Shown here piece by piece: positions 1 through 64,000 of a stretch of 64,000 nt of DNA. Within the stretch, counting starts at the first letter, position 1. Every line of letters begins with the position of its first letter. The notes beneath the pieces are model-generated. The model searched no databases and had not been told where the DNA came from. It worked only from the letters and a program-made list of their open reading frames with translations. Location of the stretch: the NCBI GenBank assembly GCA_963709585.1, contig CAVPXI010000014.1, positions 84,320 through 148,319 on the forward strand, written 5' to 3'. The position numbers were made by a program, and so were the translations under genes. This DNA is from Candidatus Dormiibacterota bacterium. Lineage in GTDB: Bacteria; Chloroflexota; Dormibacteria; Aeolococcales; Aeolococcaceae.

Positions 1-582
1 GAACACCCGCTGCTGGCCGATCCGCTGCTTGAGAACGATCTCAGCCTCGGCGAAGACGGCGTCGATGTCGCCGGCGGGAAACGCGGCGTCCCACCCGATG
101 TTATCGGGTCGATCGCTCTTCACCAGCGGGCTGCCCGGCGCCATCGCCTTCTCCATGTCCATGACGGCTGGGAGGGGCTCGTAGTCGACTACGACCAGCT
201 GGGCTGCATCGTCTGCGAGGTATCGATCCTCAGCGATCACCACCGCGACCGGCTCGCCGGCGTAGGCGACCTCGTCTGCCGCGATGGGGAACTGCTCGGG
301 CACCTGCTTCTTGTCGGGGACAAAGGAGTTGCTGACCGGCAGCGGCCCGAGGATGACGCCTTTGAAGTCGGCGGCGGTGAGCACCGCCACGACCCCTTTC
401 GCCGCCCGCGCCCCGGACGTGTCGATCGAGCGGATGCGAGCGTGCGCGTGCGGGCTGCGCACGATCGACATGTGCGCCATGTTCACGAGGTTGACGTCGT
501 CGATGAAGTTGCCGTGCCCGGTGATGAGCTTGGGATCCTCACGACGCTGGATGCGCGCCCCGATCATGGAGGTGACAGCCAC
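1..582 (-). CDS. CO/xanthine dehydrogenase-family molybdopterin-binding large subunit, N-terminal part (gene runs off the window)
   Basis: Own translation of the minus strand from GTG at 582: VAVTSMIGARIQRREDPKLITGHGNFIDDVNLVNMAHMSIVRSPHAHARIRSIDTSGARAAKGVVAVLTAADF. This is the usual N-terminus of CoxL/XdhA-type large subunits. It starts 2 nt after the stop of the 2Fe-2S subunit gene. It is absent from the ORF track because it is open at the window edge. Confidence 0.8.
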   Translation of the reverse strand, partial: MAVTSMIGARIQRREDPKLITGHGNFIDDVNLVNMAHMSIVRSPHAHARIRSIDTSGARAAKGVVAVLTAADFKGVILGPLPVSNSFVPDKKQVPEQFPIAADEVAYAGEPVAVVIAEDRYLADDAAQLVVVDYEPLPAVMDMEKAMAPGSPLVKSDRPDNIGWDAAFPAGDIDAVFAEAEIVLKQRIGQQRVF

Positions 583-584
583 GG

Positions 585-1112
585 TCAGTCCTCCACCGGA
601 GCAGCGGCGGATCCGACCAGCTCACGCGCCGTCTCACCGGCGCCGCCCTTCATCGCCTCGGACGCGGATCGCACCGCCTTCCTGATGTTCTCGTAGCCGG
701 TGCAGCGACACAGGTTGCCCTCCAGTCCCCGCTCGATCTCCTCGTCGGTGGGCGATGGGTTCTGCTTCAGGAGATAGGCGGCAGCCATGAGGAACCCAGG
801 AGTGCAGAAGCCGCACTGCAGCCCGTGCTCGTTCCAGAACGCCTGCTGCACGGGATGGAGGGTGCCATCCTCGGCAAGCCCCTCGACGGTCGTGACCTGG
901 CGCCCGTCTGCCTGGACCGCGAAGACGCTGCACGATTTCACCGCCTCGCCGTCGATCAGAACTGTGCAGGCCCCGCACTGGCTGGTATCGCAGGCAATGT
1001 GGGTTCCGGTGAGACCGGCCACCTCGCGCAGGTAGTGCACAAGGAGCAGACGGGGCTCGACGTAGTCCTCCCTCAGCCTTCCGTTGATAGTCAGCGCGAC
1101 GGGCTGCGTCAT
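585..1112 (-). CDS. (2Fe-2S)-binding small subunit of a CO/xanthine dehydrogenase-family molybdoenzyme (CoxS-like)
   Basis: ORF 585..1154, trimmed to the ATG at 1112 (MTQPVALTINGR), which has GGGAGG upstream. Both cluster motifs are present: CDTSQCGACTV and CGFCTPG...CRCTGY. Confidence 0.9.
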   Translation of the reverse strand: MTQPVALTINGRLREDYVEPRLLLVHYLREVAGLTGTHIACDTSQCGACTVLIDGEAVKSCSVFAVQADGRQVTTVEGLAEDGTLHPVQQAFWNEHGLQCGFCTPGFLMAAAYLLKQNPSPTDEEIERGLEGNLCRCTGYENIRKAVRSASEAMKGGAGETARELVGSAAAPVED

Positions 1113-1401
1113 GGAATTCCTCCCGGACCGAAAGGCAAACGCGTTAGGCCTCATGCTGGCATTCGCTCAGGGGAAGGGTCAAGCGCGTTGATCGCGTAGT
1201 GCCTGCCCGCAAATACAGGGCGGAACCAGCCTGGTGATGCCGCGGCTGCGAGGTGTGGACAATTGGAGCCTGTCAGGTGCGGCCAATCGCCGGGGGCAAC
1301 CCGTCAGAAGTGCCGTTTGGTCGGCGCGTCTGTGGACATGACCTCGGCGAAAGTCCACAATGGCGCCCACCTATCCAGTTCGCAGGCTTTGGGGGTCTCG
1401 C

Positions 1402-2391
1402 ATGGGTCGCTCGCTCAACCTCTCGCGTCGCGCAGGCATCGCACTCCTCGTTCCCACGGCGCTGCTCGCGGCCTGCGGTGGTTCGGGGGGCACGTCCACG
1501 CCTACGCCCGCGAGCTCGGCGGCGGGCCCAGCGGCCCAGGCCAGCATCGCGGCCGAAGTCCCCGCGGCAGTCAAGGCAGCAGCGCCTCTCCAGATCGCGA
1601 CCGACGCCACCTACGCCCCGAACGAATTCGTCGACCCGAGCACCGGCAACATCGTGGGATGGGACCCCGAGCTTGCCAAAGACGTCTGCGCCGTGCTCGG
1701 GGTGGCCTGCACCATCAACAACGTCACCTTCTCGGACATCATCCCTGCGTTGCTCGAGAGCCCGGCGAAGTATCAGATGGCCTTCTCGAGCTTCACACCC
1801 ACCAGTGCGCGCGAAGCTAAGGGCATCGACTTCATCACGTACTACCAGGCCGGTGAGGCGTGGATCGTGAAGGCGGGAGGCGCCTCCATCTCGTCCGCGG
1901 CCGACATGTGCGGACACACGGTTGCCGTCGAGTCGGGCACCACCGAGGAGCTCGATGCGTGGGGATACATGGGAATGAAGCCCGGCGGTGCCACGATCCC
2001 GGGTGATACGGACCATTGCAAAGCCGCCGGAAAGCAGGACATCAGCGTGCTCAGCTACGGGACGCAAACCCAGGCGAACTCCGCGCTGCTGTCGGGCCGC
2101 GCCGACTTCGGTTGGCTCGACCAGCCGGTCGCCGACTACCAGGTCAAGACGTTGGCGGGCAAGCTCAAGATCGGTGGAACCGCGTGCAGCGTCTCGCCGT
2201 ACGGGGTCGCAATGGTGAAGTCGACTGGGCTCGAGCAGGCGGTCACGGACGCGATCAAGTACCTCATCGACAACAACTTCTACACGAAGCTGCTCAACAC
2301 CTGGGGTGTCGCGGATGGCGCGATCGCCAGCTCGGCAGTGACGCTGAATAACAACAGCTCGGTTGGCGCCAGCTGCGTCCCGTCGTACTGA
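1402..2391 (+). CDS. polar amino-acid ABC transporter substrate-binding lipoprotein
   Basis: ORF 1360..2391, trimmed to the ATG at 1402. Signal peptide with lipobox (LLAACGG). Family-3 binding-protein-like sequence (ATDATYAPNEFVD, GIDFITYYQAG). First gene of an SBP-permease-ATPase operon. Confidence 0.85.
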   Translation: MGRSLNLSRRAGIALLVPTALLAACGGSGGTSTPTPASSAAGPAAQASIAAEVPAAVKAAAPLQIATDATYAPNEFVDPSTGNIVGWDPELAKDVCAVLGVACTINNVTFSDIIPALLESPAKYQMAFSSFTPTSAREAKGIDFITYYQAGEAWIVKAGGASISSAADMCGHTVAVESGTTEELDAWGYMGMKPGGATIPGDTDHCKAAGKQDISVLSYGTQTQANSALLSGRADFGWLDQPVADYQVKTLAGKLKIGGTACSVSPYGVAMVKSTGLEQAVTDAIKYLIDNNFYTKLLNTWGVADGAIASSAVTLNNNSSVGASCVPSY

Positions 2392-2455
2392 GGTCGTTCG
2401 TCCACGCGGAATCGCACTGTGAGCACCAAGATGCGGCCGTGAGCGAACGATTGTC

Positions 2456-3433
2456 GTGACCGCGAGCGAACCCATCGCCTCGAGTGGGAGGAGACGGCCT
2501 GAGGCCATCAAAGCGATCCCGCTGCGCCACCCGTGGCGCTGGGTCTTCGCGGTGTTGGTCCTCGGGCTTGCGGCCGCAGCCCTGTACACCTTTGCCGCCG
2601 CGCCCACCCTGGACTGGCGCGTCGTCGGTCAATACCTGTTCTTTCCGCGAATCATCCAAGGGATCGTCGTCACTCTCGAGCTGACGGTCATCGCGATGGC
2701 GATCGGGGTCAGCCTCGGCGTGCTCCTTGCCGTCATGCGGCTCTCGGTGAATCCGGTGCTGTCGAGCGTGAGCTGGTTCTACATCTGGTTCTTCCGCGGA
2801 ACGCCGGTGCTGGTCCAGATCTTCTTCTGGTACAACCTCGCGCTCATCCTTCCTCATCTGACGATCGGTATCCCATTCACTCACATCGAATGGATCGGCA
2901 CCACCAACCAGATCGTCTCCCCGTTCCTCGCCGCCATCCTCGGACTGGGACTCAACGAAGCAGCATATATGTCGGAAATCGTTCGAGCCGGCATCATCTC
3001 CGTGGATCAGGGGCAGACCGAGGCGGCGCAGGCGCTCGGGATGACACGTGTACACGTGATGCGCAGGATCGTGCTCCCCCAGGCGATGCGCGTCGTGCTC
3101 CCACCGACCGGCAACGAGACCATCTCGATGCTCAAGACTTCGTCGCTCGCATCGATCGCCACCGTCGGTGAGCTCTTCTACGTGCAGGAGCAGATCGCGA
3201 GTGCAACCTTCAACGTCGTCGAGCTGCTCGTGGTCGCCAGCATCTGGTACCTGGTGATGACGTCCATCCTCACCTTCGGTCAGTATTACCTGGAGCGGTA
3301 TTTCGCTCGTGGATCGGCACACCAGCTGCCGCTCACCCCGCTGCAGCGATTCCGGCGGATGTTGCTCCACTCGCACATCCCGCCTCCCGAAGCGGCGGTC
3401 GAACCCACTTCCGTCTACACCCGGCATACGTGA
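2456..3433 (+). CDS. amino-acid ABC transporter permease (His/Glu/Gln/Arg/opine family)
   Basis: Multi-TM ORF with an EAA-type loop ([31 protein letters not shown]). Lies between the binding-protein and ATPase genes. Confidence 0.85.
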
Positions 3434-3443
3434 TGATCGCCTG

Positions 3444-4208
3444 ATGAGCGGGCCGATGGTTCGTGCCGAAGCTGTCCATAAGTCGTACGGCCGCCTCGAG
3501 GTGCTCCGCGGTATCGACCTGGAGGTCGCGCCCCGGGAGGTGATGTGCATCGTTGGGCCGTCCGGTTCCGGCAAGAGCACGTTCCTGCGCTGCATCAACC
3601 ATCTCGAGAAGATCGACGCGGGCAGGCTGTCGGTGGACGGTGAGCTGGTCGGGTACCGCGAGCACGGCGACAAGATCTACGAGCTCCCCGAGCGTGAGGT
3701 CTGCCGAAAGCGGGCGGAGATCGGGATGGTGTTCCAGCGCTTCAATCTGTTTCCGCACATGACCGCGCTCGAAAACATCATGGAAGCGCCGGTTCGCGTG
3801 AAGAAGGATGCGCAGAAAGTCGCCGCGGAACGAGGACGAGCACTGCTCGACCGGGTCGGGCTTGCCGACAAGGTGGACGTCTATCCGAACCAGCTCTCCG
3901 GTGGTCAACAGCAGCGGGTCGCAATCGCGCGCGCACTCGCCATGCAACCGAAGCTCATGCTCTTCGACGAGCCGACGTCGGCGCTCGACCCGGAGTTGGT
4001 CGGCGACGTCCTCGACGTGATGCGCGGTCTCGCCCAGGACGGGATGACCATGGTCGTCGTCACCCACGAGATGGGGTTCGCTCGCGAGGTCGGCGATGCG
4101 CTCGTCTTCATGGACGGCGGCGTGATCGTCGAGTCCGGAAACCCCCGCGAGATGCTCGCCAATCCCCAGCACGAGCGGACCAAGTCCTTTCTCTCAAAGG
4201 TCCTGTAA
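3444..4208 (+). CDS. amino-acid ABC transporter ATP-binding protein
   Basis: ORF 3309..4208, trimmed to the ATG at 3444 (MSGPMVRAE). Walker [10 protein letters not shown], signature LSGGQQQRV, Walker [13 protein letters not shown]. Confidence 0.9.
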
Positions 4209-4283
4209 GGCTGCAATGCACGCGGTTCGATTTCAGGAATACGGATTGACGGGCCGGGGCAAGCCTCGGGCGCAACTCGTCCC

Positions 4284-4709
4284 ATGACCACGCTGGGCGG
4301 CGTCATTCTGCTGATCGGGCGGATCCTCTTCGTCGCGCTGTTCGTCACCGCGGCGCGCGGACACATCCACAACCACCCTCGCTACGTCGCGGGATCCGGC
4401 AAGAAACTGCCGTTCCCCGTCCTCGCCGGGTGGCCCGCGGGCGTGTGGCTGCTGGTCGCCGATCTCTCGATCGTCGTCGGGATCTGGCCCGACATCGGTG
4501 CCCTGATGATCGCCCTGTTTCTGATCCCGGCGGCGGTGGTCTTCCACCCGTTCTGGAGCGAGACCGATCCAGTCGCGCGCCGCACCCACGAGTCGAGCTT
4601 CTACCGGGACATGTCGCTGCTCGGCGCTGCGCTCGCGCTCTTCGCGCTGTTCACAGACGTGGGCCACGTGCCCTTCGCGCTCACCGGCCCCGCCCTCACC
4701 CTGCGGTAG
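4284..4709 (+). CDS. DoxX family membrane protein
   Basis: 141-aa protein with four TM helices and a DoxX-like sequence (ILFVALFVTAARGH..., FHPFW). Confidence 0.75.
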   Translation: MTTLGGVILLIGRILFVALFVTAARGHIHNHPRYVAGSGKKLPFPVLAGWPAGVWLLVADLSIVVGIWPDIGALMIALFLIPAAVVFHPFWSETDPVARRTHESSFYRDMSLLGAALALFALFTDVGHVPFALTGPALTLR

Positions 4710-4719
4710 CCGCGGCGCG

Positions 4720-6458
4720 TCAGAGCTCCGGCGCCTCGGTCACGATCATCGTCTCGCCTCTGACGACCCGGCCGCCGCGAGACCACGAGGCGACAGCGGC
4801 GATCAGACAGACCACCAGCGAGAAGGTGAAGGCCTGGTGCAGGCCGGCCGCGAACGGACCCGAGATCAACTCCGGGAAGAACTGCCGGCCGGTGAGCGCC
4901 GAGGCATTCGCCACCGACAGCTGCGAGAGAACGTGGGTGCCAACCAGCGACTGGATGGGGTTGTAGCCGAGGAACGCCGCGAACAGGATCGACACAGGAG
5001 GCAGGTGGCCGACGTGCACCGCCACCGCCGTCGGCACGCCGTGCGCCTCGAGCCCGGCGGTCATGGTGGTGGAAAGTGTCGCCGCCAGCCCGGTGATCAT
5101 CAGCGTGAAGAAGATGCCGATCGAGAGCACCTGCGCCGAGCTCTGGAAGGTCGCGTTCATGCCGCCGCCGGCGCCGCGGTCCGCGGGCGGCAGGCTGTTC
5201 ATGACGCCGGCGCGGTTTGGCGCTGCGAACGCGCCCATCGAGAGCCCGTTGAGGAAGAGGATGAGCGCGAACAGCTGATACGGGAAATCGATCGGCAGCA
5301 GTTGCAGGAACGCGAAGCTTGGCGGCGGCGCCGATCATCCCCCCGGTCGCGAACGGCCGTGACCCGAAGCGGTCCGACAGGTAGCCGGACAGCGGACCGG
5401 CGAGCAGGAACCCGACGGTCAGCGGGATCATGTAGATGCCCGCCCACAGCGGCGTCGAGGTGAAGCTGTAGCCGTGCTCCGGCAACCAGATTCCCTGCAG
5501 CCAGATGATCAGCATGAACATGAGCCCGCCGCGGCCGACGGCTGCGAGAAAGCTCGACAGGGTGCCGAACGTGAACGCGCGAATGCGGAACAACCCGAGA
5601 CGGAACATCGGGTTCACGACGCGACTCTCGACGACCGCAAACCCGGCGAGGAACGCGGCGCCAAGCGCGAGCGCCGAGAGCACGAACGGGCTCGTCCATC
5701 CCATCGGGTAGGATTTGTACGGCTCGATGCCGTAAGTGATGCCGATCATCACCAGGATCAGACCGATCGCGAAGGTCAGGTTGCCGAGCCAGTCGATCGG
5801 GAACTCGGCGCCGGACCCCGCGCTCCTCCAGCTTGAGATAGGCCCAGACGGTGCCGAAGAGGCCGAACGGGACCGAGACGAGGAATACGAGCCGCCAGTT
5901 GATCGGGGCGAGCAGCCCACCGAGAACGAGCCCGATGAACACCCCGCTGATACCGGCGATGTTGTTGATGCCCAGCGCGAGGCCGCGCTGGTTGGTCGGG
6001 AAGGCATCGGTGAGAATCGCCGCCGAGTTGCCGATCAGGCAGGCGGCACCGATGCCCTGGACCACCCGGAACACCATCAGCCAGACCGCGCCGGGGGGTC
6101 CCGTCATCCAGTCGATGGTCAGCAGCAGCGATGCGCCGGTGTAGATGACGAAGCCGAGGTTGTAGATGCGCACCCGCCCGACGATGTCGCCGAGGCGTCC
6201 GAGCCCCACCACTAGGACGCTGCTGACGATCAGGAAGCCGAGGATCATCCAGAGCAGGTAGAAGCTGTTCGCCGGGGCGAGCGGGTTCAGGTCGATGCCG
6301 CGAAAGATGTCGGGCATCGCGATCAACATGATCGAGGCATCGATGGTGGCGAGCAGCACGCCGACTGTCGTGTTGGAGAGCGCGACCCACTTGTAGCCGT
6401 CACCGCGCGCTCCATGACCGGTGGTGACGGTGCGCCCGGTGTCGCTGGTCGTCGCTAT
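4720..6458 (-). pseudogene. MFS drug:H+ antiporter (DHA2/EmrB-QacA-like), reading frame broken twice; N-terminus unresolved
   Basis: Three colinear fragments in three frames. The N-terminal part is in ORF 5199..6359 (YKWVALSNTTVGVLLATIDASIM...WAYLKLEERG). The middle part is in ORF 4601..6007 (GAEFPIDWLGNLTFAIG...GMIGAAA). The C-terminal part is in ORF 4720..5238 and upstream of it (SFAFLQLLPIDFPYQLFALILFLNGLSMGAF...). The frames switch at about 5816-5822 (C/G run) and about 5317-5321. No ATG/GTG/TTG lies upstream in the N-terminal frame. Confidence 0.8.
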
Positions 6459-6501
6459 GGGGTCGCCTCGATCACCCCACGAGTTCTGGCAGGGCAGCGC
6501 G

Positions 6502-7748
6502 TCAGCGCGACGCGGCTGCGATGCGCGAACTCAAGCGCCGTTCGGGGTCGCGCACCCCGGGGATGAAGAGAATGCCGCACAGGGCGAGGGCCACACACCC
6601 GCCGATCAACATCGTCGCGCGCGTCCCGATGACACCCGCGGCCGCGCCGCTGACCAGCACGCCGAGCGGGCTGAGGCTGAGCGACACCAGCCAGTCCACC
6701 GACGAGGCGCGGCCGAGCAGTTCCGGCGGCACCAGTTCCTGCATGATCGGGCTCCAGAGGACGTTGCCGTACATCAGAGCCCCGGTGACCAGGAAGGCGC
6801 TCGCACCGGCGATCCAGATGTTCGGCGCGAGCGAGAGCACGACGATCGCGCCGGCCGATACCCCATAACCAACCCACATCGATGTGATGCGCAGGCGTGG
6901 CGCGCCAAGTTTCGCTACAAGGAGTGCCGACATGCCGCCGCCGACCCCGCCGGCCGCGAGAACCAGTCCGAGCGCAATCGGTCCCTGACGGAGCACGTTG
7001 CGTATGAGCAACGGAACGAGGACGCCGAGCGGAGAGAACGCCGCGAAGTTCGCCAGTCCGGCACACGCGATCGTCACCCACAGCCACCGCTGCGACCGGA
7101 CGTAGCGCAGTCCCTCGCGCGCGTCGGCGAGCGGCGAATGGCCGGACGGCTCGGGGCGCGGCCGGCTCGCCATCGCAAGCACGCAGCCGGCACTGACGGC
7201 GAAGCTCACCGCGTCGATCGCGAACGCCCATTGGTATCCGAGCGCAGCGACGGCCAGCCCGCCGAGCGCCGGCCCGATTAGCAGCTGCGCCACGGTCTGA
7301 CTCGTGTGGTTGAGCGCGCTGCCCTGGACGAGCAGTTCGGCGGGGAGGATCTCCGGGGTCACGGCGGTCGCCGCCGGATAGAAGAGCGCGTCAGCAGCGC
7401 CAAAGACGGCCGAGATGACGACGAGCTCCCAGACGTGAAGCGCGCCGAGTCCGACAAGAAGGGCGATGGCCGCGACCGCCACGCCACGAGTGGTATCCGA
7501 GGCGAGCATCGCCAAGCGGCGTGGCACGCGGTCGACGATCATCCGGCGACCAGCAGGAGGACCGTCGGCAGCAGTCTCGCTGCCAGGACGAGCGAGAGTG
7601 CGAGTGGATTGTCGTCGATGCGCAGCGTCTCCAGGGCGAGTGCGACGGTGTAGACACCGTCGCCGACCAGCGAGATGCTCTGTCCGGACCAAAGCAACGC
7701 GAAGTCGCGGTGGCGCAGCGCCGCGGGCGTTCGAACCCGGGGGTTCAC
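6502..7748 (-). pseudogene. MFS transporter (EntS/MFS_3-like), one apparent frameshift near the N-terminus
   Basis: The N-terminus is in ORF 7539..7748 (ALRHRDFALLWSGQSISLVGDGVYTVALA...LLLVAG*). It continues in ORF 6502..7692 from RMIVDRVPRRLAMLASD. The junction at about 7540-7548 fits a 1-nt loss in gccgg. Confidence 0.8.
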
Positions 7749-7933
7749 CGGCCCGTGACGAGTGCCACTCTCACGATGAACGGCAGGGCGGACATCATTT
7801 TCGGCACAGCGATAGAGTAGGCGGACGCAGATCGTGCCTCAGCGCCCGGGCATTTGGCCTTGCCCGGGCGGCAAACATTGCCGATTGTGCTACAACCTTA
7901 CAGGAACTCGCACCACTCAGCGGGAGGCGCACC

Positions 7934-8377
7934 GTGCCACGTTCAGGTCCCCGACGAAAGCAGATCGTGCTGATCGCCCACGACAACAAGAAGCCGGACA
8001 TGCTGGAGTGGGCGCGCTTCAACCGCGATACGCTGGCGCGCCACGACCTCCTTGGCACCGGCACGACCGGGTCGATGGTTGCGAATGAGCTGGGTCTGCC
8101 CGTGCACCGATTTCTCACCGGTCCGCTCGGTGGTGATCAGCAGGTCGGGGCAGCGATCGCGGAAGGACGGATCGACGTGATCATCTTCTTCTGGGATCCG
8201 CTCGAACCGCACCCCCACGACGTCGACGTCAAGGCACTCCTGCGCATCGCGGTGGTGCACAACATCCCAATGGCCTGCAACCGTGCGACTGCCGACTTCA
8301 TCCTTTCGAGCCCGCTGATCGACGAGGTCTACCCGAGATCGCTCGACCCGGTCGGAGCCGTCCTCCCGACCGCATAA
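7934..8377 (+). CDS. mgsA: methylglyoxal synthase
   Basis: ORF 7466..8377, trimmed to the GTG at 7934, which has GGGAGG 6 nt upstream. Contains IVLIAHDNKKPDMLEWA...LLGTGTTG...GPLGGDQQVGA...IIFFWDPLEPHPHDVDVKALLR, diagnostic of MgsA. Confidence 0.9.
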   Translation: MPRSGPRRKQIVLIAHDNKKPDMLEWARFNRDTLARHDLLGTGTTGSMVANELGLPVHRFLTGPLGGDQQVGAAIAEGRIDVIIFFWDPLEPHPHDVDVKALLRIAVVHNIPMACNRATADFILSSPLIDEVYPRSLDPVGAVLPTA

Positions 8378-9045
8378 ACACTGTCCTCGGCAGCGGTCGC
8401 GTGCTCGATCAGCCAGGACGTTGCGCTCTCCAGGTGGTGCCGTATGACGGCCTCCGCGACCTCCGGCCTGCCCGCCTCAATGGCCTCGAGCAGCGCGTCG
8501 TGCTCGCCCGCCAGCTGGCCAACCGACGCATAACCCTGGATCAGCTGCGCCAGGCAGAGGAGGATCTCGACCTCGAGATTCCTGTGCGCGCGAATGAGGC
8601 GAGCGTTGCCGGCTCCAACCACCAGCGCACGATGGAAGGCGAGGTCAGCCTCGACGACGGCGCGCTGCGACGAACTCGGACCGAGACGATGGTGCTGCGC
8701 GAGGGCGGTCCGCGCGGCGTCGGGGACCCCGCGGCGTGCTGCGAGCATTCGCGAGGCCTGAACCTCGAGTGCGGTACGCAACTCGTAGATCTCCGCGAGA
8801 TCACGGGCGGCGAGCGCCCGAACGAAGACGCCGCGGTTGCGCGACTTGACCAGCAGGCCCCTGCGCACCAGTCCGTCGAAGGCGGCTCGAAGCGTGTTGC
8901 GGCCGACGTCGAACTCCTCGGCGAGTGCGATCTCACCGAGATGTTCGCCAGGCTTGAAGCGGCCGTCGAGCACCTGACGCTCGAGCGCATCCTCGAGCGT
9001 CTCGACGCGTGAGGTCGTCTGCCGGCGAATCATCGCCGTGCGCAA
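8329..9045 (-). CDS. GntR-family transcriptional regulator (FadR/FCD type)
   Basis: N-terminal winged HTH (LGEIALAEEFDVGRNTLRAAFDGLVRRGLLV) followed by a helical FCD-like C-terminal domain. The start is either TTG at 9045 or ATG at 9033. The 3' end overlaps mgsA convergently by 49 nt. Confidence 0.85.
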   Translation of the reverse strand: MRTAMIRRQTTSRVETLEDALERQVLDGRFKPGEHLGEIALAEEFDVGRNTLRAAFDGLVRRGLLVKSRNRGVFVRALAARDLAEIYELRTALEVQASRMLAARRGVPDAARTALAQHHRLGPSSSQRAVVEADLAFHRALVVGAGNARLIRAHRNLEVEILLCLAQLIQGYASVGQLAGEHDALLEAIEAGRPEVAEAVIRHHLESATSWLIEHATAAEDSVYAVGRTAPTGSSDLG

Positions 9046-9084
9046 ACCTGGCCGGTCGCGGCCTTCAGATGGGTGGAGGCTCGG

Positions 9085-9237
9085 CTAGACGCGGGCGCGG
9101 TCGCGGCAGCGACGGCAGACGCCTTCACTGGTTCCGAAGGCATCGCGATGGGAGATCGGCTCGCCGCACGAACGGCACGACCGCCCCGTCTCCATGCCGT
9201 ACAGGGCTCTCAGCGTGAGCCAGAATATTGTTGTCAT
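9085..9237 (-). CDS. small 50-aa protein with two CxxC pairs (zinc-ribbon-like), hypothetical
   Basis: Own translation: MTTIFWLTLRALYGMETGRSCRSCGEPISHRDAFGTSEGVCRRCRDRARV. GGAG lies 8 nt upstream of the ATG. It sits directly upstream of, and co-directional with, the GntR gene. Too short for the ORF track. Confidence 0.35.
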   Translation of the reverse strand: MTTIFWLTLRALYGMETGRSCRSCGEPISHRDAFGTSEGVCRRCRDRARV

Positions 9238-9301
9238 CTCAATTGCTCCAGGGGGATTGATCCTGTAGCAGATTGTAGCACAATCCTAGGCCTGACGCCT
9301 C

Positions 9302-10447
9302 TCAGCCTGTGCTGGCGCCACCGGCCACCCCGGCTGACGCGGGTGCGCCGTTCGCGGCGACCCGCAACCCGGTCGCCGGATTGAAGATGTGGAGACGCCG
9401 GGGTGGCGCCGCCAGGGTGACCGAATCGCCGACCTTCAGGGTGTTGTCGGCGTTGATGATCGCCACCACGTCGCGTCCCTCGCTGGTGCCGTGGATGAGC
9501 TCGTCGTTGCCGAGGAATTCGACGACGTCGACCACGACGGTCACGCTCAGGCCGGGCCCGGAGAGCGCGACGAGGTCGAGGTGCTCGGGCCGGAAGCCAA
9601 CGGTCACCGAGTCCAGGCCGAGGTCGCGCAGCAGTGCCGACTCGGTGTCGTCCGGCTTCATCTCGGCGCCCTCGCCGGTGAGACGGACCACCCCACCCTC
9701 CTGCGAGACCTTGAGGTCGATGAAATTCATCGACGGCGACCCGATGAAGCCGGCGACGAACCGATTCTGGGGGAGCTCGTACAGGTCCTTGGGGGTCCCC
9801 GCCTGCTGCAGGACACCCTCGTTGATCACCGCGATCCGGTCGCCCATGGTCATCGCCTCGACCTGGTCGTGGGTGACGTAGATCATCGTGGCCTCGAGGC
9901 GGGTGTGCATGCGCGCGATCTCGGCGCGGGTCTGGACGCGCAGCTTCGCGTCCAGGTTCGAGAGCGGCTCGTCCATCAGGAACACGGCGGGCTCGCGAAC
10001 GATGGCGCGCCCGAGGGCGACGCGCTGGCGTTGCCCGCCGGACAGCTGCCCGGGCTTGCGATCCAGGAAGCGCTCGAGGTCGAGGATGCGCGCCGCCTCC
10101 ACCACCGCCTTGTCAATGTCCGCCTTGGGCGTCTTGCGCAGCTGCAGGCCGAATGCCATGTTGTCGCGCACGCTCATGTGCGGGTAGAGCGCGTAGCTCT
10201 GGAAGACCATGGCGATGTCGCGATCGCGCGGCGGCAGGTTGTTGACGACGCGATCCCCGATGCGTACCTGGCCGCTGGTGATCTCCTCGAGCCCCGCGAT
10301 CATGCGCAGTGCCGTGGTCTTGCCACATCCCGACGGTCCGACCAGGCACACGAACTCGCCGTCATGAATATCGAGGTTGAGCTTGTTGACCGCGAGCGCG
10401 CCGCCGTCGTAGCGCTTGGTCAGATCAACGAGGACTACGCCGGCCAT
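9302..10447 (-). CDS. sugar ABC transporter ATP-binding protein (MsiK/UgpC/MalK-like)
   Basis: ORF 9302..10510, trimmed to the ATG at 10447 (MAGVVLVDLTKRY), which has GAGGAG upstream. Walker A GPSGCGKTT, LSGGQRQRV, FLMDEPLSNLD, and a MalK-type C-terminal regulatory domain. Confidence 0.9.
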   Translation of the reverse strand: MAGVVLVDLTKRYDGGALAVNKLNLDIHDGEFVCLVGPSGCGKTTALRMIAGLEEITSGQVRIGDRVVNNLPPRDRDIAMVFQSYALYPHMSVRDNMAFGLQLRKTPKADIDKAVVEAARILDLERFLDRKPGQLSGGQRQRVALGRAIVREPAVFLMDEPLSNLDAKLRVQTRAEIARMHTRLEATMIYVTHDQVEAMTMGDRIAVINEGVLQQAGTPKDLYELPQNRFVAGFIGSPSMNFIDLKVSQEGGVVRLTGEGAEMKPDDTESALLRDLGLDSVTVGFRPEHLDLVALSGPGLSVTVVVDVVEFLGNDELIHGTSEGRDVVAIINADNTLKVGDSVTLAAPPRRLHIFNPATGLRVAANGAPASAGVAGGASTG

Positions 10448-10457
10448 GACACGCTCC

Positions 10458-11375
10458 TCATTTGACCGCCCCGGCGAGCACGCCACGGACGAAATACCGC
10501 TGGAAGGCAAAGAACACGATCAAGGGAATGACGATCGAGATCATCGCCCCCGTGGAGATGATGTAGTAGTTGTTGGCCAGAGCTCGGGTCTGCCCGTAGA
10601 GGAACATCGTCAGCGTGATGTGGGTGCTGGCCCCCAGGAAGACGAGCGCGACGAGCAGGTCGTTCCAGACCCAGATGAACTGGAAGATGGCAAGCGACGC
10701 CAGCGCGGGAATGCCGATCGGCAACACGACCTTCCGGAACAGCGTCCACTCCCCCGCTCCGTCGATCCGTCCCGCTTCCAGGAGATCATGCGGGATGCCC
10801 GAGTAGAAGTTGCGCATCAGGAAGATACCGAACGGCAAGCCGAAGGCCACGTGGAAGATGACCGTGCCGATCACCGAACCGAAAAAGTGCAGCCCTGTGG
10901 CGGTGTCAACAACCTTGTACAGGCTGGCGACCGGGATCAGCGCCATCTGCAGCGGCAGGACGAGCATCGCGACGATGAGGAGAAACACGAGAGTCCGTCC
11001 CCGCCATCTGCCGAACACGAGCGAATACGCGGTGAGGCTCGAGATCAGGGTCACAAGGACCGTGACCGGCACCGTGATCGCGATCGATGTTGTCAGCGAA
11101 TCGAGCACGCCACCCGCTTTGAACCCCGCGGACAACAGCCCCTGGTAGTTGGAGAACGTCAATTGCGCCGGTGCGGTGAGCACCGTCCACCATCCGGATT
11201 GCTCGAACGCGCTGTTGGGCCGGAGCGAGATGATCGCGATGCCGATCGAGGGCACCAGCCAGAAGATCGCAATGGCCGCGAGGGCGACGTTGAGGACGAT
11301 GCGCGACGGGCGCAGACGGAAGCGCTGCCGCTTCGCCTGAGCAGCGACCGGCAACGACGCAGCCTGCACGCTCAT
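10458..11375 (-). CDS. carbohydrate ABC transporter permease (MalG/UgpE-like)
   Basis: ORF 10458..11645, trimmed to the ATG at 11375, which forms an ATGA overlap with the upstream permease stop. Six TM helices and an EAA loop (DLLEAGRIDGAGEWTLFRKVVLP). Confidence 0.9.
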   Translation of the reverse strand: MSVQAASLPVAAQAKRQRFRLRPSRIVLNVALAAIAIFWLVPSIGIAIISLRPNSAFEQSGWWTVLTAPAQLTFSNYQGLLSAGFKAGGVLDSLTTSIAITVPVTVLVTLISSLTAYSLVFGRWRGRTLVFLLIVAMLVLPLQMALIPVASLYKVVDTATGLHFFGSVIGTVIFHVAFGLPFGIFLMRNFYSGIPHDLLEAGRIDGAGEWTLFRKVVLPIGIPALASLAIFQFIWVWNDLLVALVFLGASTHITLTMFLYGQTRALANNYYIISTGAMISIVIPLIVFFAFQRYFVRGVLAGAVK

Positions 11376-12811
11376 CCGCGGATCCTCTTGAGGTTGAACA
11401 GCATCGCCGGAACGACCAGGATGAACAGCACCACGGCAAGCGCGGCGGCGAGTCCCTGGCCCGTCGTAGTCTCGAAGTCGTTGTAGATGTCCACCGCGAT
11501 CGTGGCCGCCCCTGACTGCGATGACGGCGCCGCCATGTTCAGGATGATGTCGAAGATCTTGAGGACGTTGATGAGCATTGTGACGAATACCACGACGAGC
11601 ACCGGCATCAGCATCGGCACGGTCACCCGGCGCAGGGTCTGCCACTCACTGGCACCGTCGATCTGCGCAGCCTCGAGCACCTCGCGGTTCAAGGCGGCGA
11701 GCCCGGCGCCGATGACCACCATCGCAAAGCCTGCCCAGATCCAGAGGTAGCCGATGATCATCGCGATGTCTACGATCGGCAAGCTCAGGATCGCCTGCAT
11801 TGTCGGGCTCAACGAGCCGGTCGGCGTCAGCGATTGCGTGCCAAGAAAGAAGATGCCGCTGAAGCCTGCATGGAAGTTGCTGGCGTCGATCTGCACCCGG
11901 TAGTTGCCCGAGCCGACACCGTCGAACTTGAACGTGCCATTCGCCGCCGTGGTGGTGGTCGCCGTAGCGGAGCCGCCTGAGCTCAGCAGCGAGAGATGCA
12001 ACCCCGGGACGCCATCCTCGTCGGGGAATATCTGGCCTCGCTGAGTGGGGTGAGTCGGTGAGAAGTCACGCCACACCAGCCCGGTGACAGCTCCCGACGC
12101 CGCCGTCGGCGCCACCGCCGCGACCGCTCCGTTCTGCTGCAACGCCGTGGGACTGATCGCGATGAGTCCGAGTTCGAGGGTGCCTCCCGCAGCGACGGTC
12201 GTCTTGCTCTCGAGGGTGCCCCCCGGTCCCGGCTGCACCCCGGTGGCGGCCAGGCCCGACACGGTCTGACCGGTGGTCGGGTCGATCGGGTACAGCCCCG
12301 GGGGATTGACGGCGTTGCTGACTCCCTGAATCGCGGCGTTGACCATGCCGGTATGGGGATCGATGAAGAAGATCGACGCCCACGTCAACCCCGCGGCGGT
12401 CGCGCTGAACACGAGCGGCATGAACACGATCGTCTTGAATGCCGTCGACCAACGAATGCGTTCGGTGAGCACCGCGAAGACGAGGCCGAAGAACGTGACC
12501 AGGAACGGAAACAGCACGACCCAGACGACGTTGTTCTTGAGCGAGACGATGATGTCGGTCGTCGAGAAGACGGCTTTGTAGTTGCCGAGCCCGATGAAGT
12601 TCTGGCCGCTGGCATCGAACAGGCTCCGCACCACGGTGGCGATGAACGGATACACCACGATGATCAGCAGCCAGACAGCACCTGGAAGGAGGAAGAGCAG
12701 CGAGCCGAGGTGGCTTCGGAAGCCGCCCCCGCCCGCCGGCGTGCTCGTGGTCGGCAGGATTTCCGCGGGCGCAGCCGGCAGGGATTCGGAGGTCGGAACG
12801 GCTACCGCCAC
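11372..12811 (-). CDS. carbohydrate ABC transporter permease (MalF/UgpA-like) with a large extracytoplasmic insertion
   Basis: GTG start at 12811 with GAAGG upstream. EAA loop LEAAQIDGASEWQTLRRVTVP. An insert of about 190 aa between TM helices contains an SdrD-B/Cna-B-like segment (GLVWRDFSP...DEDGVPGLHLSLL...TTTAANGTFKFDGVGSGNYRVQID). Confidence 0.85.
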   Translation of the reverse strand: MAVAVPTSESLPAAPAEILPTTSTPAGGGGFRSHLGSLLFLLPGAVWLLIIVVYPFIATVVRSLFDASGQNFIGLGNYKAVFSTTDIIVSLKNNVVWVVLFPFLVTFFGLVFAVLTERIRWSTAFKTIVFMPLVFSATAAGLTWASIFFIDPHTGMVNAAIQGVSNAVNPPGLYPIDPTTGQTVSGLAATGVQPGPGGTLESKTTVAAGGTLELGLIAISPTALQQNGAVAAVAPTAASGAVTGLVWRDFSPTHPTQRGQIFPDEDGVPGLHLSLLSSGGSATATTTTAANGTFKFDGVGSGNYRVQIDASNFHAGFSGIFFLGTQSLTPTGSLSPTMQAILSLPIVDIAMIIGYLWIWAGFAMVVIGAGLAALNREVLEAAQIDGASEWQTLRRVTVPMLMPVLVVVFVTMLINVLKIFDIILNMAAPSSQSGAATIAVDIYNDFETTTGQGLAAALAVVLFILVVPAMLFNLKRIRG

Positions 12812-13001
12812 GTTCGAGCCTTCACCACAGTGCCGGAGATGCTACTTGTGCGGACGGGCGACCGCAACCCCGGTATCACCCATTGGTATGAGAACCGATC
12901 TGAGGCAGTTGCGTTTCGCGGACAGGTGGAGTACACCGATGCATTACGCACTGGATCGCCGGGGGCTGGGCGAGGGTTTTGCCCCCGTGAGGAGGACCTT
13001 T

Positions 13002-14387
13002 ATGACGCAGGTCAGCACGCTGAGCAGGCTGGCGGTGGTGACGGCCGGAGTCCTGGGAATCGCGACCGCATGCGGTTCGACATCGACGCCCGCAACGTCA
13101 TCGAGTTCGAGCTCATCGAGCGCGAAGATCGGCGGATCGGTCACGGTCTGGGCCGAATGGACGTCACAGGAGCAGCAGGACTTCCTGGCCGCGCTGGCGC
13201 CGTTTGAGGCGTCGACTGGCATCACCGTGAACTACCAGGGCAAGGGCAACAACATGAGCACCGTGCTCACCACCGCGGTGTCGGGCGGGTCACCGCCGGA
13301 CGTGGCCCTCGTCGCCGACCCGGGCACGCTGCAAACCCTGGCCAAGCAAGGCTCGATCAAGGATCTGACCAGCATCGTCGGCGGCATGGCCTCCAACTTC
13401 GGTGCCGCCTGGAACACGCTGGCGACCTACAACGGCAAGCTGTACGGCGTGTGGTTCAAGGGCGCGAACAAGAACACCATCTTTTACAACCCGGCGCTGT
13501 TCACCGCGGCGGGCATCACGTCGCCGCCCACCACGTGGGAGCAGCTGCTCACCGACGCCGCGCAGCTGAAGGCAGCCGGCGAGACACCCTTCTCGTTGTG
13601 CACCGACATCGGCTGGCCGGTCGCGGATATGTGGCAGAACATCTATCTCAAGACCGCCGGCGCCGCGGACTACGACAAGCTGGCGACGCACACGCTCAAG
13701 TGGACCGATCCGACGGTGACCACGGCCTTCACGACCATGGCCCAGCTGGTCGGCCAGACCTCGTACTTGCTTGGTGGACTGCAGGGTTCGCTGTCCCTCA
13801 CGTACCCGACGTGCGCGGACAAGGTGTTCCCCAAGCCACCGGCGCAGCCGCAGGCGGCGATGGTGGCCGAGGGCGACTTCGTGGTCAGCGAGATCGCCGG
13901 AAACTCCGCTAATTACAACCCGGGGACGACCGGCGCCGGCGGCGCGGCGTGCACCGCGAGCCCCGCGAGCAAGCCGTGCTTCGACTTCTTCTCATTCCCG
14001 GCGCCGGCAGCGGACAGCGCGAACAGCGGAGCCATCCAGGGTGCGGGTGACGTGGCGATGATGCTGAATGCGACGCCACAGGCGACCGCGCTCATCAAGT
14101 ACCTTGCCGGCCCCGAGGGCGGCACCATCTGGGCTCACCTGGGTGGCTTCGCGTCGCCTAACAACCAGGTGAAGACGAGTGCCTACCCGGATCCCGTCAC
14201 CCAGGCCGACGCCCAGGCCCTGGTCAGCGCGAGCAGCTTCGTTTTCAGCCTCGACGATCTCCAGGGAAGCTGGGAGCCGAAGATGTGGGCGGATCTGATC
14301 GACTTCCTCAAGAACCCCAGCAGCTCGAACATCTCCTCGATCGAGTCGACGATGGACACGCAGGCGGCGGCCGCTCTCGGCCACTGA
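13002..14387 (+). CDS. carbohydrate ABC transporter substrate-binding lipoprotein
   Basis: ORF 12582..14387, trimmed to the ATG at 13002, which has GAGGAGGA upstream. Lipobox (GIATACGS). Family-1 solute-binding-like sequence. Divergent from the permease genes. Confidence 0.85.
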   Translation: MTQVSTLSRLAVVTAGVLGIATACGSTSTPATSSSSSSSSAKIGGSVTVWAEWTSQEQQDFLAALAPFEASTGITVNYQGKGNNMSTVLTTAVSGGSPPDVALVADPGTLQTLAKQGSIKDLTSIVGGMASNFGAAWNTLATYNGKLYGVWFKGANKNTIFYNPALFTAAGITSPPTTWEQLLTDAAQLKAAGETPFSLCTDIGWPVADMWQNIYLKTAGAADYDKLATHTLKWTDPTVTTAFTTMAQLVGQTSYLLGGLQGSLSLTYPTCADKVFPKPPAQPQAAMVAEGDFVVSEIAGNSANYNPGTTGAGGAACTASPASKPCFDFFSFPAPAADSANSGAIQGAGDVAMMLNATPQATALIKYLAGPEGGTIWAHLGGFASPNNQVKTSAYPDPVTQADAQALVSASSFVFSLDDLQGSWEPKMWADLIDFLKNPSSSNISSIESTMDTQAAAALGH

Positions 14388-14415
14388 CCAAGTCACCTCG
14401 CGCAAGCGCGGCCGG

Positions 14416-14439
14416 TCCGGCTCGGAAGCACGAGCCGGG
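14416..14439 (+). terminator. GC-rich hairpin downstream of the sugar-binding protein gene (possible intrinsic terminator, no T-tract)
   Basis: CCGGCTCG-gaagca-CGAGCCGG lies 30 nt after the stop at 14387. Confidence 0.3.
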
Positions 14440-14484
14440 CTGGCCGACAGCGCACCATCCGGGGGGCTGCGCCGGGTAACCCGA

Positions 14485-15549
14485 ATGCTAGGCTCCGGCA
14501 GCGTGGAGGAACGCGCTGTCGTGAGCCCAACGCCGCGAGGATTGCTCACCCGTTTTCTCAACGGCTCCGGCGTGGAGCTCGGGCCGGGTCATCACCCGAT
14601 GCCCCTCCCCTTTCCGGGCGTTTCGGTCCGCTACGTGGACCGCTGGCAGCCCGAGGAGAACCTCGCCTTGTTCACCAACATCGAGGCCGGGGCAACGTTT
14701 CCCAAGCCCGACATCGTCGCCAACCTCGACGTCGACCGCCTCTCGGCTCTTCCTGACGAGAGCCAGGACTTCGTGATCGCGAGCCATCTGCTCGAGCACC
14801 TTGCCGATCCACTCACGCAGATCGACGAGATCCACCGGGTCCTGAGGCCGGGCGCGGTCGTACTCGTCTTTCTTCCCGATCGGCGCTACACGTTTGATCG
14901 CAAGCGGTCCGCGACCCCACTCGCGCATCTCATCGCCGAGCATCGAGAACGGGTCACCGTTGTCAGCGACGAGCACATCGAGGATTACCTGCGAAAGACC
15001 GACGTCTGGGACCCCTCATGGACGCCGGAGCAGGAGCGCGAACAGTTCGAGCTGAACCGCCAGCGATCGATTCACGTCCACTGCTGGTCGGAGGACGAAT
15101 TCCTGCCGGTGCTCGAGTACACCGTCCTCGAGATGGGGATGCGCTGGGAGCTGCTCGACGCCATGTTTGTCGAAGACGTTCCCGGGGGATTTGAATTCGG
15201 ATTCGTGCTGCGCCGCTCGCCGGTGGCGGCGGAGCCCGCAGTGATGGCGGAACACCTTCGGCTGTCCTGGCAGGTGCTCGCGTCGAAGTCGCGCCAGCAC
15301 GCCGAGGCTGAGCGGCAGATTGCACGGCTCCGTGCGCTGCCGGGCTTTCCGGTGATGCAGCGCGCGTGGCGCGTGCAGCGCCGGCTGCGCCAGGATTTGA
15401 CCAGGGCGCTCGACGGCACGCGGGCGGCGACCGTGTTCTCGAGCGGACGTCGCTCGCTAGGCTTGCAACACCGCCGCGACCGCGCCCACGACGAAGATCA
15501 GGGCAAGGTAGGCGAGCGAGTAGTGGAACAGCACCGCCGCAGCGTGTGA
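14485..15549 (+). CDS. class I SAM-dependent methyltransferase-like protein
   Basis: VELGPG (motif I-like) ... DFVIASHLLEHLADP...IHRVLRPGAVVLVFLPD, typical of the Methyltransf_11/23 fold. The C-terminal roughly 30 codons overlap ctaB convergently, so the true stop or tail is uncertain. Confidence 0.7.
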   Translation: MLGSGSVEERAVVSPTPRGLLTRFLNGSGVELGPGHHPMPLPFPGVSVRYVDRWQPEENLALFTNIEAGATFPKPDIVANLDVDRLSALPDESQDFVIASHLLEHLADPLTQIDEIHRVLRPGAVVLVFLPDRRYTFDRKRSATPLAHLIAEHRERVTVVSDEHIEDYLRKTDVWDPSWTPEQEREQFELNRQRSIHVHCWSEDEFLPVLEYTVLEMGMRWELLDAMFVEDVPGGFEFGFVLRRSPVAAEPAVMAEHLRLSWQVLASKSRQHAEAERQIARLRALPGFPVMQRAWRVQRRLRQDLTRALDGTRAATVFSSGRRSLGLQHRRDRAHDEDQGKVGERVVEQHRRSV

Positions 15550-16410
15550 TGACCCTTTCGCCCGAGCCCAAAGCGCCAGCCCGAGATAGCAGCCGCCGAG
15601 CACACCGGCTCCCACCGTGTAACCGATGCCGAGCATGAGTCCTGGGAGCAGGCTCGCAGCGATCAGGGCAAGCAGGTACAGAAGGATCCGCCGGTGGGTC
15701 CGGGCGGTACCGATGATCCCCGGGAGCATCGGCACGCTCGCGTTGCGGTAGTCACGTCGAAGCAGGAGCGCCAGCGACCAGAAGTGTGGCGGGGTCCACA
15801 GGAATACCAGCGCAAAGAGCACGAACGCCGGCCATCCGACGTTGTCCTGGACCGCCGCCCATCCGACGAGCGGTGGAAACGCGCCGGCGGCGCCACCGAT
15901 GACGATGTTGAGCGGTGTTCTGCGCTTGAGCAGCATGGTGTAGATGAGGACGTAGAAGAGCCCGCCACCGAGCGCCAGCGCTGCCGCCAGGGTGTTCACG
16001 GCAACACTGAACACCACCACCGACGCGACGATCAGCGAGACCCCAAAGGTGAGCGCCTGCCACGGAAGAATGCGACCCGACGGGAGCGGACGGCTGCAGG
16101 TCCGCGCCATCACCCGGTCGATGTCGCGGTCGTACCAGCAGTTGATCGCGCCGGAGCCTCCGGACGCGAGCGCGCCGCCGAGCGCCGCCCAGAAGAGCAG
16201 CGGGAGTGATGGAACGCCGCGCGCGGCGATGAACATCGTCGCGACTTCGGTGATGAGCAGCAGGACGATGATTCGGGGCTTGGCGAGGCTGATGTAGTCG
16301 CGAGCGTTGGCTCGGATGTCGGTCGACATGCCGAGTGCGACCCCGCCGGCAGCTCCGGCCACGCCGATGGCGTCCGGTGGGCTCATCGCGATGTCTGCGC
16401 TGGTTTGCAT
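15457..16410 (-). CDS. ctaB: protohaem IX farnesyltransferase (haem O synthase)
   Basis: ORF 15457..16704, trimmed to the ATG at 16410, which has GGAGAGG upstream. UbiA-family motifs (NCWYDRDIDRVMARTCSRPLPSG, and a second Asp-rich region). Last gene of the oxidase operon. Confidence 0.9.
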   Translation of the reverse strand: MQTSADIAMSPPDAIGVAGAAGGVALGMSTDIRANARDYISLAKPRIIVLLLITEVATMFIAARGVPSLPLLFWAALGGALASGGSGAINCWYDRDIDRVMARTCSRPLPSGRILPWQALTFGVSLIVASVVVFSVAVNTLAAALALGGGLFYVLIYTMLLKRRTPLNIVIGGAAGAFPPLVGWAAVQDNVGWPAFVLFALVFLWTPPHFWSLALLLRRDYRNASVPMLPGIIGTARTHRRILLYLLALIAASLLPGLMLGIGYTVGAGVLGGCYLGLALWARAKGSSHAAAVLFHYSLAYLALIFVVGAVAAVLQA

Positions 16411-16418
16411 GCCCTCTC

Positions 16419-16946
16419 CTACGCGCTGCCGGTCCGCGATGTGCCCAGGAGCGTGGTGATCTCGGCATTGAAATCCGCAACACTCATGGTCCCCAGTCCT
16501 CCGAGCACGACGTCGGCGACCTTGCCCTGCGTGCTGAGAAAGACCAGCGCCGGCGCCGATGGTATCCGGTAGTCGACGGCGAGCGTCGCATTGGTGTCCG
16601 CGATGCTGGCATAGGGCACCCGGAATGTCGATTGAAACGCGAGTGCCGGCCGCGTCGTGTCTCGCAGGTCGATGCCCAGGAACGAAACACCGCGGGCGGA
16701 CCACGTCGCGAACGCGGTGTTCAACGCGGGCTGCTCATCGTGGCAGGGCCCGCACCACGATGCCCAGAAGATGAGCACCACGGGATGGCCGCGCAATGAG
16801 GTGATGCTCACGTCCTTCCCGGCGAGCGTTGGGCCACCGGACGCGCTGACCTGCTCGGACGGGGCCGATGTCACGTGAGGCGCACCGCAGGCGGCGACGA
16901 GCACGGCGACCGCGCAACCTAGCACGACACGACGATTGCCGCTCAC
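16419..16946 (-). CDS. TlpA/ResA-like thiol:disulfide oxidoreductase lipoprotein
   Basis: Lipobox LVAACGAP. Thioredoxin-fold motif WASWCGPCHDEQP. GTGA overlap with the upstream gene. Confidence 0.85.
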   Translation of the reverse strand: MSGNRRVVLGCAVAVLVAACGAPHVTSAPSEQVSASGGPTLAGKDVSITSLRGHPVVLIFWASWCGPCHDEQPALNTAFATWSARGVSFLGIDLRDTTRPALAFQSTFRVPYASIADTNATLAVDYRIPSAPALVFLSTQGKVADVVLGGLGTMSVADFNAEITTLLGTSRTGSA

Positions 16947-18391
16947 GGTTGCGGAGCCACCGCGTTCGCCGCGGATCGGTCATCGACCTCGAACCACCGG
17001 ATTCCCAGGTAGAGCAGCGCGATGAGGAAGGGTGTGCCGCCCGGGACCCACATCACACCGGCGGCGATCTCCTGGTCCGCGAGCAGGCTGAGGCCTCCGG
17101 TCGGCGTCGGGTACGCGTACAGCGGATTGGTCGCGTATGCGATCAGGATGGCGAGACCCCAACTCACGAACATCCCAAGCAGGACCACCGCCGCGCGCCC
17201 CAGCAGTGACAGTCGCCCGGTTGCGTGGAGCGGGCTGATCACCTGGTCCCAGAACAACAGCCCGACCACGAGAAACGTCAGGTGCTCGAGATCGTGTACC
17301 GATGCGATCCGCAGCGTCGCGTCGTAGATGGCAGGGGTATGCCAGACGAGGAGGTCGACGCTGAACGCGAGCACGACCACGCTCGCAGCTCTCGAACCCG
17401 AATGGAGTACGTGCACGACACGTGCCGGCCACGTTCCCTCGACTTCGATCGGCCGTCCCTGGGCGGCCAGATACCCGGCCCACGCGGTTCGAAACGGATC
17501 AGCAAGCAGGATGAGTGGAGGTGCGACCAGCAGCAGGAGGACGTGCTGCACCATGTGATCCCACTGCAGCGTGGTGTCGAAGTACGAGATCGGTGACACC
17601 AGCGCGAGCAGGAGCGCACCGATGCCGAGCGCGAACGCCGTATCCCCGTTGTCCCATGTTGTTCCGCGTCCCAGGGCCACAGAGGCTGTTCGCCGCCCGC
17701 GCCAGTACAGATAGGCCGCGGTGGCACAGCCCACGATCGGTACTGGTTCGAAACTCCAGTTGAGCAGCGGTGGCCAGAGCATGCCTGCGGATGAGGCGTA
17801 CTGGATCAGCAGGTATACCGCGATGGAGACGCCGGTAATGTAGGCCCACTGCTCCAGGATGGCCCGGGCATGCGCCGAACCGAGGCGATCAGTGCCGCGC
17901 ACGTGCCCCATGATCAGGCTGAGCAACCAGGCCGCGACCCCGATGAACTCAGCAAGCAGGACCGCATACCACAGCGTCGAGATATCAGCGTACGTACCGG
18001 CGCTGTTGAGCGTCCAGTTGAACTGGTACATGAGTAGGATCCTCACGGCCCCCGTGAGCACTGTGGCCAGGAATGCCAACCAGAGCAATCCCGTGACCGC
18101 GCTGGATTCGCGTGCGCTGCTGACAGCATTCGAAACCGCCAGGAGAGCGACCACCCCGACGACCGGGAACGCGAGTGCGATCAACGCCAGCACCTGCGGC
18201 GGCGTACCGACGCCACTCGGGTGCCACATGCTCCCGAAGTTATTGGCTCGCAGATACAGGAATGCGAAGAGCAGGCTCAACTGAAGCGTCGTGTTCGACG
18301 CGATCACCAGCCGCGAACTGAAGATGAGCGTATGCCCGCCACCTTGAGTCTCGTCCATAACGGATAGTCCGGTGGGACTGGCCTCACTCAT
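16943..18391 (-). CDS. fusion of a haem-copper oxidase subunit-III-like domain with cytochrome oxidase assembly factor CtaG (Caa3_CtaG family)
   Basis: ORF 16943..18475, trimmed to the ATG at 18391, 2 nt after the ctaD stop. The N-terminal roughly 190 aa look like a short subunit III (LLFAFLYLRANNFGSMWHP..., TLWYAVLLAEFIGVAAWLL). The C-terminal roughly 290 aa look like CtaG (WSFEPVPIVG...YLYWRG, WDHMVQHVLLLLVAPPLILLADP, VHDLEHLTFLVVGLLFW). Confidence 0.7.
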   Translation of the reverse strand: MSEASPTGLSVMDETQGGGHTLIFSSRLVIASNTTLQLSLLFAFLYLRANNFGSMWHPSGVGTPPQVLALIALAFPVVGVVALLAVSNAVSSARESSAVTGLLWLAFLATVLTGAVRILLMYQFNWTLNSAGTYADISTLWYAVLLAEFIGVAAWLLSLIMGHVRGTDRLGSAHARAILEQWAYITGVSIAVYLLIQYASSAGMLWPPLLNWSFEPVPIVGCATAAYLYWRGRRTASVALGRGTTWDNGDTAFALGIGALLLALVSPISYFDTTLQWDHMVQHVLLLLVAPPLILLADPFRTAWAGYLAAQGRPIEVEGTWPARVVHVLHSGSRAASVVVLAFSVDLLVWHTPAIYDATLRIASVHDLEHLTFLVVGLLFWDQVISPLHATGRLSLLGRAAVVLLGMFVSWGLAILIAYATNPLYAYPTPTGGLSLLADQEIAAGVMWVPGGTPFLIALLYLGIRWFEVDDRSAANAVAPQP

Positions 18392-18393
18392 GC

Positions 18394-20324
18394 TCAGGCT
18401 CCACTCAATGCCGGTACGGCAGGTCCGAAGTCTGCCGCCGGCTTCCCAGTGTCGTAATTGTCTGGGAGCGACCACGAAACCGGCATCCGATCAAAGTTGA
18501 AGGTGGGCACCGGCGTCGGCACCTGCCACTCGACGCCGAGCGACTCCCATGGGTTGGCTGCGGCGACACGCTGCTTGATGACAACCTCCCAGATGAGAAT
18601 GCCGAGGAAGAGCGACATGGAGAGACCCAGCGCGAGCGCGAAGATCGACGCGCTGTCGTTCAGCGGTTGGAGGTACGCTGCATAGCTGATGTCGCGGCGC
18701 GGCATCCCGAGAATTCCAACGGCGATGAGCGAGATGAACGTCCCATTGAAGGTGAGGAACACCGCCCAGAACTGGTAGCGCAGGAGCTTGATGTCCATGG
18801 TCCGGCCGGTCATCTTCGGAAGGTAATAGACGATCCCGGCCATGAGCGCGAAGACCTCCCCACCCATGATCGTGTAGTGGAAGTGTGCCTGCACGAAGTA
18901 GCTTGCATGGAGCGTGAAGTCGCTCGGGACGTCGGAGAGAAAGACGCCCGTGAACCCACCGATCAGGAAGTTGAAGAAGAAGGCGAAGATGAAGAGCATC
19001 GGGGTGCCGAAGCGAGTTCGAGCGCGCCATAGCGTTCCCAACGCCACCAGGTAGATGATCCCCGTCGGCACCGAGATCATCTCCGTGGAGAACATGTAGA
19101 AGGGTCGCAGCGAGGGTGCGATGCCGCTGACAAACAGGTGGTGCTGCCAGACCACGAAGCTCAGCACGCCGACACCGACCATGCCGCCGATTCCTACGCG
19201 ACGTCCCCAGAGCGGCTTTCTGGCGAAGGCCGGGAGCATCTCCATGACCAGGCCAAAGGCGGGGACGACAAAGATGTAGACCTCGGGGTGGCCGAAGAAC
19301 CAGAAGAGGTTCTCCCACAAGTACGGCGAGCCACCACCCGCGGGGATGAAGAACGTCGCCTGATAGGTGCGGCTGAACATCTCCATCAGGACCGCGACGA
19401 TCAGTGCTGGCGCTGCGAGCGCGCCGAGGAACGACGTCACCAGCACTGACCACACGAATACCGGCATCCGGCTCAGGGGCATCTCCGGAGCCCGCTTGGT
19501 CAGGATCGTCGCGATCATGTTCAAACCAGACAGCGCGATCGAGAGGCCGATCAGGGCGAAGCCCATGAGGTAGGAGTCCATGCCGAGGACGTTCTGGTCG
19601 GAGAGCGGCGCATAGCCCGTCCACCCCGTGGTGAAGCCACCGAGAAAGACCGTGGAGAGCAGGATCAAGCCGCAGGCGGGAGGAGCCAGAACGTGAGCGC
19701 CTCGAGGCGCGGGAATGCCATGTTGCGCGCGCCGATCATGATCGGCACGAAGTAGTTGCCGAACGGACCGATGATCGCTGTCGACGCCATGAAGATCATC
19801 AGCGTGCTGTGAAGGCCAACCAGCGTCAGATATGACTGGGCGTTCGCCACCGACGGCACGGGAGTCAGCAGCTCGGTCCGAATGAACATGGCCCCCAGCC
19901 CGCCGATGAACAGGAAGGCGAGGATCATCACCATGTACTGCATTCCGATCACCTTGTGATCGGTGGTCATGCGGAAGTACCGAAGGAGGCCCCCGCCCTC
20001 ACCGTGCAGGTAGGCGTTGTCCTCCTCGGTGGGCCTCTTGGCGCCGAAAAGACGGCCGATCGGGTAGTTGAAGAACCCCATGCCGGCAAGGAATCCGGCG
20101 GCGCTCATGGCGTAGCCGAGCAGAATCCCGGGATCGGAGCCAAGCGAGGTCGGTTCGCCGCCGGCGCCGTAGAAGTTGGAGATGGCTCCACTGCCGAGGG
20201 CGTACCCGGCGATGAAGCCGATCACTGCGCCGATCAGTCCGAGCAACAGCCCCCACTCATTGAGCCGCCGTGCCAGGGTCGGCCGTGTCGACATCGATGG
20301 CCGGGCGGTGGTTACAGCGTCCAC
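18394..20324 (-). pseudogene. ctaD: cytochrome c oxidase subunit I, split by one apparent frameshift
   Basis: ORF 19665..20411 ends ...AFPRLEALTFWLLPPAA*. ORF 18394..19668 continues ILLSTVFLGGFTTGWTGYAPLS...WFFGHPEVYIF...HHLF... The junction at about 19668-19675 fits the loss of one G (gcgggc to gcggc). The likely start is the GTG at 20324 with GGAG 5 nt upstream (alternative: ATG at 20294). Confidence 0.85.
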
Positions 20325-20361
20325 ATCTGCTCCCTCGTGTGTGTATGCGAGTAGAACGCGG

Positions 20362-21213
20362 TCACGGCGCGTAGACCCCCGGCTGGGGGAGGTTCGAGCC
20401 GGCGTAAACATGGCTGTAGGGCGGGAGGTACTGCATCACCGGGGCATCCAGCGCCGTCTGCTGCTGAATCCACGCGGAGAAATCCGTGGCGCTCACCACC
20501 ATCGCGGTGTCGTCGGTCATGTTGCCGTGCCAGAGACCGCAGAGCTCGGAGCACTGGACGCGATAGGTGCCTGTCTGCGTCGGCGTCGCGGTCACGACGT
20601 TGTCGTTGAGAGGCACGGCGTCAGCCTTCACGCCGAGCGCGTAGAACCAGAACGAGTGGATAACGTCCAGCGACGTGACGTGGAACTCAATTTTCTGGTT
20701 GACGGGTAACACGAGCTGAGCGGTCTCGATGCCGCCATATGCTGGATATCGGTAGGTGAACCACCACTGCTGGGCGATCACCTGCACCTCGAGTGGCTGA
20801 TCGGCCGTCGCCGGCATCGGCAGCGAGGCTGCGGTGGTTGAGATGCCGGCCCCCGGCTGGTCGATGGCGAGCGCCACGGTGCCGTAGACAGCCAGGCTCA
20901 GCACGACGACGAGCGTGGTCGCGATCCAGGTGGTCTGGGCCCGCGTATTGCCTCGAAGCTCGCTCGCGCTCACCTCGGCCGTGGGCGGGGCCAGTCGGTT
21001 GACCACCAGGGTGAAGAACAGCGCCGCAAGGACCGCGGAGAAGACGGGCCACGCGATCACAGAGAGCACCAGGATCACGAGGCTCTCGCTGGAGGCGAGG
21101 TCAGAGGCTTGCCCCGGCGGGATCGGGCCGAGCGCCAGCGCCACATCGCCGGCCACGGCGAGGACGAACCAGACGATGAGCACGACCCGGATTGCGGTGG
21201 CTCTGTTTCTCAT
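20362..21213 (-). CDS. ctaC: cytochrome c oxidase subunit II (CuA subunit)
   Basis: Two N-terminal TM helices and a cupredoxin domain with the CuA motif HSFW...CSELCGLWHGNM. Confidence 0.9.
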   Translation of the reverse strand: MRNRATAIRVVLIVWFVLAVAGDVALALGPIPPGQASDLASSESLVILVLSVIAWPVFSAVLAALFFTLVVNRLAPPTAEVSASELRGNTRAQTTWIATTLVVVLSLAVYGTVALAIDQPGAGISTTAASLPMPATADQPLEVQVIAQQWWFTYRYPAYGGIETAQLVLPVNQKIEFHVTSLDVIHSFWFYALGVKADAVPLNDNVVTATPTQTGTYRVQCSELCGLWHGNMTDDTAMVVSATDFSAWIQQQTALDAPVMQYLPPYSHVYAGSNLPQPGVYAP

Positions 21214-21216
21214 CGG

Positions 21217-21822
21217 TCAGCCCACCTGGAGCTCGCCGGCCATGTAGCCGAGGGTCTGCATCGGACCACCGTTGCCGTAGAGGGTTCCGGCCCCGCAGGG
21301 TACGAAGCACTGCCAGCGGAAGAGGCCCTTCTGGTCCGGCACGACGAAGCTGAACTCGACGACGTTCTGAGTCACTTTCCCGGACACCCCTTCAAGGGGA
21401 ACGCTGACCCCGAGATCAGGAACCGTAAAGGTGTGAGCCGGGGTCGTCGGGTCGAGCGCCTGGATCACCTTGCCGTTGACGGTCATCTCGTTGTTGACCG
21501 TGCCTCGGACCAAAGAGAAGTACGGGTTGCGCAACCCGGACGGACTGTCCTGCTGGTCGATGGTGATGTGCACCACCGCCCCGGCCGGCACCTTGAGATA
21601 CGTGGTCGGCAGGTAGGAGACCCACGCAGGATGTGGTCCGAAGCCGATCGTGCCGACGGTCGTCAGGGTGAAGTTGACGACCGTCTTCCCCTGGATCGTC
21701 GCCGAGGTGGACGTCGCCGTGATCTGCTCGGGCGTCGGGTTGAGGAAGCGGGTCACGAAGAACCCGACTGCCACCGCCGCCACGACCACACCGGCCACGA
21801 GGATCCAGAATCTCGATCGCAT
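21217..21822 (-). CDS. membrane-anchored cupredoxin-like protein, function unknown
   Basis: N-terminal TM helix (FWILVAGVVVAAVAVGFFV). Beta-rich domain ending HTFTVPDLG...FRWQCFVPCGAGTLYGNGGPMQTLGYM. First gene of the oxidase operon, 3 nt before ctaC. Confidence 0.6.
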   Translation of the reverse strand: MRSRFWILVAGVVVAAVAVGFFVTRFLNPTPEQITATSTSATIQGKTVVNFTLTTVGTIGFGPHPAWVSYLPTTYLKVPAGAVVHITIDQQDSPSGLRNPYFSLVRGTVNNEMTVNGKVIQALDPTTPAHTFTVPDLGVSVPLEGVSGKVTQNVVEFSFVVPDQKGLFRWQCFVPCGAGTLYGNGGPMQTLGYMAGELQVG

Positions 21823-22190
21823 GGTTGCCTTACCTCTCTGTGTGCACGACTGGGGCAGTGGCGGACACGACGACGTGAATCAGGAGGGGCACCGGTAGCG
21901 TCGCGTGGCAACGGCCACTATGCGGAGCTAGGTCGCTCCGCCAGGCCCGCGACGGCCGAGATGAGATGAATCCGGGCACCAGTTCTCCACTCAACAGGCT
22001 GCCGGCTCGTGCTGAAGGCGACATGATCGCGGTGTTAGAGGGGTTCCGTCAAGCCCCTCGTTTGGCGGTGACCTGCGTCACTCACGTTCGAGGGGCGACC
22101 CGGTGAGCGCGCGATCGTATTGCTCGGCAGTTGACCGATCTCGGATGCCGCCGGCGACCACACCAACCCAGGTGCGGAGGGCACCGTCGG

Positions 22191-23162
22191 TCAGGCGGCA
22201 TCCTCGGCACTGCGGACGAGACTCAGAGACGCCGGTGCGTTGACGGGCTCGCCCGCCGACGCCGGTATGTTGTCGGGCTCACCCGCAATCTCGCGCAGCG
22301 TCCGCCCGCTCATCTGCACCCTGACCCAGGCCGCAACCAGTGCGATCACGCTGAGCAGAAGGACGATCCCGATTGCAAGCGTGGGGACATTGAGGAGCTT
22401 GAGACCGGAGACGAGCAGCACGGCGCTGAGCGCACCTCGGATGAACAGCGTCGGGGCATAGGACGAGATGGTCGCTCCGATGAGCACCCCAGGAAGACTG
22501 CCGATGAGGATCGACGCGGTCAGTCCGAGCTTGAAGTCCCCAAACAGGATGTGGGCGATGGCAGCTGCCCCCACCATGGGGATCGCCTGAGCGAGGTCCG
22601 TACCCACCATCTGGGATCCGCGCAGGCGCGGATACAGGAAGAGCAGCAGGACGATGACCAGGGTGCCCGACCCGACCGAGGTGATCCCGACGATGAAGCC
22701 GATCGACGCCCCGATCGCCAGCGTCGGGACCCTCTTGACGCGCAGCGCGTCCTCGACCCCACCGGCCTGTCCACTCCTGCGGTCCAGGTACATCTTGAAA
22801 CCGAGGGCGGCGACGGCCACGAGCAGGATCGCTCCGAGCGACACGCTGACGATGCTTTGAATTCGAGTCCCGTCGCCGACCCACTTGAGGAAGGAGACCC
22901 CGAGGAAAGCGGCGGGCACCGAGCCGATGGCAAGCCACGCGACCAGACCCCAGCGCACCGTCCCGCGCCCGGCGTGAACAGCGGCACCGACCGGCTTCAT
23001 CACCAGGGACGCGACCAGGTCGCTCGCCACGGCCGCGACTGGCTGGACGTGGAACAGCAGGACGAGTACCGGGGTCATGAGCGCGCCGCCACCCATCCCG
23101 GTTAGCCCGACTGCGCATCCGACGATCAGTCCGGCTAGTGCGATGTAAAGGTCGATGTGCAC
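22191..23162 (-). CDS. TauE/SafE family sulfite/anion exporter
   Basis: LTGMGGGALMTPVLVLLF and a repeated 4-TM organisation typical of TauE/SafE. Has a Pro/Ala-rich C-terminal tail. Confidence 0.85.
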   Translation of the reverse strand: MHIDLYIALAGLIVGCAVGLTGMGGGALMTPVLVLLFHVQPVAAVASDLVASLVMKPVGAAVHAGRGTVRWGLVAWLAIGSVPAAFLGVSFLKWVGDGTRIQSIVSVSLGAILLVAVAALGFKMYLDRRSGQAGGVEDALRVKRVPTLAIGASIGFIVGITSVGSGTLVIVLLLFLYPRLRGSQMVGTDLAQAIPMVGAAAIAHILFGDFKLGLTASILIGSLPGVLIGATISSYAPTLFIRGALSAVLLVSGLKLLNVPTLAIGIVLLLSVIALVAAWVRVQMSGRTLREIAGEPDNIPASAGEPVNAPASLSLVRSAEDAA

Positions 23163-23665
23163 CGCGTGATCCCCTTCTCAGCCCCTCGCGTCCCGTTTGA
23201 CGCCGATACCCAACCTTGCCGTATCTGTGGACCTGGCGTCAACGAGTTTGATGGGATCAAATCCATCTCATAATGCGAACGCTGCGGCATCCAGTGTCCG
23301 GTGGATCCGCGCCTCGAGCGACGATGGCGCGGGACCTGCCGCCCACGCGCGCTGGGCGGGCGGCGAGGTCTCGCTAACCGGTCGGTCAGAACCCCCTTCC
23401 GCTCAGGCCCTCGGACCTGGGCTTCACCCGTTCTCCTGGCTCTTTCCCCCGGTGCACAAACATTACTCCAAATGCGTCGAAAGCGTTAGACGCTCTCACC
23501 CGAGGCTGGGTCCCGGGCATCCTCCACGGGGCCGGCCCCGTGCGTGCTCTCCGGCGACCGTTATCGGTCGTTAACCAACGCGATACCCGACCATAACGCG
23601 ACGTTTCCTACGCTCACGGCGGGTCTGGATCTCCAAATCCAGCGGACTAAGGAGGAAACGCGGGG

Positions 23666-24799
23666 ATGAACATCGAACTGCATCGTCGTGCGCGCTTGCG
23701 TGCTCTCGCACACGCGAACGATGGGATACGCAACGCCCCACGACAGGCTGTGTCGTTGGGCGCGACGGCAGTGCTCTTCGCCGGGGCACTCGCCGCGTGC
23801 GGTGGCACCCCGGCTGTCGCGGGTGGAGCGACCGCGACCGCGATCGTGCCCCTGGTCGTCTACTCGGCGCAGGGGTACGACAGCGTCATGACCAAGGCAT
23901 TCCAGAAGGCCACCGGCATCCCCGTCAAGCTCGACGACGACAGCACTGGCCCACTGCTCGCCAAGGTGGCCGCCGAAAGCAACAATCCCCAGTGGGGACT
24001 GCTCTGGGTCGACGGCGACACGGCGTTTGCCTCGCTCGACAAGCAGGGACAGCTGCTCGACTATGCTCCGCCGGTCACGCTGACCTCGGTCGCACAATCC
24101 CTGGTGCCCGCCGACCACTCGTACATTCCGGCCAGCACGACGGTGATGGCCGCGGTGATCTACAACGCCGCCAAGGTCTCGGCGGTGCCGGCGACATACC
24201 AGGATCTTCTCCAATCGCAGTACAAGGGTCGAGTTGGCATGAACGATCCGTCCCAGTCGGGGCCGACGTTCCCGTTCATCGCCGGCCTCATGGACCAGTT
24301 CGGGGGCACCGCTAACGGGGTGGCGGCCGGGGAGTCGTACCTCACCAAGCTGAAGGCGAACGGCCTGCAGGTCTTCCCGACCAACGGCGACACACTCCAC
24401 GCGCTCGAGACCGGGGTGATCGATTACGGGATGATCCAGAGCTCCGCCGCGACGGGCGAGGTGATCAAGGCCACGAAGAGCGCGACGTTCGACCCGAAGG
24501 TCGTGTACCTTCCAAATTCAACGCTGTTGCCGGCGGTGATCGGCATTGACAAGAAGGCTCCGGCAGCCGAGCGATCCGAGGCTCAGCGGTTCGTGCAGTT
24601 CGTGCTGTCTGCCGCGGGCCAGGCGATCATGCAGACGGGTGATCCGTCGGGAGACTCGCTGTTCTGGCCGATCGTGCCCGGGGTGACCACGCTCCCCGCA
24701 CTCCCGCCATTCCCTGCCAATTACCAGAAGCTCGATCCCTATTTCTGGGGCCCGTTGGAGGGCCAGGTGAACTCCTGGTTCGACCTGAACATCAAGTAG
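23666..24799 (+). CDS. ABC transporter substrate-binding protein, Fe(III)/polyamine-type (family 1)
   Basis: AGGAGGA lies 8 nt upstream of the ATG. Signal peptide with ALAACGG. VVYSAQGYDSVMTKAFQKATGIPVKLDDDSTGPLLAKV resembles FbpA/AfuA-type binding proteins. Confidence 0.8.
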   Translation: MNIELHRRARLRALAHANDGIRNAPRQAVSLGATAVLFAGALAACGGTPAVAGGATATAIVPLVVYSAQGYDSVMTKAFQKATGIPVKLDDDSTGPLLAKVAAESNNPQWGLLWVDGDTAFASLDKQGQLLDYAPPVTLTSVAQSLVPADHSYIPASTTVMAAVIYNAAKVSAVPATYQDLLQSQYKGRVGMNDPSQSGPTFPFIAGLMDQFGGTANGVAAGESYLTKLKANGLQVFPTNGDTLHALETGVIDYGMIQSSAATGEVIKATKSATFDPKVVYLPNSTLLPAVIGIDKKAPAAERSEAQRFVQFVLSAAGQAIMQTGDPSGDSLFWPIVPGVTTLPALPPFPANYQKLDPYFWGPLEGQVNSWFDLNIK

Positions 24800-24808
24800 G
24801 AACCGACA

Positions 24809-26581
24809 TTGGCCGGTACCCTCACCAGCTCTCCGCCGATCGTGGCGGAGAGCCGCGGGGACAGGAGGCGGTTGGCGCTGTCTCGGTTCAGCGGCGCTCC
24901 ATTGCTCGTCTTCTGGCTGCTCGTCGCGGCAATTCTCGCAGTGCCGGTCCTCCTCTTTCTCGCGGTCGCATTCTCACCCCGGCTGTTCGATCAGGGGCCT
25001 GAGTGGTTCACGCTATCCGGCTTCGGGCAAGCGTTCTCGGGCCCGCTCCTCCAGGGCGTCGCCGACTCCGTCTTCGTCGGCGTGTGCAGCGCGATCGCCG
25101 CAGCGGCGATCGGTTTCGTCGTGGCCTGGCTTGTGGTTCGAACCGACCTCCCCGGACGGCGGCTGTGGACCGGGGTCATGTTTGCGCTCCTGCTGGCGCC
25201 GTCTTACCTGGTCGCACTCGGGTGGGAACGCCTGCTCGAGCCGATGGGCGTGCTCGACGTCGCGGGGGTGCACCCCGGCGGATTCCGAACCCTCTTCTAC
25301 GGTCCCTTCGGGGTGATCGTGGTCCTGACCGCGAAGGGATTGCCCTTTGCTTTCCTCGCCATCTCCGCGGCGCTGCGCGGGCTCGGCGAAGAGTTCGAGG
25401 CGGCAGTGCGCGTGCACGGCGGCGGTCCGCTCGCCGCACTCCGGGTGGTCGTGGCGCTGATCTCGCCCGCGGTGTGGTCGGCACTCGCCATCGTCTTCGC
25501 CGAATCCGTGAGCGATTTCGGCGTGGCCGACACACTCGCCAATGACGCTCACTTTCCCGTTGCCACGTACTCGCTCTACAACGCGGTGCAGGCGTTTCCC
25601 ATCCAGTTCTCAGTGGCGGCCGCCGTCGGTTGGGTGTTGCTGGGACTGGTCGCGCTTGCGCTTCTCGCGCAGGGCTGGGCTCTCCGAAGCCGGAGTTATC
25701 GAGTGTTCGGGGGCAGAAGCCGGCCGGCCCGTCGACTCCATCTCTCCGGGTTCGCGAAACTCGGGGCGCTCACCGGCATGCTGGCGGTCCTCGTGATCGG
25801 CATCGGCGTCCCCGCATTCGGAGCGGTGTCGGCATCACTCATCAACGGACTCGGCTCGCTCATCACCAGTCACGGGTTGACACTGGCCAACTACAGTCGG
25901 GTGCTCAGCAGCCCGGATCTGCGCGATCCGCTCATCTACTCAGGGCAGCTCGCCCTCATCACCGCGACAGTGACCATTGTCCTGGCCGTGGTGGCGGCGC
26001 GCGTGATGTCGCGCCGCGGGACTCACGTGAGCGCGCGATTGCTCGACATGACGCTGCTCACCGCCGTCGCGCTGCCCGGCATCGTGTTCGCGGCAGGCTA
26101 CATCTTCACCTTCAACCTGCCCGTGCTCACCCAGTTCGGCATTCAGCTCTACGAAACCACTGGACTGCTGGTCGTCGGCTACATCGCCACCGCGCTGCCG
26201 GCGACATCCAGAAGTCCTGCTGGGCAGCGTCAGCCAGATCCAGGAATCGCTCGCCGAAGCAGGGCGCGTGCACGGGAGCGGTGTGCTCGGCGCGTGGATA
26301 CGCACGGTGCTCCCGGTGCTTGCGCGGCCGTTGCTCGCCGCGTGGTTGCTCGTCTTCGGTGCGACGCTCCTCGAGCTTCCGATGTCGCAGCTGCTCTATC
26401 CCCCAGGCCAGCCACCCGTGTCCGTGGCGATCACCAAGGCGCTCGCCAACTACGACTTCGCCGGCGGCACCGCAATGGAGGTGGTCGCCGTGCTCGGCGC
26501 ACTGGTCATCGTCGCACTGGTCTGGACTTCTTCCGACTGCTCGCGCCGGCGGGGTGGCGGCGCATCGGATCGACGACATGA
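24809..26581 (+). pseudogene. two-domain ABC transporter permease (FbpB-like), reading frame leaves and returns
   Basis: TTG start at 24809. The frame is good through ...VVGYIATALPATS. The sequence continues in ORF 26268..26771 and upstream of it (VLLGSVSQIQESLAEAGRVHGSGVLGAWIRTVLPVL...GALVIVALV). It then returns to the first frame (GLDFFRLLAPAGWRRIGSTT*). Switches occur at about 26210-26213 (extra A) and about 26515-26521. Confidence 0.8.
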
Positions 26582-27708
26582 CGCAAGCGTCCCTCCCGGA
26601 GATCTCTCCGGCGGGTCATCACGTCGAAATCAGCGGTGCAGTCAAGCACTACGGCCGGGCACGCGGGCTCGTCGGTGTCGACCTCGTCATTCGACCGGGT
26701 CGCTTCCTCGTGCTGCTCGGACCGTCCGGCTCCGGCAAGACAACCCTCGCGCGCTGCCTGGCGGGAGTTGAGCGCCTTGACGGCGGCGTCATCCGTCTCA
26801 GCGACCGGGTGGTGAGCGACGGGCGGCGGCATCTCCCGCCGGAACGCCGGAATCTGGCCATGGTGTTCCAGGACTATGCGTTGTGGCCACACCTGACCGT
26901 GCACGGCAACGTCAGCTATGCGCTCCGCCGACGTCACCTCGCACATGCCGAATCCCGCCGGCGAGTGCTGGACGCGCTGGATCAGGTCGGCCTCGCCCCC
27001 TTCGCCGATCGATACCCTCACCAGCTCTCGGGCGGAGAGCAGCAGCGCGTGGCACTCGCGCGCGCAGTGGTGGCCCGTCCCGGGCTGCTGCTCTTTGACG
27101 AGCCGCTGTCCAACCTGGACGCGGATCTCCGAGAACGGCTCCGCGTGCAGATCGCGACCATCGCACGGGACAGCGGGGCCACGGTCGTGTACATCACCCA
27201 CGACCAATCGGAGGCCTTCGCGCTCGCCGACGAGGTGGCGGTGCTCGACGGCGGTCAACTCGTGCAGCTGGGCCCACCGGAGCAGATCTATCGCCAGCCC
27301 GTGAACCTCTTCGTCGCTCGCTTCACCGGATCGGCGGGAGAGTTTCCCGGTCGGGTGATCCGGGTCAGCGACGGCCATGTCGATGTCGCGGTCGGTGACG
27401 CGGCCACGCTGCGCGCTCGCCAGGGTGGAGACGTGACCGCCGGCGCCGAGGTCCGGGTCCTGGTCCGCCCCGCGGCCACCCGCGTGGTCGTCGAGACGAC
27501 CGGCTCAGGCGCATCACTCACCGGCACGGTGGTGGACGTCGCTTACCGGGGCAGAGGGTACGATCACTTGGTCGCCTGCGCCGGGGGAACACTCTCTTCG
27601 GTCTTCGATCCGAACCGGTGGCCGCGCGGCGCCGAGCTCACGATCCAAATCGACCCGGACGGGTGCGTCGCCTATCCGGACAAGGCGAGCGGATCGAACC
27701 TGAACTGA
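26578..27708 (+). CDS. ABC transporter ATP-binding protein (FbpC/PotA-like)
   Basis: ORF 25630..27708, trimmed to the ATG at 26578, which forms an ATGA overlap with the permease stop. Walker A GPSGSGKTT, LSGGEQQRV, LLLFDEPLSNLD, and a C-terminal TOBE-like domain. Confidence 0.9.
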   Translation: MTQASLPEISPAGHHVEISGAVKHYGRARGLVGVDLVIRPGRFLVLLGPSGSGKTTLARCLAGVERLDGGVIRLSDRVVSDGRRHLPPERRNLAMVFQDYALWPHLTVHGNVSYALRRRHLAHAESRRRVLDALDQVGLAPFADRYPHQLSGGEQQRVALARAVVARPGLLLFDEPLSNLDADLRERLRVQIATIARDSGATVVYITHDQSEAFALADEVAVLDGGQLVQLGPPEQIYRQPVNLFVARFTGSAGEFPGRVIRVSDGHVDVAVGDAATLRARQGGDVTAGAEVRVLVRPAATRVVVETTGSGASLTGTVVDVAYRGRGYDHLVACAGGTLSSVFDPNRWPRGAELTIQIDPDGCVAYPDKASGSNLN

Positions 27709-27733
27709 TGGCAGCTGGAGGTATCAATCGCCG

Positions 27734-28780
27734 ATGAGCATTCTCGTGATTCTTGCGACGTTCCTGGCCGCGGGTGTCGAATGGGTGGAGGCGCTCACCA
27801 TCGTCCTCGCGGTGGGCCTGGTCAGAGGCTGGAGAAGCGCGTTCACCGGCACCATCGCGGCGGTGGTTGCGCTGGTCGCACTCGTGGCCGCGTTCGGGCT
27901 GGCCATAACGTCGCACATCTCCATCGACGCGGCTCGAACCATGGTCGGTGTTTTCCTCCTGCTGTTCGGCCTCAAATGGCTGCACAAGGCAGTGCTTCGG
28001 TCGAGCGGCCTCAAGTCGCTGCACGACGAGGCCAAGATCTTCGCGGAGACGGAGGTGATGCTGCGTGCCTCGAGCGGACGCAAGGTCGCTCTCGATCGTG
28101 TCGGCGTGAGCACGTCATTCAGCGGGGTCTTTCTCGAGGGGCTCGAGGTGGTGTTCATCGTCGTCGCCCTGGGAGGACTTCAGGACGTGTCGTCGGCGGT
28201 CGTGGGCGCCGTCGCATCGCTGGTGGTGGTCGCGGGCGCCGGGTTCGCGCTCCGGCATCCATTGACCCAGGTGCCGGAAAACGCCATGAAGTACGTGGTC
28301 GGCATCATGCTCACGTCGTTCGGGACCTTCTTCGCTGGCGAGGGCATCGGGGTGCAGTGGTGGGGCAGCGACCTGAGCCTGCTCCCGCTCATAGCCGGTT
28401 ACGCGGCAGTGTCGCTGCTCTTCGTATGGCTGCTGCGGCGACCGGCTGGCGTCAGCGGCCGCCTCGACACCGGAGTGGTTCACGCTCTCGGTGCCGCGGT
28501 CCGCGAGGTGTGGGGGCTGTTCGTCGAGGACGGAGCGGTCGCGATCGTGGCCATCGTGGTGCTGCTCGGCGCGACGGTCTTCACGCAGCACTTCCCCGCA
28601 CAGCGTGCCCTGGCAGGCCTTCTCCTCGCGGTCGGGATCGCAGGCGCTGCCGGGGCGGGGCTGTCAGAGGCTCGCAAGCACAGTCGCGCGGTCAAACGCG
28701 TGGACGCTGCGGCAGCGCAGAACCCTGCGCCCGCACGCGTGCGTCCCGAGCGGATCGCCGACGAGGCGCCGGCCGGGTAG
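27734..28780 (+). CDS. polytopic membrane protein with internal duplication (COG4280-like), function unknown
   Basis: The two halves open with similar acidic helices (AAGVEWVEALTIVLAVG and VFLEGLEVVFIVVALG). Lies 25 nt after the ABC ATPase gene. Confidence 0.65.
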   Translation: MSILVILATFLAAGVEWVEALTIVLAVGLVRGWRSAFTGTIAAVVALVALVAAFGLAITSHISIDAARTMVGVFLLLFGLKWLHKAVLRSSGLKSLHDEAKIFAETEVMLRASSGRKVALDRVGVSTSFSGVFLEGLEVVFIVVALGGLQDVSSAVVGAVASLVVVAGAGFALRHPLTQVPENAMKYVVGIMLTSFGTFFAGEGIGVQWWGSDLSLLPLIAGYAAVSLLFVWLLRRPAGVSGRLDTGVVHALGAAVREVWGLFVEDGAVAIVAIVVLLGATVFTQHFPAQRALAGLLLAVGIAGAAGAGLSEARKHSRAVKRVDAAAAQNPAPARVRPERIADEAPAG

Positions 28781-28782
28781 CG

Positions 28783-30180
28783 TCAGTTGCGGCCGAGGTC
28801 GAACGGACGCAGGAATCGCGTGGGCTGAAAGGCGATGTACGCGGCGGGCGCGATGTTGTAGGTCGGCCCGAGCGCGGTTGCCGCGGCCTCGAGGTTCGCA
28901 GCGCTCGTGCTGTCGCCCCAGGCGCCGGTGTTCACTCGGTGGATCAAAGCCTGGAATGCCGCGATCGTCTCCGCCGGAGTGAACGTGCAATGGCCGGCGC
29001 GATGCACGTATCCCTCGCGCAGCATCGCGCCGTCGGCCGCGTCCTGCGCGACGTTGCGATACGCCTGCTCATCCTGGTTGACCACAAGACCGTCGCCGGT
29101 GGTGTGCAGGGTGAGCACCGGGAGGTCGAGATCGCCGTTGTAGACGATGTACCTGGTGAGGTACTTGACCGCCCCCGGATCGGCGGCGATCGGCGCTGAG
29201 GCCTGGATCGTCGCCAGGTCAGCGCTCAGGCTCAGACCTGCCGAGGTGTAGAGCGCCTGGACCTCGGCAAGATCAGAGGACAGTGCGAGCTGCGCGGTGA
29301 AGTTGACACCGGTGGTCCATGAGACGTTGCCGCCTGCTCGCGCCTCGAGCTCTGCCCTGAGCGCGAATGCAAATGGTCCGTCGACCTGGGTCTGCCACAG
29401 GAACTGATTCGCCTCCTGGGAGGCGTAGTCGGTCGACGCCGGCTCGGGACTCGCCGGATTGAACCAACCGGGGACATCGGCGAGCGCGCTCGCCAGCGCG
29501 ATACGAGCTCTGCCCTGCGCGGTCCCCTGGGCGGTCGTCAGCAAGGTCTCGGCGATCCCGAGGTTGGTGCTGGGGCTGGTGATGTTGACCACCTGGAGAC
29601 CCGAGGTGGGTCCGAGGAGCTGTTGTACGGCGACCGCCGAGTCGAGGCCCTGGTTCCACGTGCCCACGCCCCCGGCGAGGACGCCGCACATCGGCAGCGC
29701 CGCGGTGAACCGCTGCGGAGCGACCTGGACGAGCGCGGCGGTGATCATCCCGCCGAGTGAGTGCCCCCAGGCGATCGTCCGAGCCGGCACGCCGACGCGC
29801 CGGTCGAAGGTGTTCAGCGTCGCGAGCTGGTCGGGTATCGCCTGCTGGAGCGCCCAGCCGGTCGTGGCATACGAGGATCCGGCGAGGGCGTAGCCGTTGC
29901 TGAGGAGCCACCCGCCGGTCAGGGGATCGCCGACGTCGGTCGCGGGGTTCGGGCTCCCCGGAGTCACGTAACCGTGGCTGTAGAGGACGAGGGTGCCGTT
30001 CCAGCTTGCCGGGACCTGGATCAAGTAGGTCGCGCCGTCGTGGAGGGTGCCGGTGATCGTGGTGGGTCCGCCGGCGAACGCGGAAGAGGGCCCCGCGCCG
30101 ATCGCAGCTGTCCCGATGCCGAGGGCCACAGCACTCACGACTGCGATGCGACGGCGGCTTGTCATTTGACTGCGACGCAT
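28783..30180 (-). CDS. secreted alpha/beta-hydrolase-fold protein
   Basis: Signal peptide (RRIAVVSAVALGIGTAAIGAGPSSAFA). Nucleophile-elbow motif AWGHSLGGM. 465 aa. Confidence 0.7.
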   Translation of the reverse strand: MRRSQMTSRRRIAVVSAVALGIGTAAIGAGPSSAFAGGPTTITGTLHDGATYLIQVPASWNGTLVLYSHGYVTPGSPNPATDVGDPLTGGWLLSNGYALAGSSYATTGWALQQAIPDQLATLNTFDRRVGVPARTIAWGHSLGGMITAALVQVAPQRFTAALPMCGVLAGGVGTWNQGLDSAVAVQQLLGPTSGLQVVNITSPSTNLGIAETLLTTAQGTAQGRARIALASALADVPGWFNPASPEPASTDYASQEANQFLWQTQVDGPFAFALRAELEARAGGNVSWTTGVNFTAQLALSSDLAEVQALYTSAGLSLSADLATIQASAPIAADPGAVKYLTRYIVYNGDLDLPVLTLHTTGDGLVVNQDEQAYRNVAQDAADGAMLREGYVHRAGHCTFTPAETIAAFQALIHRVNTGAWGDSTSAANLEAAATALGPTYNIAPAAYIAFQPTRFLRPFDLGRN

Positions 30181-30350
30181 GTTTCACCCCCCGCTGTGGA
30201 TCCCGAAGGCTGTCAGGGCGCCTGACGCTACTCCGCGCGCACAGCGTCGGTCAAGGTGCTCGACACATCGCATGACTTCGCCACCCTTCGCAGCGAGAAC
30301 CGTAACCGCTCGTTCGGCACCGACCATGCGAGGAGCGCAGCGTCAAGAGC

Positions 30351-32663
30351 GTGATCCTCCGTCGCCGCCGTCCGATGGCAACATTCTTCACCGTCCTCGG
30401 ACTCGCCGTCAGCGTTGCGGCGGTCGGCCTGGTCGGATCGACCGTTCCCGCGTTCGCCACGACCACCCATCCCGGGCCTCTGAATCTTGATCCTTATCTG
30501 ACGATTCAGGACAAGAACCTCGACTGTGAAGCCGCCGCGCTTGCAGCCGCATTCATCGCACGAGACATATCAGTCGATACCGGAGTGGCGAATCTCCAGA
30601 ACTGGATCTTCGATCAACTTCCCGACGATCGCCGAAACGCCATCAGCAGCGGAGGTCACATCACCTGGGGCGACCCGTACACCGACTTTGTCGGCAACGT
30701 CAATGGTGTTGAAGGCTTCGGACCCGGCGACGGGTATGGCGTCTACTACCAGCCTATTGCCAATGTTGTCACCAAGGTCGGCCATACGGTGACCGCATCA
30801 ACGGGATGGACCACCTCGTCCATCGAAGCGGAGATCGAGTTGGGGAATCCAGTCGTCGTCTGGATCGATTTTCGCAGCCTCTTCAGTCATGCAGGCTATG
30901 CAACCAGCACGTGGACGGCGTTTGACGGACGCAAGATCCCATACACCCTCCACGAACATGCGGTCACCGTGCTCGGCACGTATCCGGGACATTCGGTGAC
31001 GCTCCTCGATGTCTACTCGGGCAAGCAGTACACCTACTCGGAGTTGCAATTCACCTCGATGCTCTCGACGTTCGGCGGGATGGGCGTCGCCGTCGGCCCC
31101 CCCGTGGTGGTCCCGCCGCCATATCCGGTGGTGGCGTCGCTGGCGCCGGCTGCGGGACCGGTGACCGGAGGCCAGGCGGTGACTGTCAGCGGCACCGGGT
31201 TCGCCGCCGGGATGACCGTCACCCTGGACGGCACAGCAGTCACCGCGACCGGCATCACGAGCACCTCATTCGATCTCAGGACGCCCGCTCACGCGGCCGG
31301 GTACGCCCAGCTGAAGGTCACGACGTCAAAGGGATCGAATCCGCTCACCGCCAATGCGGGATATGTCTTTACGGCACTGGCGAACTATGTCGCGCTCACG
31401 CCGTTTCGCATTCTCGACACCCGCGCACGGACGTGCGTGCAATGTGGCCCCGGCGGACTCGCCGCGAATCAGACCAGGACCGTGCAGATCACCGGCGTGA
31501 CCGGGCCGAGCGGTGGCGCCGATCAAATTCCCGCCACGGCCACGGCGATCGTCATGAACGTGACCGCGGTGGCCAGCACCACCGGCGGCTTGTTGACCAT
31601 CTACCCCACCGGTACCGCGCTTCCTCGAGCATCGAACTTGAATTTCGGTGCAGGCACCGCAACGCCAAACCTGGTCACCGTGACCCTGGGGCAAACCAGC
31701 GTCTCCGCTGTCGAGCGTGACGTCAACATCTACAACCCGATCGGATCTCTCAATGTGGTCGCTGATGTCGAAGGGTACTTTCTTCCGGCTGCAAGCAGCG
31801 ACCCCACCGGCGAGTTCCACTCCATCTCTCCGCTGCGCGTCTGTGATACCAGACCGACGCAAGCCGCCAACGCGTGCAACCAGCATGCAGGCACCGACCA
31901 TCGCTTGGGGCCGAACTCGGTCGCCAAGATCAACGTCTCCGGCGTTCCGAGCGGGGTCGCCGGCACGCCGTCGAGCATCCCGAGTGACGGGACAGCCCAG
32001 GCCGCCGTCTTCAACCTCACTGCGATCGGTGGCACCGTGCCGACATACCTCAGCGTGTTCCCCTCACTCGCCGACGGTTCGTGTCGGGCCTCATCAAGCA
32101 CCTCGACCCTCAACGTCGCTGGGGGTGCGACGCGGGCGAATCGTGTCATGGTGAGTTTGGGGCCCGATGCAACTGGCGGCCCTGCAACCGATGTCTGCGT
32201 CTACAATGCGGTCGGTTCCATCGACTTCGTCCTCGATGCGAACGGTTGGTTCGGATCGAGCCTGCCCTCGACGCCCCTCGGCGCTCAGTTCCAGGCGATC
32301 GGTCCAACGCGGGTCTGTGACACGCGAGCCGGCTCCGGTACACCGTGCTCGGGCCACGCTCTTGGCACAGGTGGAACCCTCCCCATCGGCGTGGCCGGTG
32401 TCGCGGGCATTCCCAAGCACGGTCCGGTCGCAGTGATTGCCAATCTCACGGCGGTGTCCCCTTCCACCACCACGTACCTCATCGCTTATCCGGCGGACGT
32501 CACTCCTCGTCCCAACGCGTCTGACCTCAACATCGTGGGCCCGGTGCTTCCGAACCTCGTGGTGGTCGGTCTCTCGCAACTCGCTCCAGCAGGGAGCATT
32601 CGTCTGTTCAACGCCAGCGGGAACGTGAACGCTGTGCTGGACGTCGAGGGCTGGTTCCAGTAG
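30351..32663 (+). CDS. secreted peptidase-C39-like / IPT-TIG / triple-repeat protein
   Basis: Signal peptide. C39_2-like domain (NLDCEAAALAAAF ... LHEHAVTVLG). IPT/TIG-like domain (GPVTGGQAVTVSGTGFAAGMTVTLDG). Three modules of about 130 aa, each beginning (I/V)(L/C)DTR and ending D(V/A)(E/N)G(Y/W)F. Confidence 0.75.
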   Translation: MILRRRRPMATFFTVLGLAVSVAAVGLVGSTVPAFATTTHPGPLNLDPYLTIQDKNLDCEAAALAAAFIARDISVDTGVANLQNWIFDQLPDDRRNAISSGGHITWGDPYTDFVGNVNGVEGFGPGDGYGVYYQPIANVVTKVGHTVTASTGWTTSSIEAEIELGNPVVVWIDFRSLFSHAGYATSTWTAFDGRKIPYTLHEHAVTVLGTYPGHSVTLLDVYSGKQYTYSELQFTSMLSTFGGMGVAVGPPVVVPPPYPVVASLAPAAGPVTGGQAVTVSGTGFAAGMTVTLDGTAVTATGITSTSFDLRTPAHAAGYAQLKVTTSKGSNPLTANAGYVFTALANYVALTPFRILDTRARTCVQCGPGGLAANQTRTVQITGVTGPSGGADQIPATATAIVMNVTAVASTTGGLLTIYPTGTALPRASNLNFGAGTATPNLVTVTLGQTSVSAVERDVNIYNPIGSLNVVADVEGYFLPAASSDPTGEFHSISPLRVCDTRPTQAANACNQHAGTDHRLGPNSVAKINVSGVPSGVAGTPSSIPSDGTAQAAVFNLTAIGGTVPTYLSVFPSLADGSCRASSSTSTLNVAGGATRANRVMVSLGPDATGGPATDVCVYNAVGSIDFVLDANGWFGSSLPSTPLGAQFQAIGPTRVCDTRAGSGTPCSGHALGTGGTLPIGVAGVAGIPKHGPVAVIANLTAVSPSTTTYLIAYPADVTPRPNASDLNIVGPVLPNLVVVGLSQLAPAGSIRLFNASGNVNAVLDVEGWFQ

Positions 32664-32723
32664 CCGAAGGGCTCGTGATCGGTACGCCGGTGCTAGGGTG
32701 GAAGTGCAAAGGAGGTAACCGCA

Positions 32724-33305
32724 ATGGCGAGACGATTCCTTGCTGGGGTCCTACTGGTCGCGGGAGGGGCCTCGATCACCGTCGGCGTTTCCCTGAACTG
32801 GGCAACGCTCCCAGGTTCCGGACAGGGTCTGAACGGCTTCACGATGGGCAGCACCAACATCGACGCGGTGGTGACCTACGCGGTGGGCGGTGTGCTCATG
32901 CTGTTCGGGCTGGTCATCGTGCTCAGGGGAGGCACCATCTCTCGCGCGCTGGGCTTCTTCGCGTCGATTCTCGCGATCGTCTGGGCGGCGGAGATCGGCT
33001 TCCTGCTGAGCAACTTCAAGCACGACATCGACCACCTGGTTCCGGCCGTGTCGCTGGCACGGGACCTGCAGGTCGGGTACTTCCTGATCGCCGGAGGAGC
33101 GCTCGTTGCGTTCCTCGGCGGACTGATCGGTGTCAGCATCCGGCGAAAGGTGAAGGCACCAGCGGTGCGACGCGAGCCGGCCCTACAGGTTGTCGGCGCG
33201 GCTGCAGTACCGCGTGCTGGAACTGCCCTCGGGGATCGATCGGCCGCGCCGACGGTCGATTCGCGCACACCCGCGGAGATGGGGATGGGCTCGCGTCGCC
33301 AGTGA
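32724..33305 (+). CDS. hypothetical four-TM membrane protein
   Basis: AAAGGAGG upstream of the ATG. Four hydrophobic helices and a basic, disordered C-terminus. Confidence 0.55.
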   Translation: MARRFLAGVLLVAGGASITVGVSLNWATLPGSGQGLNGFTMGSTNIDAVVTYAVGGVLMLFGLVIVLRGGTISRALGFFASILAIVWAAEIGFLLSNFKHDIDHLVPAVSLARDLQVGYFLIAGGALVAFLGGLIGVSIRRKVKAPAVRREPALQVVGAAAVPRAGTALGDRSAAPTVDSRTPAEMGMGSRRQ

Positions 33306-33361
33306 CCGTCCTCCGAGCGTCGGATACCGCACCGGTTCCGACGCTCTGGAGGTGGGCAGCC

Positions 33362-36300
33362 TTAGGTGATATGGACGGTGACGGCCGTCGATGTCGTCGA
33401 ATTGCCGGCATTGTCCGTGGCCACGGCGGTCAAGGAGTAGGTTCCCCTCACCAGCTTGGTGGTGTTCCAGGCGAAGGTATATGGGCTGGTCTTGACCGTG
33501 GCCAGTACTGTGGTCCCGTTGAGATAGAACGTCACAGTCGCAATACCCGAGGCCGCGCCCGTGCCGGTGCCCACATCGGACGCGCTGGCCGTGACCGTCA
33601 CCTTCGTGCCCAAGGCAAAGCTCGATCCCGATGCGGGCGATGTGACCGAAACCACCGGAGGTGCGGCGTCGATCTTGATTGACTGGGACTTGACGGCTCC
33701 CTTGTTCCCGGCCACGTCCACCGAGAAGAACTTGATCGTGGCTGTTGCCGACACGGTGAAGGGCCCGGTGTAGACCGGGCTCGAGGTCGTCGGCGTCGAG
33801 CCGTCATTGGTGTAGTAGGTGGCGGCAACACCCGAGCCACCGGTGTTGTCCGTGGCCACCAGGGCGACGGTCACCGGAGTTGTCTTGTACCAGCCTGTGG
33901 AGCACGTGGTGCTGTTGCAGGTGATGGTCGTCGTCGGTGCAACCGTGTCGATCTGGATGGCCTGGGACTTGACGGCCTCGGCATTGCCGGCGTTGTCCAC
34001 CGAGAAGAACTTGACGGTGGTCGTGGCCGACACGTTGAACGGCCCGCTGTAGACCGGGCTCGAGGTCGTCGGCGTTGAGCCGTTGGTGGTGTAGTAGGTG
34101 GCCTTGACACCGGAGCCACCCGAGTTGTCCGTGGCCGCCAGGGCGACGCGCACCGGAGTTGTCTTGTACCAGCCTGTGGAGCACGTGGTGCTGTTGCAGG
34201 TGATGGTCGTCGTCGGTGCGACCGTGTCGATCCCGATGGCCTGGGACTTGACGGCCTCGGCATTGCCGGCGTTGTCCACCGAGAAGAACTTCACGGTGGT
34301 CGTCGCCGACACGGTGAACGGCGCGCTGTAGACCGGGCTCGAGCTGGTTGGCGTCGAGCCATTGGTGGTGTAGTAGGTGGCCTTGACACCGGAGCCACCC
34401 GTGTTGTCCGTGGCCGCCAGGGCGACGGTCACCGGTGTGGTGTTGTACCAGGCCGTGCACGCGGCGCTGTTGCAGGTGATCGTGGTCGTCGGTGCGACCG
34501 TGTCGATCTCGATGGTCTGGGCCTTGACGGACTCGGCATTGCCCGGCCTTGTCCACCGAGAAGAACTTGACGGTGGTCGTGGCCGACACGTTGAACGGCC
34601 CGCTGTAGACCGGGCTCGAGGTCGTCGGCGTTGTGTTGTCAATCGTGTAATAGATGGCCGCGACACCCGACCCACCGGTATTGTCCGTTGCCGTCAGGGC
34701 GACGCTCACCGGCGTTTTGTTGTACCCGCCCGAGGAGCACGCCGTGCCGTTGCAGGTGATCGTCGTCGTCGGTGCGCTGGCATCGATCTCGATGGTCTGG
34801 GACTTGACTGCCTCGGCATTGCCGGCGTTGTCGACGGAGAAAAACTTGACGGTGGTCGTGGCCGACACCATGAAGGACGCGGTGTAGGCCGGACTCGAGG
34901 TCGTCGGCGTCGAGCCGTCAATCGTGTAGTAGGTGGCCGCGACACCCGAGCCGCCGGTGTTGTCCGTGGCCGTCAGGGCGACGGTCACCGGAGACGTGGT
35001 GTACCAGCTCGTCGAGCACGCCGCGCTGTTGCAGGCGATGGTCGTCGTCGGCGGGGTGGTGTCGGGAAGCTGGACCTGGATCGATTGGGTGTTGACGGTC
35101 TCGGCATTGCCGGCGTTGTCCACCGAGAAGAACTTCACGGTCGTGGTCGCCGACACGTTGAAGGGCGCGGCGTAGACGGTGCTCGAGGTGGTCGGAGTCG
35201 AGCCGTCGGTGGTGTAGTAGGTCGCGGCGACCCCGGAACCGCCGGTGTTGTCCGTGGCCGTCAAGCCGACGGTGACCGCGGAGGTGTACGCGCTCGTCGA
35301 GCACACCGTGCCGTTGCAGGCAATGGTGGTCGACGGCGCGACGGTGTCAATCTGGATCGTCTGCGAGTTGACCGCCTCGGCATTGCCGGCGTTGTCGACG
35401 GAGAAGAACTTGACGGTGGCCGTCGCCGAAACTGTGAAGGGCCCGGTGTAGACCGAGCTCGAGGTCGTCGGTGTCGAACCGTCAGTGGTGTAGTAGGTGG
35501 CGAAGACACCGGAGCCGCCGCTGTTGTCCGTGGCGGCCAAGGTGACCGTCACCGGCGAGGTCTTGTACCAACCCGTGGAGCACGTCGCGCTGTTGCAGGT
35601 GAGGCTGGTCGTCGGCGGGGTGGTGTCCACCGTGATCTGGATCGCCTGAGTTTTGACGGCCTCGGCGTTGCCGGCCAAGTCGATCGAATAGAACTTCACC
35701 GACTTGCTCTGAGACAACGTGAACGGCGCCGCGTAGGCGGTGGCCGTGCCGCTGGTCGTGGGGTCGCTCCCGTCGGTGGTGTAGTAGGTCGCACGGATTC
35801 CGGAGCCACCGGCATTGTCGATCGCGGACAGACCCACCTGCACGGGAAGCGCGTAGCTCGCCTGACAGGTCGTGCTGTTGCAGCTGACGCTGGTGGTCGG
35901 CGGGACCGTGTCGATCTGGATCGCCTGCGACTTGACCGCTTCCGTGTTGCCGACCTTGTCGGTGGAGAAGAACTTCACCGTGGCCGTACTCGAGACGGTG
36001 AACGGTGCGGTGTAGACAGCGCTCGCGGTGGTCGGTGTCGAACCGTCGGTCGTGTAGTAGGTCGCCGCGACCCCGGAGCCGCCGATGTTGTCGGTGGCTG
36101 TCAGCGCGACCTGCACCGCGGTGTTGTACCAGCCCGTGCCGCAGACGAGGCCGTTGCACGTGGCGGTGGTCGTCGGCGGCGTGATGTCCGGCCCGGGCGG
36201 CGCCGTGTGGCAGTTGCCGGTGCCCGAGTTCGTGAAGGTGCTCTCCCCGTTGTTGATGAAGTTCCAGCTGTAGCTGCCGTTGTGCAGGGTCATCTTGATG

Positions 36301-39300
36301 ATCCCGTGCGTCGTGGCGTTCAGCACCTGGCTGTTGGGGGCTGGGCTCGCCGGCGTGTCCAGGCCGTTACCCCCGGTCCCCACCACGAATTCCTGCACGC
36401 CATAGGTCGGGTCCAGGACCCCGCTCGCGTTCTGTGGAGCGAACCGCTCGTACCAGTGCGAACCGGCGCTGAGGACGACGTCGACGCCACCGGTGTAGAG
36501 GTCTTGCCAGATCTGCTGGTAGGTGCTGTCGCCTCCTCCGGCCGTGGAGCTGAACCGTGGGTCCTTGTAGTAGGCGAGGGTGCAGACGGAGGTGTCATGG
36601 GCCAGGTCGTTCTGAAGCCACAGGTCCTCAGCGCCTCCGGCCGCGCAGAAGGTGGCGTCTGTCTGGCACGGCGCGGTGTTCAGGGCGATCATGTGCCACG
36701 AGCCGAGGTTGTAGCTGTAGTAGCCCTTTGTAGGGTCACCGGCTGCGGCTCCGAAATACTGGTAGTAGCCTGCACCGGCTGTCGTCGGACAATCGGTGCC
36801 CCCGGTCGTGGGCAGCTCGTAGCCATAGTCGTTGTCGCCCGGGACCGGGTGTGTGATCGCCAGCTTCTGTCCCCAGCTCAAGGCGTAGGACTGCAAAAAG
36901 GCCTGGTATCCACCGCAGTTGTACTGGGTGTCGCCGATGGGCAGGACCGCATCGACGCCCGTGAGCAGCTTCTCCGTGGAGGCGGCAACGCAGTCGGGGC
37001 TTACGCCGAACCCGTTGTTGAAGGCAGGGGAGTTGGGATCGCACGCGATGTCACCCGCGGCTCCGATGATCGGGTCCGGGTTGGGCGTCACCTGGATCTG
37101 CTGCGTCTCTACCGCCTCGGTGTTGCCGGCGTTGTCAACCGAGAAGAACTCCACGGTGGTGTTTTGCGCGATCGTCCACGGGCCGGTGTACTGGGGGCTC
37201 GACGTGGTTGGGGTGGTGCCGTCGGTGGTGTAGTACGTTGCCTTCACCCCGGCGCCGCCGGCGTCCGTCGGCGACAGCGCGAGCGTCGTGGAGCCGTTGT
37301 AGGTGCTGGCCTGACACGGCGCGCCATCACAGGAGATTGTGGTGACCGGCGGGGTGGTGTCGGGTGGGAAGAGCAGCTGACGTATGGTCTCGGTCGTGGT
37401 CCCGACCGGAGCGCCGCCTGGCTGGCCGGCGTTCTGCAGCCAGGTGACGAAGGCGCTGATTGTGTCGAGCTCGACAGCCCCTCCGGTGGCCACGCAGGCG
37501 CTGTAGCCTGCCGGGTCGTAGGTCTGCGAGCAGATGTCATGGATCACCACGGGGACCCAGCCACCGCCGTTCTGGTAGGCGGCCGTCACCGAGTTCTCGA
37601 AGTACGAGAGAGGGATCTCGTTGGTGCCGTTGCCGTTGTAGATGGTACGGGTCGCCAGCATGTTCTTGGGCGGGATGGTCTCGGAGTAGAGCGGTCCGGC
37701 GCCGACACCGGCCACGTCGATGCCACCCGCGGCTCGAGCGGTCGTGTATCCGCACCCCTGCACGATCAACTCGGCATTGGCGTTATAGGCGCCGTAGCCA
37801 TACGCGAAGCCGACCGGGTCGAACCCGTGGGCGATGAGGTTCTCTCGATCGATGCAGGTGTTGTCGATCTTCTGCTGCTGGGTCGTCGCGGAGCTGGTGA
37901 GATCCATCTCCTGAAGACCGTGCCCGGCGATCTCGTCGCTGTGGTTGTAGAGAGTGGTCATCTCCGCGTAGGTCATCTCGTTGGGGTCCACGCCGACCTG
38001 GCCCGTGTTGACATAGAAGGTGGCGCGGACATTTCCGTCGGGCAGGAGCACATGTTCAAAAGCGAGGGAGTACCCGGCCTCATAGCCGTCGTCGAAGGTG
38101 ATCGTGACGATGGTCGCGAAGTTGATGGTCTGCGACTGCGGCTGCTCGGCATTGCCGGCAAGGTCGGTCGAGAAGTAGCGGATCGTCGCATTCTGCTGGG
38201 CGGTGAAGGGACCCGTGTAGACCGTGCTCGAGGTGGTGGGCGTTGACCCGTCGATGGTGTAGTAGGTGTTGGCCACGCCCCAGCCACCGTTCGGGTTGTC
38301 CGTCGCGGTGAGGGTGACGGTCACCGGCGCTGTGTAGGGAGTGGTGGCGCACGGCGCGCCGTTGCAGCTGATGCTGGTCACCGGTGGCGTGGAATCGGGC
38401 TGTTCCACGAGAGAGATGGACACCGAGCCGACCCCTGTGGCGTTGCCGGCGTAGTCCCAGGATTCGTAGGTGACCGTGGTCGAGGCGGTGAGTGGGAAGG
38501 TCCCGGTGTAGAGAGTGCCGCTGGTCGGCGATGGCGTGCTGCCGTCGGTGGTGTAGCGGGTGCTGGCCACCCCCGAGCCGACATCGGTCGGCTGCAGGGT
38601 CACGTAGACGGTGCCCTGATAGGTGGTCGACAGGCACGAGGCTCCGTTGCAGGAGACGCTGCTGACCGGCGGCACCGTGTCAACCGTGGTGGCGGTGGGA
38701 TGGATGGGCTCGAACACCGACCCGGCCGGGGCGCCGCCGCTCTGACCGGTGTTCTGCACCCAGGTGAGGAAGGTGTTGAGGTCACCGAGGTCGATCCAGC
38801 CCGCCACCGAGGTGCAGGTCGCGTAGTTGCTGGGGTCGAGGGTGGATGAGCAGACCCGCTGGATGACGATGGGGACCCAGCCTCCGCCGTGGGCGGCCGC
38901 CCCGGTCACCAACGCCTCCAGGTTGGCCAGGGTGACCTGCCCGGTGGGGGCGTAAGCGCGCAGCCCCAGCCAGTCCTTGGGCGGTAGGGTCTCCGCGTAG
39001 GTGGGTCCGGTGGGCGACAAGCTGCCGGCGGTGCGCGCATTGCCGTAGCCGCAGCTCTCGACCTCCTGCTCGAGACTGGCGTTGAAGAATCCTCCCGGGT
39101 AGGCGAAGGTGGTCGGGGTGATGCCGTGCTGGAGGATGGTCTGCCGGTCGTTGCAGATCTCGCCGATCTGCTGCGCGGCGCTCAGTGTGGTGAGATTCGT
39201 GTCGTCGACGGTCTTGCCGCCGATGTCGTTCCCGGCCGCAGCCAAGGCGCTCAGCTGCGCCCAGGAGAGGGTGGTCGCGCGGCCGATGGTGCCGCTGTTG

Positions 39301-40862
39301 ACGTAGAAGGTCGCGGTCACGCCATGGGGCTGCAGAGCCTGCTGCCAGCCCAGGGTGTACTGACTGTAGCCGCCATTGTCAAAGGTGAGCGACACCGCCG
39401 TCTTGTACGGCTGCACCTGGACCTGCTGCGACTCCACCTGCTCGGTGTTGCCCGCGAGGTCGGTTGAGAAGAATTGGACGTTCGTCGAGGCGTTCAGCGC
39501 GAACGGCCCGGAGTACACCGGGCTCGATGTGGTCGGCGTCGAGCCGTCGGTGGTGTAGTAGGTATGAGCTACCCCCCAGCCGCCGGCATTGTCGGTGGCG
39601 TTGAGGGTCACGCTGACGGTTCCAATGTATGGAGTCGACAAGCAGGGCGCGTTGTTGCAGGCGATGGTCGTCGTCGGTGGCGTGGTGTCGGGTGGCGGCT
39701 GGATCGAGAGTGCCTGCGTGTTCACCGCCTCGGCATTGCCAGCGTTGTCCCACGAGCTGTATTCGACGGTCGTCGAGGCGGTCAGCGGGAACGGGCCGGT
39801 GTACGCGGGGCTGGTCAGCGTGGGCGTGCTGCCGTCGGTGGTGTATCGGGTCGTGGCCACGCCGGAGCCGAGGTCGGTCGCCGCGAGCGCCACCGAGACG
39901 GTTCCGCTGTACGTGCTGGACTGACACGGCGCTCCGTTGCACGAAATCAACGTCGTCGGCGCCACCGTGTCGGCTGAGGTTGCCGCAGCCCCGATGGTCT
40001 TGAAGACCGTGCCTGCGGGTGCGCCACCCGTCTGCCCGGCATTCTGCACCCAGGTCAAGAAGGTGTTGAGGTCTGCGAGGTCGATCGCCCCGGCAGACGC
40101 CAGGCATGTGCTCTCGTTGGGGTCAGTGGGAGAGCAAACCTTCTGGATCACGATCGGTACCAAGCCCCCGGTGGTCGCCGCGCCGTTCACCAGGTTCTCG
40201 AGGTTGGTCAGGGTGACCTGCACGGAGGCGGACCACGCGCGCATCGCCAGCCAATTCTTAGGCGGCGTTGTCTCCGCGTAAGTCGGCCCAGTGGGAGAGA
40301 GGCTTCCTGATGTGCGGGCGTTGCCGTAACCGCAGTTCTGAACCTCACTCTCGATCGTGGTGTTGAAGGCACCGGCCGGGTAGGCGAAGGTAAACGGCAC
40401 GATGCCGTGCGACATGATGTTCAGGCGATCGCCGCAAATCTCGTTGATCTGCTGCGTGGAGGTGAGCGTGGTCAGGTTGGTGCCGTCGGTGGTCTTGCCG
40501 CCGATCTCATCGCCCGCGCCGGCGAGCGTGCCCAGCTGCGTCCACGAGATTTTAGTGGTGCTTGTTCCGGTCGCGACTGTCCCGCTGTTCACGTAAAAGG
40601 TCGCGGGAACGGCGTGCGGCTGCAGGGCCTGCTGGTAGCCGAGCGTGAACTCGCTGGCTGTGTTGTTGTCGAAGTTGAGCGAGACGATCGTCGAGGTAGC
40701 CGCACGTGCGCTGAGGACGCCCGGCCCGAACATCACGGGCGCCACCGCCACCATCGCGATCGCGAGGGCGAGGCAGACACCCGGGCGCCTCATCGAGCGG
40801 AGGTGCCCCGATTCCGTTGCGTCGTATCGCCGTTGAGTTTTTCCGCCTTCCACCTTGCTCAC
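33362..40862 (-). pseudogene. giant (about 2,500 aa) secreted multidomain protein: 3 CE4/NodB-like domains, a purple-acid-phosphatase-like metallophosphoesterase, 14 tandem 93-aa modules and a terminal Ig-like domain; one apparent frameshift
   Basis: ORF 33804..40862 is coherent until ...VKFFSVDKAG and then degenerates. ORF 33362..34675 continues in another frame (NAESVKAQTIEIDTVAPTTT...). At 34541-34550 the sequence reads gcccggcctt where sister repeats read gccggcgtt. Approximate layout: signal peptide MRRPGVCLALAIAMVAV (ATG 40793; the ORF could also start at GTG 40862); CE4-like domains at about 39960-40690, 38700-39400 and 37390-38110; phosphoesterase at about 36330-37080 (GDIACD, GDTQYN, AGSHWYER); repeats at 33669-36198 and between the enzyme domains. 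Confidence 0.85.
33669..36198 (-). repeat. nine head-to-tail coding repeats of about 279 bp (93 aa) inside the giant gene
   Basis: Antisense shadow ORFs recur at 33819, 34098 and 34377 (279-bp spacing, peptides mostly identical) and again at 34654 and 34933. Protein consensus: TVAPTTTITCN..C....Y...V.V.L.ATDN.GGSGV.ATYYT.DGSTPTTSS.VY.GPF.VSATTTVKFFSVDNAGNAEAVKSQ.I.ID. Confidence 0.9.
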
Positions 40863-40941
40863 CCCTTCTTGTCAACCCGGTGCACCGCTGCCTTCAGCAA
40901 TGCTGTTATTCGGTCTATCGGCGTCATCGCATGTGTATTGC

Positions 40942-41886
40942 TCACTGTGTCATCGCCTGGCGTACGGTCTCGACGACCGTTCCCGCGGGCGCGCCACCCG
41001 GATGTCCGGCGGCCGCAAGCCAGTCAAGGAACTGGCCCATCAGCCGGTCGTCGATCGCACTCCAGCTCGACATGCAGGTCTTGTAGTCGGCCGCGGCGTG
41101 GTCGCAGACCTGGTGGAAGGTGAGCGGCAGCCAGCCGCCGCCGTGCGCCGCCGCCGCGTTGACGAAGGTCTCCAGGTCAGCGAGGTTTTTCGCCTTCGGT
41201 GCGTCGACATCGACGGTACGCAAGGCGTACGGGTCCTTCGGCGGCAGCGTATCCGCCCAGGGGAAGCTCGGGACCGTGGTTAACAGAGATGCGTCCCCAC
41301 CTTCTCTGGAGTTCAAGTATCCGCACGACCCGACGATGGCCTCGGCGGCGGTGTTGAATGCGCCGAACGGATACGCATACGAGACCGGGTCCACGATCCC
41401 GTGGGCGAGCAGGTCCGTGCGCGACCCGCACACGTCTGCCAGCTTGTCGGTGTAGGAAACTGCCGGATCGGTAAGCCTGACGTGACTCACACCATGCCCA
41501 CCGATGTCGTCGCCCTCGCTCTGCAGCGTGCGCAGCTGTGCAAACGACATGCAGCAGCGGAAGGGTCCGTCACTGTCCGACGTGATCACGTAGTACGTCG
41601 CATTCATGTGACGCGCGCGAAGCAGCGGTCGCAGGTAAAGGTACTGGTCCAGGTAGCCATCGTCGAAGGTGAGCGATATCACCAACTTTGGGGGGCGCAG
41701 ATGGACCACCGTGGTGTTCGCCTGCGCGGAGGCGCAAGCGCTGACCCCCCACGCAGTCGCTATCGACACTGCCCCGAGGGCAGCGACTCTCAGAAAACGC
41801 CGCGGTTGCTGACTCGAGCGCACGCGGCGCTGCACCTGCTCGAGCGGACTGCGTCGTGGCGGGATGCCTCGGTGCACGTCGCTCAT
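40942..41886 (-). CDS. polysaccharide deacetylase (CE4/NodB homology) family protein, secreted
   Basis: ORF 40942..41964, trimmed to the ATG at 41886, which forms an ATGA overlap with the upstream gene. Signal peptide. Canonical ISLTFDDGY motif, GGHGVSH, YAYPFG. The C-terminal segment is paralogous to the domain tails of the giant protein (HGGGWLPLTFHQVCD...GGAPAGTVVETV). Confidence 0.85.
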   Translation of the reverse strand: MSDVHRGIPPRRSPLEQVQRRVRSSQQPRRFLRVAALGAVSIATAWGVSACASAQANTTVVHLRPPKLVISLTFDDGYLDQYLYLRPLLRARHMNATYYVITSDSDGPFRCCMSFAQLRTLQSEGDDIGGHGVSHVRLTDPAVSYTDKLADVCGSRTDLLAHGIVDPVSYAYPFGAFNTAAEAIVGSCGYLNSREGGDASLLTTVPSFPWADTLPPKDPYALRTVDVDAPKAKNLADLETFVNAAAAHGGGWLPLTFHQVCDHAAADYKTCMSSWSAIDDRLMGQFLDWLAAAGHPGGAPAGTVVETVRQAMTQ

Positions 41887-42698
41887 GCCTGCTCCGTGCC
41901 CACGAAGTTCTCGTAGACGGTCTCGGCTCGCTTGCGCAGGACCGCGAGCGAGGGATGCGTCCACTGTTGGCGCAGCGACCGCTTGGTGTCCTCACGATTC
42001 GCGGACGGGACCCACGCCTCCCTGTCCTCCAGCGATGTCGCGGCGCGAAGGTCGGCGAGCGCTTTGTCCAGCTCCGCTCGACTGACCTTCCCCGACTCGA
42101 AGCCGAGCAGGATCCGCGAGAGCGTGCCGCGCAACCCGGAGAAATCGAGGACCTCGCGCACACTTGATTCCGTGTGCTCGAACTCCGCGAAGCTCGTGCG
42201 GAAGCGCGTGTTGAGTCGCCGGATCACGTCGCCGAAGTCGTTGGTGACCTGCTCGAACTCACCGACCACGAACCGGTCGCGGTAGGGAAGCAGGCACGTG
42301 TAGAACCGCGAGTACGCGATCAGCGCGCCGGACACGCTCACCCAGGGCTCGCGCACAACTTGAGACAGGATTGCCCCCTGCGGCTTGCGGATCAGCACAA
42401 GCGCCGGTACGCCGCGCCGGGCCGCCTCGATCAGTTGCGCCGGGGCGTGCAGGTGGTGCGCCAGGCGCACCGGCTTGGGTTGCGACAGCTGCAGCGCATA
42501 AACGGCGAATGTCGTCGCGGATCGCGTGTAGCCGTCGATCACCAGCTCGGTCTCAGGGCTGATCACCTCCGGGCTGGGGCCGGGATATTTCCGCCGCGCG
42601 AACGGCAGATAGAGCGACGGGTACTCCGCTACCCGCGTACGCAGCCGGTGCCGGGCTCGGCTCGCAAGGGAGACCGACGATCGAGCGACCACTGTCAC
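41883..42698 (-). CDS. hypothetical protein with sulfotransferase-like PAPS-binding motifs
   Basis: GTGA overlap with the GT4 stop. LVIDGYTRSATTF resembles the 5'-PSB loop (xRSGTT). LVLIRKPQGAILS fits the 3'-PB pattern R-x7-S. No other recognisable domain. Confidence 0.55.
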   Translation of the reverse strand: MTVVARSSVSLASRARHRLRTRVAEYPSLYLPFARRKYPGPSPEVISPETELVIDGYTRSATTFAVYALQLSQPKPVRLAHHLHAPAQLIEAARRGVPALVLIRKPQGAILSQVVREPWVSVSGALIAYSRFYTCLLPYRDRFVVGEFEQVTNDFGDVIRRLNTRFRTSFAEFEHTESSVREVLDFSGLRGTLSRILLGFESGKVSRAELDKALADLRAATSLEDREAWVPSANREDTKRSLRQQWTHPSLAVLRKRAETVYENFVGTEQA

Positions 42699-43933
42699 AC
42701 CTCCACAGCCACGCGGTCGTGCTGAAGAGCGTCATGGCGCTTGCGGCCGAGAAGTCGCTGGTAGACCTTCAAGTAGGTGCTTTCCTGCCGCTCCCACGCG
42801 AGCCGCTGGGCAACCCCTCGGCGTCCGGCCCGTCCCATGTCGGCCCGAAGCTCAGGGTCGTCAAGCAGCTTGTCGACCAGGCGCGCGAAACCGATCACAT
42901 CTCTGGACACCGCGTACGCCGCTGCGTCGCCGGCGAGCGCCCTGGTCTCCCGAAGGTCGAAGCCGACGAAGGGCAGCCCGTACGCCATGTACTCCATTCC
43001 TTTGACCGGTGAGACGATTTCCTCGAGGTTCGGCTCCAGCCCGAGATCGGCAGAGGACAGATAGGTGGACACCGCCTCCTGCCCGACCCAACCGGTGAAG
43101 CTAACCCAGTTTTCGAGGCCGAGATCCGCGGCGAGTTGCTCACACGCCGCGCGCGCCTCACCGTCTCCCAGGAAAGCGAAATGGCAATCCGTTCGACCGA
43201 TCACATGGACCAGGTGATCGACCATCCGAAGGGCCACGTCGACACGGTCCTGCGGGCCCATGAAGCCGACCCAGCAGCAGAGGTAGCGTCGTCCCTTCTT
43301 GAGCTCGGGACGCATCGGCACGACGCGCAACTCTTCGAGCACGGGGCCGTTGCCGACGACGCTCACCTTTCCTGGCCGTAGACCACCTCGAGCGTACGCG
43401 ACGTTCTCGAGCGACTGATTGACAGTGATCACGTGATCGGCGACCCGATAGCTCTCCCGCTCGAGCCAGCAGAGCAACTGGAACACGATTCCGCGACGGA
43501 GGCCGTATCGCAATTGGTACAGCTCAGGCGAGAGATCCCGCTGATCGAGCACGAGGCGGCGGCCGAGGAGCTTGAAGGGCGCTCCGATGGCGAAGTAGAT
43601 GTCCGGCGTTCCGCTGACCTGGACGGCATCGAACGGATCGCTGACGAAGACCCGGACGGAGAGAAAGGCGGCCAGCAACCACGAGTAGCCGTATTCGCGG
43701 ATGAAGCCGATCTTGCTCGTGGCGTCGGCCGGCGCGCGGTACTCGTGCAGTCGAGTTGCGGCGTACCGGCCGTTCCCCGGGTCGGCACGGCAGATCACAC
43801 TCACTCGGTAACCGCCCGCCACCAGCGTTGCCGCCTGTTTCTGGAGCCTGTGGTCACGGGCCAGCGGCACGTTTTCGACGATGAGCAGGATGTGAGGAGG
43901 GCGCACGGAATCAGCCGGCGACCAAGTTCGCAC
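42695..43933 (-). CDS. glycosyltransferase family 4 (GT-B, group 1)
   Basis: HILLIVENVPLARDHRLQKQAATLVAGGYRVSVI N-terminal domain. C-terminal domain with the E-x7-E-like region (LEPNLEEIVSPVKGMEYMAYGLPFVG). Confidence 0.85.
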   Translation of the reverse strand: MRTWSPADSVRPPHILLIVENVPLARDHRLQKQAATLVAGGYRVSVICRADPGNGRYAATRLHEYRAPADATSKIGFIREYGYSWLLAAFLSVRVFVSDPFDAVQVSGTPDIYFAIGAPFKLLGRRLVLDQRDLSPELYQLRYGLRRGIVFQLLCWLERESYRVADHVITVNQSLENVAYARGGLRPGKVSVVGNGPVLEELRVVPMRPELKKGRRYLCCWVGFMGPQDRVDVALRMVDHLVHVIGRTDCHFAFLGDGEARAACEQLAADLGLENWVSFTGWVGQEAVSTYLSSADLGLEPNLEEIVSPVKGMEYMAYGLPFVGFDLRETRALAGDAAAYAVSRDVIGFARLVDKLLDDPELRADMGRAGRRGVAQRLAWERQESTYLKVYQRLLGRKRHDALQHDRVAVEV

Positions 43934-43957
43934 GTGCCCGCCGAAGCCGGGATCAAC

Positions 43958-44665
43958 TCAACCGGGCGCCCTCCCATTGCTCGCATGCAAACTCGCCGGG
44001 GCAGCCTCCGGCACCGTAGGGTCGGCATTCTCCGGATGCAGGACGAGCTGGATCGTGCCGTTCTCGACGTGGAACTCTGTCACCGAGCCGCGTCTGACCG
44101 GGTGTCGCCAACTCCTGCCGTCGACGCCGGTCAACTCCAGCATCACCAGCCGGATCATCACTGCGTGGGTCACCGCGGCCACCGATTCGCCTGCGTGCCG
44201 AGAGCCGATGAACTGAACCGCCTCGAGCATCCGACGCTGCGCGACCATCAGCCGCTCGCCCTGTGGGCAGGCCGCGATCCGGGGTGACAACTCGTAGAGG
44301 CTGTATGCCTCCGGGTCGTAGAGCGCCGCTTCCTCGGGCGTCATGCCCTCCCAGGCGCCATAGTCGAGGTTGTTGAGCCCCTGGAGAATGCGAAGGTCAG
44401 GAACCCAGTGCTCGTCAGCGATGATCTGCGCGGCGGCGATCGTGCGCCGGAGCGGCCCGGTGTACACCGAGGTCAGCCCCGCGCCGTCCAGGCGCCGCGC
44501 CGCATCGACTGCGTCGCGGTAGCCCTGAGCATCCAGCGGGACGTCTCGGCGGCCCCGGTATCGATTCTCCACGGTGAGCGACGTCGTTCCGTGCCGGACC
44601 AGGTACAGCCGGCATGCCGCCGCACTGCGGCGCTTGGTGTCTCGAATCGCCATCCGCGCGGTCAT
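43958..44665 (-). CDS. histidine phosphatase superfamily (phosphoglycerate-mutase-like) protein
   Basis: RLYLVRHGTTS (RHG catalytic motif) and a later H in AVTHAVMIR. ATGA overlap with the stop of the upstream Wzz/kinase-like gene. Confidence 0.8.
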   Translation of the reverse strand: MTARMAIRDTKRRSAAACRLYLVRHGTTSLTVENRYRGRRDVPLDAQGYRDAVDAARRLDGAGLTSVYTGPLRRTIAAAQIIADEHWVPDLRILQGLNNLDYGAWEGMTPEEAALYDPEAYSLYELSPRIAACPQGERLMVAQRRMLEAVQFIGSRHAGESVAAVTHAVMIRLVMLELTGVDGRSWRHPVRRGSVTEFHVENGTIQLVLHPENADPTVPEAAPASLHASNGRAPG

Positions 44666-46290
44666 CGGCGCGGGCTCGACGGGCGTTCACTCCGGGGAGC
44701 GGGTTCCGCGGCCTCGTCTTCCCCGGCGTTCTCAATGTTGAGCAGCGTGCTCGACGGGCTGGGAATCTTTGCGGCCCGCGCGGAGTGCCCGTTGAGTGCC
44801 GGTGCGGGCGCGGTGACCGGGTCAGGCGTCTCGACCTTGGCGGCAGACCTCTCCGCCGCCTCGGCGGGTGTGGTCAGCGGGCGCGGAAGGCGGCGCGCTC
44901 TGCCCACGTTGACGAGCGCACACGCGACCAGGTCGTCAGGCGAACGCCCGAGCTGAGACATCGCGGCCCGCACCTGAGCGCGTGTCGACAGCCGGGCATC
45001 AGCAACGAACAGGATCATATGGCTCAACTGGGCGAGCACCTCGGTGTCCGCGCTCGCCAGCACCGGCGGCGCTTCGACCACGATGAAATCAGCCCGATCG
45101 CGGAGCTGCCCGAGGAGTCGTGGCAGGGCAGGCGAGACCATCATCGCTCCAGGGTCGGGCACCGAACGGCCGGCCGAGATCAGCTGCAGCCCGGGGACGT
45201 CGGTGTCGCGCAGTGCAGAGCCAAGGCTCGAACGATCCAAGAGCACGCTGCTGAGTCCGACCCCCTCGCTCAGGCCGAAGAGCTCATGAGTGCGGCTCCC
45301 TCGCAAGTCCGCGCAGACCAGGATGACTTGCCGGCCGGACAGCGCCAGGGCCGCGGCCAGGTTCGCCGCGACTGTGGCCTTGTCTTCCCGGGTCGCGCTG
45401 GTGACCGTGAGCGTGTCGGCACTTCGCCCACTGGCCGCCTGGAGGACCCGTGTCCGTAGGTCGCGATATGCCTCGGCGACGCGGGAGCCTGGACTGTGAA
45501 CGATGACGAGCCGCTCGCCCGCGGACCGCTTCCGGGTACGGAAAGCCGGGATCAGTGCCAGGACCGGCGCATCGGCCTCGGTCGCCAGATCGAGGGGCCC
45601 ACGAAGGCGGTCGTCGATCGCGTCACGCGCGAAGGCCACACCGACCCCCAGCGCCAAACCCAGAATCAAGGCGACGCCGACGTCCAGCCAGCGATTCGGA
45701 CCTGTCGGGGATGCGGGCCGGGAGGCATCACTGATGAGGCTTGGCCGCACCGCGCCGGGCGCGGCCGGAGCCGGGGTCTTGCTGCCTGGCACGAACGTCG
45801 GCGCAGGAGTCCGAAATCCAACATAGGCCTCCGCAATACCCTCAGCCGCGCGCTGAGCCTGGATCGGGTTCGGAGCTGAGAAGGCGATGTCGAGCAGATC
45901 GGTGTCCACCGGGACGGTCACCGACAACCCGGACTGCAGCGCGCTCGGCGAGATCTCCGCCGCCCTCGAGGCGATCAACAGCACTGCCTCCGACGACACG
46001 ATCCCCTTCTCGGTGGCCATCACCACGGGCTGCTGGCTCGCGGCACTCGCCGATTCGGCGAAGACGACCACCGTCGCGTGCGACGTGTATATCGACTTCT
46101 GCTCCTTCGCCACCACGTACGCGCCCGCCGTCACCGCCAGGGCGATCAGCAGGATCCACGCCAGGTGCGCCCTCAGGAACCGCGACCCGACCCCGGTCTC
46201 GCGCGCCCGGGGTGCGCGAGGCGGCGGGATTGCGGTGTAGCGCTCGCCGCCGCCCTCCAACTGAGTGGGCAGTCTTGAGTGTGCACTCAT
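44662..46290 (-). CDS. polysaccharide co-polymerase (Wzz domain) fused to a BY-kinase-like P-loop domain with degenerate motifs
   Basis: ORF 44662..46692, trimmed to the ATG at 46290 (MSAHSRLPTQ). TM helix plus Wzz-like region (AKEQKSIYTSHATVVV...LLDIAFSAPNPIQAQRAAEGIAEAYV) and a second TM helix. The ATPase-like domain reads TSATREDKAT, LVCADLRGS and FIVVEAPP in place of canonical Walker A, A' and B. Confidence 0.8.
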   Translation of the reverse strand: MSAHSRLPTQLEGGGERYTAIPPPRAPRARETGVGSRFLRAHLAWILLIALAVTAGAYVVAKEQKSIYTSHATVVVFAESASAASQQPVVMATEKGIVSSEAVLLIASRAAEISPSALQSGLSVTVPVDTDLLDIAFSAPNPIQAQRAAEGIAEAYVGFRTPAPTFVPGSKTPAPAAPGAVRPSLISDASRPASPTGPNRWLDVGVALILGLALGVGVAFARDAIDDRLRGPLDLATEADAPVLALIPAFRTRKRSAGERLVIVHSPGSRVAEAYRDLRTRVLQAASGRSADTLTVTSATREDKATVAANLAAALALSGRQVILVCADLRGSRTHELFGLSEGVGLSSVLLDRSSLGSALRDTDVPGLQLISAGRSVPDPGAMMVSPALPRLLGQLRDRADFIVVEAPPVLASADTEVLAQLSHMILFVADARLSTRAQVRAAMSQLGRSPDDLVACALVNVGRARRLPRPLTTPAEAAERSAAKVETPDPVTAPAPALNGHSARAAKIPSPSSTLLNIENAGEDEAAEPAPRSERPSSPRR

Positions 46291-46364
46291 ATGATTCGAG
46301 TTCTGCCGCGAACGGGTGGGCGATGGTTCAGTTGTTTCGTCCGCGCGATCCCATAAAGGCGTGT

Positions 46365-47879
46365 TCACATCAGGTCCTCGTTCGCTGGCGCTTGCTGTCG
46401 GCTGGGGGAGCGCGCGACCGCGGCGCGCCGGGTTCCGGTAGCGGCCAGGGCGGCCAGAATGAACATGGCGTCGGCTGATCCGCGATACGTTAGGTGGGGA
46501 TCGAACACCATCAGGACAGCGGTCACGATCACCGCGACGAACGTGGCAGATCCAGCGATACCGGCTGCGTCTGCGCTCCCACGCGCCACTCGCCATCCGC
46601 GCTTCGCCATCGCGACGACGAAGAAGACAAAGCTTGCGAACAGCGGGATCCCGCCTCCCCAGAGCAGCCAGGTGTAGCCGCTCTCGATCCACACGTAGCC
46701 GGTCCCCTGAGTCGCCACCGCAACTCGTGCGGCCGGGCGGACACCGAGAATGAAGTTCCAGTCAGCGAACAGCTGCGGCCAGAAGTAGTTCTGCAAATTC
46801 TGCACTCGGTCTGTCCAGCTGACCGGCAGCCCGCTGGCCGACCCGAAGCTGCCGAGCCGGACGGCGAGCACCGGCCACACGACCACTGAGCCGATCAGCC
46901 CGGCGGGAACAAGGACTTTGAGCAGCCGCGCGGAATTGGTCACGGCTGCGATACACGCGGCGCCCACCAGGAGGCCGATGACGCCGGAGAACTCGCCCGC
47001 GGACAGCGTCCCCAGAACGAGCAGCCCGGCAGCAGCTCCGAGCAGGGCTCGGTGGCGGCGGCCACGCGACAACATGGCACCGACGATCGCCAGGTTGTAG
47101 ACCATGAGATCCGCAGTCGCCGCAGGCAGCCCGAGGGTCGAGCTGCCACGCGCCGGAAAAGCCTGCGTGTAGCCATCGGGCGCAAAAAATGTGGCGAGGA
47201 ACCTCGGGACCCCGAAGAGGCTCAGTGACTGCACGATCGCGACCACTGCGACAATGCACGCGGCGGCGACTGAGATCCACAGGCAGCGGAGGATTTGTTG
47301 ATCCGTGGTGACGCTCATGCGGATCACCGCGTACAGGCCGAGGAACTTCCAGAGCACGAGCGCGTACAGCAGATCGTCAGAGGTGATCTGCTCCTGGCGG
47401 ACTGCCATCCACAGCAGGGGGACGACGGAGCTGCACACGGCCAGCAGAACGATGGAAGCCTCGACAGCCCCGATCCGGAGTCGCGGTAGCCGTCCGGTTC
47501 GCAGCCCGACGATGCCGCGTGTCCCCAGCGCCACGCCCGCGATCAGGACGATCGCCTCGTTCGGCCGAAGCACGGGTATCGCCGAACCGCGGTTGATCCC
47601 GGCGGTCAGCGGGGTGAGTCCGACGATCAGGAAGGCGCCCAATGCGGGCCATCGCCATACGCAGGCAATGAGCCCCAGGAGCAGCAGCGCGGCAAGAGCG
47701 TACAGCGGGGCAAAGGTGCTGGCGGCGCCCGCCACCGCGGCACCGACCAGGATCGGCCCGAGGAACCAGCGTCCGGACGGGCGGCCAAGCCGAGGCCATT
47801 CGCGGCCCCAGGGCGTGGACGTGGTCCCGACGCGATCAGCGCCCCGGGTCGTTCCGAGCCGCGCGCCTGCTTCAACCAT
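46365..47879 (-). CDS. O-antigen ligase / Wzy-like polymerase family membrane protein
   Basis: ORF 46365..47942, trimmed to the ATG at 47879, which shares its A with the upstream TGA. At least 10 TM helices with a large loop. Typical context between the flippase and the co-polymerase. Confidence 0.75.
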   Translation of the reverse strand: MVEAGARLGTTRGADRVGTTSTPWGREWPRLGRPSGRWFLGPILVGAAVAGAASTFAPLYALAALLLLGLIACVWRWPALGAFLIVGLTPLTAGINRGSAIPVLRPNEAIVLIAGVALGTRGIVGLRTGRLPRLRIGAVEASIVLLAVCSSVVPLLWMAVRQEQITSDDLLYALVLWKFLGLYAVIRMSVTTDQQILRCLWISVAAACIVAVVAIVQSLSLFGVPRFLATFFAPDGYTQAFPARGSSTLGLPAATADLMVYNLAIVGAMLSRGRRHRALLGAAAGLLVLGTLSAGEFSGVIGLLVGAACIAAVTNSARLLKVLVPAGLIGSVVVWPVLAVRLGSFGSASGLPVSWTDRVQNLQNYFWPQLFADWNFILGVRPAARVAVATQGTGYVWIESGYTWLLWGGGIPLFASFVFFVVAMAKRGWRVARGSADAAGIAGSATFVAVIVTAVLMVFDPHLTYRGSADAMFILAALAATGTRRAAVARSPSRQQAPANEDLM

Positions 47880-49577
47880 CAATGCACTCCGCCGTTGCCG
47901 GCCGGGCGGTGGCGCAACTGGCCGAGCCCGCCGACGAGCCATCCAAGCTCAGGGGACCGCCACCAGGCTTGCAGCGCCAGGAACACGGCGCCTCCGACCA
48001 GGGCGGCTGCGAGTATTCCGACCCGAGGGCCGAACGATCCGCCGAGCAAGCGCGGGATGGTAGCCGCCACGATCCACGCCGGCCCGGCCATGACCACGGC
48101 AGCGGCCGCGAACTTGGCGATCGAGGGCAGCAGCCGGTACGAGGCGGCTCCACCGACGTTCCGCCTGACGCGGGCGTTCAGATGGAGGCCGGCCACCGCG
48201 GTCGACGCAGACAGGGCCAGCCCGAGGACCAGCACCACTGCCGGGCCGTGGACGAGGAGCGAGCTGGTCGCCAGCGACAGGCACGTGACCGCCTGAATCA
48301 GCATCGAGACCAGCGGCGACCGCGTGTCCTTCATCGCATAGGAGGCGTAGGTCGCGATCATGAACGCCGTCTGGCCGACGACGGCCACCGATAGCGCAGC
48401 GAGTGAGAAGGCCACCAGGTTGATGCCCGTCGCTGTATCCATCCTGCCGAACGAGATCGCTCGGCCCAGGGGGAAGGCCAGCACGAGGTAGCCGACGGCG
48501 GCCGGGATGGCGACGAAGAATCCCAGGGCCAGGCCGCGCACGAGCGCGTCGCGAAATGCGGCAAGGTCGCCGGCGAGGTGCATCCGCGCGAGCCTCGGGA
48601 GCAGGGAAAGCGCCACCGGCGTCGCCCCGATCGCGATCGCCAGGTAGTAGAAGTTCAGTGCGATCTGGAAGGCGACGACTCCCCCTTCAAGCCGATTGGC
48701 CATCACCAGGAGGGTCAGAATCTGAACCGCGCCGAGCCCGGCTTGCGCCAGTGCCGGTAGCGCCCGCCGCACGACGGTGCGAACCTCAGGGTCGCGCCAC
48801 CCGGGGAGCGGCACGAGGACCACGCCGGCCCGCCGTGCCCCCCACCACTGCGTCGCCGCATGCAGGGCGACCGCGCCGGTGGAGCCGAGCCCGAGGAGGA
48901 GGATCTCGCCGAGGGGCACGTCTGTGACGTTGGTACTCGAGCCGTAGAGCAGCGCGGCGGCACCAAGCACCGCAATCGTGCCCAGGTTCTCCACGGCCGG
49001 GGCGCCGGCAGCGAGCGCGAAGCGCCGTCGCGAGTTCATCACCGCGGTCGCCGACCCGACGACGCCGTAGAGAAAGATCTGCGGGATGAACATGAGAATG
49101 AGGAGTTGCCCGACGCGCACCTGTGCGGCGCTCGTGAGCGCATGTCCCCCGCCCAGCGCCGCGAGCCGCAATGCCTGGGGGCCGAGGCCGACAGCCACCG
49201 GGGTGATCACGAGCAGCGCTATCAGCGTCATGCCCAGGAAGCCACCCGCGACCCGTTCCGATGCCCGACGGTCGCCGGCGTCGATATGGCGCACGAGCGC
49301 CGGAACCAGCAGCGACGAGAAGAGCGAGCCGGCCAGGAAGCCGTAGTAGACGAGGTTGGGAAGTGAGTTGGTGAACTGATAGGTGTTCCCGAAGAAGGTG
49401 GGGCCGAGGACCGCTCCGATCACGGCGAATCGCATTAGCCCGGTGACCCGGCTGACGATCGTCCAGGCCGCAACAGTTAACGAGTTCGCCTGCGGCGGAG
49501 ATTGGGCTGAGGTGCGGCTCCGGCTCGCGCGCGGAAGTCGCGGCCGGCACCAGGAGAGTCGAGGATGGTGTGCTCAT
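47879..49577 (-). pseudogene. MurJ/MviN-type (MOP superfamily) lipid-linked glycan flippase, one apparent frameshift near the N-terminus
   Basis: ORF 47879..49435 starts at MRFAVIGAVLG. Its frame reads ANSLTVAAWTIVSRVTGL just upstream (MurJ N-terminal signature) but has no start codon. The ATG at 49577 forms an ATGA overlap with the upstream gene and opens MSTPSSTLLVPAAT...SAAG in another frame. The frames switch at about 49483-49497. Confidence 0.75.
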
Positions 49578-50299
49578 CGCGCCCCGGTTGTGGAGAGCAC
49601 GACCGGCACCGTCCGCAGCAGGATGGAGAGATCGAGGGTGAAGCTCCTCCTGTCCACATACTCGATGTCCAGGTCGAGCCCGTCCTTCATGGTGAGGCTG
49701 TTCCTGCCACTGACTTGCCAGAGGCCGGTGAGGCCCGGAGCGACGAGAAACCGCCGGGAGTGGGGTGGACGGATCAACTCCGCCTCCCAGGGCAACGCTG
49801 GGCGCGGCCCGACGAGCGACATGTCCCCGCGAATGACATTCAGCAGCTGTGGGAGCTCGTCGATGCTGGTCCTGCGCAGCAGCCGGCCGACCTTGGTGAT
49901 CCGCGTGTCGTTTTCGAGCTTGTAAAGGCCCTGCCGCCCCCCGGTTGGCGGCTGGTCCAGCGTGAGCAATTGGGTGACGTAATTGCGATGGACGTCATCT
50001 GGGGAGCCAGCGTGCATCGTCCGGAACTTGTAGAGCACGAACGGCCGCTGTCCTCGGCCAAGCCGGGTCTGCCGGAACAGCGCCGGTCCCGGGCTGGTCA
50101 GCTTGATCAACACAGCCACGAGAACGAGCAACGGGGATACCAGGATCAGACACGCCGACGCAATCACGATGTCCAGCACGCGCTTGCTGGGCGGCGTGCG
50201 CAGCGGAACATCACGTGCGTCGTCGATCGGAAGGTCCGCTGCGGCGCGAAGGTGATCGCTGAAGATCATCGAAGCCTCACCCTTGCTCCTCGCTTCCAT
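49574..50299 (-). CDS. undecaprenyl-phosphate sugar-phosphate transferase (small PglC/WbaP-C-type 'bacterial sugar transferase')
   Basis: RVLDIVIASACLILVSPLLVLVAVLIKLTSPGPALFRQTRLG, YKFRTM, DELPQLLNVIRGDMSLVGPRP. The start ATG at 50299 shares its A with the upstream TAA. Confidence 0.9.
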   Translation of the reverse strand: MEARSKGEASMIFSDHLRAAADLPIDDARDVPLRTPPSKRVLDIVIASACLILVSPLLVLVAVLIKLTSPGPALFRQTRLGRGQRPFVLYKFRTMHAGSPDDVHRNYVTQLLTLDQPPTGGRQGLYKLENDTRITKVGRLLRRTSIDELPQLLNVIRGDMSLVGPRPALPWEAELIRPPHSRRFLVAPGLTGLWQVSGRNSLTMKDGLDLDIEYVDRRSFTLDLSILLRTVPVVLSTTGAR

Positions 50300-50940
50300 T
50301 AGCGGCGGGCCTCGCCCATCGATAGCGACGAATCGAGCCTGTCGCCGAGTTCGATCCGCGCTCCGATCGCCGGCAGCCGCCGAACCTCACCGCGCACCCG
50401 GGCGGGGTTGCCGAACGCCACGCATCCTTCGGGGATGTCGCGGGAAACCACCGAGCCGGCGCCGATGAGACATCCGGCCCCAATATGGACGAAGGGAAGG
50501 ATGGTCACGTTGACGCCGATTTGCGCGCCTGCCCCTATCGATGGCCCACACATCACCGCGGCCGACGCTGCCTGCCCGGGGTACAGATCGTTGGCGATGG
50601 TCACGCCTGGCGCGAGAAAGGCGTCGTCTCCGATCTCTGTGAACTGCGCGATGTAGCAGTTCGCGTGGATCTTCACGCGGTCACCGATAACGCATCCGTA
50701 GTCGATCACGGAGTTGCTCCACACCGAAACGTCGTCACCGATGCGGCAGTCCTCGCGAATCACCACGTTGTGGCCGGTCTCGAAGCTTGCTCCGATGCGC
50801 GATCCCACGTAGACCACGGTGCCGCTGCGGAGGTGCGGGTCCTGGCCCAGCACCAGTTCTCCGGCCGCGTTTCGCGAAGATGGATAGCCGACGATGGCGC
50901 TCGAGTTCAATCCGCGGATCCCCACCCGCGACCATGTCAC
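50299..50940 (-). CDS. hexapeptide-repeat (left-handed beta-helix) sugar N-acetyltransferase
   Basis: ORF 50299..51126, trimmed to the GTG at 50940, which forms a GTGA overlap with the aminotransferase stop. Repeated [LIV]G-x4 hexads (IGDDVSVWSNSVIDYGCVIGDRVKIHANCYI...IGAGAQIGVNVTILPFVHIGAGCLIGAGSVV). Confidence 0.85.
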   Translation of the reverse strand: MTWSRVGIRGLNSSAIVGYPSSRNAAGELVLGQDPHLRSGTVVYVGSRIGASFETGHNVVIREDCRIGDDVSVWSNSVIDYGCVIGDRVKIHANCYIAQFTEIGDDAFLAPGVTIANDLYPGQAASAAVMCGPSIGAGAQIGVNVTILPFVHIGAGCLIGAGSVVSRDIPEGCVAFGNPARVRGEVRRLPAIGARIELGDRLDSSLSMGEARR

Positions 50941-52076
50941 GCAACGTCGACCTGCTTCGAGCGCAACGCATCGTGGACTGCGGCGTGCACCGCGTCGCAC
51001 ACCGCGACGATCTGAGCGTCGCTCATGTGCGGGAACATCGGCAGCGACAGCACCTCGCCCGCGGCAGCCTCCGCGACCGGAAGCGGCCCATCGGCGAAGC
51101 GGCGATATGGAGTTTGCCGGTGGCATGGGACCGGGTAGTGGATTCCGCTTTCAATGCCCGCCGCCGCGAGCCGCTGCTGAACCATCGCTCGACCCGGAAC
51201 TCGTACCACTGCCAGGTGGTGGACTCCTCGGGACCCGGTCGCCTCCTGCACAAGTCGCGCGGGCCCCGACGCAAAGACGGCGCCATATCGCGTGGCGATT
51301 GCTCGGCGAGCCTCGTTCCAGGTGTCGAGCCGAGGGAGCTTCGCCGTGAGCACCACAGCCTGCAATGCATCCAGCCGGCTGTTGGTGCCGACCACGACGT
51401 GGCGGTAACGCGTCCCGCGGGCGCGGCCGTGGTCGCGCAGCCGCCGCAGCCGTTCCGCAAGGACAGCGTCACCGGTCACGACTGCGCCGGCGTCGCCGAA
51501 CGCGCCCAGGTTCTTGCCCGGGTAGAAGCTGAAGCAGCCCGCCCGACCGAACGACCCCGCTCGCCGGCCGTTCCAGGTCGCCCCGTGCGCCTGAGCGGCA
51601 TCCTCAATGAGCACGACGCCGGCCCGACTGGCGGCGCGGCAGAGCGCGTCCATGTCCGGCATCTGGCCGTAGAGGTGCACGACGATCACCGCCCGCGTGC
51701 GCGGCGTGATTGCCGCCTCGAGGTCGGCAGCGGTGAGCAGCAGGGTCTCCGAGCTCACATCGGCGAATCGCGGCGTTGCCCCTGCGAGAACGACCGCCTC
51801 CGCCGTGGCCACGAAGGTGTTCGCCGGAACGATGACCTCATCGCCGGCGCCGATCCCGAGAGCGGTGAGTGTGAGTTGGAGGGCGTCCGTCCCATTGGCC
51901 ATGCCGATCGCATGGCCCAGGCCACAGTAGGCGGCCCATGCATCTTCGAACTCCTCGACTGCCTGACCACCGATGAAGGCACTGGAGTCGAGGAGTTTCG
52001 CCCAGTTCTGGTCGATGGTGGCGCGAATCTCGCGCGTCATCGCGGCAAGGTCGGTGAACGGGACCAGGCGTGTCAT
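50937..52076 (-). CDS. DegT/DnrJ/EryC1/StrS-family PLP-dependent sugar aminotransferase
   Basis: FIGGQAVEEFEDAWAAYCG, ANGTDALQLTL, VIVPANTFVATAEAV and FYPGKNLGAFGDAG (Lys-containing PLP site). Confidence 0.9.
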   Translation of the reverse strand: MTRLVPFTDLAAMTREIRATIDQNWAKLLDSSAFIGGQAVEEFEDAWAAYCGLGHAIGMANGTDALQLTLTALGIGAGDEVIVPANTFVATAEAVVLAGATPRFADVSSETLLLTAADLEAAITPRTRAVIVVHLYGQMPDMDALCRAASRAGVVLIEDAAQAHGATWNGRRAGSFGRAGCFSFYPGKNLGAFGDAGAVVTGDAVLAERLRRLRDHGRARGTRYRHVVVGTNSRLDALQAVVLTAKLPRLDTWNEARRAIATRYGAVFASGPARLVQEATGSRGVHHLAVVRVPGRAMVQQRLAAAGIESGIHYPVPCHRQTPYRRFADGPLPVAEAAAGEVLSLPMFPHMSDAQIVAVCDAVHAAVHDALRSKQVDVA

Positions 52077-53338
52077 CCCGCCTCCGATTCGGGCAGCAGG
52101 AGCTCAGGCAGCGGCGCAGCCATGACACTGGCCTGCCCAGCGGTGAGCGGGGAACGGGTAGCGCCATCGTTGCCCCGGCCGACAAGGTGGATGAGGCGCC
52201 CTCGAATGTCAACCTCGTCGAGCAGTACGGGACGGCCCAGGCGGCGCGAGAGCTGTGCCGCCTCAAGCGTCTCGACCACCGCGAGCCCGTTTTCCCCATC
52301 GGTCTGAGGAGCGGCACCGGTCGCGGCGCACTCGACAAAGTGCCGGTCCTGCACGGCGAGCGGCTCGTCCGGGGGGACGAACGGCACCATGATGTCGCCG
52401 TACCGATACGACGTCGGCGGCTGACTGATGTTGCCACTATTCGGCGAAAGGCACACACCCTTGTCGAGGACGCGTATCCGCTCCTCAGTGGCAACGTCGT
52501 CGTAGATGGCCATCTTCTTGCTCCCGACGGCCGTCACGCGGCGCACCTTGCAGGGGTCCAGCCAGCTCACGTGGATATTTGCGGACAGCCCCTGGTCAGC
52601 GAACAGGTCGTCGTAGAACAACCGCAGATACGCGACGTCCTCGAACCGGTGGTGAGCGTGTCGCGCGGCCCACGCCTGGACCGCGACTGGCTTGCGCCCC
52701 AGCACGAAGTTGAAGATGGAGATGTCATGGGGCGCCAGATCAAGAATGACGTTCACGTCGTCCTGATAGAGCCCGAGATTGAGCCGGGCGCTGTCGAGGT
52801 AATACAGCTCGCCGAGGTCTCCGTCGCGCACCAGCTCGCGGAGCTTCCGCACCGCAGGGTTGTACTCGAATGTGTGGCCGACCATAAGGACCACGCCCGC
52901 CGCGGAGGCCGCATTGATGAGCTGCAGCGCGCCCTCGGTCGTCGGCGCGAGTGGCTTCTCGACCAGGACGTGCTTACCGGCTTCTATCGCTTGCAGCGCG
53001 ACTCCCACGTGCGTGCTCGGCGGAGTTGCGACCACGACGGCGTCCACGTGCTCGAGCGCCGCCTGGAGGTCAGTGTGACCGAGTGCCGTCCTGAAGCTTC
53101 GAGCCAGCTTGTCCAGGCGCTCGGCGCGGCTATCGACCATGACGACCTGAGCGACGCCCTCGGTTGCGTCGAGTACCCGGACGTGTTTCGATCCCCAGTA
53201 TCCGCAGCCAACGACACCAACCCGCAAACCCGGTTCACGAGCCGTGAATGCATGCAATCCACCCAAGCCAAGGCTCGTCGCGTCCTCGACGCCTTGTACC
53301 GCTCCGGGTGGGCGCGCTCCGTCCATGCGCCTAGCCAC
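52073..53338 (-). CDS. Gfo/Idh/MocA-family NAD-dependent sugar oxidoreductase
   Basis: Rossmann motif VGVVGCGYWGSKH. EKPLA motif (HVLVEKPLAPT). ATGA overlap with the aminotransferase start. First gene of the locus. The start may be 53338 or the ATG at 53326. Confidence 0.85.
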   Translation of the reverse strand: MARRMDGARPPGAVQGVEDATSLGLGGLHAFTAREPGLRVGVVGCGYWGSKHVRVLDATEGVAQVVMVDSRAERLDKLARSFRTALGHTDLQAALEHVDAVVVATPPSTHVGVALQAIEAGKHVLVEKPLAPTTEGALQLINAASAAGVVLMVGHTFEYNPAVRKLRELVRDGDLGELYYLDSARLNLGLYQDDVNVILDLAPHDISIFNFVLGRKPVAVQAWAARHAHHRFEDVAYLRLFYDDLFADQGLSANIHVSWLDPCKVRRVTAVGSKKMAIYDDVATEERIRVLDKGVCLSPNSGNISQPPTSYRYGDIMVPFVPPDEPLAVQDRHFVECAATGAAPQTDGENGLAVVETLEAAQLSRRLGRPVLLDEVDIRGRLIHLVGRGNDGATRSPLTAGQASVMAAPLPELLLPESEAG

Positions 53339-53510
53339 GATGTCCCCTTCTAGCCCTACGGCCCCCTACGATTCCCCAATGTCGAGCCGCTGCTTATGTC
53401 CCGATAAGCAGACGTCCCCGCTCGATCGGCGAAAGTATAGTGCGAACGTTGCGGGTTCGTCAGCGTCCGCACGATTCCAGACATTTCGCCACCATTGCCT
53501 TCAACTCGGA

Positions 53511-53610
53511 GGTGCAGACAGGTGCACATAGGTGCACATAGATGCACGCAGGTGCACATAGATGCACGCAGGTGCACATAGGTGCACGCAGGTGCACGCA
53601 GGTGCACGAT
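53511..53610. repeat. ten head-to-tail 10-bp repeats (GGTGCACATA / GATGCACGCA variants)
   Basis: Read directly: ggtgcagaca ggtgcacata ggtgcacata gatgcacgca ggtgcacata gatgcacgca ggtgcacata ggtgcacgca ggtgcacgca ggtgcacgat. The array is intergenic, 173 nt upstream of the 53338 start and 28 nt after the 53639 stop. Confidence 0.95.
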
Positions 53611-53638
53611 CGCGTTTGTCATCCGTCCGTATGCGGGC

Positions 53639-54931
53639 TCACTTGGGGCACCCATAGGTGGCGTTGCATTCGTACTGCTGGGTCGAGTCGTCGAATGACA
53701 CCGTCAACCATGTGAGGTTGTTCTCCTGGGCCTGCACGCGGGAGATGTAGCCGTTGGCAGCGATCGAATGCCAGTCACCGGAATACCACGACCCGATGCA
53801 GCCCCAGATATCGCCGGCCGCGTAAGTGCCGGTGCCGGTCTGCTTCAGCCACGACTCCCAGCCGTTGTAGCAACCGCGGATGTAGGCGCCCCAGTAGTCG
53901 GCGGCCGCCGCAGTCGAGTCGCGGGTGAAGGGGAAAGTCCCGTTCTGGTCGCCTGCGTACGCCGGATACGGCGCCTCCCACGCGGGGTCATCCCAACTCA
54001 TGATTCCTAGGATTGAGAAGGTCTTCGGGCACAGACCTGCCTTCGGCGTGTACGGATAACCGCCAGTAGTGGTCAGCGGATCGACCTGGTAGTTGTGCAC
54101 CTCCGAGGCGAGCACGCCCTCGGTTGCAAGCCCGGTGCAGTAGGTGGTCGATGCGGTGGTCGGCGATGAGAAGCTGTCGCCACAGCCGCGATTCCAATAA
54201 CAGCTGCCGCCTCCACCGCCCTCTGACGCGTCCCCGGGGAAATGAAGGTATTGGAACCAGGTGGACTCCTCGACTGCGTCAGCCCGGATGAGGTTGTCGG
54301 GCAATCCCCACTTGCACGCCGCCCACTGGAGGATCTCGTCGGTCGTCCCGGTGAACTGACCGTCAACACGAGGCATGAGCCAGGAATCCCACATCGAGTT
54401 GTACGTGTCTCCCTGATCGCGCGGCCGGATGGCGAACGACGCCGCCATGGCTCCCGGCGCGGGCATCGTGGTGTTCTGCTGCTTGTTCTCTGGTCGCGGT
54501 TCCCAGGTGGAGTCGTGGACGGCGGCAGCGCACTGCGAATCGGACGGCAGCGGCGCGCCCACTGGTTCGAGCGAGAAATACCCGGATGCCGGAGGCGGCC
54601 CGTCAGATGGCGCGGGGCTGGGCGTTGGCGTGGGAGTTGGGGCTGGTGTTGGTGTTGGTGTTGGTGTCGAGGTCGCCGTCGGTGTTGATGTCGGGGTTGG
54701 CGTGGGCGCGGGTGTTGTCGTGTCAGTTGGCGACTCCGTCGCCGCGGCTGTCGGCGTGCTCGGAGCGCACGTCTTTGACTTGTGGCATTTGAGGGCGCCG
54801 TTCGTCAGCGACGACTGGCTCAACGGGCCCGTCCCGGCAATGGCCACACCCAACGCCGAGGCAATCGCGAGCGCGACGAATGCTGTCGCCATGCCGGCTC
54901 GTGCTCGTCCCGGTCGGCGAAAGTTGCTCAT
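53639..54931 (-). CDS. secreted Cys-rich protein with a Pro/Thr linker; weak lytic-transglycosylase-like motif
   Basis: ORF 53639..55048, trimmed to the ATG at 54931, which has GGAGG upstream. Signal peptide MATAFVALAIASALGVAIA. A PT-rich linker of about 50 aa. TDEILQWAACKWGLPDNLIRADAVEESTWFQ resembles the E-S catalytic region of SLT domains. About 12 Cys. Confidence 0.7.
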   Translation of the reverse strand: MSNFRRPGRARAGMATAFVALAIASALGVAIAGTGPLSQSSLTNGALKCHKSKTCAPSTPTAAATESPTDTTTPAPTPTPTSTPTATSTPTPTPTPAPTPTPTPSPAPSDGPPPASGYFSLEPVGAPLPSDSQCAAAVHDSTWEPRPENKQQNTTMPAPGAMAASFAIRPRDQGDTYNSMWDSWLMPRVDGQFTGTTDEILQWAACKWGLPDNLIRADAVEESTWFQYLHFPGDASEGGGGGSCYWNRGCGDSFSSPTTASTTYCTGLATEGVLASEVHNYQVDPLTTTGGYPYTPKAGLCPKTFSILGIMSWDDPAWEAPYPAYAGDQNGTFPFTRDSTAAAADYWGAYIRGCYNGWESWLKQTGTGTYAAGDIWGCIGSWYSGDWHSIAANGYISRVQAQENNLTWLTVSFDDSTQQYECNATYGCPK

Positions 54932-55191
54932 GGTCGGACCTCCGGTTCGCTCGGCCCGGTCGGGTAGCCTGGCGCGCATCGAGGAACGGCGAGCTGCGGA
55001 GGCCGCTAGCTGACGACCCGTCCGGTGATGCCCGGACTCCGGGCGCACCCGCCGCGGAATCGGCGTGCTCCATCGGGAAGCTAGCAGCCGTTACACGGAT
55101 GTGAATCGGTGGCAACCGATCCTTCATGTGGCTGTTACACAGCTACCACGGGTCGGCGATCCGAACGTCGAACGCGAAGTCCGCTCAGCGA

Positions 55192-56447
55192 TCAGGCGGG
55201 GCAGCGGTACACGGGGTCGCACTCGTACTGCTGGGTCGAGTCCTTAAAGGATGCGGTGAGCCAGGTCAGGTTGCTCTCGGCCGCCTGCACCTTGGATATG
55301 TACGCATTGGCTGCGGCCGTGTGCCAGGCCCCCGAGTACCAAGACCCGATGCAACCCCAGATGTCGCCTGCCGCGTAGGTGCCCGTGCCGGTCTGCTTCA
55401 ACCAGGATTCCCAGCCGTTGTAGCAACCGCGCATGTAGGCGCCCCAGTAGTCGGCGGCCGCCGCAGTCGAGTTCGCGGGTGAAGGGGAAAGTCCCGTTCT
55501 GATCGCCCGCGAAAGCCGGATACGGTGCCTCCCACGCTGGGTCATCCCAACTCATGATCCCGAGGATTGAGTAGGTCTTTGGGCACAGGCCCGACTGCGG
55601 CGTGTACGGATAACCGCCGCTACTGGTCCGCGGATCGGCCTGGTAGTCGTGCACCTCCGAGGCCAGCACGCCCTCGGTAGCAATCCCGCTGCAATAGGTG
55701 ACCGAGGCGTCGGTGGGTGACGGGAAGGCGTCGCTGCAGCCGCGATTCCAGTAGCAACTGCCTCCGCCCCCACCCCCATATGACGCGTCGCCGGGGAGGT
55801 GCAGATACTGAAACCAGGTCGAACTCGACGACGGCGTCGGCACGGATGAGGTTGTCCGGCAAACCCCATTTGCATGCCGCCCACTGGAGTATCTCGTCGG
55901 TGGTGCCGGTGAACCGACCATCGACACGGGGCAGTAGCCAGGAATCCCACAACGAGTTGTAAGTGCCGGCTCGATCGCGTGGCCAGCTGGAGAAGGAGGC
56001 CGCCATCGCCCCGGGCGCGGGCATCGTGCTGTTTTGCTGGCGGTTCTGCGGTCGAGGTTCCCAGGTTGAAGAATGCACTTCGGCAGCGCACTGAGAGTCC
56101 GAGGGCAGCGACGACGAGGCGCCCGCCGGTTGTAATGAGAAATACCCGGATGCAGGCGGTGGGCCGCTGGACGGCCTCGGTCTCGATATCGGCGTGGGGC
56201 CAAGCGACTGTCTGGGGCCTGAGGGAGCACCCGCTTGGGGTCCACCCGGCGTTGCCGGGTTCGACGGCAGATTCGCGGTGGATATGGGCGTGAAGCATGA
56301 CGCCCCCGGCCGGCAATCCCCTGCGTCAGGCGGTTTACTGTGAGTAGTGGGGCTGCTCGACGCACACGCGGCGGCGAGCGGGACCATGCCAAGGATGGCA
56401 GATATCGCAAACCGACGCCGAAGCCCGCCGCGTTGCCATCTCATCAA
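55192..56447 (-). pseudogene. paralog of the 53639..54931 protein (lipoprotein signal), frame broken twice
   Basis: Fragments lie in ORFs 55620..56447 (lipobox PLAAACASS ...TDEILQWAACKWGLPDNLIRADAV), 55244..56410 (STWFQYLHLPGD...DQNGTFPFTR) and 55192..55545 (NSTAAAADYWGAYMRGCYNGW...). There is an extra T at about 55470-55472 (gagttcgcg versus gagtcgcg in the paralog) and an indel at about 55819-55826. Confidence 0.75.
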
Positions 56448-56642
56448 GCAGTCCCCTCGTGGTCAGCGTACGCCACCCACTGGTCGACGAGTATCCGACG
56501 GGACCGAAGCTAGAACTGCAACCTCGCCGCGAAGATCCCCGACCTGCTCCGCCTCGGCATTCCGTCGTTTCCAGCCGCAAAGAACGGAGCCGGAGCGGTA
56601 ACCCGCTCCGGCCCCTGTCTCCCGAGGCTTGTCGGTGGCCGA

Positions 56643-58833
56643 CTACGGCGCCAAGTTCAGCGATGTGCCGAAGTTTGCGAACGGGTCTCTCGTCCCACCA
56701 CACGTCGGGTCAGTGCTGATGTAGTAGCTGGGAGCGCAGTTGGGATACTGGATGTACTCCGAGGCGAAATAGAACCCCTTTCCGGCGACGTACACGGCGG
56801 CTCCGTAATCCCCCCATCGGGGCCGGATGTTGAAAAAGGTCGGGTAGGGCTGGTACTCGGAGAATCCGTCCTGGGGTGCCTGGCCTAGCGCCGTGATGTG
56901 GATCTTCTTCCCCGAGAGCCCGTCCGAGCTTGTCGTCACACGGCCGTAGGCGCTGCTCGGGAAGAATCCGCCACTGTCCGCGTGCGTCGGTCCGCCGTTA
57001 CCCGACAGCGTGAAGGACATGAGGGCTCCGCTGTTGCCGGTACCGCCGACGAGCGTTGGGAACTCCAGATCTTCGTGCGCAGCTGCAACGTATCCCTGCT
57101 TCGTCAGGGTGAGGGTCGGGCTGGCTCCCTTGAACGACGCGGTGCTCACCACGAAGTAGGCGGCGCCCATGTGGTCCTCGCTCGTCTTGCCGAACTGCTC
57201 ACTGATCAGCGTGCTGACAGCGAACCAGATCTGGCCCCCTGCATACGATGCCTGGGTGGCCCCGTCCCCGTTGGTTGCGATCCCTGACTCAGGGCACGGG
57301 TCGGCGGCTGCCGCGTCAAGCTCCTTGCAGTAGGTGCCCTGATCCAGCGTTCCAGCTCGCTGAGGACCAAGGCCGCACGGAGTACCGCCGCTCGCCAGAC
57401 AACTCTCGCCGTTATCTGTATACGACTCCAGCCCGGTGAACAGATCTCCGCCGAACCCTATGGAACCACATGAACCGCAGTTGAAGCTGTTGAGGTTGGA
57501 CAGTCCGGTCCAGAAAAACACCGCCGCGCGGTTGTCGCCGGATGACGGCGGGAGTGGCGGAACCTCGAATGACTGGAAGTCCGTCGTCGCGACCATGAAG
57601 CCAGAGCCGCCGTAGTTGTTGTTGAATTCGCTGCTGACCGTCGAGCTGGCGGGAATAACCTGAAACCAGCACGTCAATCCGGCCGTCGGCCCGCTGTTGC
57701 AGCTGCCGTCAGGGGGTTGGATCCCCGGGTCGGTGCCCATATTCTCTTGCAGGAGGTTCACAAACGCGTAACCCAACTCGAGGGCGCTCTTCTGGATGGC
57801 AAGCTGCTGCGCTCCGTTGAAGCCGAAGCATCCGTAGCTCGGGCACGGAGGGTAGCTGGAGGACGGTCCGAGGTTGAACTCGTCATAGAACATCAGGAAC
57901 GCGTCCCGGGTGGTCGCCGTTTTCGCGTAGTCGTTCAACAGCTGACCGGCCCCTGGATCGCTCGTCGACCCAGGCAAGGTGTTCGGGTCGACGAAGTACA
58001 CGTTCCAAGTCGTGGCAGTCGGGTTCGCGGTGTTGCTCACGGCGAGGCCTTCGCGACAGGCGTCATGACCGCCGAGGAAGCAAGCGCCGGGCGCGAACGC
58101 GCCGCCGCTCGATTCGGGCGTGGTGGAGACGATCTCTGTGATGAACCAGTGTCCACCGTTGTCGGCGTCGTACTGGCACATGATGTCGCCGGCGCTGCTA
58201 TAACCAAGTCCCGTGAGGCCCATCAGCGCGTCGAGCGACGTGTCTCCTGTCACGGGTCCAAGCGAGGCGTTGTAGATGCGAATCTCGCCGATGTTGATCG
58301 AACTCCATGACATAACCGTTGCCCGCGCACAGACCCTGGTCAGGAGGTTCGATGTCGAAACCGTAAAGTCCCCCATTGGCCGTCGCCGCCAAGCCGTAGG
58401 GGTTGGTAGTCGCGCCGCTGCTACTCGAGCTGATCGAGTCGCATCCCGCTCGGACCGGCGCACATGTCACCGTCGGGAACGGAACGGCGGGGGCCGCGGT
58501 GAGCGCCCGTCCACCTACGCGAGCGGCGTGAAGGTTGGGAAGCTGCTGGTGCGACGTCGATGCCCGCGTCGCGGTGCTTGCTACCCGTGCAGCGGCAGAG
58601 GTTGTCTGCACAGCGCGTGTCAGATGGCCGGTTTGGAGATGGGAGGCGGTTCCCAGGGAGGCGACCCCAACGGACGCCCCGGCCGTGGTCGCTGTTGCTC
58701 CGGCCACTGTGACCAGCGAGCCCAGCACCAGGCCTGCCGACGCCACCATGAAGGCTGCTCGCTGGACCCGCGGATGGCCGCGGGGTCGCCCTCTCTGCGC
58801 GACAAAAAAGGTCCGCTCGTTGCGATCGCCCAT
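56643..58833 (-). pseudogene. large secreted Cys-rich protein of unknown function, one apparent frameshift
   Basis: The N-terminus is in ORF 58198..58902 from the ATG at 58833 (GGAGGAG upstream; signal MVASAGLVLGSLVTVAGATA) through ...CAGNGYVME. It continues in ORF 56643..58463 from SSINIGEIRIYNASLG. The frames switch at about 58303-58306. I recognise no domain. Confidence 0.65.
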
Positions 58834-59045
58834 CCCAGCTCCTCCAGTGCCCCGGACGTCTGCCTTGCGGGCCGGCTGCGCCCACCGACCTCCGACCCGC
58901 AAGTGGCGATACAGGACTATGGTCGGATGAGTGCGTGTGTGTCAAGTGGTGGGCTCGGCGCGCTTGACCACCTCGAGCGGCTGCCTTTCAATTGAGTGGC
59001 CGGACGTCGATCGCTCTCGCGTTCCGAGGAGCGTCAGCTACGGCC

Positions 59046-59477
59046 CTACATGCAATGTGAACAGGTAGTCCGGGGAACTCCAGGTGCGCTCATCACCGTA
59101 GAGCCACCGCCTTTAACGTTCGGCTGAGCAGGAGGGACACCACCCGTCGGGGGGCGGGAGACGGCACCCGGAACTGAGTGCGTTTCGGCGGCGCTGGAAG
59201 ACGACCCCGTGCCGGCCGCAGCACCCGGGACCAGGGCGTGCGCGGAGCCATGGGCCCCGACCGCGTTGGCACCGGCCCGGCCGCTCGCGCTAGCGGCGGA
59301 GTATGTCGGGGCATGCCCGCTGAGCTGTTGGAGCCCGCCGAGGGCTTGCGTCGTCAGGAGAGCGGCGATTGCGACGGCGACGACCGCCAAGGCCACAACC
59401 AAGGGGCTAAGGGGCCAGGCCCGACGAGCAACAGCTACCACTTCCGAATTAAGTATGCCACGCGATGCACCTCCCAC
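59046..59477 (-). CDS. hypothetical membrane-anchored low-complexity protein
   Basis: GTG start. One TM helix (LSPLVVALAVVAVAIAALL). Ala/Gly/Ser-rich tail. Lies 18 nt downstream of the 59496..59774 ORF. Coding status is uncertain. Confidence 0.3.
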   Translation of the reverse strand: MGGASRGILNSEVVAVARRAWPLSPLVVALAVVAVAIAALLTTQALGGLQQLSGHAPTYSAASASGRAGANAVGAHGSAHALVPGAAAGTGSSSSAAETHSVPGAVSRPPTGGVPPAQPNVKGGGSTVMSAPGVPRTTCSHCM

Positions 59478-59495
59478 CCACGCGAATCCGGCCGA

Positions 59496-59774
59496 TCAAA
59501 GCAGCGTCTCCTCCTGCTCAACTCGCTTGTTCCGGCGGCGCTCCGGTCCCGTCTTCGCGTCGGACGCCGGGTGCTCCACGATCGCGACGACGCGCGTCGC
59601 CATGAAGCGCCCGACGCGCACCGGCTGGCCGGTGCGGGTCAGTTCCGCCACTTCGACAATGCCTCGCGCGGTGGTCACCTCCACCCGCCTGCCGGCGCGC
59701 GTTGCAGTGATCTCGAACGTCCGCGCGGTTCCGGTCCCGGCGTCGACGATGACCTCCACGGTGTCTCCGATCAC
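59496..59774 (-). CDS. hypothetical small protein (92 aa)
   Basis: Globular-looking beta-rich sequence (VEVIVDAGTGTARTFEITATRAGRRVEVTTARGIVEVAELTRTG) with a basic tail. GTG start with a weak RBS. Divergent from the reductase gene, 24 nt away. Confidence 0.4.
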   Translation of the reverse strand: MIGDTVEVIVDAGTGTARTFEITATRAGRRVEVTTARGIVEVAELTRTGQPVRVGRFMATRVVAIVEHPASDAKTGPERRRNKRVEQEETLL

Positions 59775-59798
59775 CCGCCCACTCTAGCGACAGTGTCG

Positions 59799-60854
<1,056 letters not shown>

Positions 60855-61040
60855 GCGGGACGCGAGGTCATTGCGGGCACCAAAACGGTGGATGCGGTCG
60901 CCATAGTGCCCGTCCGTCTAAGTCACAGACGGTGCCGCTACGGATTGCGCCAGGTCCGGCTACACGACACGAGCCAGCCCATCACCCGGACGATCCTCGG
61001 CTGGGGTCCCTGACTCGTTGGAGAAGCCGCAAGCGTCACG

Positions 61041-63372
61041 GTGAACCCTCTCCTCCGCCACGACTGGCGGGAACGTTCTCGTTTCACCTCGTTTCTCCTC
61101 CTGCTTCCGATGGTCGTTGTGGCCGGGGCGTCGATCGGGGGAACTCGCCGTGAACAATTCGGCGTCGACAGCGGCGCAGCGAACGGACTCGATCGACGTG
61201 CAGTTGGTGAACGTCCGAGAGCATCTGCGCGACGCCGCTGTCAGTGGCACTGCGTTTCTGGTCAGTCACGTCGCCCAGGACGCCGCCGGGCTGACCTCCG
61301 CAGGGCACGAGGTGGATGTCGAGCTCGCCGCCTTGAAGTCCTCCGCTGATCTGACCCCTCCCGAGGAGTCGGCCCTCGCTGTGGTCCTGCGCGCATGGCG
61401 CGTGACCGACGCTTCGCGCCTCGACGTGCTGGCGAGTGGGGCAGCGAGTGCATCGGCCGTCCAGGTGATTCTGCGGCCGGTGTTTGAACAGGAGATGAAC
61501 ACGTCGTTGACGGAGGTCACGTCGCAGCTCACCACACTCGACGGCCTTATTGCAGCCGACGTGACCGCCCGGCGGCATGCGCGCGACACCACGCAGACCG
61601 TGTCCACGGTTGCCATCGCGGTGGCGATCATGATCGGATTCGTGGCCGCGCTCTGGCTCTTGCACCAGCTCAAGGAGCGACAAGAGACCGTGCGCCGGCG
61701 GGAACGGCGGCTGTCGGCTCTGGTCGAGCATGCCAGTGATGGGATCCTGGTGGTCGACGGAAGCGGTCAGGTCACGTTCGTGACCCCGTCGTTCAACCAG
61801 GAGTTCTTTGGGAGGACGGCTGCGACGACTTTCGAAGGGATGATTCACCCCGAAGATCGCGATCATGCCGCAAAGGCATGGCAACGCGTGACGTCCGGCG
61901 GCGAGGGCACAGTGAGTGAGGTGGAGGCACGCCTCCTGCGCCTGGACGGCGAATGGCGTCACGCCTGGGTGAAGCTGACCAATCGGCTTGGTGACCCCGG
62001 AGTCGATGGGATCGTCCTCAATGTCACCGATGTCAGCGACCGCCACGAGTTTGAGAAGACGCTGACTCACCAGGCTCTTCACGACGCCTTGACCGGTCTT
62101 CCCAACCGCGAGCTGCTCCGCCACAGGATGGAGCGCGCAAACGCCACTGCCGCGCAGCAGGAACACAGTGTCCTGTACCTGGACTGCGACGACTTCAAGC
62201 GCATCAATGACACGTTCGGCCATGCAGCCGGCGATCAATATCTTGTGGAAGTGAGTCGAAGGTTCGTCGCGTCCGTCCGCCCTGAGGACACAGTTGCGCG
62301 TCTCGGTGGAGACGAGGTCGCCATTCTGCTCGAGAGCACGGGCGCCGAGGGCGTCAGTCTTGCCGCCAAACGGATCGTCGGCGCGATGGGCCTTCCAGTT
62401 GTCATCGCGGGAAAGGCGGTGCATCCCACCGCCAGCATCGGCGTGGCATCAAGTCAACCAGGCGCCCTCCACCCCGAGACGCTTCTGGCCGCCGCGGATC
62501 TGGCGATGTACTTCGCCAAGCGCGGCGGTAAGGGCGGTTACTGCGTGTTCGCCGAACAGATGCGCACAGACCTGGTGGATCGGCTCGAGCTCGGTGAGGA
62601 CCTGCGCCAGGCCGTCGAAGCCACCACCCTCCAAGTGGAGTACCAGCCCGTCATCGACCTGCGGACCGGCAGCATCATCGGGGCGGAGGCGCTGGCTCGG
62701 TGGCATCACGCTTCGCGCGGCTGGGTGGCCCCGACACGTTCATCCCTCTCGCAGAAGAACTCGGCTTGGTTGAACGCATCGACCAGTGGGTCCTGCGTGA
62801 GGCATGCACAAGGGGACGTTCGTGGATCGAGGGTGGGCTGCACCAGTTCAAGATGGCCGTCAACCTTTCAGGCCGTGACCTGGAGCATCCGGACCTGGTC
62901 GAACAGATCGCCCGCATCCTCCACGAGACCGGGTTTCCCGCGCGCCAATTGGAGATCGAGCTGACCGAAGGGGTGGCGATCAACGAGTTCGAGCGGTGCC
63001 GAGGCGGCATTGGAGGCGCTCCAAGCTCTCGGGATTCACCTCGCGATCGACGACTTCGGCACGGGGTATTCAGCACTATCCCGCCTGCGCAACCTCCCAT
63101 TCGACCAGCTGAAGGTCGACAAGGCTTTCGTGGACGACATCGACCTGCCTCACCGGGGGCCACTTCTTGTCGACACCATCCTCGAGATGGCCCACGTGCT
63201 GGGACTTGACGTGGTGGCGGAGGGGGTTGAGACCACCACCCAAGCTGATTATCTGAGGAAGCGAGGATGTGACTTCGCCCAGGGATTCCTGTTCAATCGA
63301 CCGATGGGCCATGCTGAATTGACGCTCCTTCTGAAACGTCAGCAACCCGGGGTCCTCGCTCTACCTGCCTGA
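61041..63372 (+). pseudogene. membrane sensor with PAS, GGDEF and EAL domains; up to three apparent frameshifts
   Basis: ORF 61117..62964 carries a TM helix, PAS (LVEHASDGILVVDGSGQVTFVTPSF), GGDEF (RLGGDEVAILL) and the start of EAL (GAEALARWHH). EAL continues in ORF 62700..63209 (PDTFIPLAEELGLVERIDQW...) and ORF 63010..63372 (LEALQALGIHLAIDDFGTGYS...EGVETTTQ). Switches occur at the C4 run 62729-62732 and at about 62988-62998. A possible first TM helix in ORF 61041..61349 is joined through the G5 run at 61137-61141. Confidence 0.8.
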
Positions 63373-63709
63373 CGACTTCAGCCGGGCGCAGAGCGGCCCC
63401 TCCCAACGGCTGCCCGACGTAGTCGGCGTAGTTCACGTCAATCCACTCCGGCTCACCGTCGAGATACTCGAGTTGCTTACGGTAGTCGGTGTCGGTCTCG
63501 GGTCGATCGGCATTCGCCATATAGCTTTCGCGATTTTTGAAGCGAACGATCATCATGATCCGATCCGGATCCTTGTCCTCCCAGGCGACTTCGTACGAAT
63601 GCATTCCGTGGCCATAGTCCTCGGCACTGGGCACCATCTCCCGCAGCACCTTCTCGTACTCCGCGCGACGGCCTGGCTTGACCTTCGCCCGCATGATGGT
63701 TCCGTACAT
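63293..63709 (-). CDS. antibiotic-biosynthesis-monooxygenase (ABM, dimeric alpha+beta barrel) family protein
   Basis: MYGTIMRAKVKPGRRAEYEKVLREMVP...RIMMIVRFKNRESYMANADRPE is typical of small ABM-fold proteins. The last roughly 30 codons overlap the EAL gene convergently, so the true C-terminus is uncertain. Confidence 0.65.
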   Translation of the reverse strand: MYGTIMRAKVKPGRRAEYEKVLREMVPSAEDYGHGMHSYEVAWEDKDPDRIMMIVRFKNRESYMANADRPETDTDYRKQLEYLDGEPEWIDVNYADYVGQPLGGAALRPAEVVRQVERGPRVADVSEGASIQHGPSVD

Positions 63710-63812
63710 CGCTCTCCTCCACGTATGCCCGCAAGGGCCGAACCGTCAAGGGAAGTATGCGCAGCGTGTCAGCGGTTGGATAGGCCGCTCCAGTTCGCAT
63801 CGCGACCCGCCT

Positions 63813-64000
63813 CTAGGGCCGGTGCCGGCCCTTCGAAACTGCCTGATGCATGCGCACCGAAAGGAGTTGCATCACGAGCGACTTGGGAAGCGGCGTGTCG
63901 ACGCGAAACTGCAGCGTTCCCTTCGTCGTCATGTACGAGGTTGCCTCATCGAGCTCCGCTGTGACCGACCCGCTATGCGGGAAATAGCTCAAGTGATTCT
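63813..64000 (-). CDS. C-terminal fragment of a DUF1801/YdhG-like protein (gene starts beyond the window end)
   Basis: Own translation of the minus strand: ...NHLSYFPHSGSVTAELDEATSYMTTKGTLQFRVDTPLPKSLVMQLLSVRMHQAVSKGRHRP*. KGTLQF...PLPK...L is the usual DUF1801 C-terminal pattern. Confidence 0.45.
   Translation of the reverse strand, partial: NHLSYFPHSGSVTAELDEATSYMTTKGTLQFRVDTPLPKSLVMQLLSVRMHQAVSKGRHRP

Follow-up and report, generated by a model that had tools for sequence, protein, structure and literature searches.

A conserved Wzx/Wzy-type gene cassette in a Dormibacterota genome, predicted to make a short-repeat, sulfated diamino-sugar polysaccharide

Twelve co-directional coding regions on the minus strand of a Dormibacterota genome, at positions 33362-53338 of the 64-kb stretch of DNA that was analyzed (the window), raise the question of which glycan they assemble and how it is modified. 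We consider it fairly probable that they form a Wzx/Wzy cassette for a surface or extracellular polysaccharide with short, probably disaccharide, repeats that contain a 2,3-diacetamido-2,3-dideoxy-hexose, are sulfated in the cytoplasm and are partly de-N-acetylated after export. Such a sulfated, partly de-acetylated amino-sugar polymer on the cell surface is hardly documented in such bacteria.

The twelve minus-strand genes are present as described in a first-pass annotation, and Pfam and NCBIfam searches of all twelve products gave assignments that fit its labels (Table 1); ten genes have family assignments in these databases and two, g06 and g10, match no family. After a diamino-sugar trio come genes for a small phosphoglycosyl transferase and a MurJ-family flippase, then for an unannotated membrane protein and a co-polymerase, and finally for a histidine phosphatase, a GT4 enzyme, g10 and the CE4 proteins. 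Most of the earlier gene calls hold, with three of the twelve not being intact open reading frames in the window sequence. Gapped alignment to a reference relative (L034; 92.4% identical, all twelve genes intact) revealed four uncompensated +1 insertions, two in the acetyltransferase gene and one each in the MurJ-like and giant genes, and once one base per site is deleted, the three products are whole again, at 218, 565 and 2,499 aa, and 88-94% identical to those of this relative. Of seven frameshifts detected in the window, five are an extra A in GACTCG and a further one interrupts the gene for cytochrome oxidase subunit I at a G-run, a pattern that points to a systematic sequencing or consensus error. 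Eight stop/start overlaps had been listed, and six are real: ATGA at 52073, 49574, 44662 and 41883, TGATG at 47879 and GTGA at 42695. Those at 50937 and 50299 are artifacts of reading the acetyltransferase gene in its shifted frames; by homology the genes are separated there by gaps of 1 and 7 nt, as they are in L034. A further possible GTGA overlap, absent from that list, lies at 46365.

Table 1. Features of the locus, with positions in the window.
Feature	Position	Strand	Assignment	Support
up2	55198..56144	-	paralogue of up1 (77-81% aa identity), split over three frames	tblastn
up1	53639..55048	-	membrane-anchored or secreted; Pro/Thr linker, conserved 320-aa C-terminal domain	
g01	52073..53338	-	Gfo/Idh/MocA oxidoreductase, probable UDP-GlcNAc 3-dehydrogenase	GFO_IDH_MocA 95.9 bits
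g02	50937..52076	-	DegT-family PLP aminotransferase, closest to sugar C3-aminotransferases	DegT_DnrJ_EryC1 373 bits
g03	50277..50935	-	left-handed beta-helix N-acetyltransferase, closest to 3-amino-sugar N-acetyltransferases	Hexapep 99 bits
insertion in g03	50906		+1, GA[A]CTC; similar sites at 50350 (g03) and 49485 (g05)	gapped alignment to L034
g04	49574..50269	-	small monotopic phosphoglycosyl transferase, initiating enzyme	Bac_transf 215 bits
g05	47879..49577	-	MurJ-family (MOP) flippase, dedicated paralogue	MurJ 120.8 bits
g06	46365..47879	-	polytopic membrane protein, unannotated family	about 10-11 TM (hydropathy profile)
g07	44662..46368	-	polysaccharide co-polymerase; kinase domain degenerate	Wzz + GNVR + P-loop domain
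g08	43958..44665	-	histidine phosphatase (branch 1), cytoplasmic	His_Phos_1 143 bits
g09	42695..43933	-	GT4 glycosyltransferase	Glyco_trans_1_4 68.5 bits, Glycos_transf_1 54.2 bits
g10	41883..42698	-	probable PAPS-dependent polysaccharide sulfotransferase, 271 aa	fold, motifs, linkage
g11	40942..41886	-	CE4 deacetylase	Polysacc_deac_1 61.6 bits
g12	33362..40862	-	giant secreted protein, 2,499 aa once one base is removed at 34544	Pfam domains
g12 CE4 modules 1 and 2	38658..40715	-	CE4 modules with CHB_HEX_C_1 pairs between	motif states
g12 CE4 module 3	37383..38168	-	possibly active CE4	TFDD / HGLQE / H
g12 phosphatase-like domain	36174..37097	-	purple-acid-phosphatase-like, metal-binding motifs degenerate	
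g12 module array	33668..36138	-	tandem 93-aa CHB_HEX_C_1/Fn3_assoc modules	TRF: period 279 nt, 8.8 copies, 78% matches
insertion in g12	34544		+1 in G-run	gapped alignment to L034
g12 Big_7 domain	33425-33658	-	after the module array	Pfam

About 20 independent loci carry these genes together and, judged from this recurrence, the arrangement is far beyond chance. Co-occurrence of g01 to g10 extends over about 15 loci in several Actinomycetota lineages, and by this comparison they constitute a conserved cassette common to soil Actinomycetota and this Dormibacterota genome. Among its carriers in culture are Kribbella antiqua, Nocardioides agariphilus and Geodermatophilus ruber. As gene order is kept in relatives, the synteny comparison by which the first-pass annotation proposed to challenge its own reading does not refute it.

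The predicted diacetamido-sugar trio is present, and among solved structures it lies closest to C3-specific enzymes. In NCBIfam, g01 is matched best by UDP-GlcNAc 3-dehydrogenase (NF040723), at 194.7 bits far below the cut-off of 450; in the PDB it comes nearest to chains 3c1a and 7bvj and also matches WlbA (3q2i/3q2k). The g02 search ranked 2oga (E 2e-94) and 7b0d highest, which are labeled just 'Transaminase' and 'Glutamine--scyllo-inositol transaminase', and the named enzymes among the top matches are QdtB (3frk, E 5e-84) and WbpE (3nu7/3nyu, E 3e-80 to 6e-80). The corrected g03 product is 94.5% identical to its intact L034 orthologue, whose best PDB matches are QdtC (3fs8, 1e-32), a WxcM-like protein and WlbB (3mqg). 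The combination of a Gfo/Idh/MocA 3-dehydrogenase, a DegT 3-aminotransferase and an LbH 3-N-acetyltransferase is also that of WbpB/WbpE/WbpD of Pseudomonas, of WlbA/C/B of Bordetella and of archaeal or GnnA-type pathways via UDP-GlcNAc 3-dehydrogenase, all leading to 2,3-diacetamido sugars, with WbpE, WlbA and WlbB being among the PDB matches. It differs from these routes in the low NCBIfam score of g01 and in the sugar expected, which would be neutral rather than a uronic acid because no UDP-sugar 6-dehydrogenase or 2-epimerase family matched any of the twelve products in Pfam.

The components of a Wzx/Wzy-type route that had been proposed are also found, i.e., a small phosphoglycosyl transferase (g04, start MIFSD chosen by homology with L034), a MurJ-family flippase, a co-polymerase and one GT4 enzyme, the sole Leloir glycosyltransferase of the locus. 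The flippase scores 115.7 bits against TIGR01695, under the cut-off of 235.6, and the insertion in its gene puts the N-terminal TM1 in another frame. For g06, Pfam gave no match across 15 orthologues, even at E<5, the PDB search gave no meaningful match, and neither showed detectable similarity to Wzy or O-antigen-ligase families; none of the >1,000 members of its family carries a functional name. The label 'Wzy/ligase-like' thus lacks sequence support in Pfam and among solved structures. Its basis is the topology together with natural fusions of the family to MurJ, to Wzz/P-loop and to Bac_transf, which suggest that g06 is the polymerase. The co-polymerase g07, which starts at GTG 46368 or, as in the L034 call, at about 46290, matches Wzz (21.3 bits), GNVR (18.3) and AAA_31 (25) in Pfam, all under their cut-offs, and reaches 104 bits against TIGR01007 (cut-off 108). 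It had been described as Wzz/kinase-like, and only the former part stands: the Walker A motif is degenerate (TSATREDKAT) and a tyrosine cluster is missing, with no Tyr among the last 110 aa.

The main new finding concerns the unannotated 271-aa protein g10, which may sulfate the product. No Pfam or NCBIfam family matched g10 at E<10, nor did any sulfotransferase model or solved structure at the sequence level. However, in a Foldseek search with its AF2 model (pLDDT 90) the top 50 PDB matches were all sulfotransferases (E 2e-4), at low TM-scores of 0.3-0.43. The family has invariant R59 and A61 in a PSB-like loop, TRSATT, and R104 and S112 have the spacing of the PB motif; an Arg/Ala PSB loop and Arg...Ser PB residues are family-defining for sulfotransferases (PMC11625862). 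In 13 related loci g10 adjoins a gene for ATP sulfurylase, in many cases fused to APS kinase, and distant homologues of g10 are found in glycan clusters next to Pfam Sulfotransfer_1 genes. Fold, cofactor residues and linkage to PAPS-synthase genes back the earlier label and make g10 a probable PAPS-dependent sulfotransferase. Stf0 of Mycobacterium tuberculosis (1TEX) lies outside the 50 best Foldseek matches, whereas g10 shares with it and other PAPS sulfotransferases the fold class and the PB-helix serine and, with Stf0, the Arg and Ala that replace Lys and Gly on the PSB loop (PMC11625862). The phosphatase g08 has the RHG motif (LVRHGTT) and stays beside g10 through rearrangements (loci L006, L007, L012, L016-L018, L020 and L027), which suggests that it belongs to the sulfation module; no precedent for a histidine phosphatase acting on PAP was found. 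Sulfation had been placed outside the cell. On inspection neither g10 nor g08 has a strong hydrophobic N-terminal segment, and sulfation, if any, would therefore be cytoplasmic.

Secreted CE4 enzymes are present, as claimed. In g11 the CE4 motifs are complete (TFDD / HGVSH / AYPFG / FH), a hydrophobic N-terminal (TM) segment spans residues 34-52 and is accompanied by a lipobox-like VSAC, and the nearest PDB chains are 6dq3, which we take to be PplD of Streptococcus pyogenes, and BpsB/PgaB (5bu6). The giant protein g12 had been put at roughly 2,500 aa, which agrees with its corrected length; as sequenced it is two open reading frames (33804-40862 and 33362-34675) because of the frameshift. Behind a hydrophobic N-terminal segment at 28-46, its CE4 modules 1 and 2 have the motifs NFDN/KTTDG/Q and TFDN/KTVDD/Q, without the metal-binding and acid histidines. 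This pattern is kept in L034, L001, L006 and L016-L018, and the two modules are catalytically degenerate pseudo-deacetylases that probably bind glycan. Module 3, orthologues of which have a full HxxxH in L006, L016 and L017, is possibly active. The phosphatase-like domain was recognized by a profile search against the PDB (purple acid phosphatase 6gja, E 5e-11) and in Pfam matched just Metallophos_C (E 0.043); GNH[DE] is replaced in it by GD[NAKH][DE], motif IV has lost its His and GHxH reads xSHW. Because two of the three CE4 modules and the phosphoesterase domain are degenerate, 'multi-enzyme' and 'dephosphorylated', as the first-pass annotation had it, were overstated. A secreted or anchored CE4 encoded within a biosynthetic locus recalls PgaB/BpsB, IcaB, PelA, Agd3 and streptococcal PplD, whose systems are synthase-dependent or make rhamnan, unlike this Wzx/Wzy-type locus, in which a lone CE4 is combined with the 2,499-aa g12, where two conserved CE4 modules are dead, the third has an altered metal site and the purple-acid-phosphatase domain is degenerate.

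The locus extends further upstream than had been proposed, to up1 and its paralogue up2. Judged from its presence in 10 related loci, up1 is a conserved locus member that the first-pass annotation had omitted. It has an N-terminal hydrophobic segment and no Pfam match, and none of its >435 homologues carries a functional name. Its AF2 model (pLDDT 68) gave weak Foldseek matches (best E 0.09), nearly all of a lysozyme-like fold (GH124, MltC, SltB1, MltF, g-type lysozyme); the AVEESTW motif holds an invariant Glu-Ser pair, and up1 is possibly a lysozyme-like glycan-cleaving enzyme. Searching the window with up1 by tblastn gave three up2 HSPs in frames -3, -1 and -2, and the frame switches, near 55823 and near 55470, both fall on GA[A]CTCG sites.

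What we observed are domains, folds, motif states, gene order, gene fusions and the linkage to PAPS-synthase genes; the substrates, the sequence of steps, the parts played by g06, g08 and up1 and the kind of polymer are inferred from these. In the resulting pathway, g01 would oxidize UDP-GlcNAc at C3, g02 would transaminate it and g03 would N-acetylate it to UDP-GlcNAc3NAc. The repeat unit would be begun on polyprenyl phosphate by g04, receive its second sugar from g09 and, while lipid-linked, sulfate from PAPS via g10, with g08 serving sulfation, possibly by removing the 3'-phosphate of the by-product PAP. The unit would then cross the membrane via g05 and be polymerized by g06 together with the non-kinase co-polymerase g07. 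Outside, N-acetyl groups could be removed by membrane-anchored g11 and by CE4 module 3 of g12, the two dead modules of g12 and the long Ig-like stalk could bind and position the polymer, and up1 may trim or release it.

Several observations also fit other readings. The lack of PAPS-synthase genes in the window and in the fetched part of L034 (20 kb around the locus), together with the absence of a family match and the low TM-scores, would suit a g10 that is a P-loop-like protein of other function, without any sulfation here; g08 would then be a sugar-phosphate phosphatase or the phosphatase partner of the co-polymerase, since its ATGA overlap with g07 in the window recalls kinase-phosphatase pairs. 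We regard this as unlikely: the PAPS-binding residues are invariant across the g10 family, ATP sulfurylase with or without APS kinase neighbors g10 in the 13 related loci, in rearranged loci g08 goes with g10 and not with g07, and g07 has no tyrosines for a phosphatase to act on, while PAPS genes could sit elsewhere in the genome.

O-antigen-ligase-like and Wzy-like proteins have a similar topology, and g06, which falls outside all recognized polymerase families, could be a ligase or oligosaccharyltransferase that moves a short glycan to a protein, lipid or wall acceptor, the product being a glycoconjugate and not a long polysaccharide. A single glycosyltransferase besides the initiating enzyme and the loss of kinase features from g07 would agree with this. 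However, most complete loci keep a Wzz/GNVR-type co-polymerase, which some genomes even have fused to g06, and several secreted polymer-modifying enzymes (the CE4s and up1) better suit a polymer, which leaves a glycoconjugate distinctly unlikely. That the cluster is decaying in this genome, its four frameshifts being real mutations and its genes yielding no product, is in our view very improbable. The acetyltransferase, flippase and giant genes are each interrupted, but the recurrent GACTCG and G-run sites argue against decay, and outside the indels the locus genes lack stop codons and share 88-97% identity with intact orthologues.

A polysaccharide cassette with sulfation genes is not without parallel, and the earlier statement that the combination does not correspond to a described system needs qualification, as a comparable, though different, cluster has been published for an actinomycete. 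The wps-1 cluster of Actinoplanes missouriensis is of the Wzx/Wzy/Wzz type, contains sulfotransferase genes and a glycoside hydrolase and is predicted to make a sulfated exopolysaccharide (Tezuka and Ohnishi, 2026; PMC13390465). According to the part of that report considered here, its own features are GT2 and GT26 enzymes, two InterPro-family sulfotransferases, a methyltransferase, a kinase-like protein and a GH26, while a diamino-sugar trio, a CE4, a histidine phosphatase, a PAPS synthase and a giant protein go unmentioned in the same part (PMC13390465). As far as the portions of the respective reports considered here describe them, sulfotransferase genes also link this locus to the xss/synechan polysaccharide cluster of Synechocystis (PMC8205485, cited in PMC13390465) and to the sulfated capsule clusters of marine Vibrio and Cobetia (PMC11641403; PMC11766843), which differ from it in their Gram-negative or cyanobacterial hosts and in their sugars.

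Comparison with Pfam and NCBIfam assigns families to all but two (g06 and g10) of the twelve minus-strand genes g01-g12 (numbered in transcription order), which shows that the gene list of the first-pass annotation, made from the sequence alone, is essentially right (see the table). The G+C content of the window is about 66%, and within the locus every long ORF whose codon bias is of the coding type lies on the minus strand. The genes are read here as a Wzx/Wzy-type cassette that would produce a sulfated, partly de-N-acetylated diamino-sugar surface polysaccharide. The pathway logic of the cassette is that of an ordinary Wzx/Wzy system and is not categorically new; its interest lies in a putative, hitherto unrecognised sulfotransferase family, the linkage of a phosphatase, an architecture with pseudo-deacetylases and a wide occurrence among soil bacteria.

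Coordinates and assignments of the features discussed (window numbering unless a related locus is named; g01-g12 by Pfam and NCBIfam)
Feature	Position	Strand	Description
Cassette g01-g12	33362-53338	-	
g01		-	Gfo/Idh/MocA oxidoreductase
g02		-	DegT aminotransferase
g03		-	Hexapeptide acyltransferase
g04		-	Small Bac_transf phosphoglycosyl transferase
g05		-	MurJ-family protein
g06		-	Membrane protein without family
g07		-	Wzz/GNVR/P-loop protein
g08		-	His_Phos_1 phosphatase
g09		-	GT4
g10		-	271-aa protein without family
g11		-	CE4 deacetylase
g12		-	Very large protein; three CE4 domains, at least 14 CHB_HEX_C_1/Fn3_assoc modules, Big_7
Tandem array in g12	33668-36138		279-nt repeat (93-aa modules)
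up1	53639-55048	-	Secreted protein upstream of g01
up2	55198-56144	-	Paralogue of up1
Insertions in g03	50906, 50350		Extra A in GACTCG
Insertion in g05	49485		Extra A in GACTCG
Insertion in g12	34544		
Frame switches in up2	55823, 55470		Extra A in GACTCG
Further candidate extra-A sites	5804, 8675, 61144, 62760, 62987		GACTCG
Claimed overlaps	50937, 50299		Artefacts of insertions
Possible gene overlap	46365		
caa3-type oxidase operon	16943-21213		COX2, COX1, CtaG
Cytochrome c oxidase subunit I	18394-20411	-	Two ORFs
Missing G in G-run	near 19667		PPAA*/GLILL
Promoter-like site	53463-53434		
Hairpin	56615-56586		Downstream of gene 56643-58463
Neighbour	30351-32663	+	Secreted Peptidase_C39_2 + TIG protein
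Neighbour	22191-23162	-	TauE/SafE-family anion exporter
Neighbours	23666-27708	+	ABC importer with TOBE domain; OFeT_1-family iron permease
Cassette without N-acetyltransferase	L005:3611-5390		
Cassette without N-acetyltransferase	L010:860-2663		
GH5 gene	L019:8485-9672		
g10-family tandem copies	L022:9228-11462		
g10-family tandem copies	L027:4905-10774		

L034, a locus on a 'Candidatus Dormiibacterota' MAG contig, is the nearest relative found: its DNA is 92.4% identical over the whole locus and its twelve genes are intact. Aligned with gaps to L034, the window has an uncompensated one-base insertion at four sites (two in g03, one in g05 and one in g12), and both ends of g03, the first transmembrane helix of the flippase g05 and the last 390 residues of g12 are out of the main frame. 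Removing one base per insertion site yields proteins of 218, 565 and 2,499 aa, respectively, which are 88-94% identical to those of L034. In three of the four cassette insertions the additional base is an A in GACTCG (a GANTC-type site), and both frame switches of up2 also occur at this motif; these five extra bases are confirmed by comparison with the relative or the paralogue. Further candidate sites of the same kind are scattered over the window. The gene for cytochrome c oxidase subunit I, which sits in a caa3-type oxidase operon, is broken by the loss of a G in a G-run. Programmed frameshifting or phase variation was considered for these indels and dropped: none of the sites is a repeat, GACTCG is their common context, and a housekeeping oxidase gene is split too. 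The shared context and the G-run break instead lead to a reading of the indels as probable systematic sequencing or consensus errors rather than biology; the GACTCG insertions resemble a basecalling or consensus error that is specific to this motif and possibly tied to methylation. As a result, six of the eight gene overlaps initially claimed are real and the other two are products of frame-shifting insertions, while a seventh overlap is possible. For annotation, the lesson is that motif-specific single-base errors can yield both false gene overlaps and split genes.

The distribution of the cassette was determined by searching for g10 in one genome per species, which gave at least 33 loci, and by tblastn with every window protein. 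Among the loci listed, MAGs labelled Acidimicrobiales or Acidimicrobiaceae, Jatrophihabitans and Actinomycetes share the gene order g01-g10 of the window, and Kribbella antiqua, Nocardioides species, a Nocardioidaceae MAG and Geodermatophilus ruber have the same genes in rearranged order. Giant multi-CE4 proteins are encoded in nine of them. An absence of synteny in any relative, which the first-pass annotation had named as fatal to its proposal, is clearly not what these related loci show. For cytochrome oxidase subunit I of the window, compared over 18394-19668, identity is 97-99% to Candidatus Dormibacterota MAGs and 55-59% to Actinomycetota, while the cassette proteins reach 60-79% identity to their Actinomycetota counterparts, and none of the g10 loci among the 33 matches listed (species representatives) carries a Dormibacterota label. 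The higher identity of the cassette than of the oxidase to Actinomycetota, together with the lack of a Dormibacterota g10 locus among those listed, suggests that the cassette reached its host by horizontal transfer between the phyla Actinomycetota and Dormibacterota.

The biosynthetic part of the cassette begins with genes for a predicted 3-dehydrogenase, 3-aminotransferase and 3-N-acetyltransferase, three in a row (g01-g03). The best NCBIfam match of g01 is UDP-GlcNAc 3-dehydrogenase, under the cut-off, and its PDB matches include WlbA and 7bvj, which we take to be GnnA, a UDP-GlcNAc 3-dehydrogenase. The 3-aminotransferases QdtB and WbpE are among the top PDB matches of g02, the two best chains bearing generic names only, and the intact L034 orthologue of g03 matches the 3-N-acetyltransferase QdtC, a WxcM-like protein and WlbB. 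C3 specificity is shared by the named enzymes among the closest solved structures of g01-g03. A WbpA-dependent route to a uronic-acid sugar was dropped since none of the twelve gene products matches the UDP-sugar 6-dehydrogenase family; the 4,6-dehydratase family is likewise matched by none of the twelve. The most economical product of g01-g03 would be UDP-2,3-diacetamido-2,3-dideoxyglucose. The repeat unit is expected to be a disaccharide, as the cassette encodes a single initiating transferase and a single GT4. In the loci L005 and L010, otherwise complete cassettes have no N-acetyltransferase and the phosphoglycosyl transferase gene directly follows the aminotransferase gene; there, the 3-amino group would remain free or receive another modification.

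Assembly of the polymer would be carried out by g04-g07. With 215 bits to Bac_transf and 265.6 bits to TIGR03025, g04 scores as an initiating polyprenyl-phosphate phosphoglycosyl transferase. The g05 protein is of the MurJ family (120.8 bits) and not of the Polysacc_synt (Wzx) type, and as it scores well under the murJ equivalog cut-off, it is predicted to be a MOP-superfamily flippase that is a MurJ-family paralogue and not the housekeeping flippase. Neither Pfam nor the solved structures, searched with profiles and at permissive thresholds as well, gave a match for the membrane protein g06, which has about 10-11 hydrophobic (transmembrane) segments and two loops that are conserved. A profile search of 1.84 billion representatives identified 858 relatives, and among the best 150 of these, 23 are at least 900 aa long with the g06 domain in the second half. 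In the long relatives checked, this domain is fused to MurJ, Wzz/P-loop or phosphoglycosyl transferase domains (natural fusions P0361, P0362, P0363, P0389, P0409, P0435, P0485 and P0504), and one fusion protein of 1,614 aa unites three of the MurJ, Wzz/P-loop, phosphoglycosyl transferase and g06 parts. These fusions, which do not show homology to Wzy, point to a functional link of g06 to flipping and chain-length control, and a role of g06 as the polymerase would fit. For g07, described initially as a Wzz/kinase-like co-polymerase, a Wzz-type architecture is suggested by a soluble loop between hydrophobic segments and by scores that stay below the cut-offs (Wzz, 21.3 bits against 25.5; GNVR, 18.3 against 27.7; TIGR01007, 104 against 108), but the kinase features are missing. 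Its Walker A motif (GxxxxGK[ST]) is degenerate (TSATREDKAT) and variable among syntenic orthologues, whereas unrelated BY-kinases in other loci keep it (PGEGKST), and the C-terminal tyrosine cluster is absent, with no tyrosine in its last 110 residues or in the tails of the syntenic orthologues, in contrast to the canonical kinases of L028 and L031 with six tyrosines within the last 40 residues. This protein is thus treated as a putative co-polymerase with a pseudo-kinase domain.

The g10 protein has more than 1,000 relatives, none with a functional name or a Pfam domain, and itself matches nothing in Pfam and NCBIfam at E<10 and no PDB sequence. Its AlphaFold (AF2) model, built from 32 sequences, has a pLDDT of 90, and the best 50 Foldseek matches in the PDB are all sulfotransferases, with probabilities of 0.95-1.0 (at least 0.97 except rank 46), a best E value of only 2e-4 and low TM-scores (0.3-0.43). 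In the loop GYTRSATTF, residues T58, R59, A61 and T63 are invariant in the 32 sequences, as are R104, P106 and S112 of an Arg-x7-Ser element. The TRSATT loop and this element correspond to the superfamily-defining PAPS-binding loop and 3'-phosphate-binding helix, respectively, and the 8-residue Arg-to-Ser spacing is the same as in cytosolic SULTs. An Arg/Ala variant of the PSB loop has been reported for mycobacterial Stf0 (PMC11625862). Among the at least 33 loci listed, the neighbour of g10 is an ATP sulfurylase gene in 13, and in 8 of these 13 it is fused to APS kinase, a fusion that constitutes a PAPS synthase. Distant g10 homologues, too, lie in glycan clusters and adjoin canonical Sulfotransfer_1 genes. 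On the model and these conserved features, g10 is likely a PAPS-dependent sulfotransferase; the main weakness of the sulfation reading is the lack of a PAPS-synthesis gene both in the window and in the retrieved portion of L034. Two or three tandem copies of distant g10 relatives are also found in the glycan clusters of L022 and L027; the former in addition encodes an LCP ligase and GT4s, the latter a Sulfotransfer_1 protein, an epimerase/dehydratase and a large phosphoglycosyl transferase.

The histidine phosphatase g08 matches His_Phos_1 over the full model (143 bits) and contains the RHG catalytic motif (LVRHGTT). Because g08 stays beside g10 where the rest of the cassette is rearranged, it is provisionally assigned to the sulfation module, in which it may clear the PAP by-product; a literature search revealed no earlier case of a histidine phosphatase that acts on PAP. 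The alternative that g08 is the phosphatase partner of a BY-kinase was dropped, since g07 has neither the Walker A motif nor the tyrosine cluster and g08 travels with g10. Sequence inspection finds no strong hydrophobic N-terminal segment in g08 or g10, so sulfation would be intracellular.

Modification outside the cell is the presumed task of the remaining proteins. The full CE4 (NodB) motif set (TFDD, HGVSH, FH) and a lipoprotein-like N-terminus are present in g11, whose nearest solved relatives act on surface glycans. The giant protein g12, to which CE4-like domains and a phosphoesterase had been ascribed, indeed has both, largely in degenerate form. Its CE4 modules 1 and 2 have lost the catalytic residues (NFDN/TFDN, both metal-binding His gone, Q for the acid His), and module 3 is partial, with the motifs kept save for the second metal His, which is Glu (HxxxE); dead modules followed by a putatively live one are a conserved pattern in g12 orthologues. 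The phosphoesterase belongs to the purple acid phosphatase fold family (profile E 5e-11 to 6gja), but the motifs that supply the seven metal ligands of these enzymes (GDxG, GDxxY, GNH[DE], VxxH and GHxH) are incomplete: motif III has lost Asn and His, motif IV its His and motif V the first His, to residues that differ among orthologues. The C-terminal half of g12 is a tandem array whose module copy number varies between close relatives, the window protein (2,499 aa) being about 210 aa longer than that of L034 (2,287 aa). Upstream of g01, up1 and up2 are tandem paralogues, 77-81% identical, that encode secreted proteins of a family without name. Conservation of up1 in 10 of the at least 33 loci listed makes it part of the cassette. 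It has an invariant Glu-Ser pair, and its moderately confident model gives Foldseek matches that are below significance and, as a hint only, almost all lysozyme-like enzymes; permissive Pfam/NCBIfam and PDB sequence searches returned only a spurious low-complexity match (Trypan_PARP). In L019 (Geodermatophilus ruber), in which up1 was not detected, a GH5 (cellulase-family) gene directly precedes the g10 orthologue and may encode an alternative polymer-cleaving enzyme.

Animals, algae, cyanobacteria and a few marine bacteria are well-known sources of sulfated polysaccharides. The nearest published case to the cassette is the wps-1 cluster of Actinoplanes missouriensis, for which a sulfated exopolysaccharide is predicted and whose authors, writing in 2026, present sulfated polysaccharides in actinomycetes as an open possibility awaiting proof (PMC13390465). 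As described in the available portion of that paper, wps-1 has different glycosyltransferases and recognised sulfotransferases, in contrast to g09 and g10, and this portion mentions no CE4 or diamino-sugar genes, unlike the cassette described here (PMC13390465). The recurrence of the cassette across several actinomycete lineages, including cultured strains, makes the sulfated-polysaccharide question directly testable. The cassette also offers a likely function for two large families without functional annotation, those of g10 (>1,000 relatives) and g06 (>850 cluster representatives), ties a histidine phosphatase to sulfation, and shows that the pairing of inactive deacetylase modules with an active one is a conserved arrangement. 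A bolder reading, which we consider rather unlikely in its entirety, is that of a widespread soil-Actinomycetota pathway, passed horizontally to Dormibacterota, that assembles sulfated, partly de-N-acetylated diamino sugars into a zwitterionic polymer resembling glycosaminoglycans by means of a sulfotransferase family undetected by existing models, a PAP-clearing histidine phosphatase and a giant surface protein using dead deacetylase modules as glycan readers. If so, the free 3-amino group in L005 and L010 could be the sulfation site itself.

As to the surroundings of the cassette, a promoter scan gave one promoter-like site, not above chance expectation, no Rfam family matched in the window, and the strong hairpin found by the terminator scan is uninformative for the cassette. 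None of the flanking genes tested is conserved with the cassette. They include a gene for a secreted protein that is convergent with the giant gene, an anion exporter gene and an ABC importer beside an iron permease.

Follow-up and report, generated by a model that had tools for sequence, protein, structure and literature searches.

The window analysed here is a 64-kb stretch of DNA, on the reverse strand of which a 7,501-nt coding region (33362-40862) lies next to a polysaccharide gene cluster (Table 1). The initial annotation had read this region as a single protein of ~2,500 aa; the coding region itself stood, but its length is not divisible by 3 and it holds two overlapping ORFs in different frames rather than one, the extra G at the frame switch having gone unreported. 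Only once one G is deleted from the GGG run do ORFs A and B join into a 2,499-aa protein. The switch reads 'aag gcc ggG caa tgc', where the other modules and a close relative without the extra G (L001, 92% identical) read 'gcc ggc aat gcc'. Separate genes with real stops between the domains had been named as the finding that would speak against a single protein; what we found instead was a one-G frameshift within module 11, probably an artefact.

Table 1. Features of the giant gene and its surroundings (window coordinates)
Feature	Position	Strand	Remarks
ORF A	40862->33804	-	2,352 aa; ORF listing; last ~247 aa out-of-frame, Arg/Gly-rich
ORF B	34675->33362	-	437 aa; frame differs from ORF A; ORF listing
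Signal peptide and probable start	40701..40793	-	Sec-type, MRRPGVCLALAIAMVAVAPVMFGPGVLSARA then A; judged by eye
CE4/NodB domain 1, aa 56-296	39975..40697	-	B-type: FDNN, GGKT, IQK; PF01522 E=2.8e-13
Modules 1-2	39402..39974	-	CHB_HEX_C_1 / Fn3_assoc type, ~93 aa each
CE4/NodB domain 2, aa 488-726	38685..39401	-	B-type: FDNG, GGKT, IQR; PF01522 E=7.6e-19
Modules 3-4	38118..38684	-
CE4/NodB domain 3, aa 916-1166	37365..38117	-	C-type; PF01522 E=1e-10
Module 5	37089..37364	-
PAP-fold (P) domain, aa 1259-1555	36198..37088	-	Motifs GDIACD, GDTQY, GDNDY, YYKDP, AGSHWYER
Modules 6-14	33668..36197	-	Nine-module tandem array, 279-nt period (TRF: 8.8 copies, 33668-36138); frameshift inside
GGG run with one extra G	34542..34544	-	Frameshift site, close to the end of module 11 (Gly2107)
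Big_7 Ig-like domain, aa 2399-2499	33365..33667	-	C-terminal; PF17957 E=1.1e-17
Stop codon	33362-33364	-	Directly after the Big_7 domain
Polysaccharide gene cluster	40942..53338	-	Upstream, co-directional with the giant gene
Cluster genes, first group	within 40942..53338	-	GFO/IDH/MocA 3-dehydrogenase-like, DegT aminotransferase, hexapeptide acetyltransferase, small Bac_transf
Cluster genes, second group	within 40942..53338	-	MurJ-type flippase, 525-aa multi-TM protein, Wzz/BY-kinase
Cluster genes, third group	within 40942..53338	-	His_Phos_1, GT4, 271-aa sulfotransferase-like, 340-aa canonical CE4

The true start is likely the ATG at 40793 (M24), the position at which a 95%-identical database protein (P0001) begins, which would give a precursor of about 2,476 aa. 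A Pfam scan combined with module mapping of the joined protein returned the order CE4-m-m-CE4-m-m-CE4-m-PAPlike-9m-Ig (m, module; PAP, purple acid phosphatase), and most of what had been proposed for this layout was borne out, namely the N-terminal signal peptide, the domain order with its 14 modules of ~93 aa, the terminal Ig-like domain and the missing C-terminal LPXTG or other anchor, the protein terminating in ...TAVTVHIT. Nor was any known glycan-binding motif or anchor found that would link the protein, predicted to be secreted, to the cell surface. The modules (pairwise identity 44-89%) are of the chitobiase/hexosaminidase C-terminal type that had been suggested (PF13290 CHB_HEX_C_1, 1e-29; also PF13287), with an NCBIfam match to an OmpL47-type barrel, and the repeat stalk makes up more than half of the protein. 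Each module carries a Cys pair and the P domain has eight invariant Cys, a pattern that would be compatible with an extracellular protein.

All three CE4-like domains of the initial annotation match PF01522, but domains 1 and 2 (B-type) have neither an Asp-His-His metal triad nor a catalytic His, reading FDN / GGK / Q in their place. Across 186 B-type domains, the motif Asp is invariant (186/186), the metal Asp has become Asn in 161 and the first His Lys in 183, and the catalytic His is replaced by Gly or Gln. Having lost their metal ligands and catalytic His, domains 1 and 2 are, as read from sequence, pseudo-enzymes that are deacetylase-like in fold only. Domain 3 (C-type), which had been singled out for activity assays, is indeed the only one with a catalytic set, retaining FDDG, the first metal His, the conserved Arg and the catalytic His (VVIHDIC), with Glu at the second metal His and Ala in place of the canonical MT3 Arg. 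In 119 homologues the DD pair, first His, catalytic His and Arg are each invariant (119/119), and the second metal ligand is His in 82 and Glu in 37. This invariance, together with the commonness of the Glu variant, argues for a maintained active site, and domain 3 is plausibly the sole candidate active deacetylase domain of the protein; given the Glu and Ala substitutions, its activity is plausible rather than proven.

The fourth enzyme-like domain had been annotated as a metallophosphoesterase resembling PAPs, and the motifs cited for it (GDIACD, GDTQYN and AGSHWYER) are present. The PAP fold was supported: the family's P-domain profile matches PAPs in the PDB at 6e-7, and the top 31 fold matches of an AF2 model of moderate confidence (pLDDT 67.6) are all PAPs (E ~1e-10, TM 0.60-0.70), with PhoD also among the matches. 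However, PF00149 did not match the P domain in the Pfam scan, and other residues stand in for the signature His of GNH(D/E), for that of motif IV and for the first one of GHxH. All four ligands of the Fe(III) site are retained (D, D, Y and H, invariant in 113 sequences), and the M(II) ligands have become a conserved D/Q/D in the family and D/K/G in the window protein and P0001. Because two of the residues that replace the M(II) ligands in the family are themselves changed here (Lys for Gln, Gly for Asp), the domain may be non-catalytic in the window protein. Compared with known PAPs (pig/human TRAP, 1UTE/1WAR; kidney-bean PAP, 4DHL; lupin PPD1, 3ZK4; wheat phytase, 6GJA), the P domain shares the fold, the profile match and a complete Fe(III)-Tyr half (the GDxxY Tyr, first Asp and last His), but it carries GD(K/N)D for GNH(D/E), Gln or Lys for the motif-IV His, while GHxH has become GDSH across the family and AGSH in the window protein. 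Its evident evolutionary source, judging by sequence, is a group of secreted, uncharacterised 'AGDIACDP' metallophosphoesterases from Chloroflexota, Actinomycetota and Acidobacteriota (L018, L019 and L081 among them), which are 44-52% identical over the whole P domain and share its Cys pattern. These relatives differ in having canonical GNHE/WHxP/GHxH and a PF00149 match, and in architecture, either standing alone or being joined to CBM96 or Fn3-like regions; because L018 and L081 pass PF00149 at that level of identity, the P domain is tied to it transitively.

The architecture lacks a characterised match, as had been stated, but it is not peculiar to this protein. All of the best 120 homologues listed, mostly from Actinomycetota and metagenomes, have the same domain order, [B-m-m]x1-3-C-m-P-[m]x0-11 with or without Big_7/PKD, and the core of pseudoCE4, two modules, CE4, one module and PAP-like domain is common to most of these 120; family proteins of ~1,100 aa consist of B-m-m-C-m-P only. 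Cultivable carriers include Nocardioides agariphilus and Pedococcus sp. (P0046 and P0050). The family is widespread and no member is characterised, a literature search having returned nothing relevant on any of them.

The giant gene is the last of a Wzx/Wzy-type cluster, in which the 525-aa multi-TM protein is, by its composition only, a putative polymerase, and whose apparent product is an N-acetyl-rich glycan (of 2,3-diacetamido-sugar), either extracellular or in the wall. At 11 of the 12 independent family loci, genes of the cluster are found no more than 10 kb away, as against 1/69 control loci with canonical P-domain proteins lacking CE4; of the 'AGDIACDP' relatives, L057 alone is linked to such a cluster. 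At L002 and L012, the nearby genes are only His_Phos_1 and the sulfotransferase-like gene, not the whole cluster. The conserved 271-aa neighbour has a PAPS-sulfotransferase-like fold, with weak superpositions (TM ~0.36), and at three distant loci its gene adjoins one for ATP sulfurylase/APS kinase; in the window, a scan of the ORFs of the cluster and its flanks (22-64 kb) turned up no ATP sulfurylase or APS-kinase domain. The polymer may be sulfated.

CE4 enzymes encoded in polysaccharide loci, such as HfsH of the Caulobacter holdfast and PgaB and IcaB of PNAG, remove part of the N-acetyl groups from the polymer that is exported. The 340-aa CE4 paralogue upstream has HfsH as its top NCBIfam match (1.6e-11), and CE4 domain 2 matches it weakly (5e-6), all scores lying far under the equivalog cut-offs; the enzymes known so far are small or have two domains, and tandem pseudo-CE4 domains, a PAP-fold domain and a repeat stalk are absent from all of them. 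Among solved structures, the family's C-type profile finds its best match in PplD of Streptococcus pyogenes (6dq3, E=7e-13), which de-N-acetylates the GlcNAc-1-phosphate linkage unit in the wall rhamnopolysaccharide (PMC8807736). Since this score is barely better than that of acetylxylan esterase 7y51 (2e-12), which the profile for domain 2 matches as well (2e-7), no specific orthology to PplD is claimed. Like the family, PplD is an extracytoplasmic CE4 with an 'AYPxG' motif instead of RPPxG; it works on the cell's own wall glycan, and its substrate adjoins a phosphodiester, a suggestive parallel to the fusion of CE4 with a phosphoesterase-like domain. It differs in being single-domain and membrane-anchored, with a canonical Asp-His-His Zn site, the second His of which is Glu in the window protein. 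Domains 1 and 2, for their part, resemble the inert CE4 proteins Ba0150 of B. anthracis (4M1B) and EcCDA of E. cuniculi (2VYO), in which the NodB fold is kept and the MT1/MT2 metal and catalytic residues are lost (PMC10967932), but the B-type domains form a conserved subtype of their own (FDN, Lys at the first-His position) and in every case lie N-terminal to, and fused with, a CE4 that appears to be active.

On balance, we lean towards one very large secreted protein, about 2,480 aa once mature, that modifies and binds the polymer of the neighbouring cluster, the frameshift being most probably an artefact. The domain identities, the states of the motifs, the architecture across the family, the synteny and the G that L001 does not have are observed; the protein's secretion and substrate, the identity of its active domains and the role of its PAP-like domain we infer. 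After Sec export, the protein would remain associated with the polymer. The two B-type domains, with metal and catalytic residues lost and the conserved Asp and Lys retained, would bind the glycan, and the third CE4 domain would strip N-acetyl groups from it, which could tune its charge and cohesion by analogy with HfsH, PgaB, IcaB and PplD on their own polymers. The PAP-derived domain may bind an ester of phosphate or sulfate, carried by the same substrate or adjacent to it, or, in most family members, would hydrolyse it, while the 14 disulfide-containing beta-sandwich modules and Big_7 would form an extended spacer.

Two other functions were weighed against this reading. A chiefly structural role, as a matrix, sheath or adhesin protein, is unlikely, though in keeping with several features; the four enzyme-like domains would then all bind the cell's own glycan in the manner of lectins and catalyse nothing in this organism. 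Two CE4 domains out of three are plainly inactive, the PAP-like site has lost three canonical ligands along with two of the residues that replace them in the family, the stalk makes up over half of the protein, pseudo-CE4 proteins such as Ba0150 and EcCDA are known (PMC10967932), and deacetylation could be supplied by the canonical single-domain CE4 encoded immediately upstream. The residues held invariant in domain 3 across 119 homologues, and a Glu variant present in 37 of them, argue against this and for a maintained active site. Quite improbable is a nutrient scavenger unrelated to the cluster, deacetylating and dephosphorylating foreign chitin, peptidoglycan or teichoic acids in soil. CHB_HEX_C modules typically occur, going by their Pfam name, in secreted enzymes that act on chitin and other glycans, phosphate scavenging is a classical role of PAP-type enzymes and PhoD, one homologue (P0043) is recorded in the database as 'alkaline phosphatase', and relatives that carry a canonical P domain have it joined to CBM96-like and further binding domains; against these stand the specific synteny with a biosynthetic cluster, the remodelling of the phosphatase metal site precisely in the CE4-linked family and the two non-catalytic CE4 domains.

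The frameshift could also be real, marking a recent pseudogene or truncated allele, a possibility that we take seriously but hold to be doubtful. Its product would be ORF A as it stands, without modules 12-14 and Big_7, which is what the sequence literally encodes, and module arrays do seem prone to disruption, as at L004, where a homologue is followed by an overlapping module-only ORF. Yet frame B after the shift differs from the relative over 393 codons by 25 synonymous and 16 non-synonymous changes with no further lesions, and is judged to be under purifying selection. Because L001 lacks the extra G and at least three other one-base frameshifts occur in conserved genes of the window (MurJ, and two in a GGDEF-EAL gene), a pattern more readily explained by indel errors than by genes decaying in parallel, the extra G is most probably an assembly or sequencing error rather than biology. 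That the G run serves programmed ribosomal frameshifting or phase variation, deciding whether the C-terminal modules are produced, is barely credible even though the shift is located in a short homopolymer: three Gs are too short a run for slipped-strand variation, the site has neither a slippery heptamer nor an obvious stimulatory structure, the 95%-identical orthologue is in frame, and like lesions affect other genes of the window.

The secreted protein that the initial annotation placed at 33362-40862 (minus strand, hereafter the giant protein) is a genuine feature, and that parse is correct save for a frameshift that went unreported. Pfam recovered all three deacetylase-like domains as Polysacc_deac_1 (PF01522; E values 2.8e-13, 7.6e-19 and 1e-10; 50.3, 68.3 and 42.1 bits, cut-off 23.1). 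The chitobiase/hexosaminidase C-terminal-type modules were borne out in kind and number, with 14 tandem copies of ~93 aa apiece (mutual identity 44-89 %), each carrying a Cys pair and the motifs ATDN.GGSGV, YYTTDGSTPT and FFSVDNAGN, and above-threshold matches for one module pair (PF13290 CHB_HEX_C_1, 102 bits, E value 1.3e-29; PF13287 Fn3_assoc, 90 bits, E value 7.4e-26). NCBIfam names the module an OmpL47-type beta-barrel domain (NF047446, 43 bits, cut-off 40). The nine C-terminal modules form a tandem array with a 279-nt period, and the last 100 residues, read earlier as Ig-like, match Big_7 (Pfam, E value 1.1e-17). The termini also agree with the first reading: by inspection, the N-terminus from Met24 resembles a Sec signal peptide with an ARA-A cleavage site, and the C-terminus has no anchor.

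The interval is 7,501 nt long and hence not a single reading frame; rather, the ORF listing gives two overlapping ORFs (A and B; see the table). ORF A encodes a regular protein as far as '...VKFFSVDKAG' and then ~247 Arg/Gly/His-rich residues that are out of frame, while the first ~45 residues of ORF B are out of frame before the module series resumes at 'NAESVKAQTIEIDTVAPTTTITC...' and runs to a clean stop. The frames meet at 34550-34532, which reads 'aag gcc ggg caa tgc cga g', the same spot in all other modules being 'gcc ggc aat gcc gag'. Removal of one G from the GGG run at 34542-34544 yields a 7,500-nt frame of 2,499 aa with zero internal stops. The proposed single protein of ~2,500 aa therefore stands in its layout but needs this one-base repair, which the initial annotation did not mention.

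The best database homologue (P0001) is an intact 2,287-aa protein from a Candidatus Dormibacterota MAG, 95 % identical to the giant protein and starting at the equivalent of Met24 in the window. P0001 lies on contig L001, which matches the window collinearly over 16.5 kb (~92 % nucleotide identity) and reads GCC-GGCAAT at the junction where the window has GCCGGGCAAT. Downstream of the junction, frame B differs from L001 by 25 synonymous and 16 non-synonymous codons in 393, indicating that this frame has been maintained by selection. P0001 has 12 modules versus the 14 of the window; the absent pair corresponds to aa ~1935-2100 (array at 33668-36197) and may mean either that the copy number truly differs or that repeats collapsed in a short-read MAG.

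Similar lesions occur elsewhere in the window. The MurJ-type flippase gene (47879-~49577) has an extra A at ~49486 on the minus strand (GCGAACTC vs GCG-ACTC in L001), which shifts its first ~30 residues (MSTPSSTLL...) from the remaining frame, and the EAL domain of a GGDEF-EAL gene lies across three frames that meet near 62700 and 63010, apparently two further one-base frameshifts that support an indel-prone assembly. Such an assembly fits better than parallel pseudogenisation because there are four one-base lesions within 64 kb, and we consider the frameshift in the giant gene to be probably an assembly artefact. A genuine recent mutation, leaving a truly truncated protein, is the less likely explanation, though one to be taken seriously. 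Programmed frameshifting or phase variation can practically be dismissed, as three consecutive G are too few, no slippery site is present and the orthologue reads through in frame.

Positions of the open reading frames and genes discussed, in window coordinates
Feature	Position	Strand	Description
770-aa protein	30351-32663	plus	Peptidase_C39-like + TIG domain; convergent with giant gene 3' end
193-aa protein	32724-33305	plus	no family; 94 % conserved in L001; convergent with giant gene 3' end
ORF A	40862-33804	minus	2,352 aa
ORF B	34675-33362	minus, frame differs from ORF A	437 aa
340-aa CE4	40942-41964	minus	canonical DD / HxxxH / H
271-aa protein	41883-42698	minus	no Pfam or NCBIfam family
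GT4 glycosyltransferase	42695-43933	minus	
His_Phos_1 phosphatase	43958-44665	minus	
Wzz/BY-kinase	44662-46692	minus	
525-aa multi-TM protein	46365-47942	minus	
MurJ-type flippase	47879-49435	minus	
Small Bac_transf phosphoglycosyl transferase	49574-50299	minus	
Hexapeptide acetyltransferase	50299-51126	minus	
DegT aminotransferase	50937-52076	minus	
GFO/IDH/MocA oxidoreductase	52073-53338	minus	best NCBIfam match UDP-GlcNAc 3-dehydrogenase
GGDEF-EAL gene	61117-63372	plus	

A database protein search with aa 1-1650 returned 672 proteins at E<=1e-10, including dozens of 1,900-2,700 aa that cover 96-100 % of the query, with named sources in Nocardioides, Oryzihumus, Pedococcus, Jatrophihabitans, Pseudonocardiales, Frankiaceae, Gaiellaceae and Streptosporangiaceae. 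The 120 best homologues share a single grammar, [B-m-m]x1-3 - C - m - P - [m]x0-11 - (Big_7 or PKD), where B is a pseudo-CE4 domain (domains 1 and 2 here), C a catalytic-type CE4 domain (domain 3), m the ~93-aa module and P the PAP-fold domain; ~50 proteins of ~1,100 aa consist of B-m-m-C-m-P alone. Database entries bear generic names ('chitobiase/beta-hexosaminidase C-terminal domain-containing protein', 'PgdA/CDA1 family deacetylase' and one 'alkaline phosphatase'), and no characterised member was found in the literature searched. The architecture indeed matches no characterised protein, as first noted, but the rarity this implied has to be abandoned: the giant protein belongs, as an ordinary member, to a large family that is annotated yet unstudied, and is not a one-off. 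In an Acidimicrobiaceae MAG (locus L004, 10001-15872), a 1,410-aa homologue (P0097) is followed by an overlapping 560-aa ORF of CHB_HEX_C modules alone, which looks like another frameshift split within a module array.

From the 120 best homologues we took 119 C-type and 186 B-type domains and aligned them, anchoring the register on profile alignments to the solved CE4 enzymes 7y51 and 6dq3. At MT1, the Asp-Asp pair is present in 119/119 C-type domains, whereas B-type domains retain the first Asp (186/186) and mostly carry Asn in place of the metal Asp (161/186). The first metal His is invariant in the C-type (119/119) and Lys in 183/186 B-type domains; the second metal ligand is His in 82 and Glu in 37 of the 119 C-type domains, with no His in the B-type; and the catalytic His, found in all 119 C-type domains, is Gly or Gln in the B-type. 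A conserved Arg is common to both (119/119 and 186/186). Within the giant protein, only domain 3 has an intact MT1 (TFDDG, against FDNN in domain 1 and FDNG in domain 2). The two metal His of MT2, H(S/T)xxH, are jointly present in none of the three: domain 3 (GHGLQE) keeps the first and has Glu for the second, and domains 1 and 2 read GGKT..D/T. The catalytic-acid His of MT5 is found in domain 3 (VVIHDIC) and is Gln in domains 1 and 2. Since their metal and catalytic residues are replaced, we predict that domains 1 and 2 are conserved pseudo-deacetylases, for which Ba0150 and EcCDA provide precedent (PMC10967932), leaving domain 3 as the sole plausible enzyme among the CE4 domains.

The best solved-structure match of the C-type profile was PplD (6DQ3, E value 7e-13), a de-N-acetylase of the GlcNAc-1-phosphate linkage unit in a streptococcal wall polysaccharide (PMC8807736); as the acetylxylan esterase 7y51 scores almost equally, we treat this match as a lead and not as orthology. 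As a single query against the PDB, domain 3 returned just marginal PdaA matches and spurious ones. NCBIfam scores fell short of equivalog-level membership in HfsH, PgaB, PdaA/B and NodB (best 13-44 bits, against cut-offs of 197-400 bits and above). With the B-type profile, we obtained 654 clusters (50 % identity) at E<=1e-30 among 1.84 billion representatives, a count in which B- and C-type are not separated and which includes stand-alone proteins of 270-450 aa.

The P segment (aa 1259-1555), annotated initially as resembling a purple acid phosphatase (PAP), was the least secure assignment of the initial annotation and proved PAP-like in fold and ancestry but not in its full set of metal ligands. 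PF00149 gave no match to the segment, for which the best Pfam result was PF14008 Metallophos_C below its cut-off (E value 0.042, 15 bits, cut-off 23); as a single query, it had no PDB match at E<=10 (phmmer) and none in NCBIfam. Against the PDB, however, a 15-sequence family profile matched 6gja (6e-7), lupin PPD1 (7e-5) and mammalian TRAPs (~3e-3). An AF2 model of moderate confidence (pLDDT 67.6, pTM 0.75) has the metallophosphoesterase beta-alpha-beta-alpha-beta sandwich nearest to PAPs, its top 31 Foldseek matches being all PAPs (E ~1e-10, TMq 0.60-0.70), followed by GAP50, PhoD, Lmo2642 and GpdQ. When representative genomes were scanned, at least 575 loci proved to encode relatives. The ones sharing 44-52 % identity are secreted, span 320-1,400 aa and in most cases have the domain at the N-terminus; they pass PF00149 and carry the motifs GDIACD / GDxQY / GNHE / WHxP / GHxH. 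The family profile, the model with its Foldseek matches and the PF00149-passing relatives together indicate a PAP-like fold and ancestry.

PAPs have seven invariant metal ligands over five motifs (D, GDxxY, GNH(D/E), H and GHxH), a signature that the giant protein lacks in full. It keeps the D of GDIACD, the D and Y of GDTQY and the last H (SHWYER); the remaining ligands differ, with D for N (GDND), K for the motif-IV H and G for the first H of GHxH. At the position of the auxiliary His of GNH, the giant protein has N and the CE4-linked family K, i.e. those homologues with both CE4 and P domains. The Fe(III) half of the site (two Asp, Tyr and the last His) is kept in the canonical relatives, which lack CE4, is invariant in the CE4-linked family (113/113) and is kept in the window and P0001. 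By contrast, the canonical GNHE becomes GD(K)D in the CE4-linked family and GDND in the window and P0001; the motif-IV His (WH) becomes Gln in 109/113 family members and Lys in these two proteins; and the first His of GHxH becomes Asp in 107/113 (GDSH) and Gly in the same two (AGSH). As the family-level ligand replacements are themselves conserved, they suggest a P site that is remodelled yet functioning, perhaps binding a harder divalent cation. The giant protein's own site may be mononuclear or non-catalytic.

The giant gene is the final gene of a co-directional minus-strand series and lies directly downstream of a polysaccharide cluster (40942-53338). The dehydrogenase-aminotransferase-acetyltransferase trio (50299-53338) resembles a UDP-GlcNAc 3-dehydrogenase to 3-amino to 3-N-acetyl route and would fit the synthesis of a 2,3-diacetamido sugar, which we infer rather than assign because all trio scores fall under equivalog cut-offs. 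The acetyltransferase gene has a lone one-base insertion near its 3' end (50351, minus; GATCGAACTC vs GATCG-ACTC in L001), altering the C-terminal residues and the stop position. The 340-aa CE4 adjoining the giant gene is a single-domain paralogue of domain 3 with a hydrophobic anchor or signal at its N-terminus and the motifs FDDG / GHGVSH / FHQ; its best NCBIfam match is the holdfast deacetylase HfsH, well under cut-off. Scanning 32600-41100 gave 0 promoter-like sites and fewer terminator-like sites than the shuffle expectation.

The 271-aa protein of the cluster is 52-67 % identical across distant loci and has more than 1,060 homologues named 'hypothetical'. Pfam gave nothing at E<=10 and a profile search of PDB sequences no meaningful match. 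Its high-confidence AF2 model (pLDDT 87.8) has PAPS sulfotransferases as 50/50 of its best PDB fold matches, with weak superposition (E ~1e-4, TM ~0.36), and the gene adjoins ATP sulfurylase or APS kinase in three distant loci (L002, L004 and L005). The protein probably represents an undescribed sulfotransferase family, and these fold matches and neighbours make it a reasonable hypothesis that the cluster polymer is sulfated.

We searched 83 fetched loci with the cluster proteins of the window, defining linkage as two or more cluster genes within 10 kb. Linkage was found in 11 of 12 independent CE4-linked family loci, the exception being a 6-kb contig, and in 1/69 loci of canonical P-domain proteins without CE4. 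In that one (L057, 8239-10843), the gene for a stand-alone 322-aa P-type domain follows immediately on that for a WbaP-like Bac_transf; the cluster there differs from that of the window and has Wzy_C and BY-kinase. The giant gene is encoded beside a polysaccharide locus with linkage conserved across taxa, and its product is best classed with the secreted CE4 polysaccharide modifiers that such clusters encode.

Beyond the observed domain identities, motif states, family grammar and synteny, we infer secretion, a substrate and activities. On balance, we lean slightly towards an exported protein that acts on or in the glycan of the adjacent cluster: domain 3 would remove N-acetyl groups from the polymer, with domains 1 and 2 as its binding domains, the PAP-derived domain would bind or cleave a phosphate or sulfate ester close to that site, and the modules would act as a spacer whose length differs among genomes. 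A purely structural, lectin-like matrix protein, in which domain 3 would be no more an enzyme than domains 1 and 2, appears unlikely. It is very unlikely that the protein is a scavenging enzyme with no relation to the cluster beside which its family is so regularly encoded.

A bolder version of the glycan-modifying role, which we hold to be decidedly doubtful, would make the family a dedicated extracellular 'finishing' enzyme for an undescribed sulfated diacetamido-sugar glycan of soil Actinomycetota, Acidimicrobiia and Dormibacterota. The invariant-Lys pseudo-CE4 domains would be lectins, one CE4 would de-N-acetylate, and the PAP-derived domain, with its Fe(III)-Tyr site intact and its second-metal ligands now Asp/Gln/Asp, would have been put to a new use, hydrolysing or reading a sulfate or phosphate ester carried by that chain. 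If true, this would give the PAP fold a reaction or binding mode new to it and would be evidence of sulfated wall or exopolysaccharides in these phyla.

Secreted CE4 deacetylases govern the sticking and cohesion of exopolysaccharides and their resistance to host or environmental attack, as in PNAG, holdfast and streptococcal wall glycans. To these the family adds unstudied elements, namely tandem pseudo-deacetylase domains, a PAP-derived domain with remodelled metal ligands and a repeat stalk of variable length. The message specific to the window is modest, that of an ordinary family member whose disruption is probably an assembly error; what is of genuine interest is that the pseudo-CE4 domains are conserved, that the PAP site is remodelled and that a sulfotransferase-like family is linked. 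Soil Actinomycetota and uncultivated Dormibacterota commonly carry the giant protein's family, which in them is tied to one conserved cluster, and cultivable carriers in Nocardioides, Pedococcus and Oryzihumus make these hypotheses directly testable.

Positions 1-22 kb of the window lie past unrelated transport genes and outside the cluster. Finally, one MAG (MFD10113.bin.4.266) has two family members on separate contigs (L008 and L009), with homologues of cluster genes near each, which suggests paralogous clusters.
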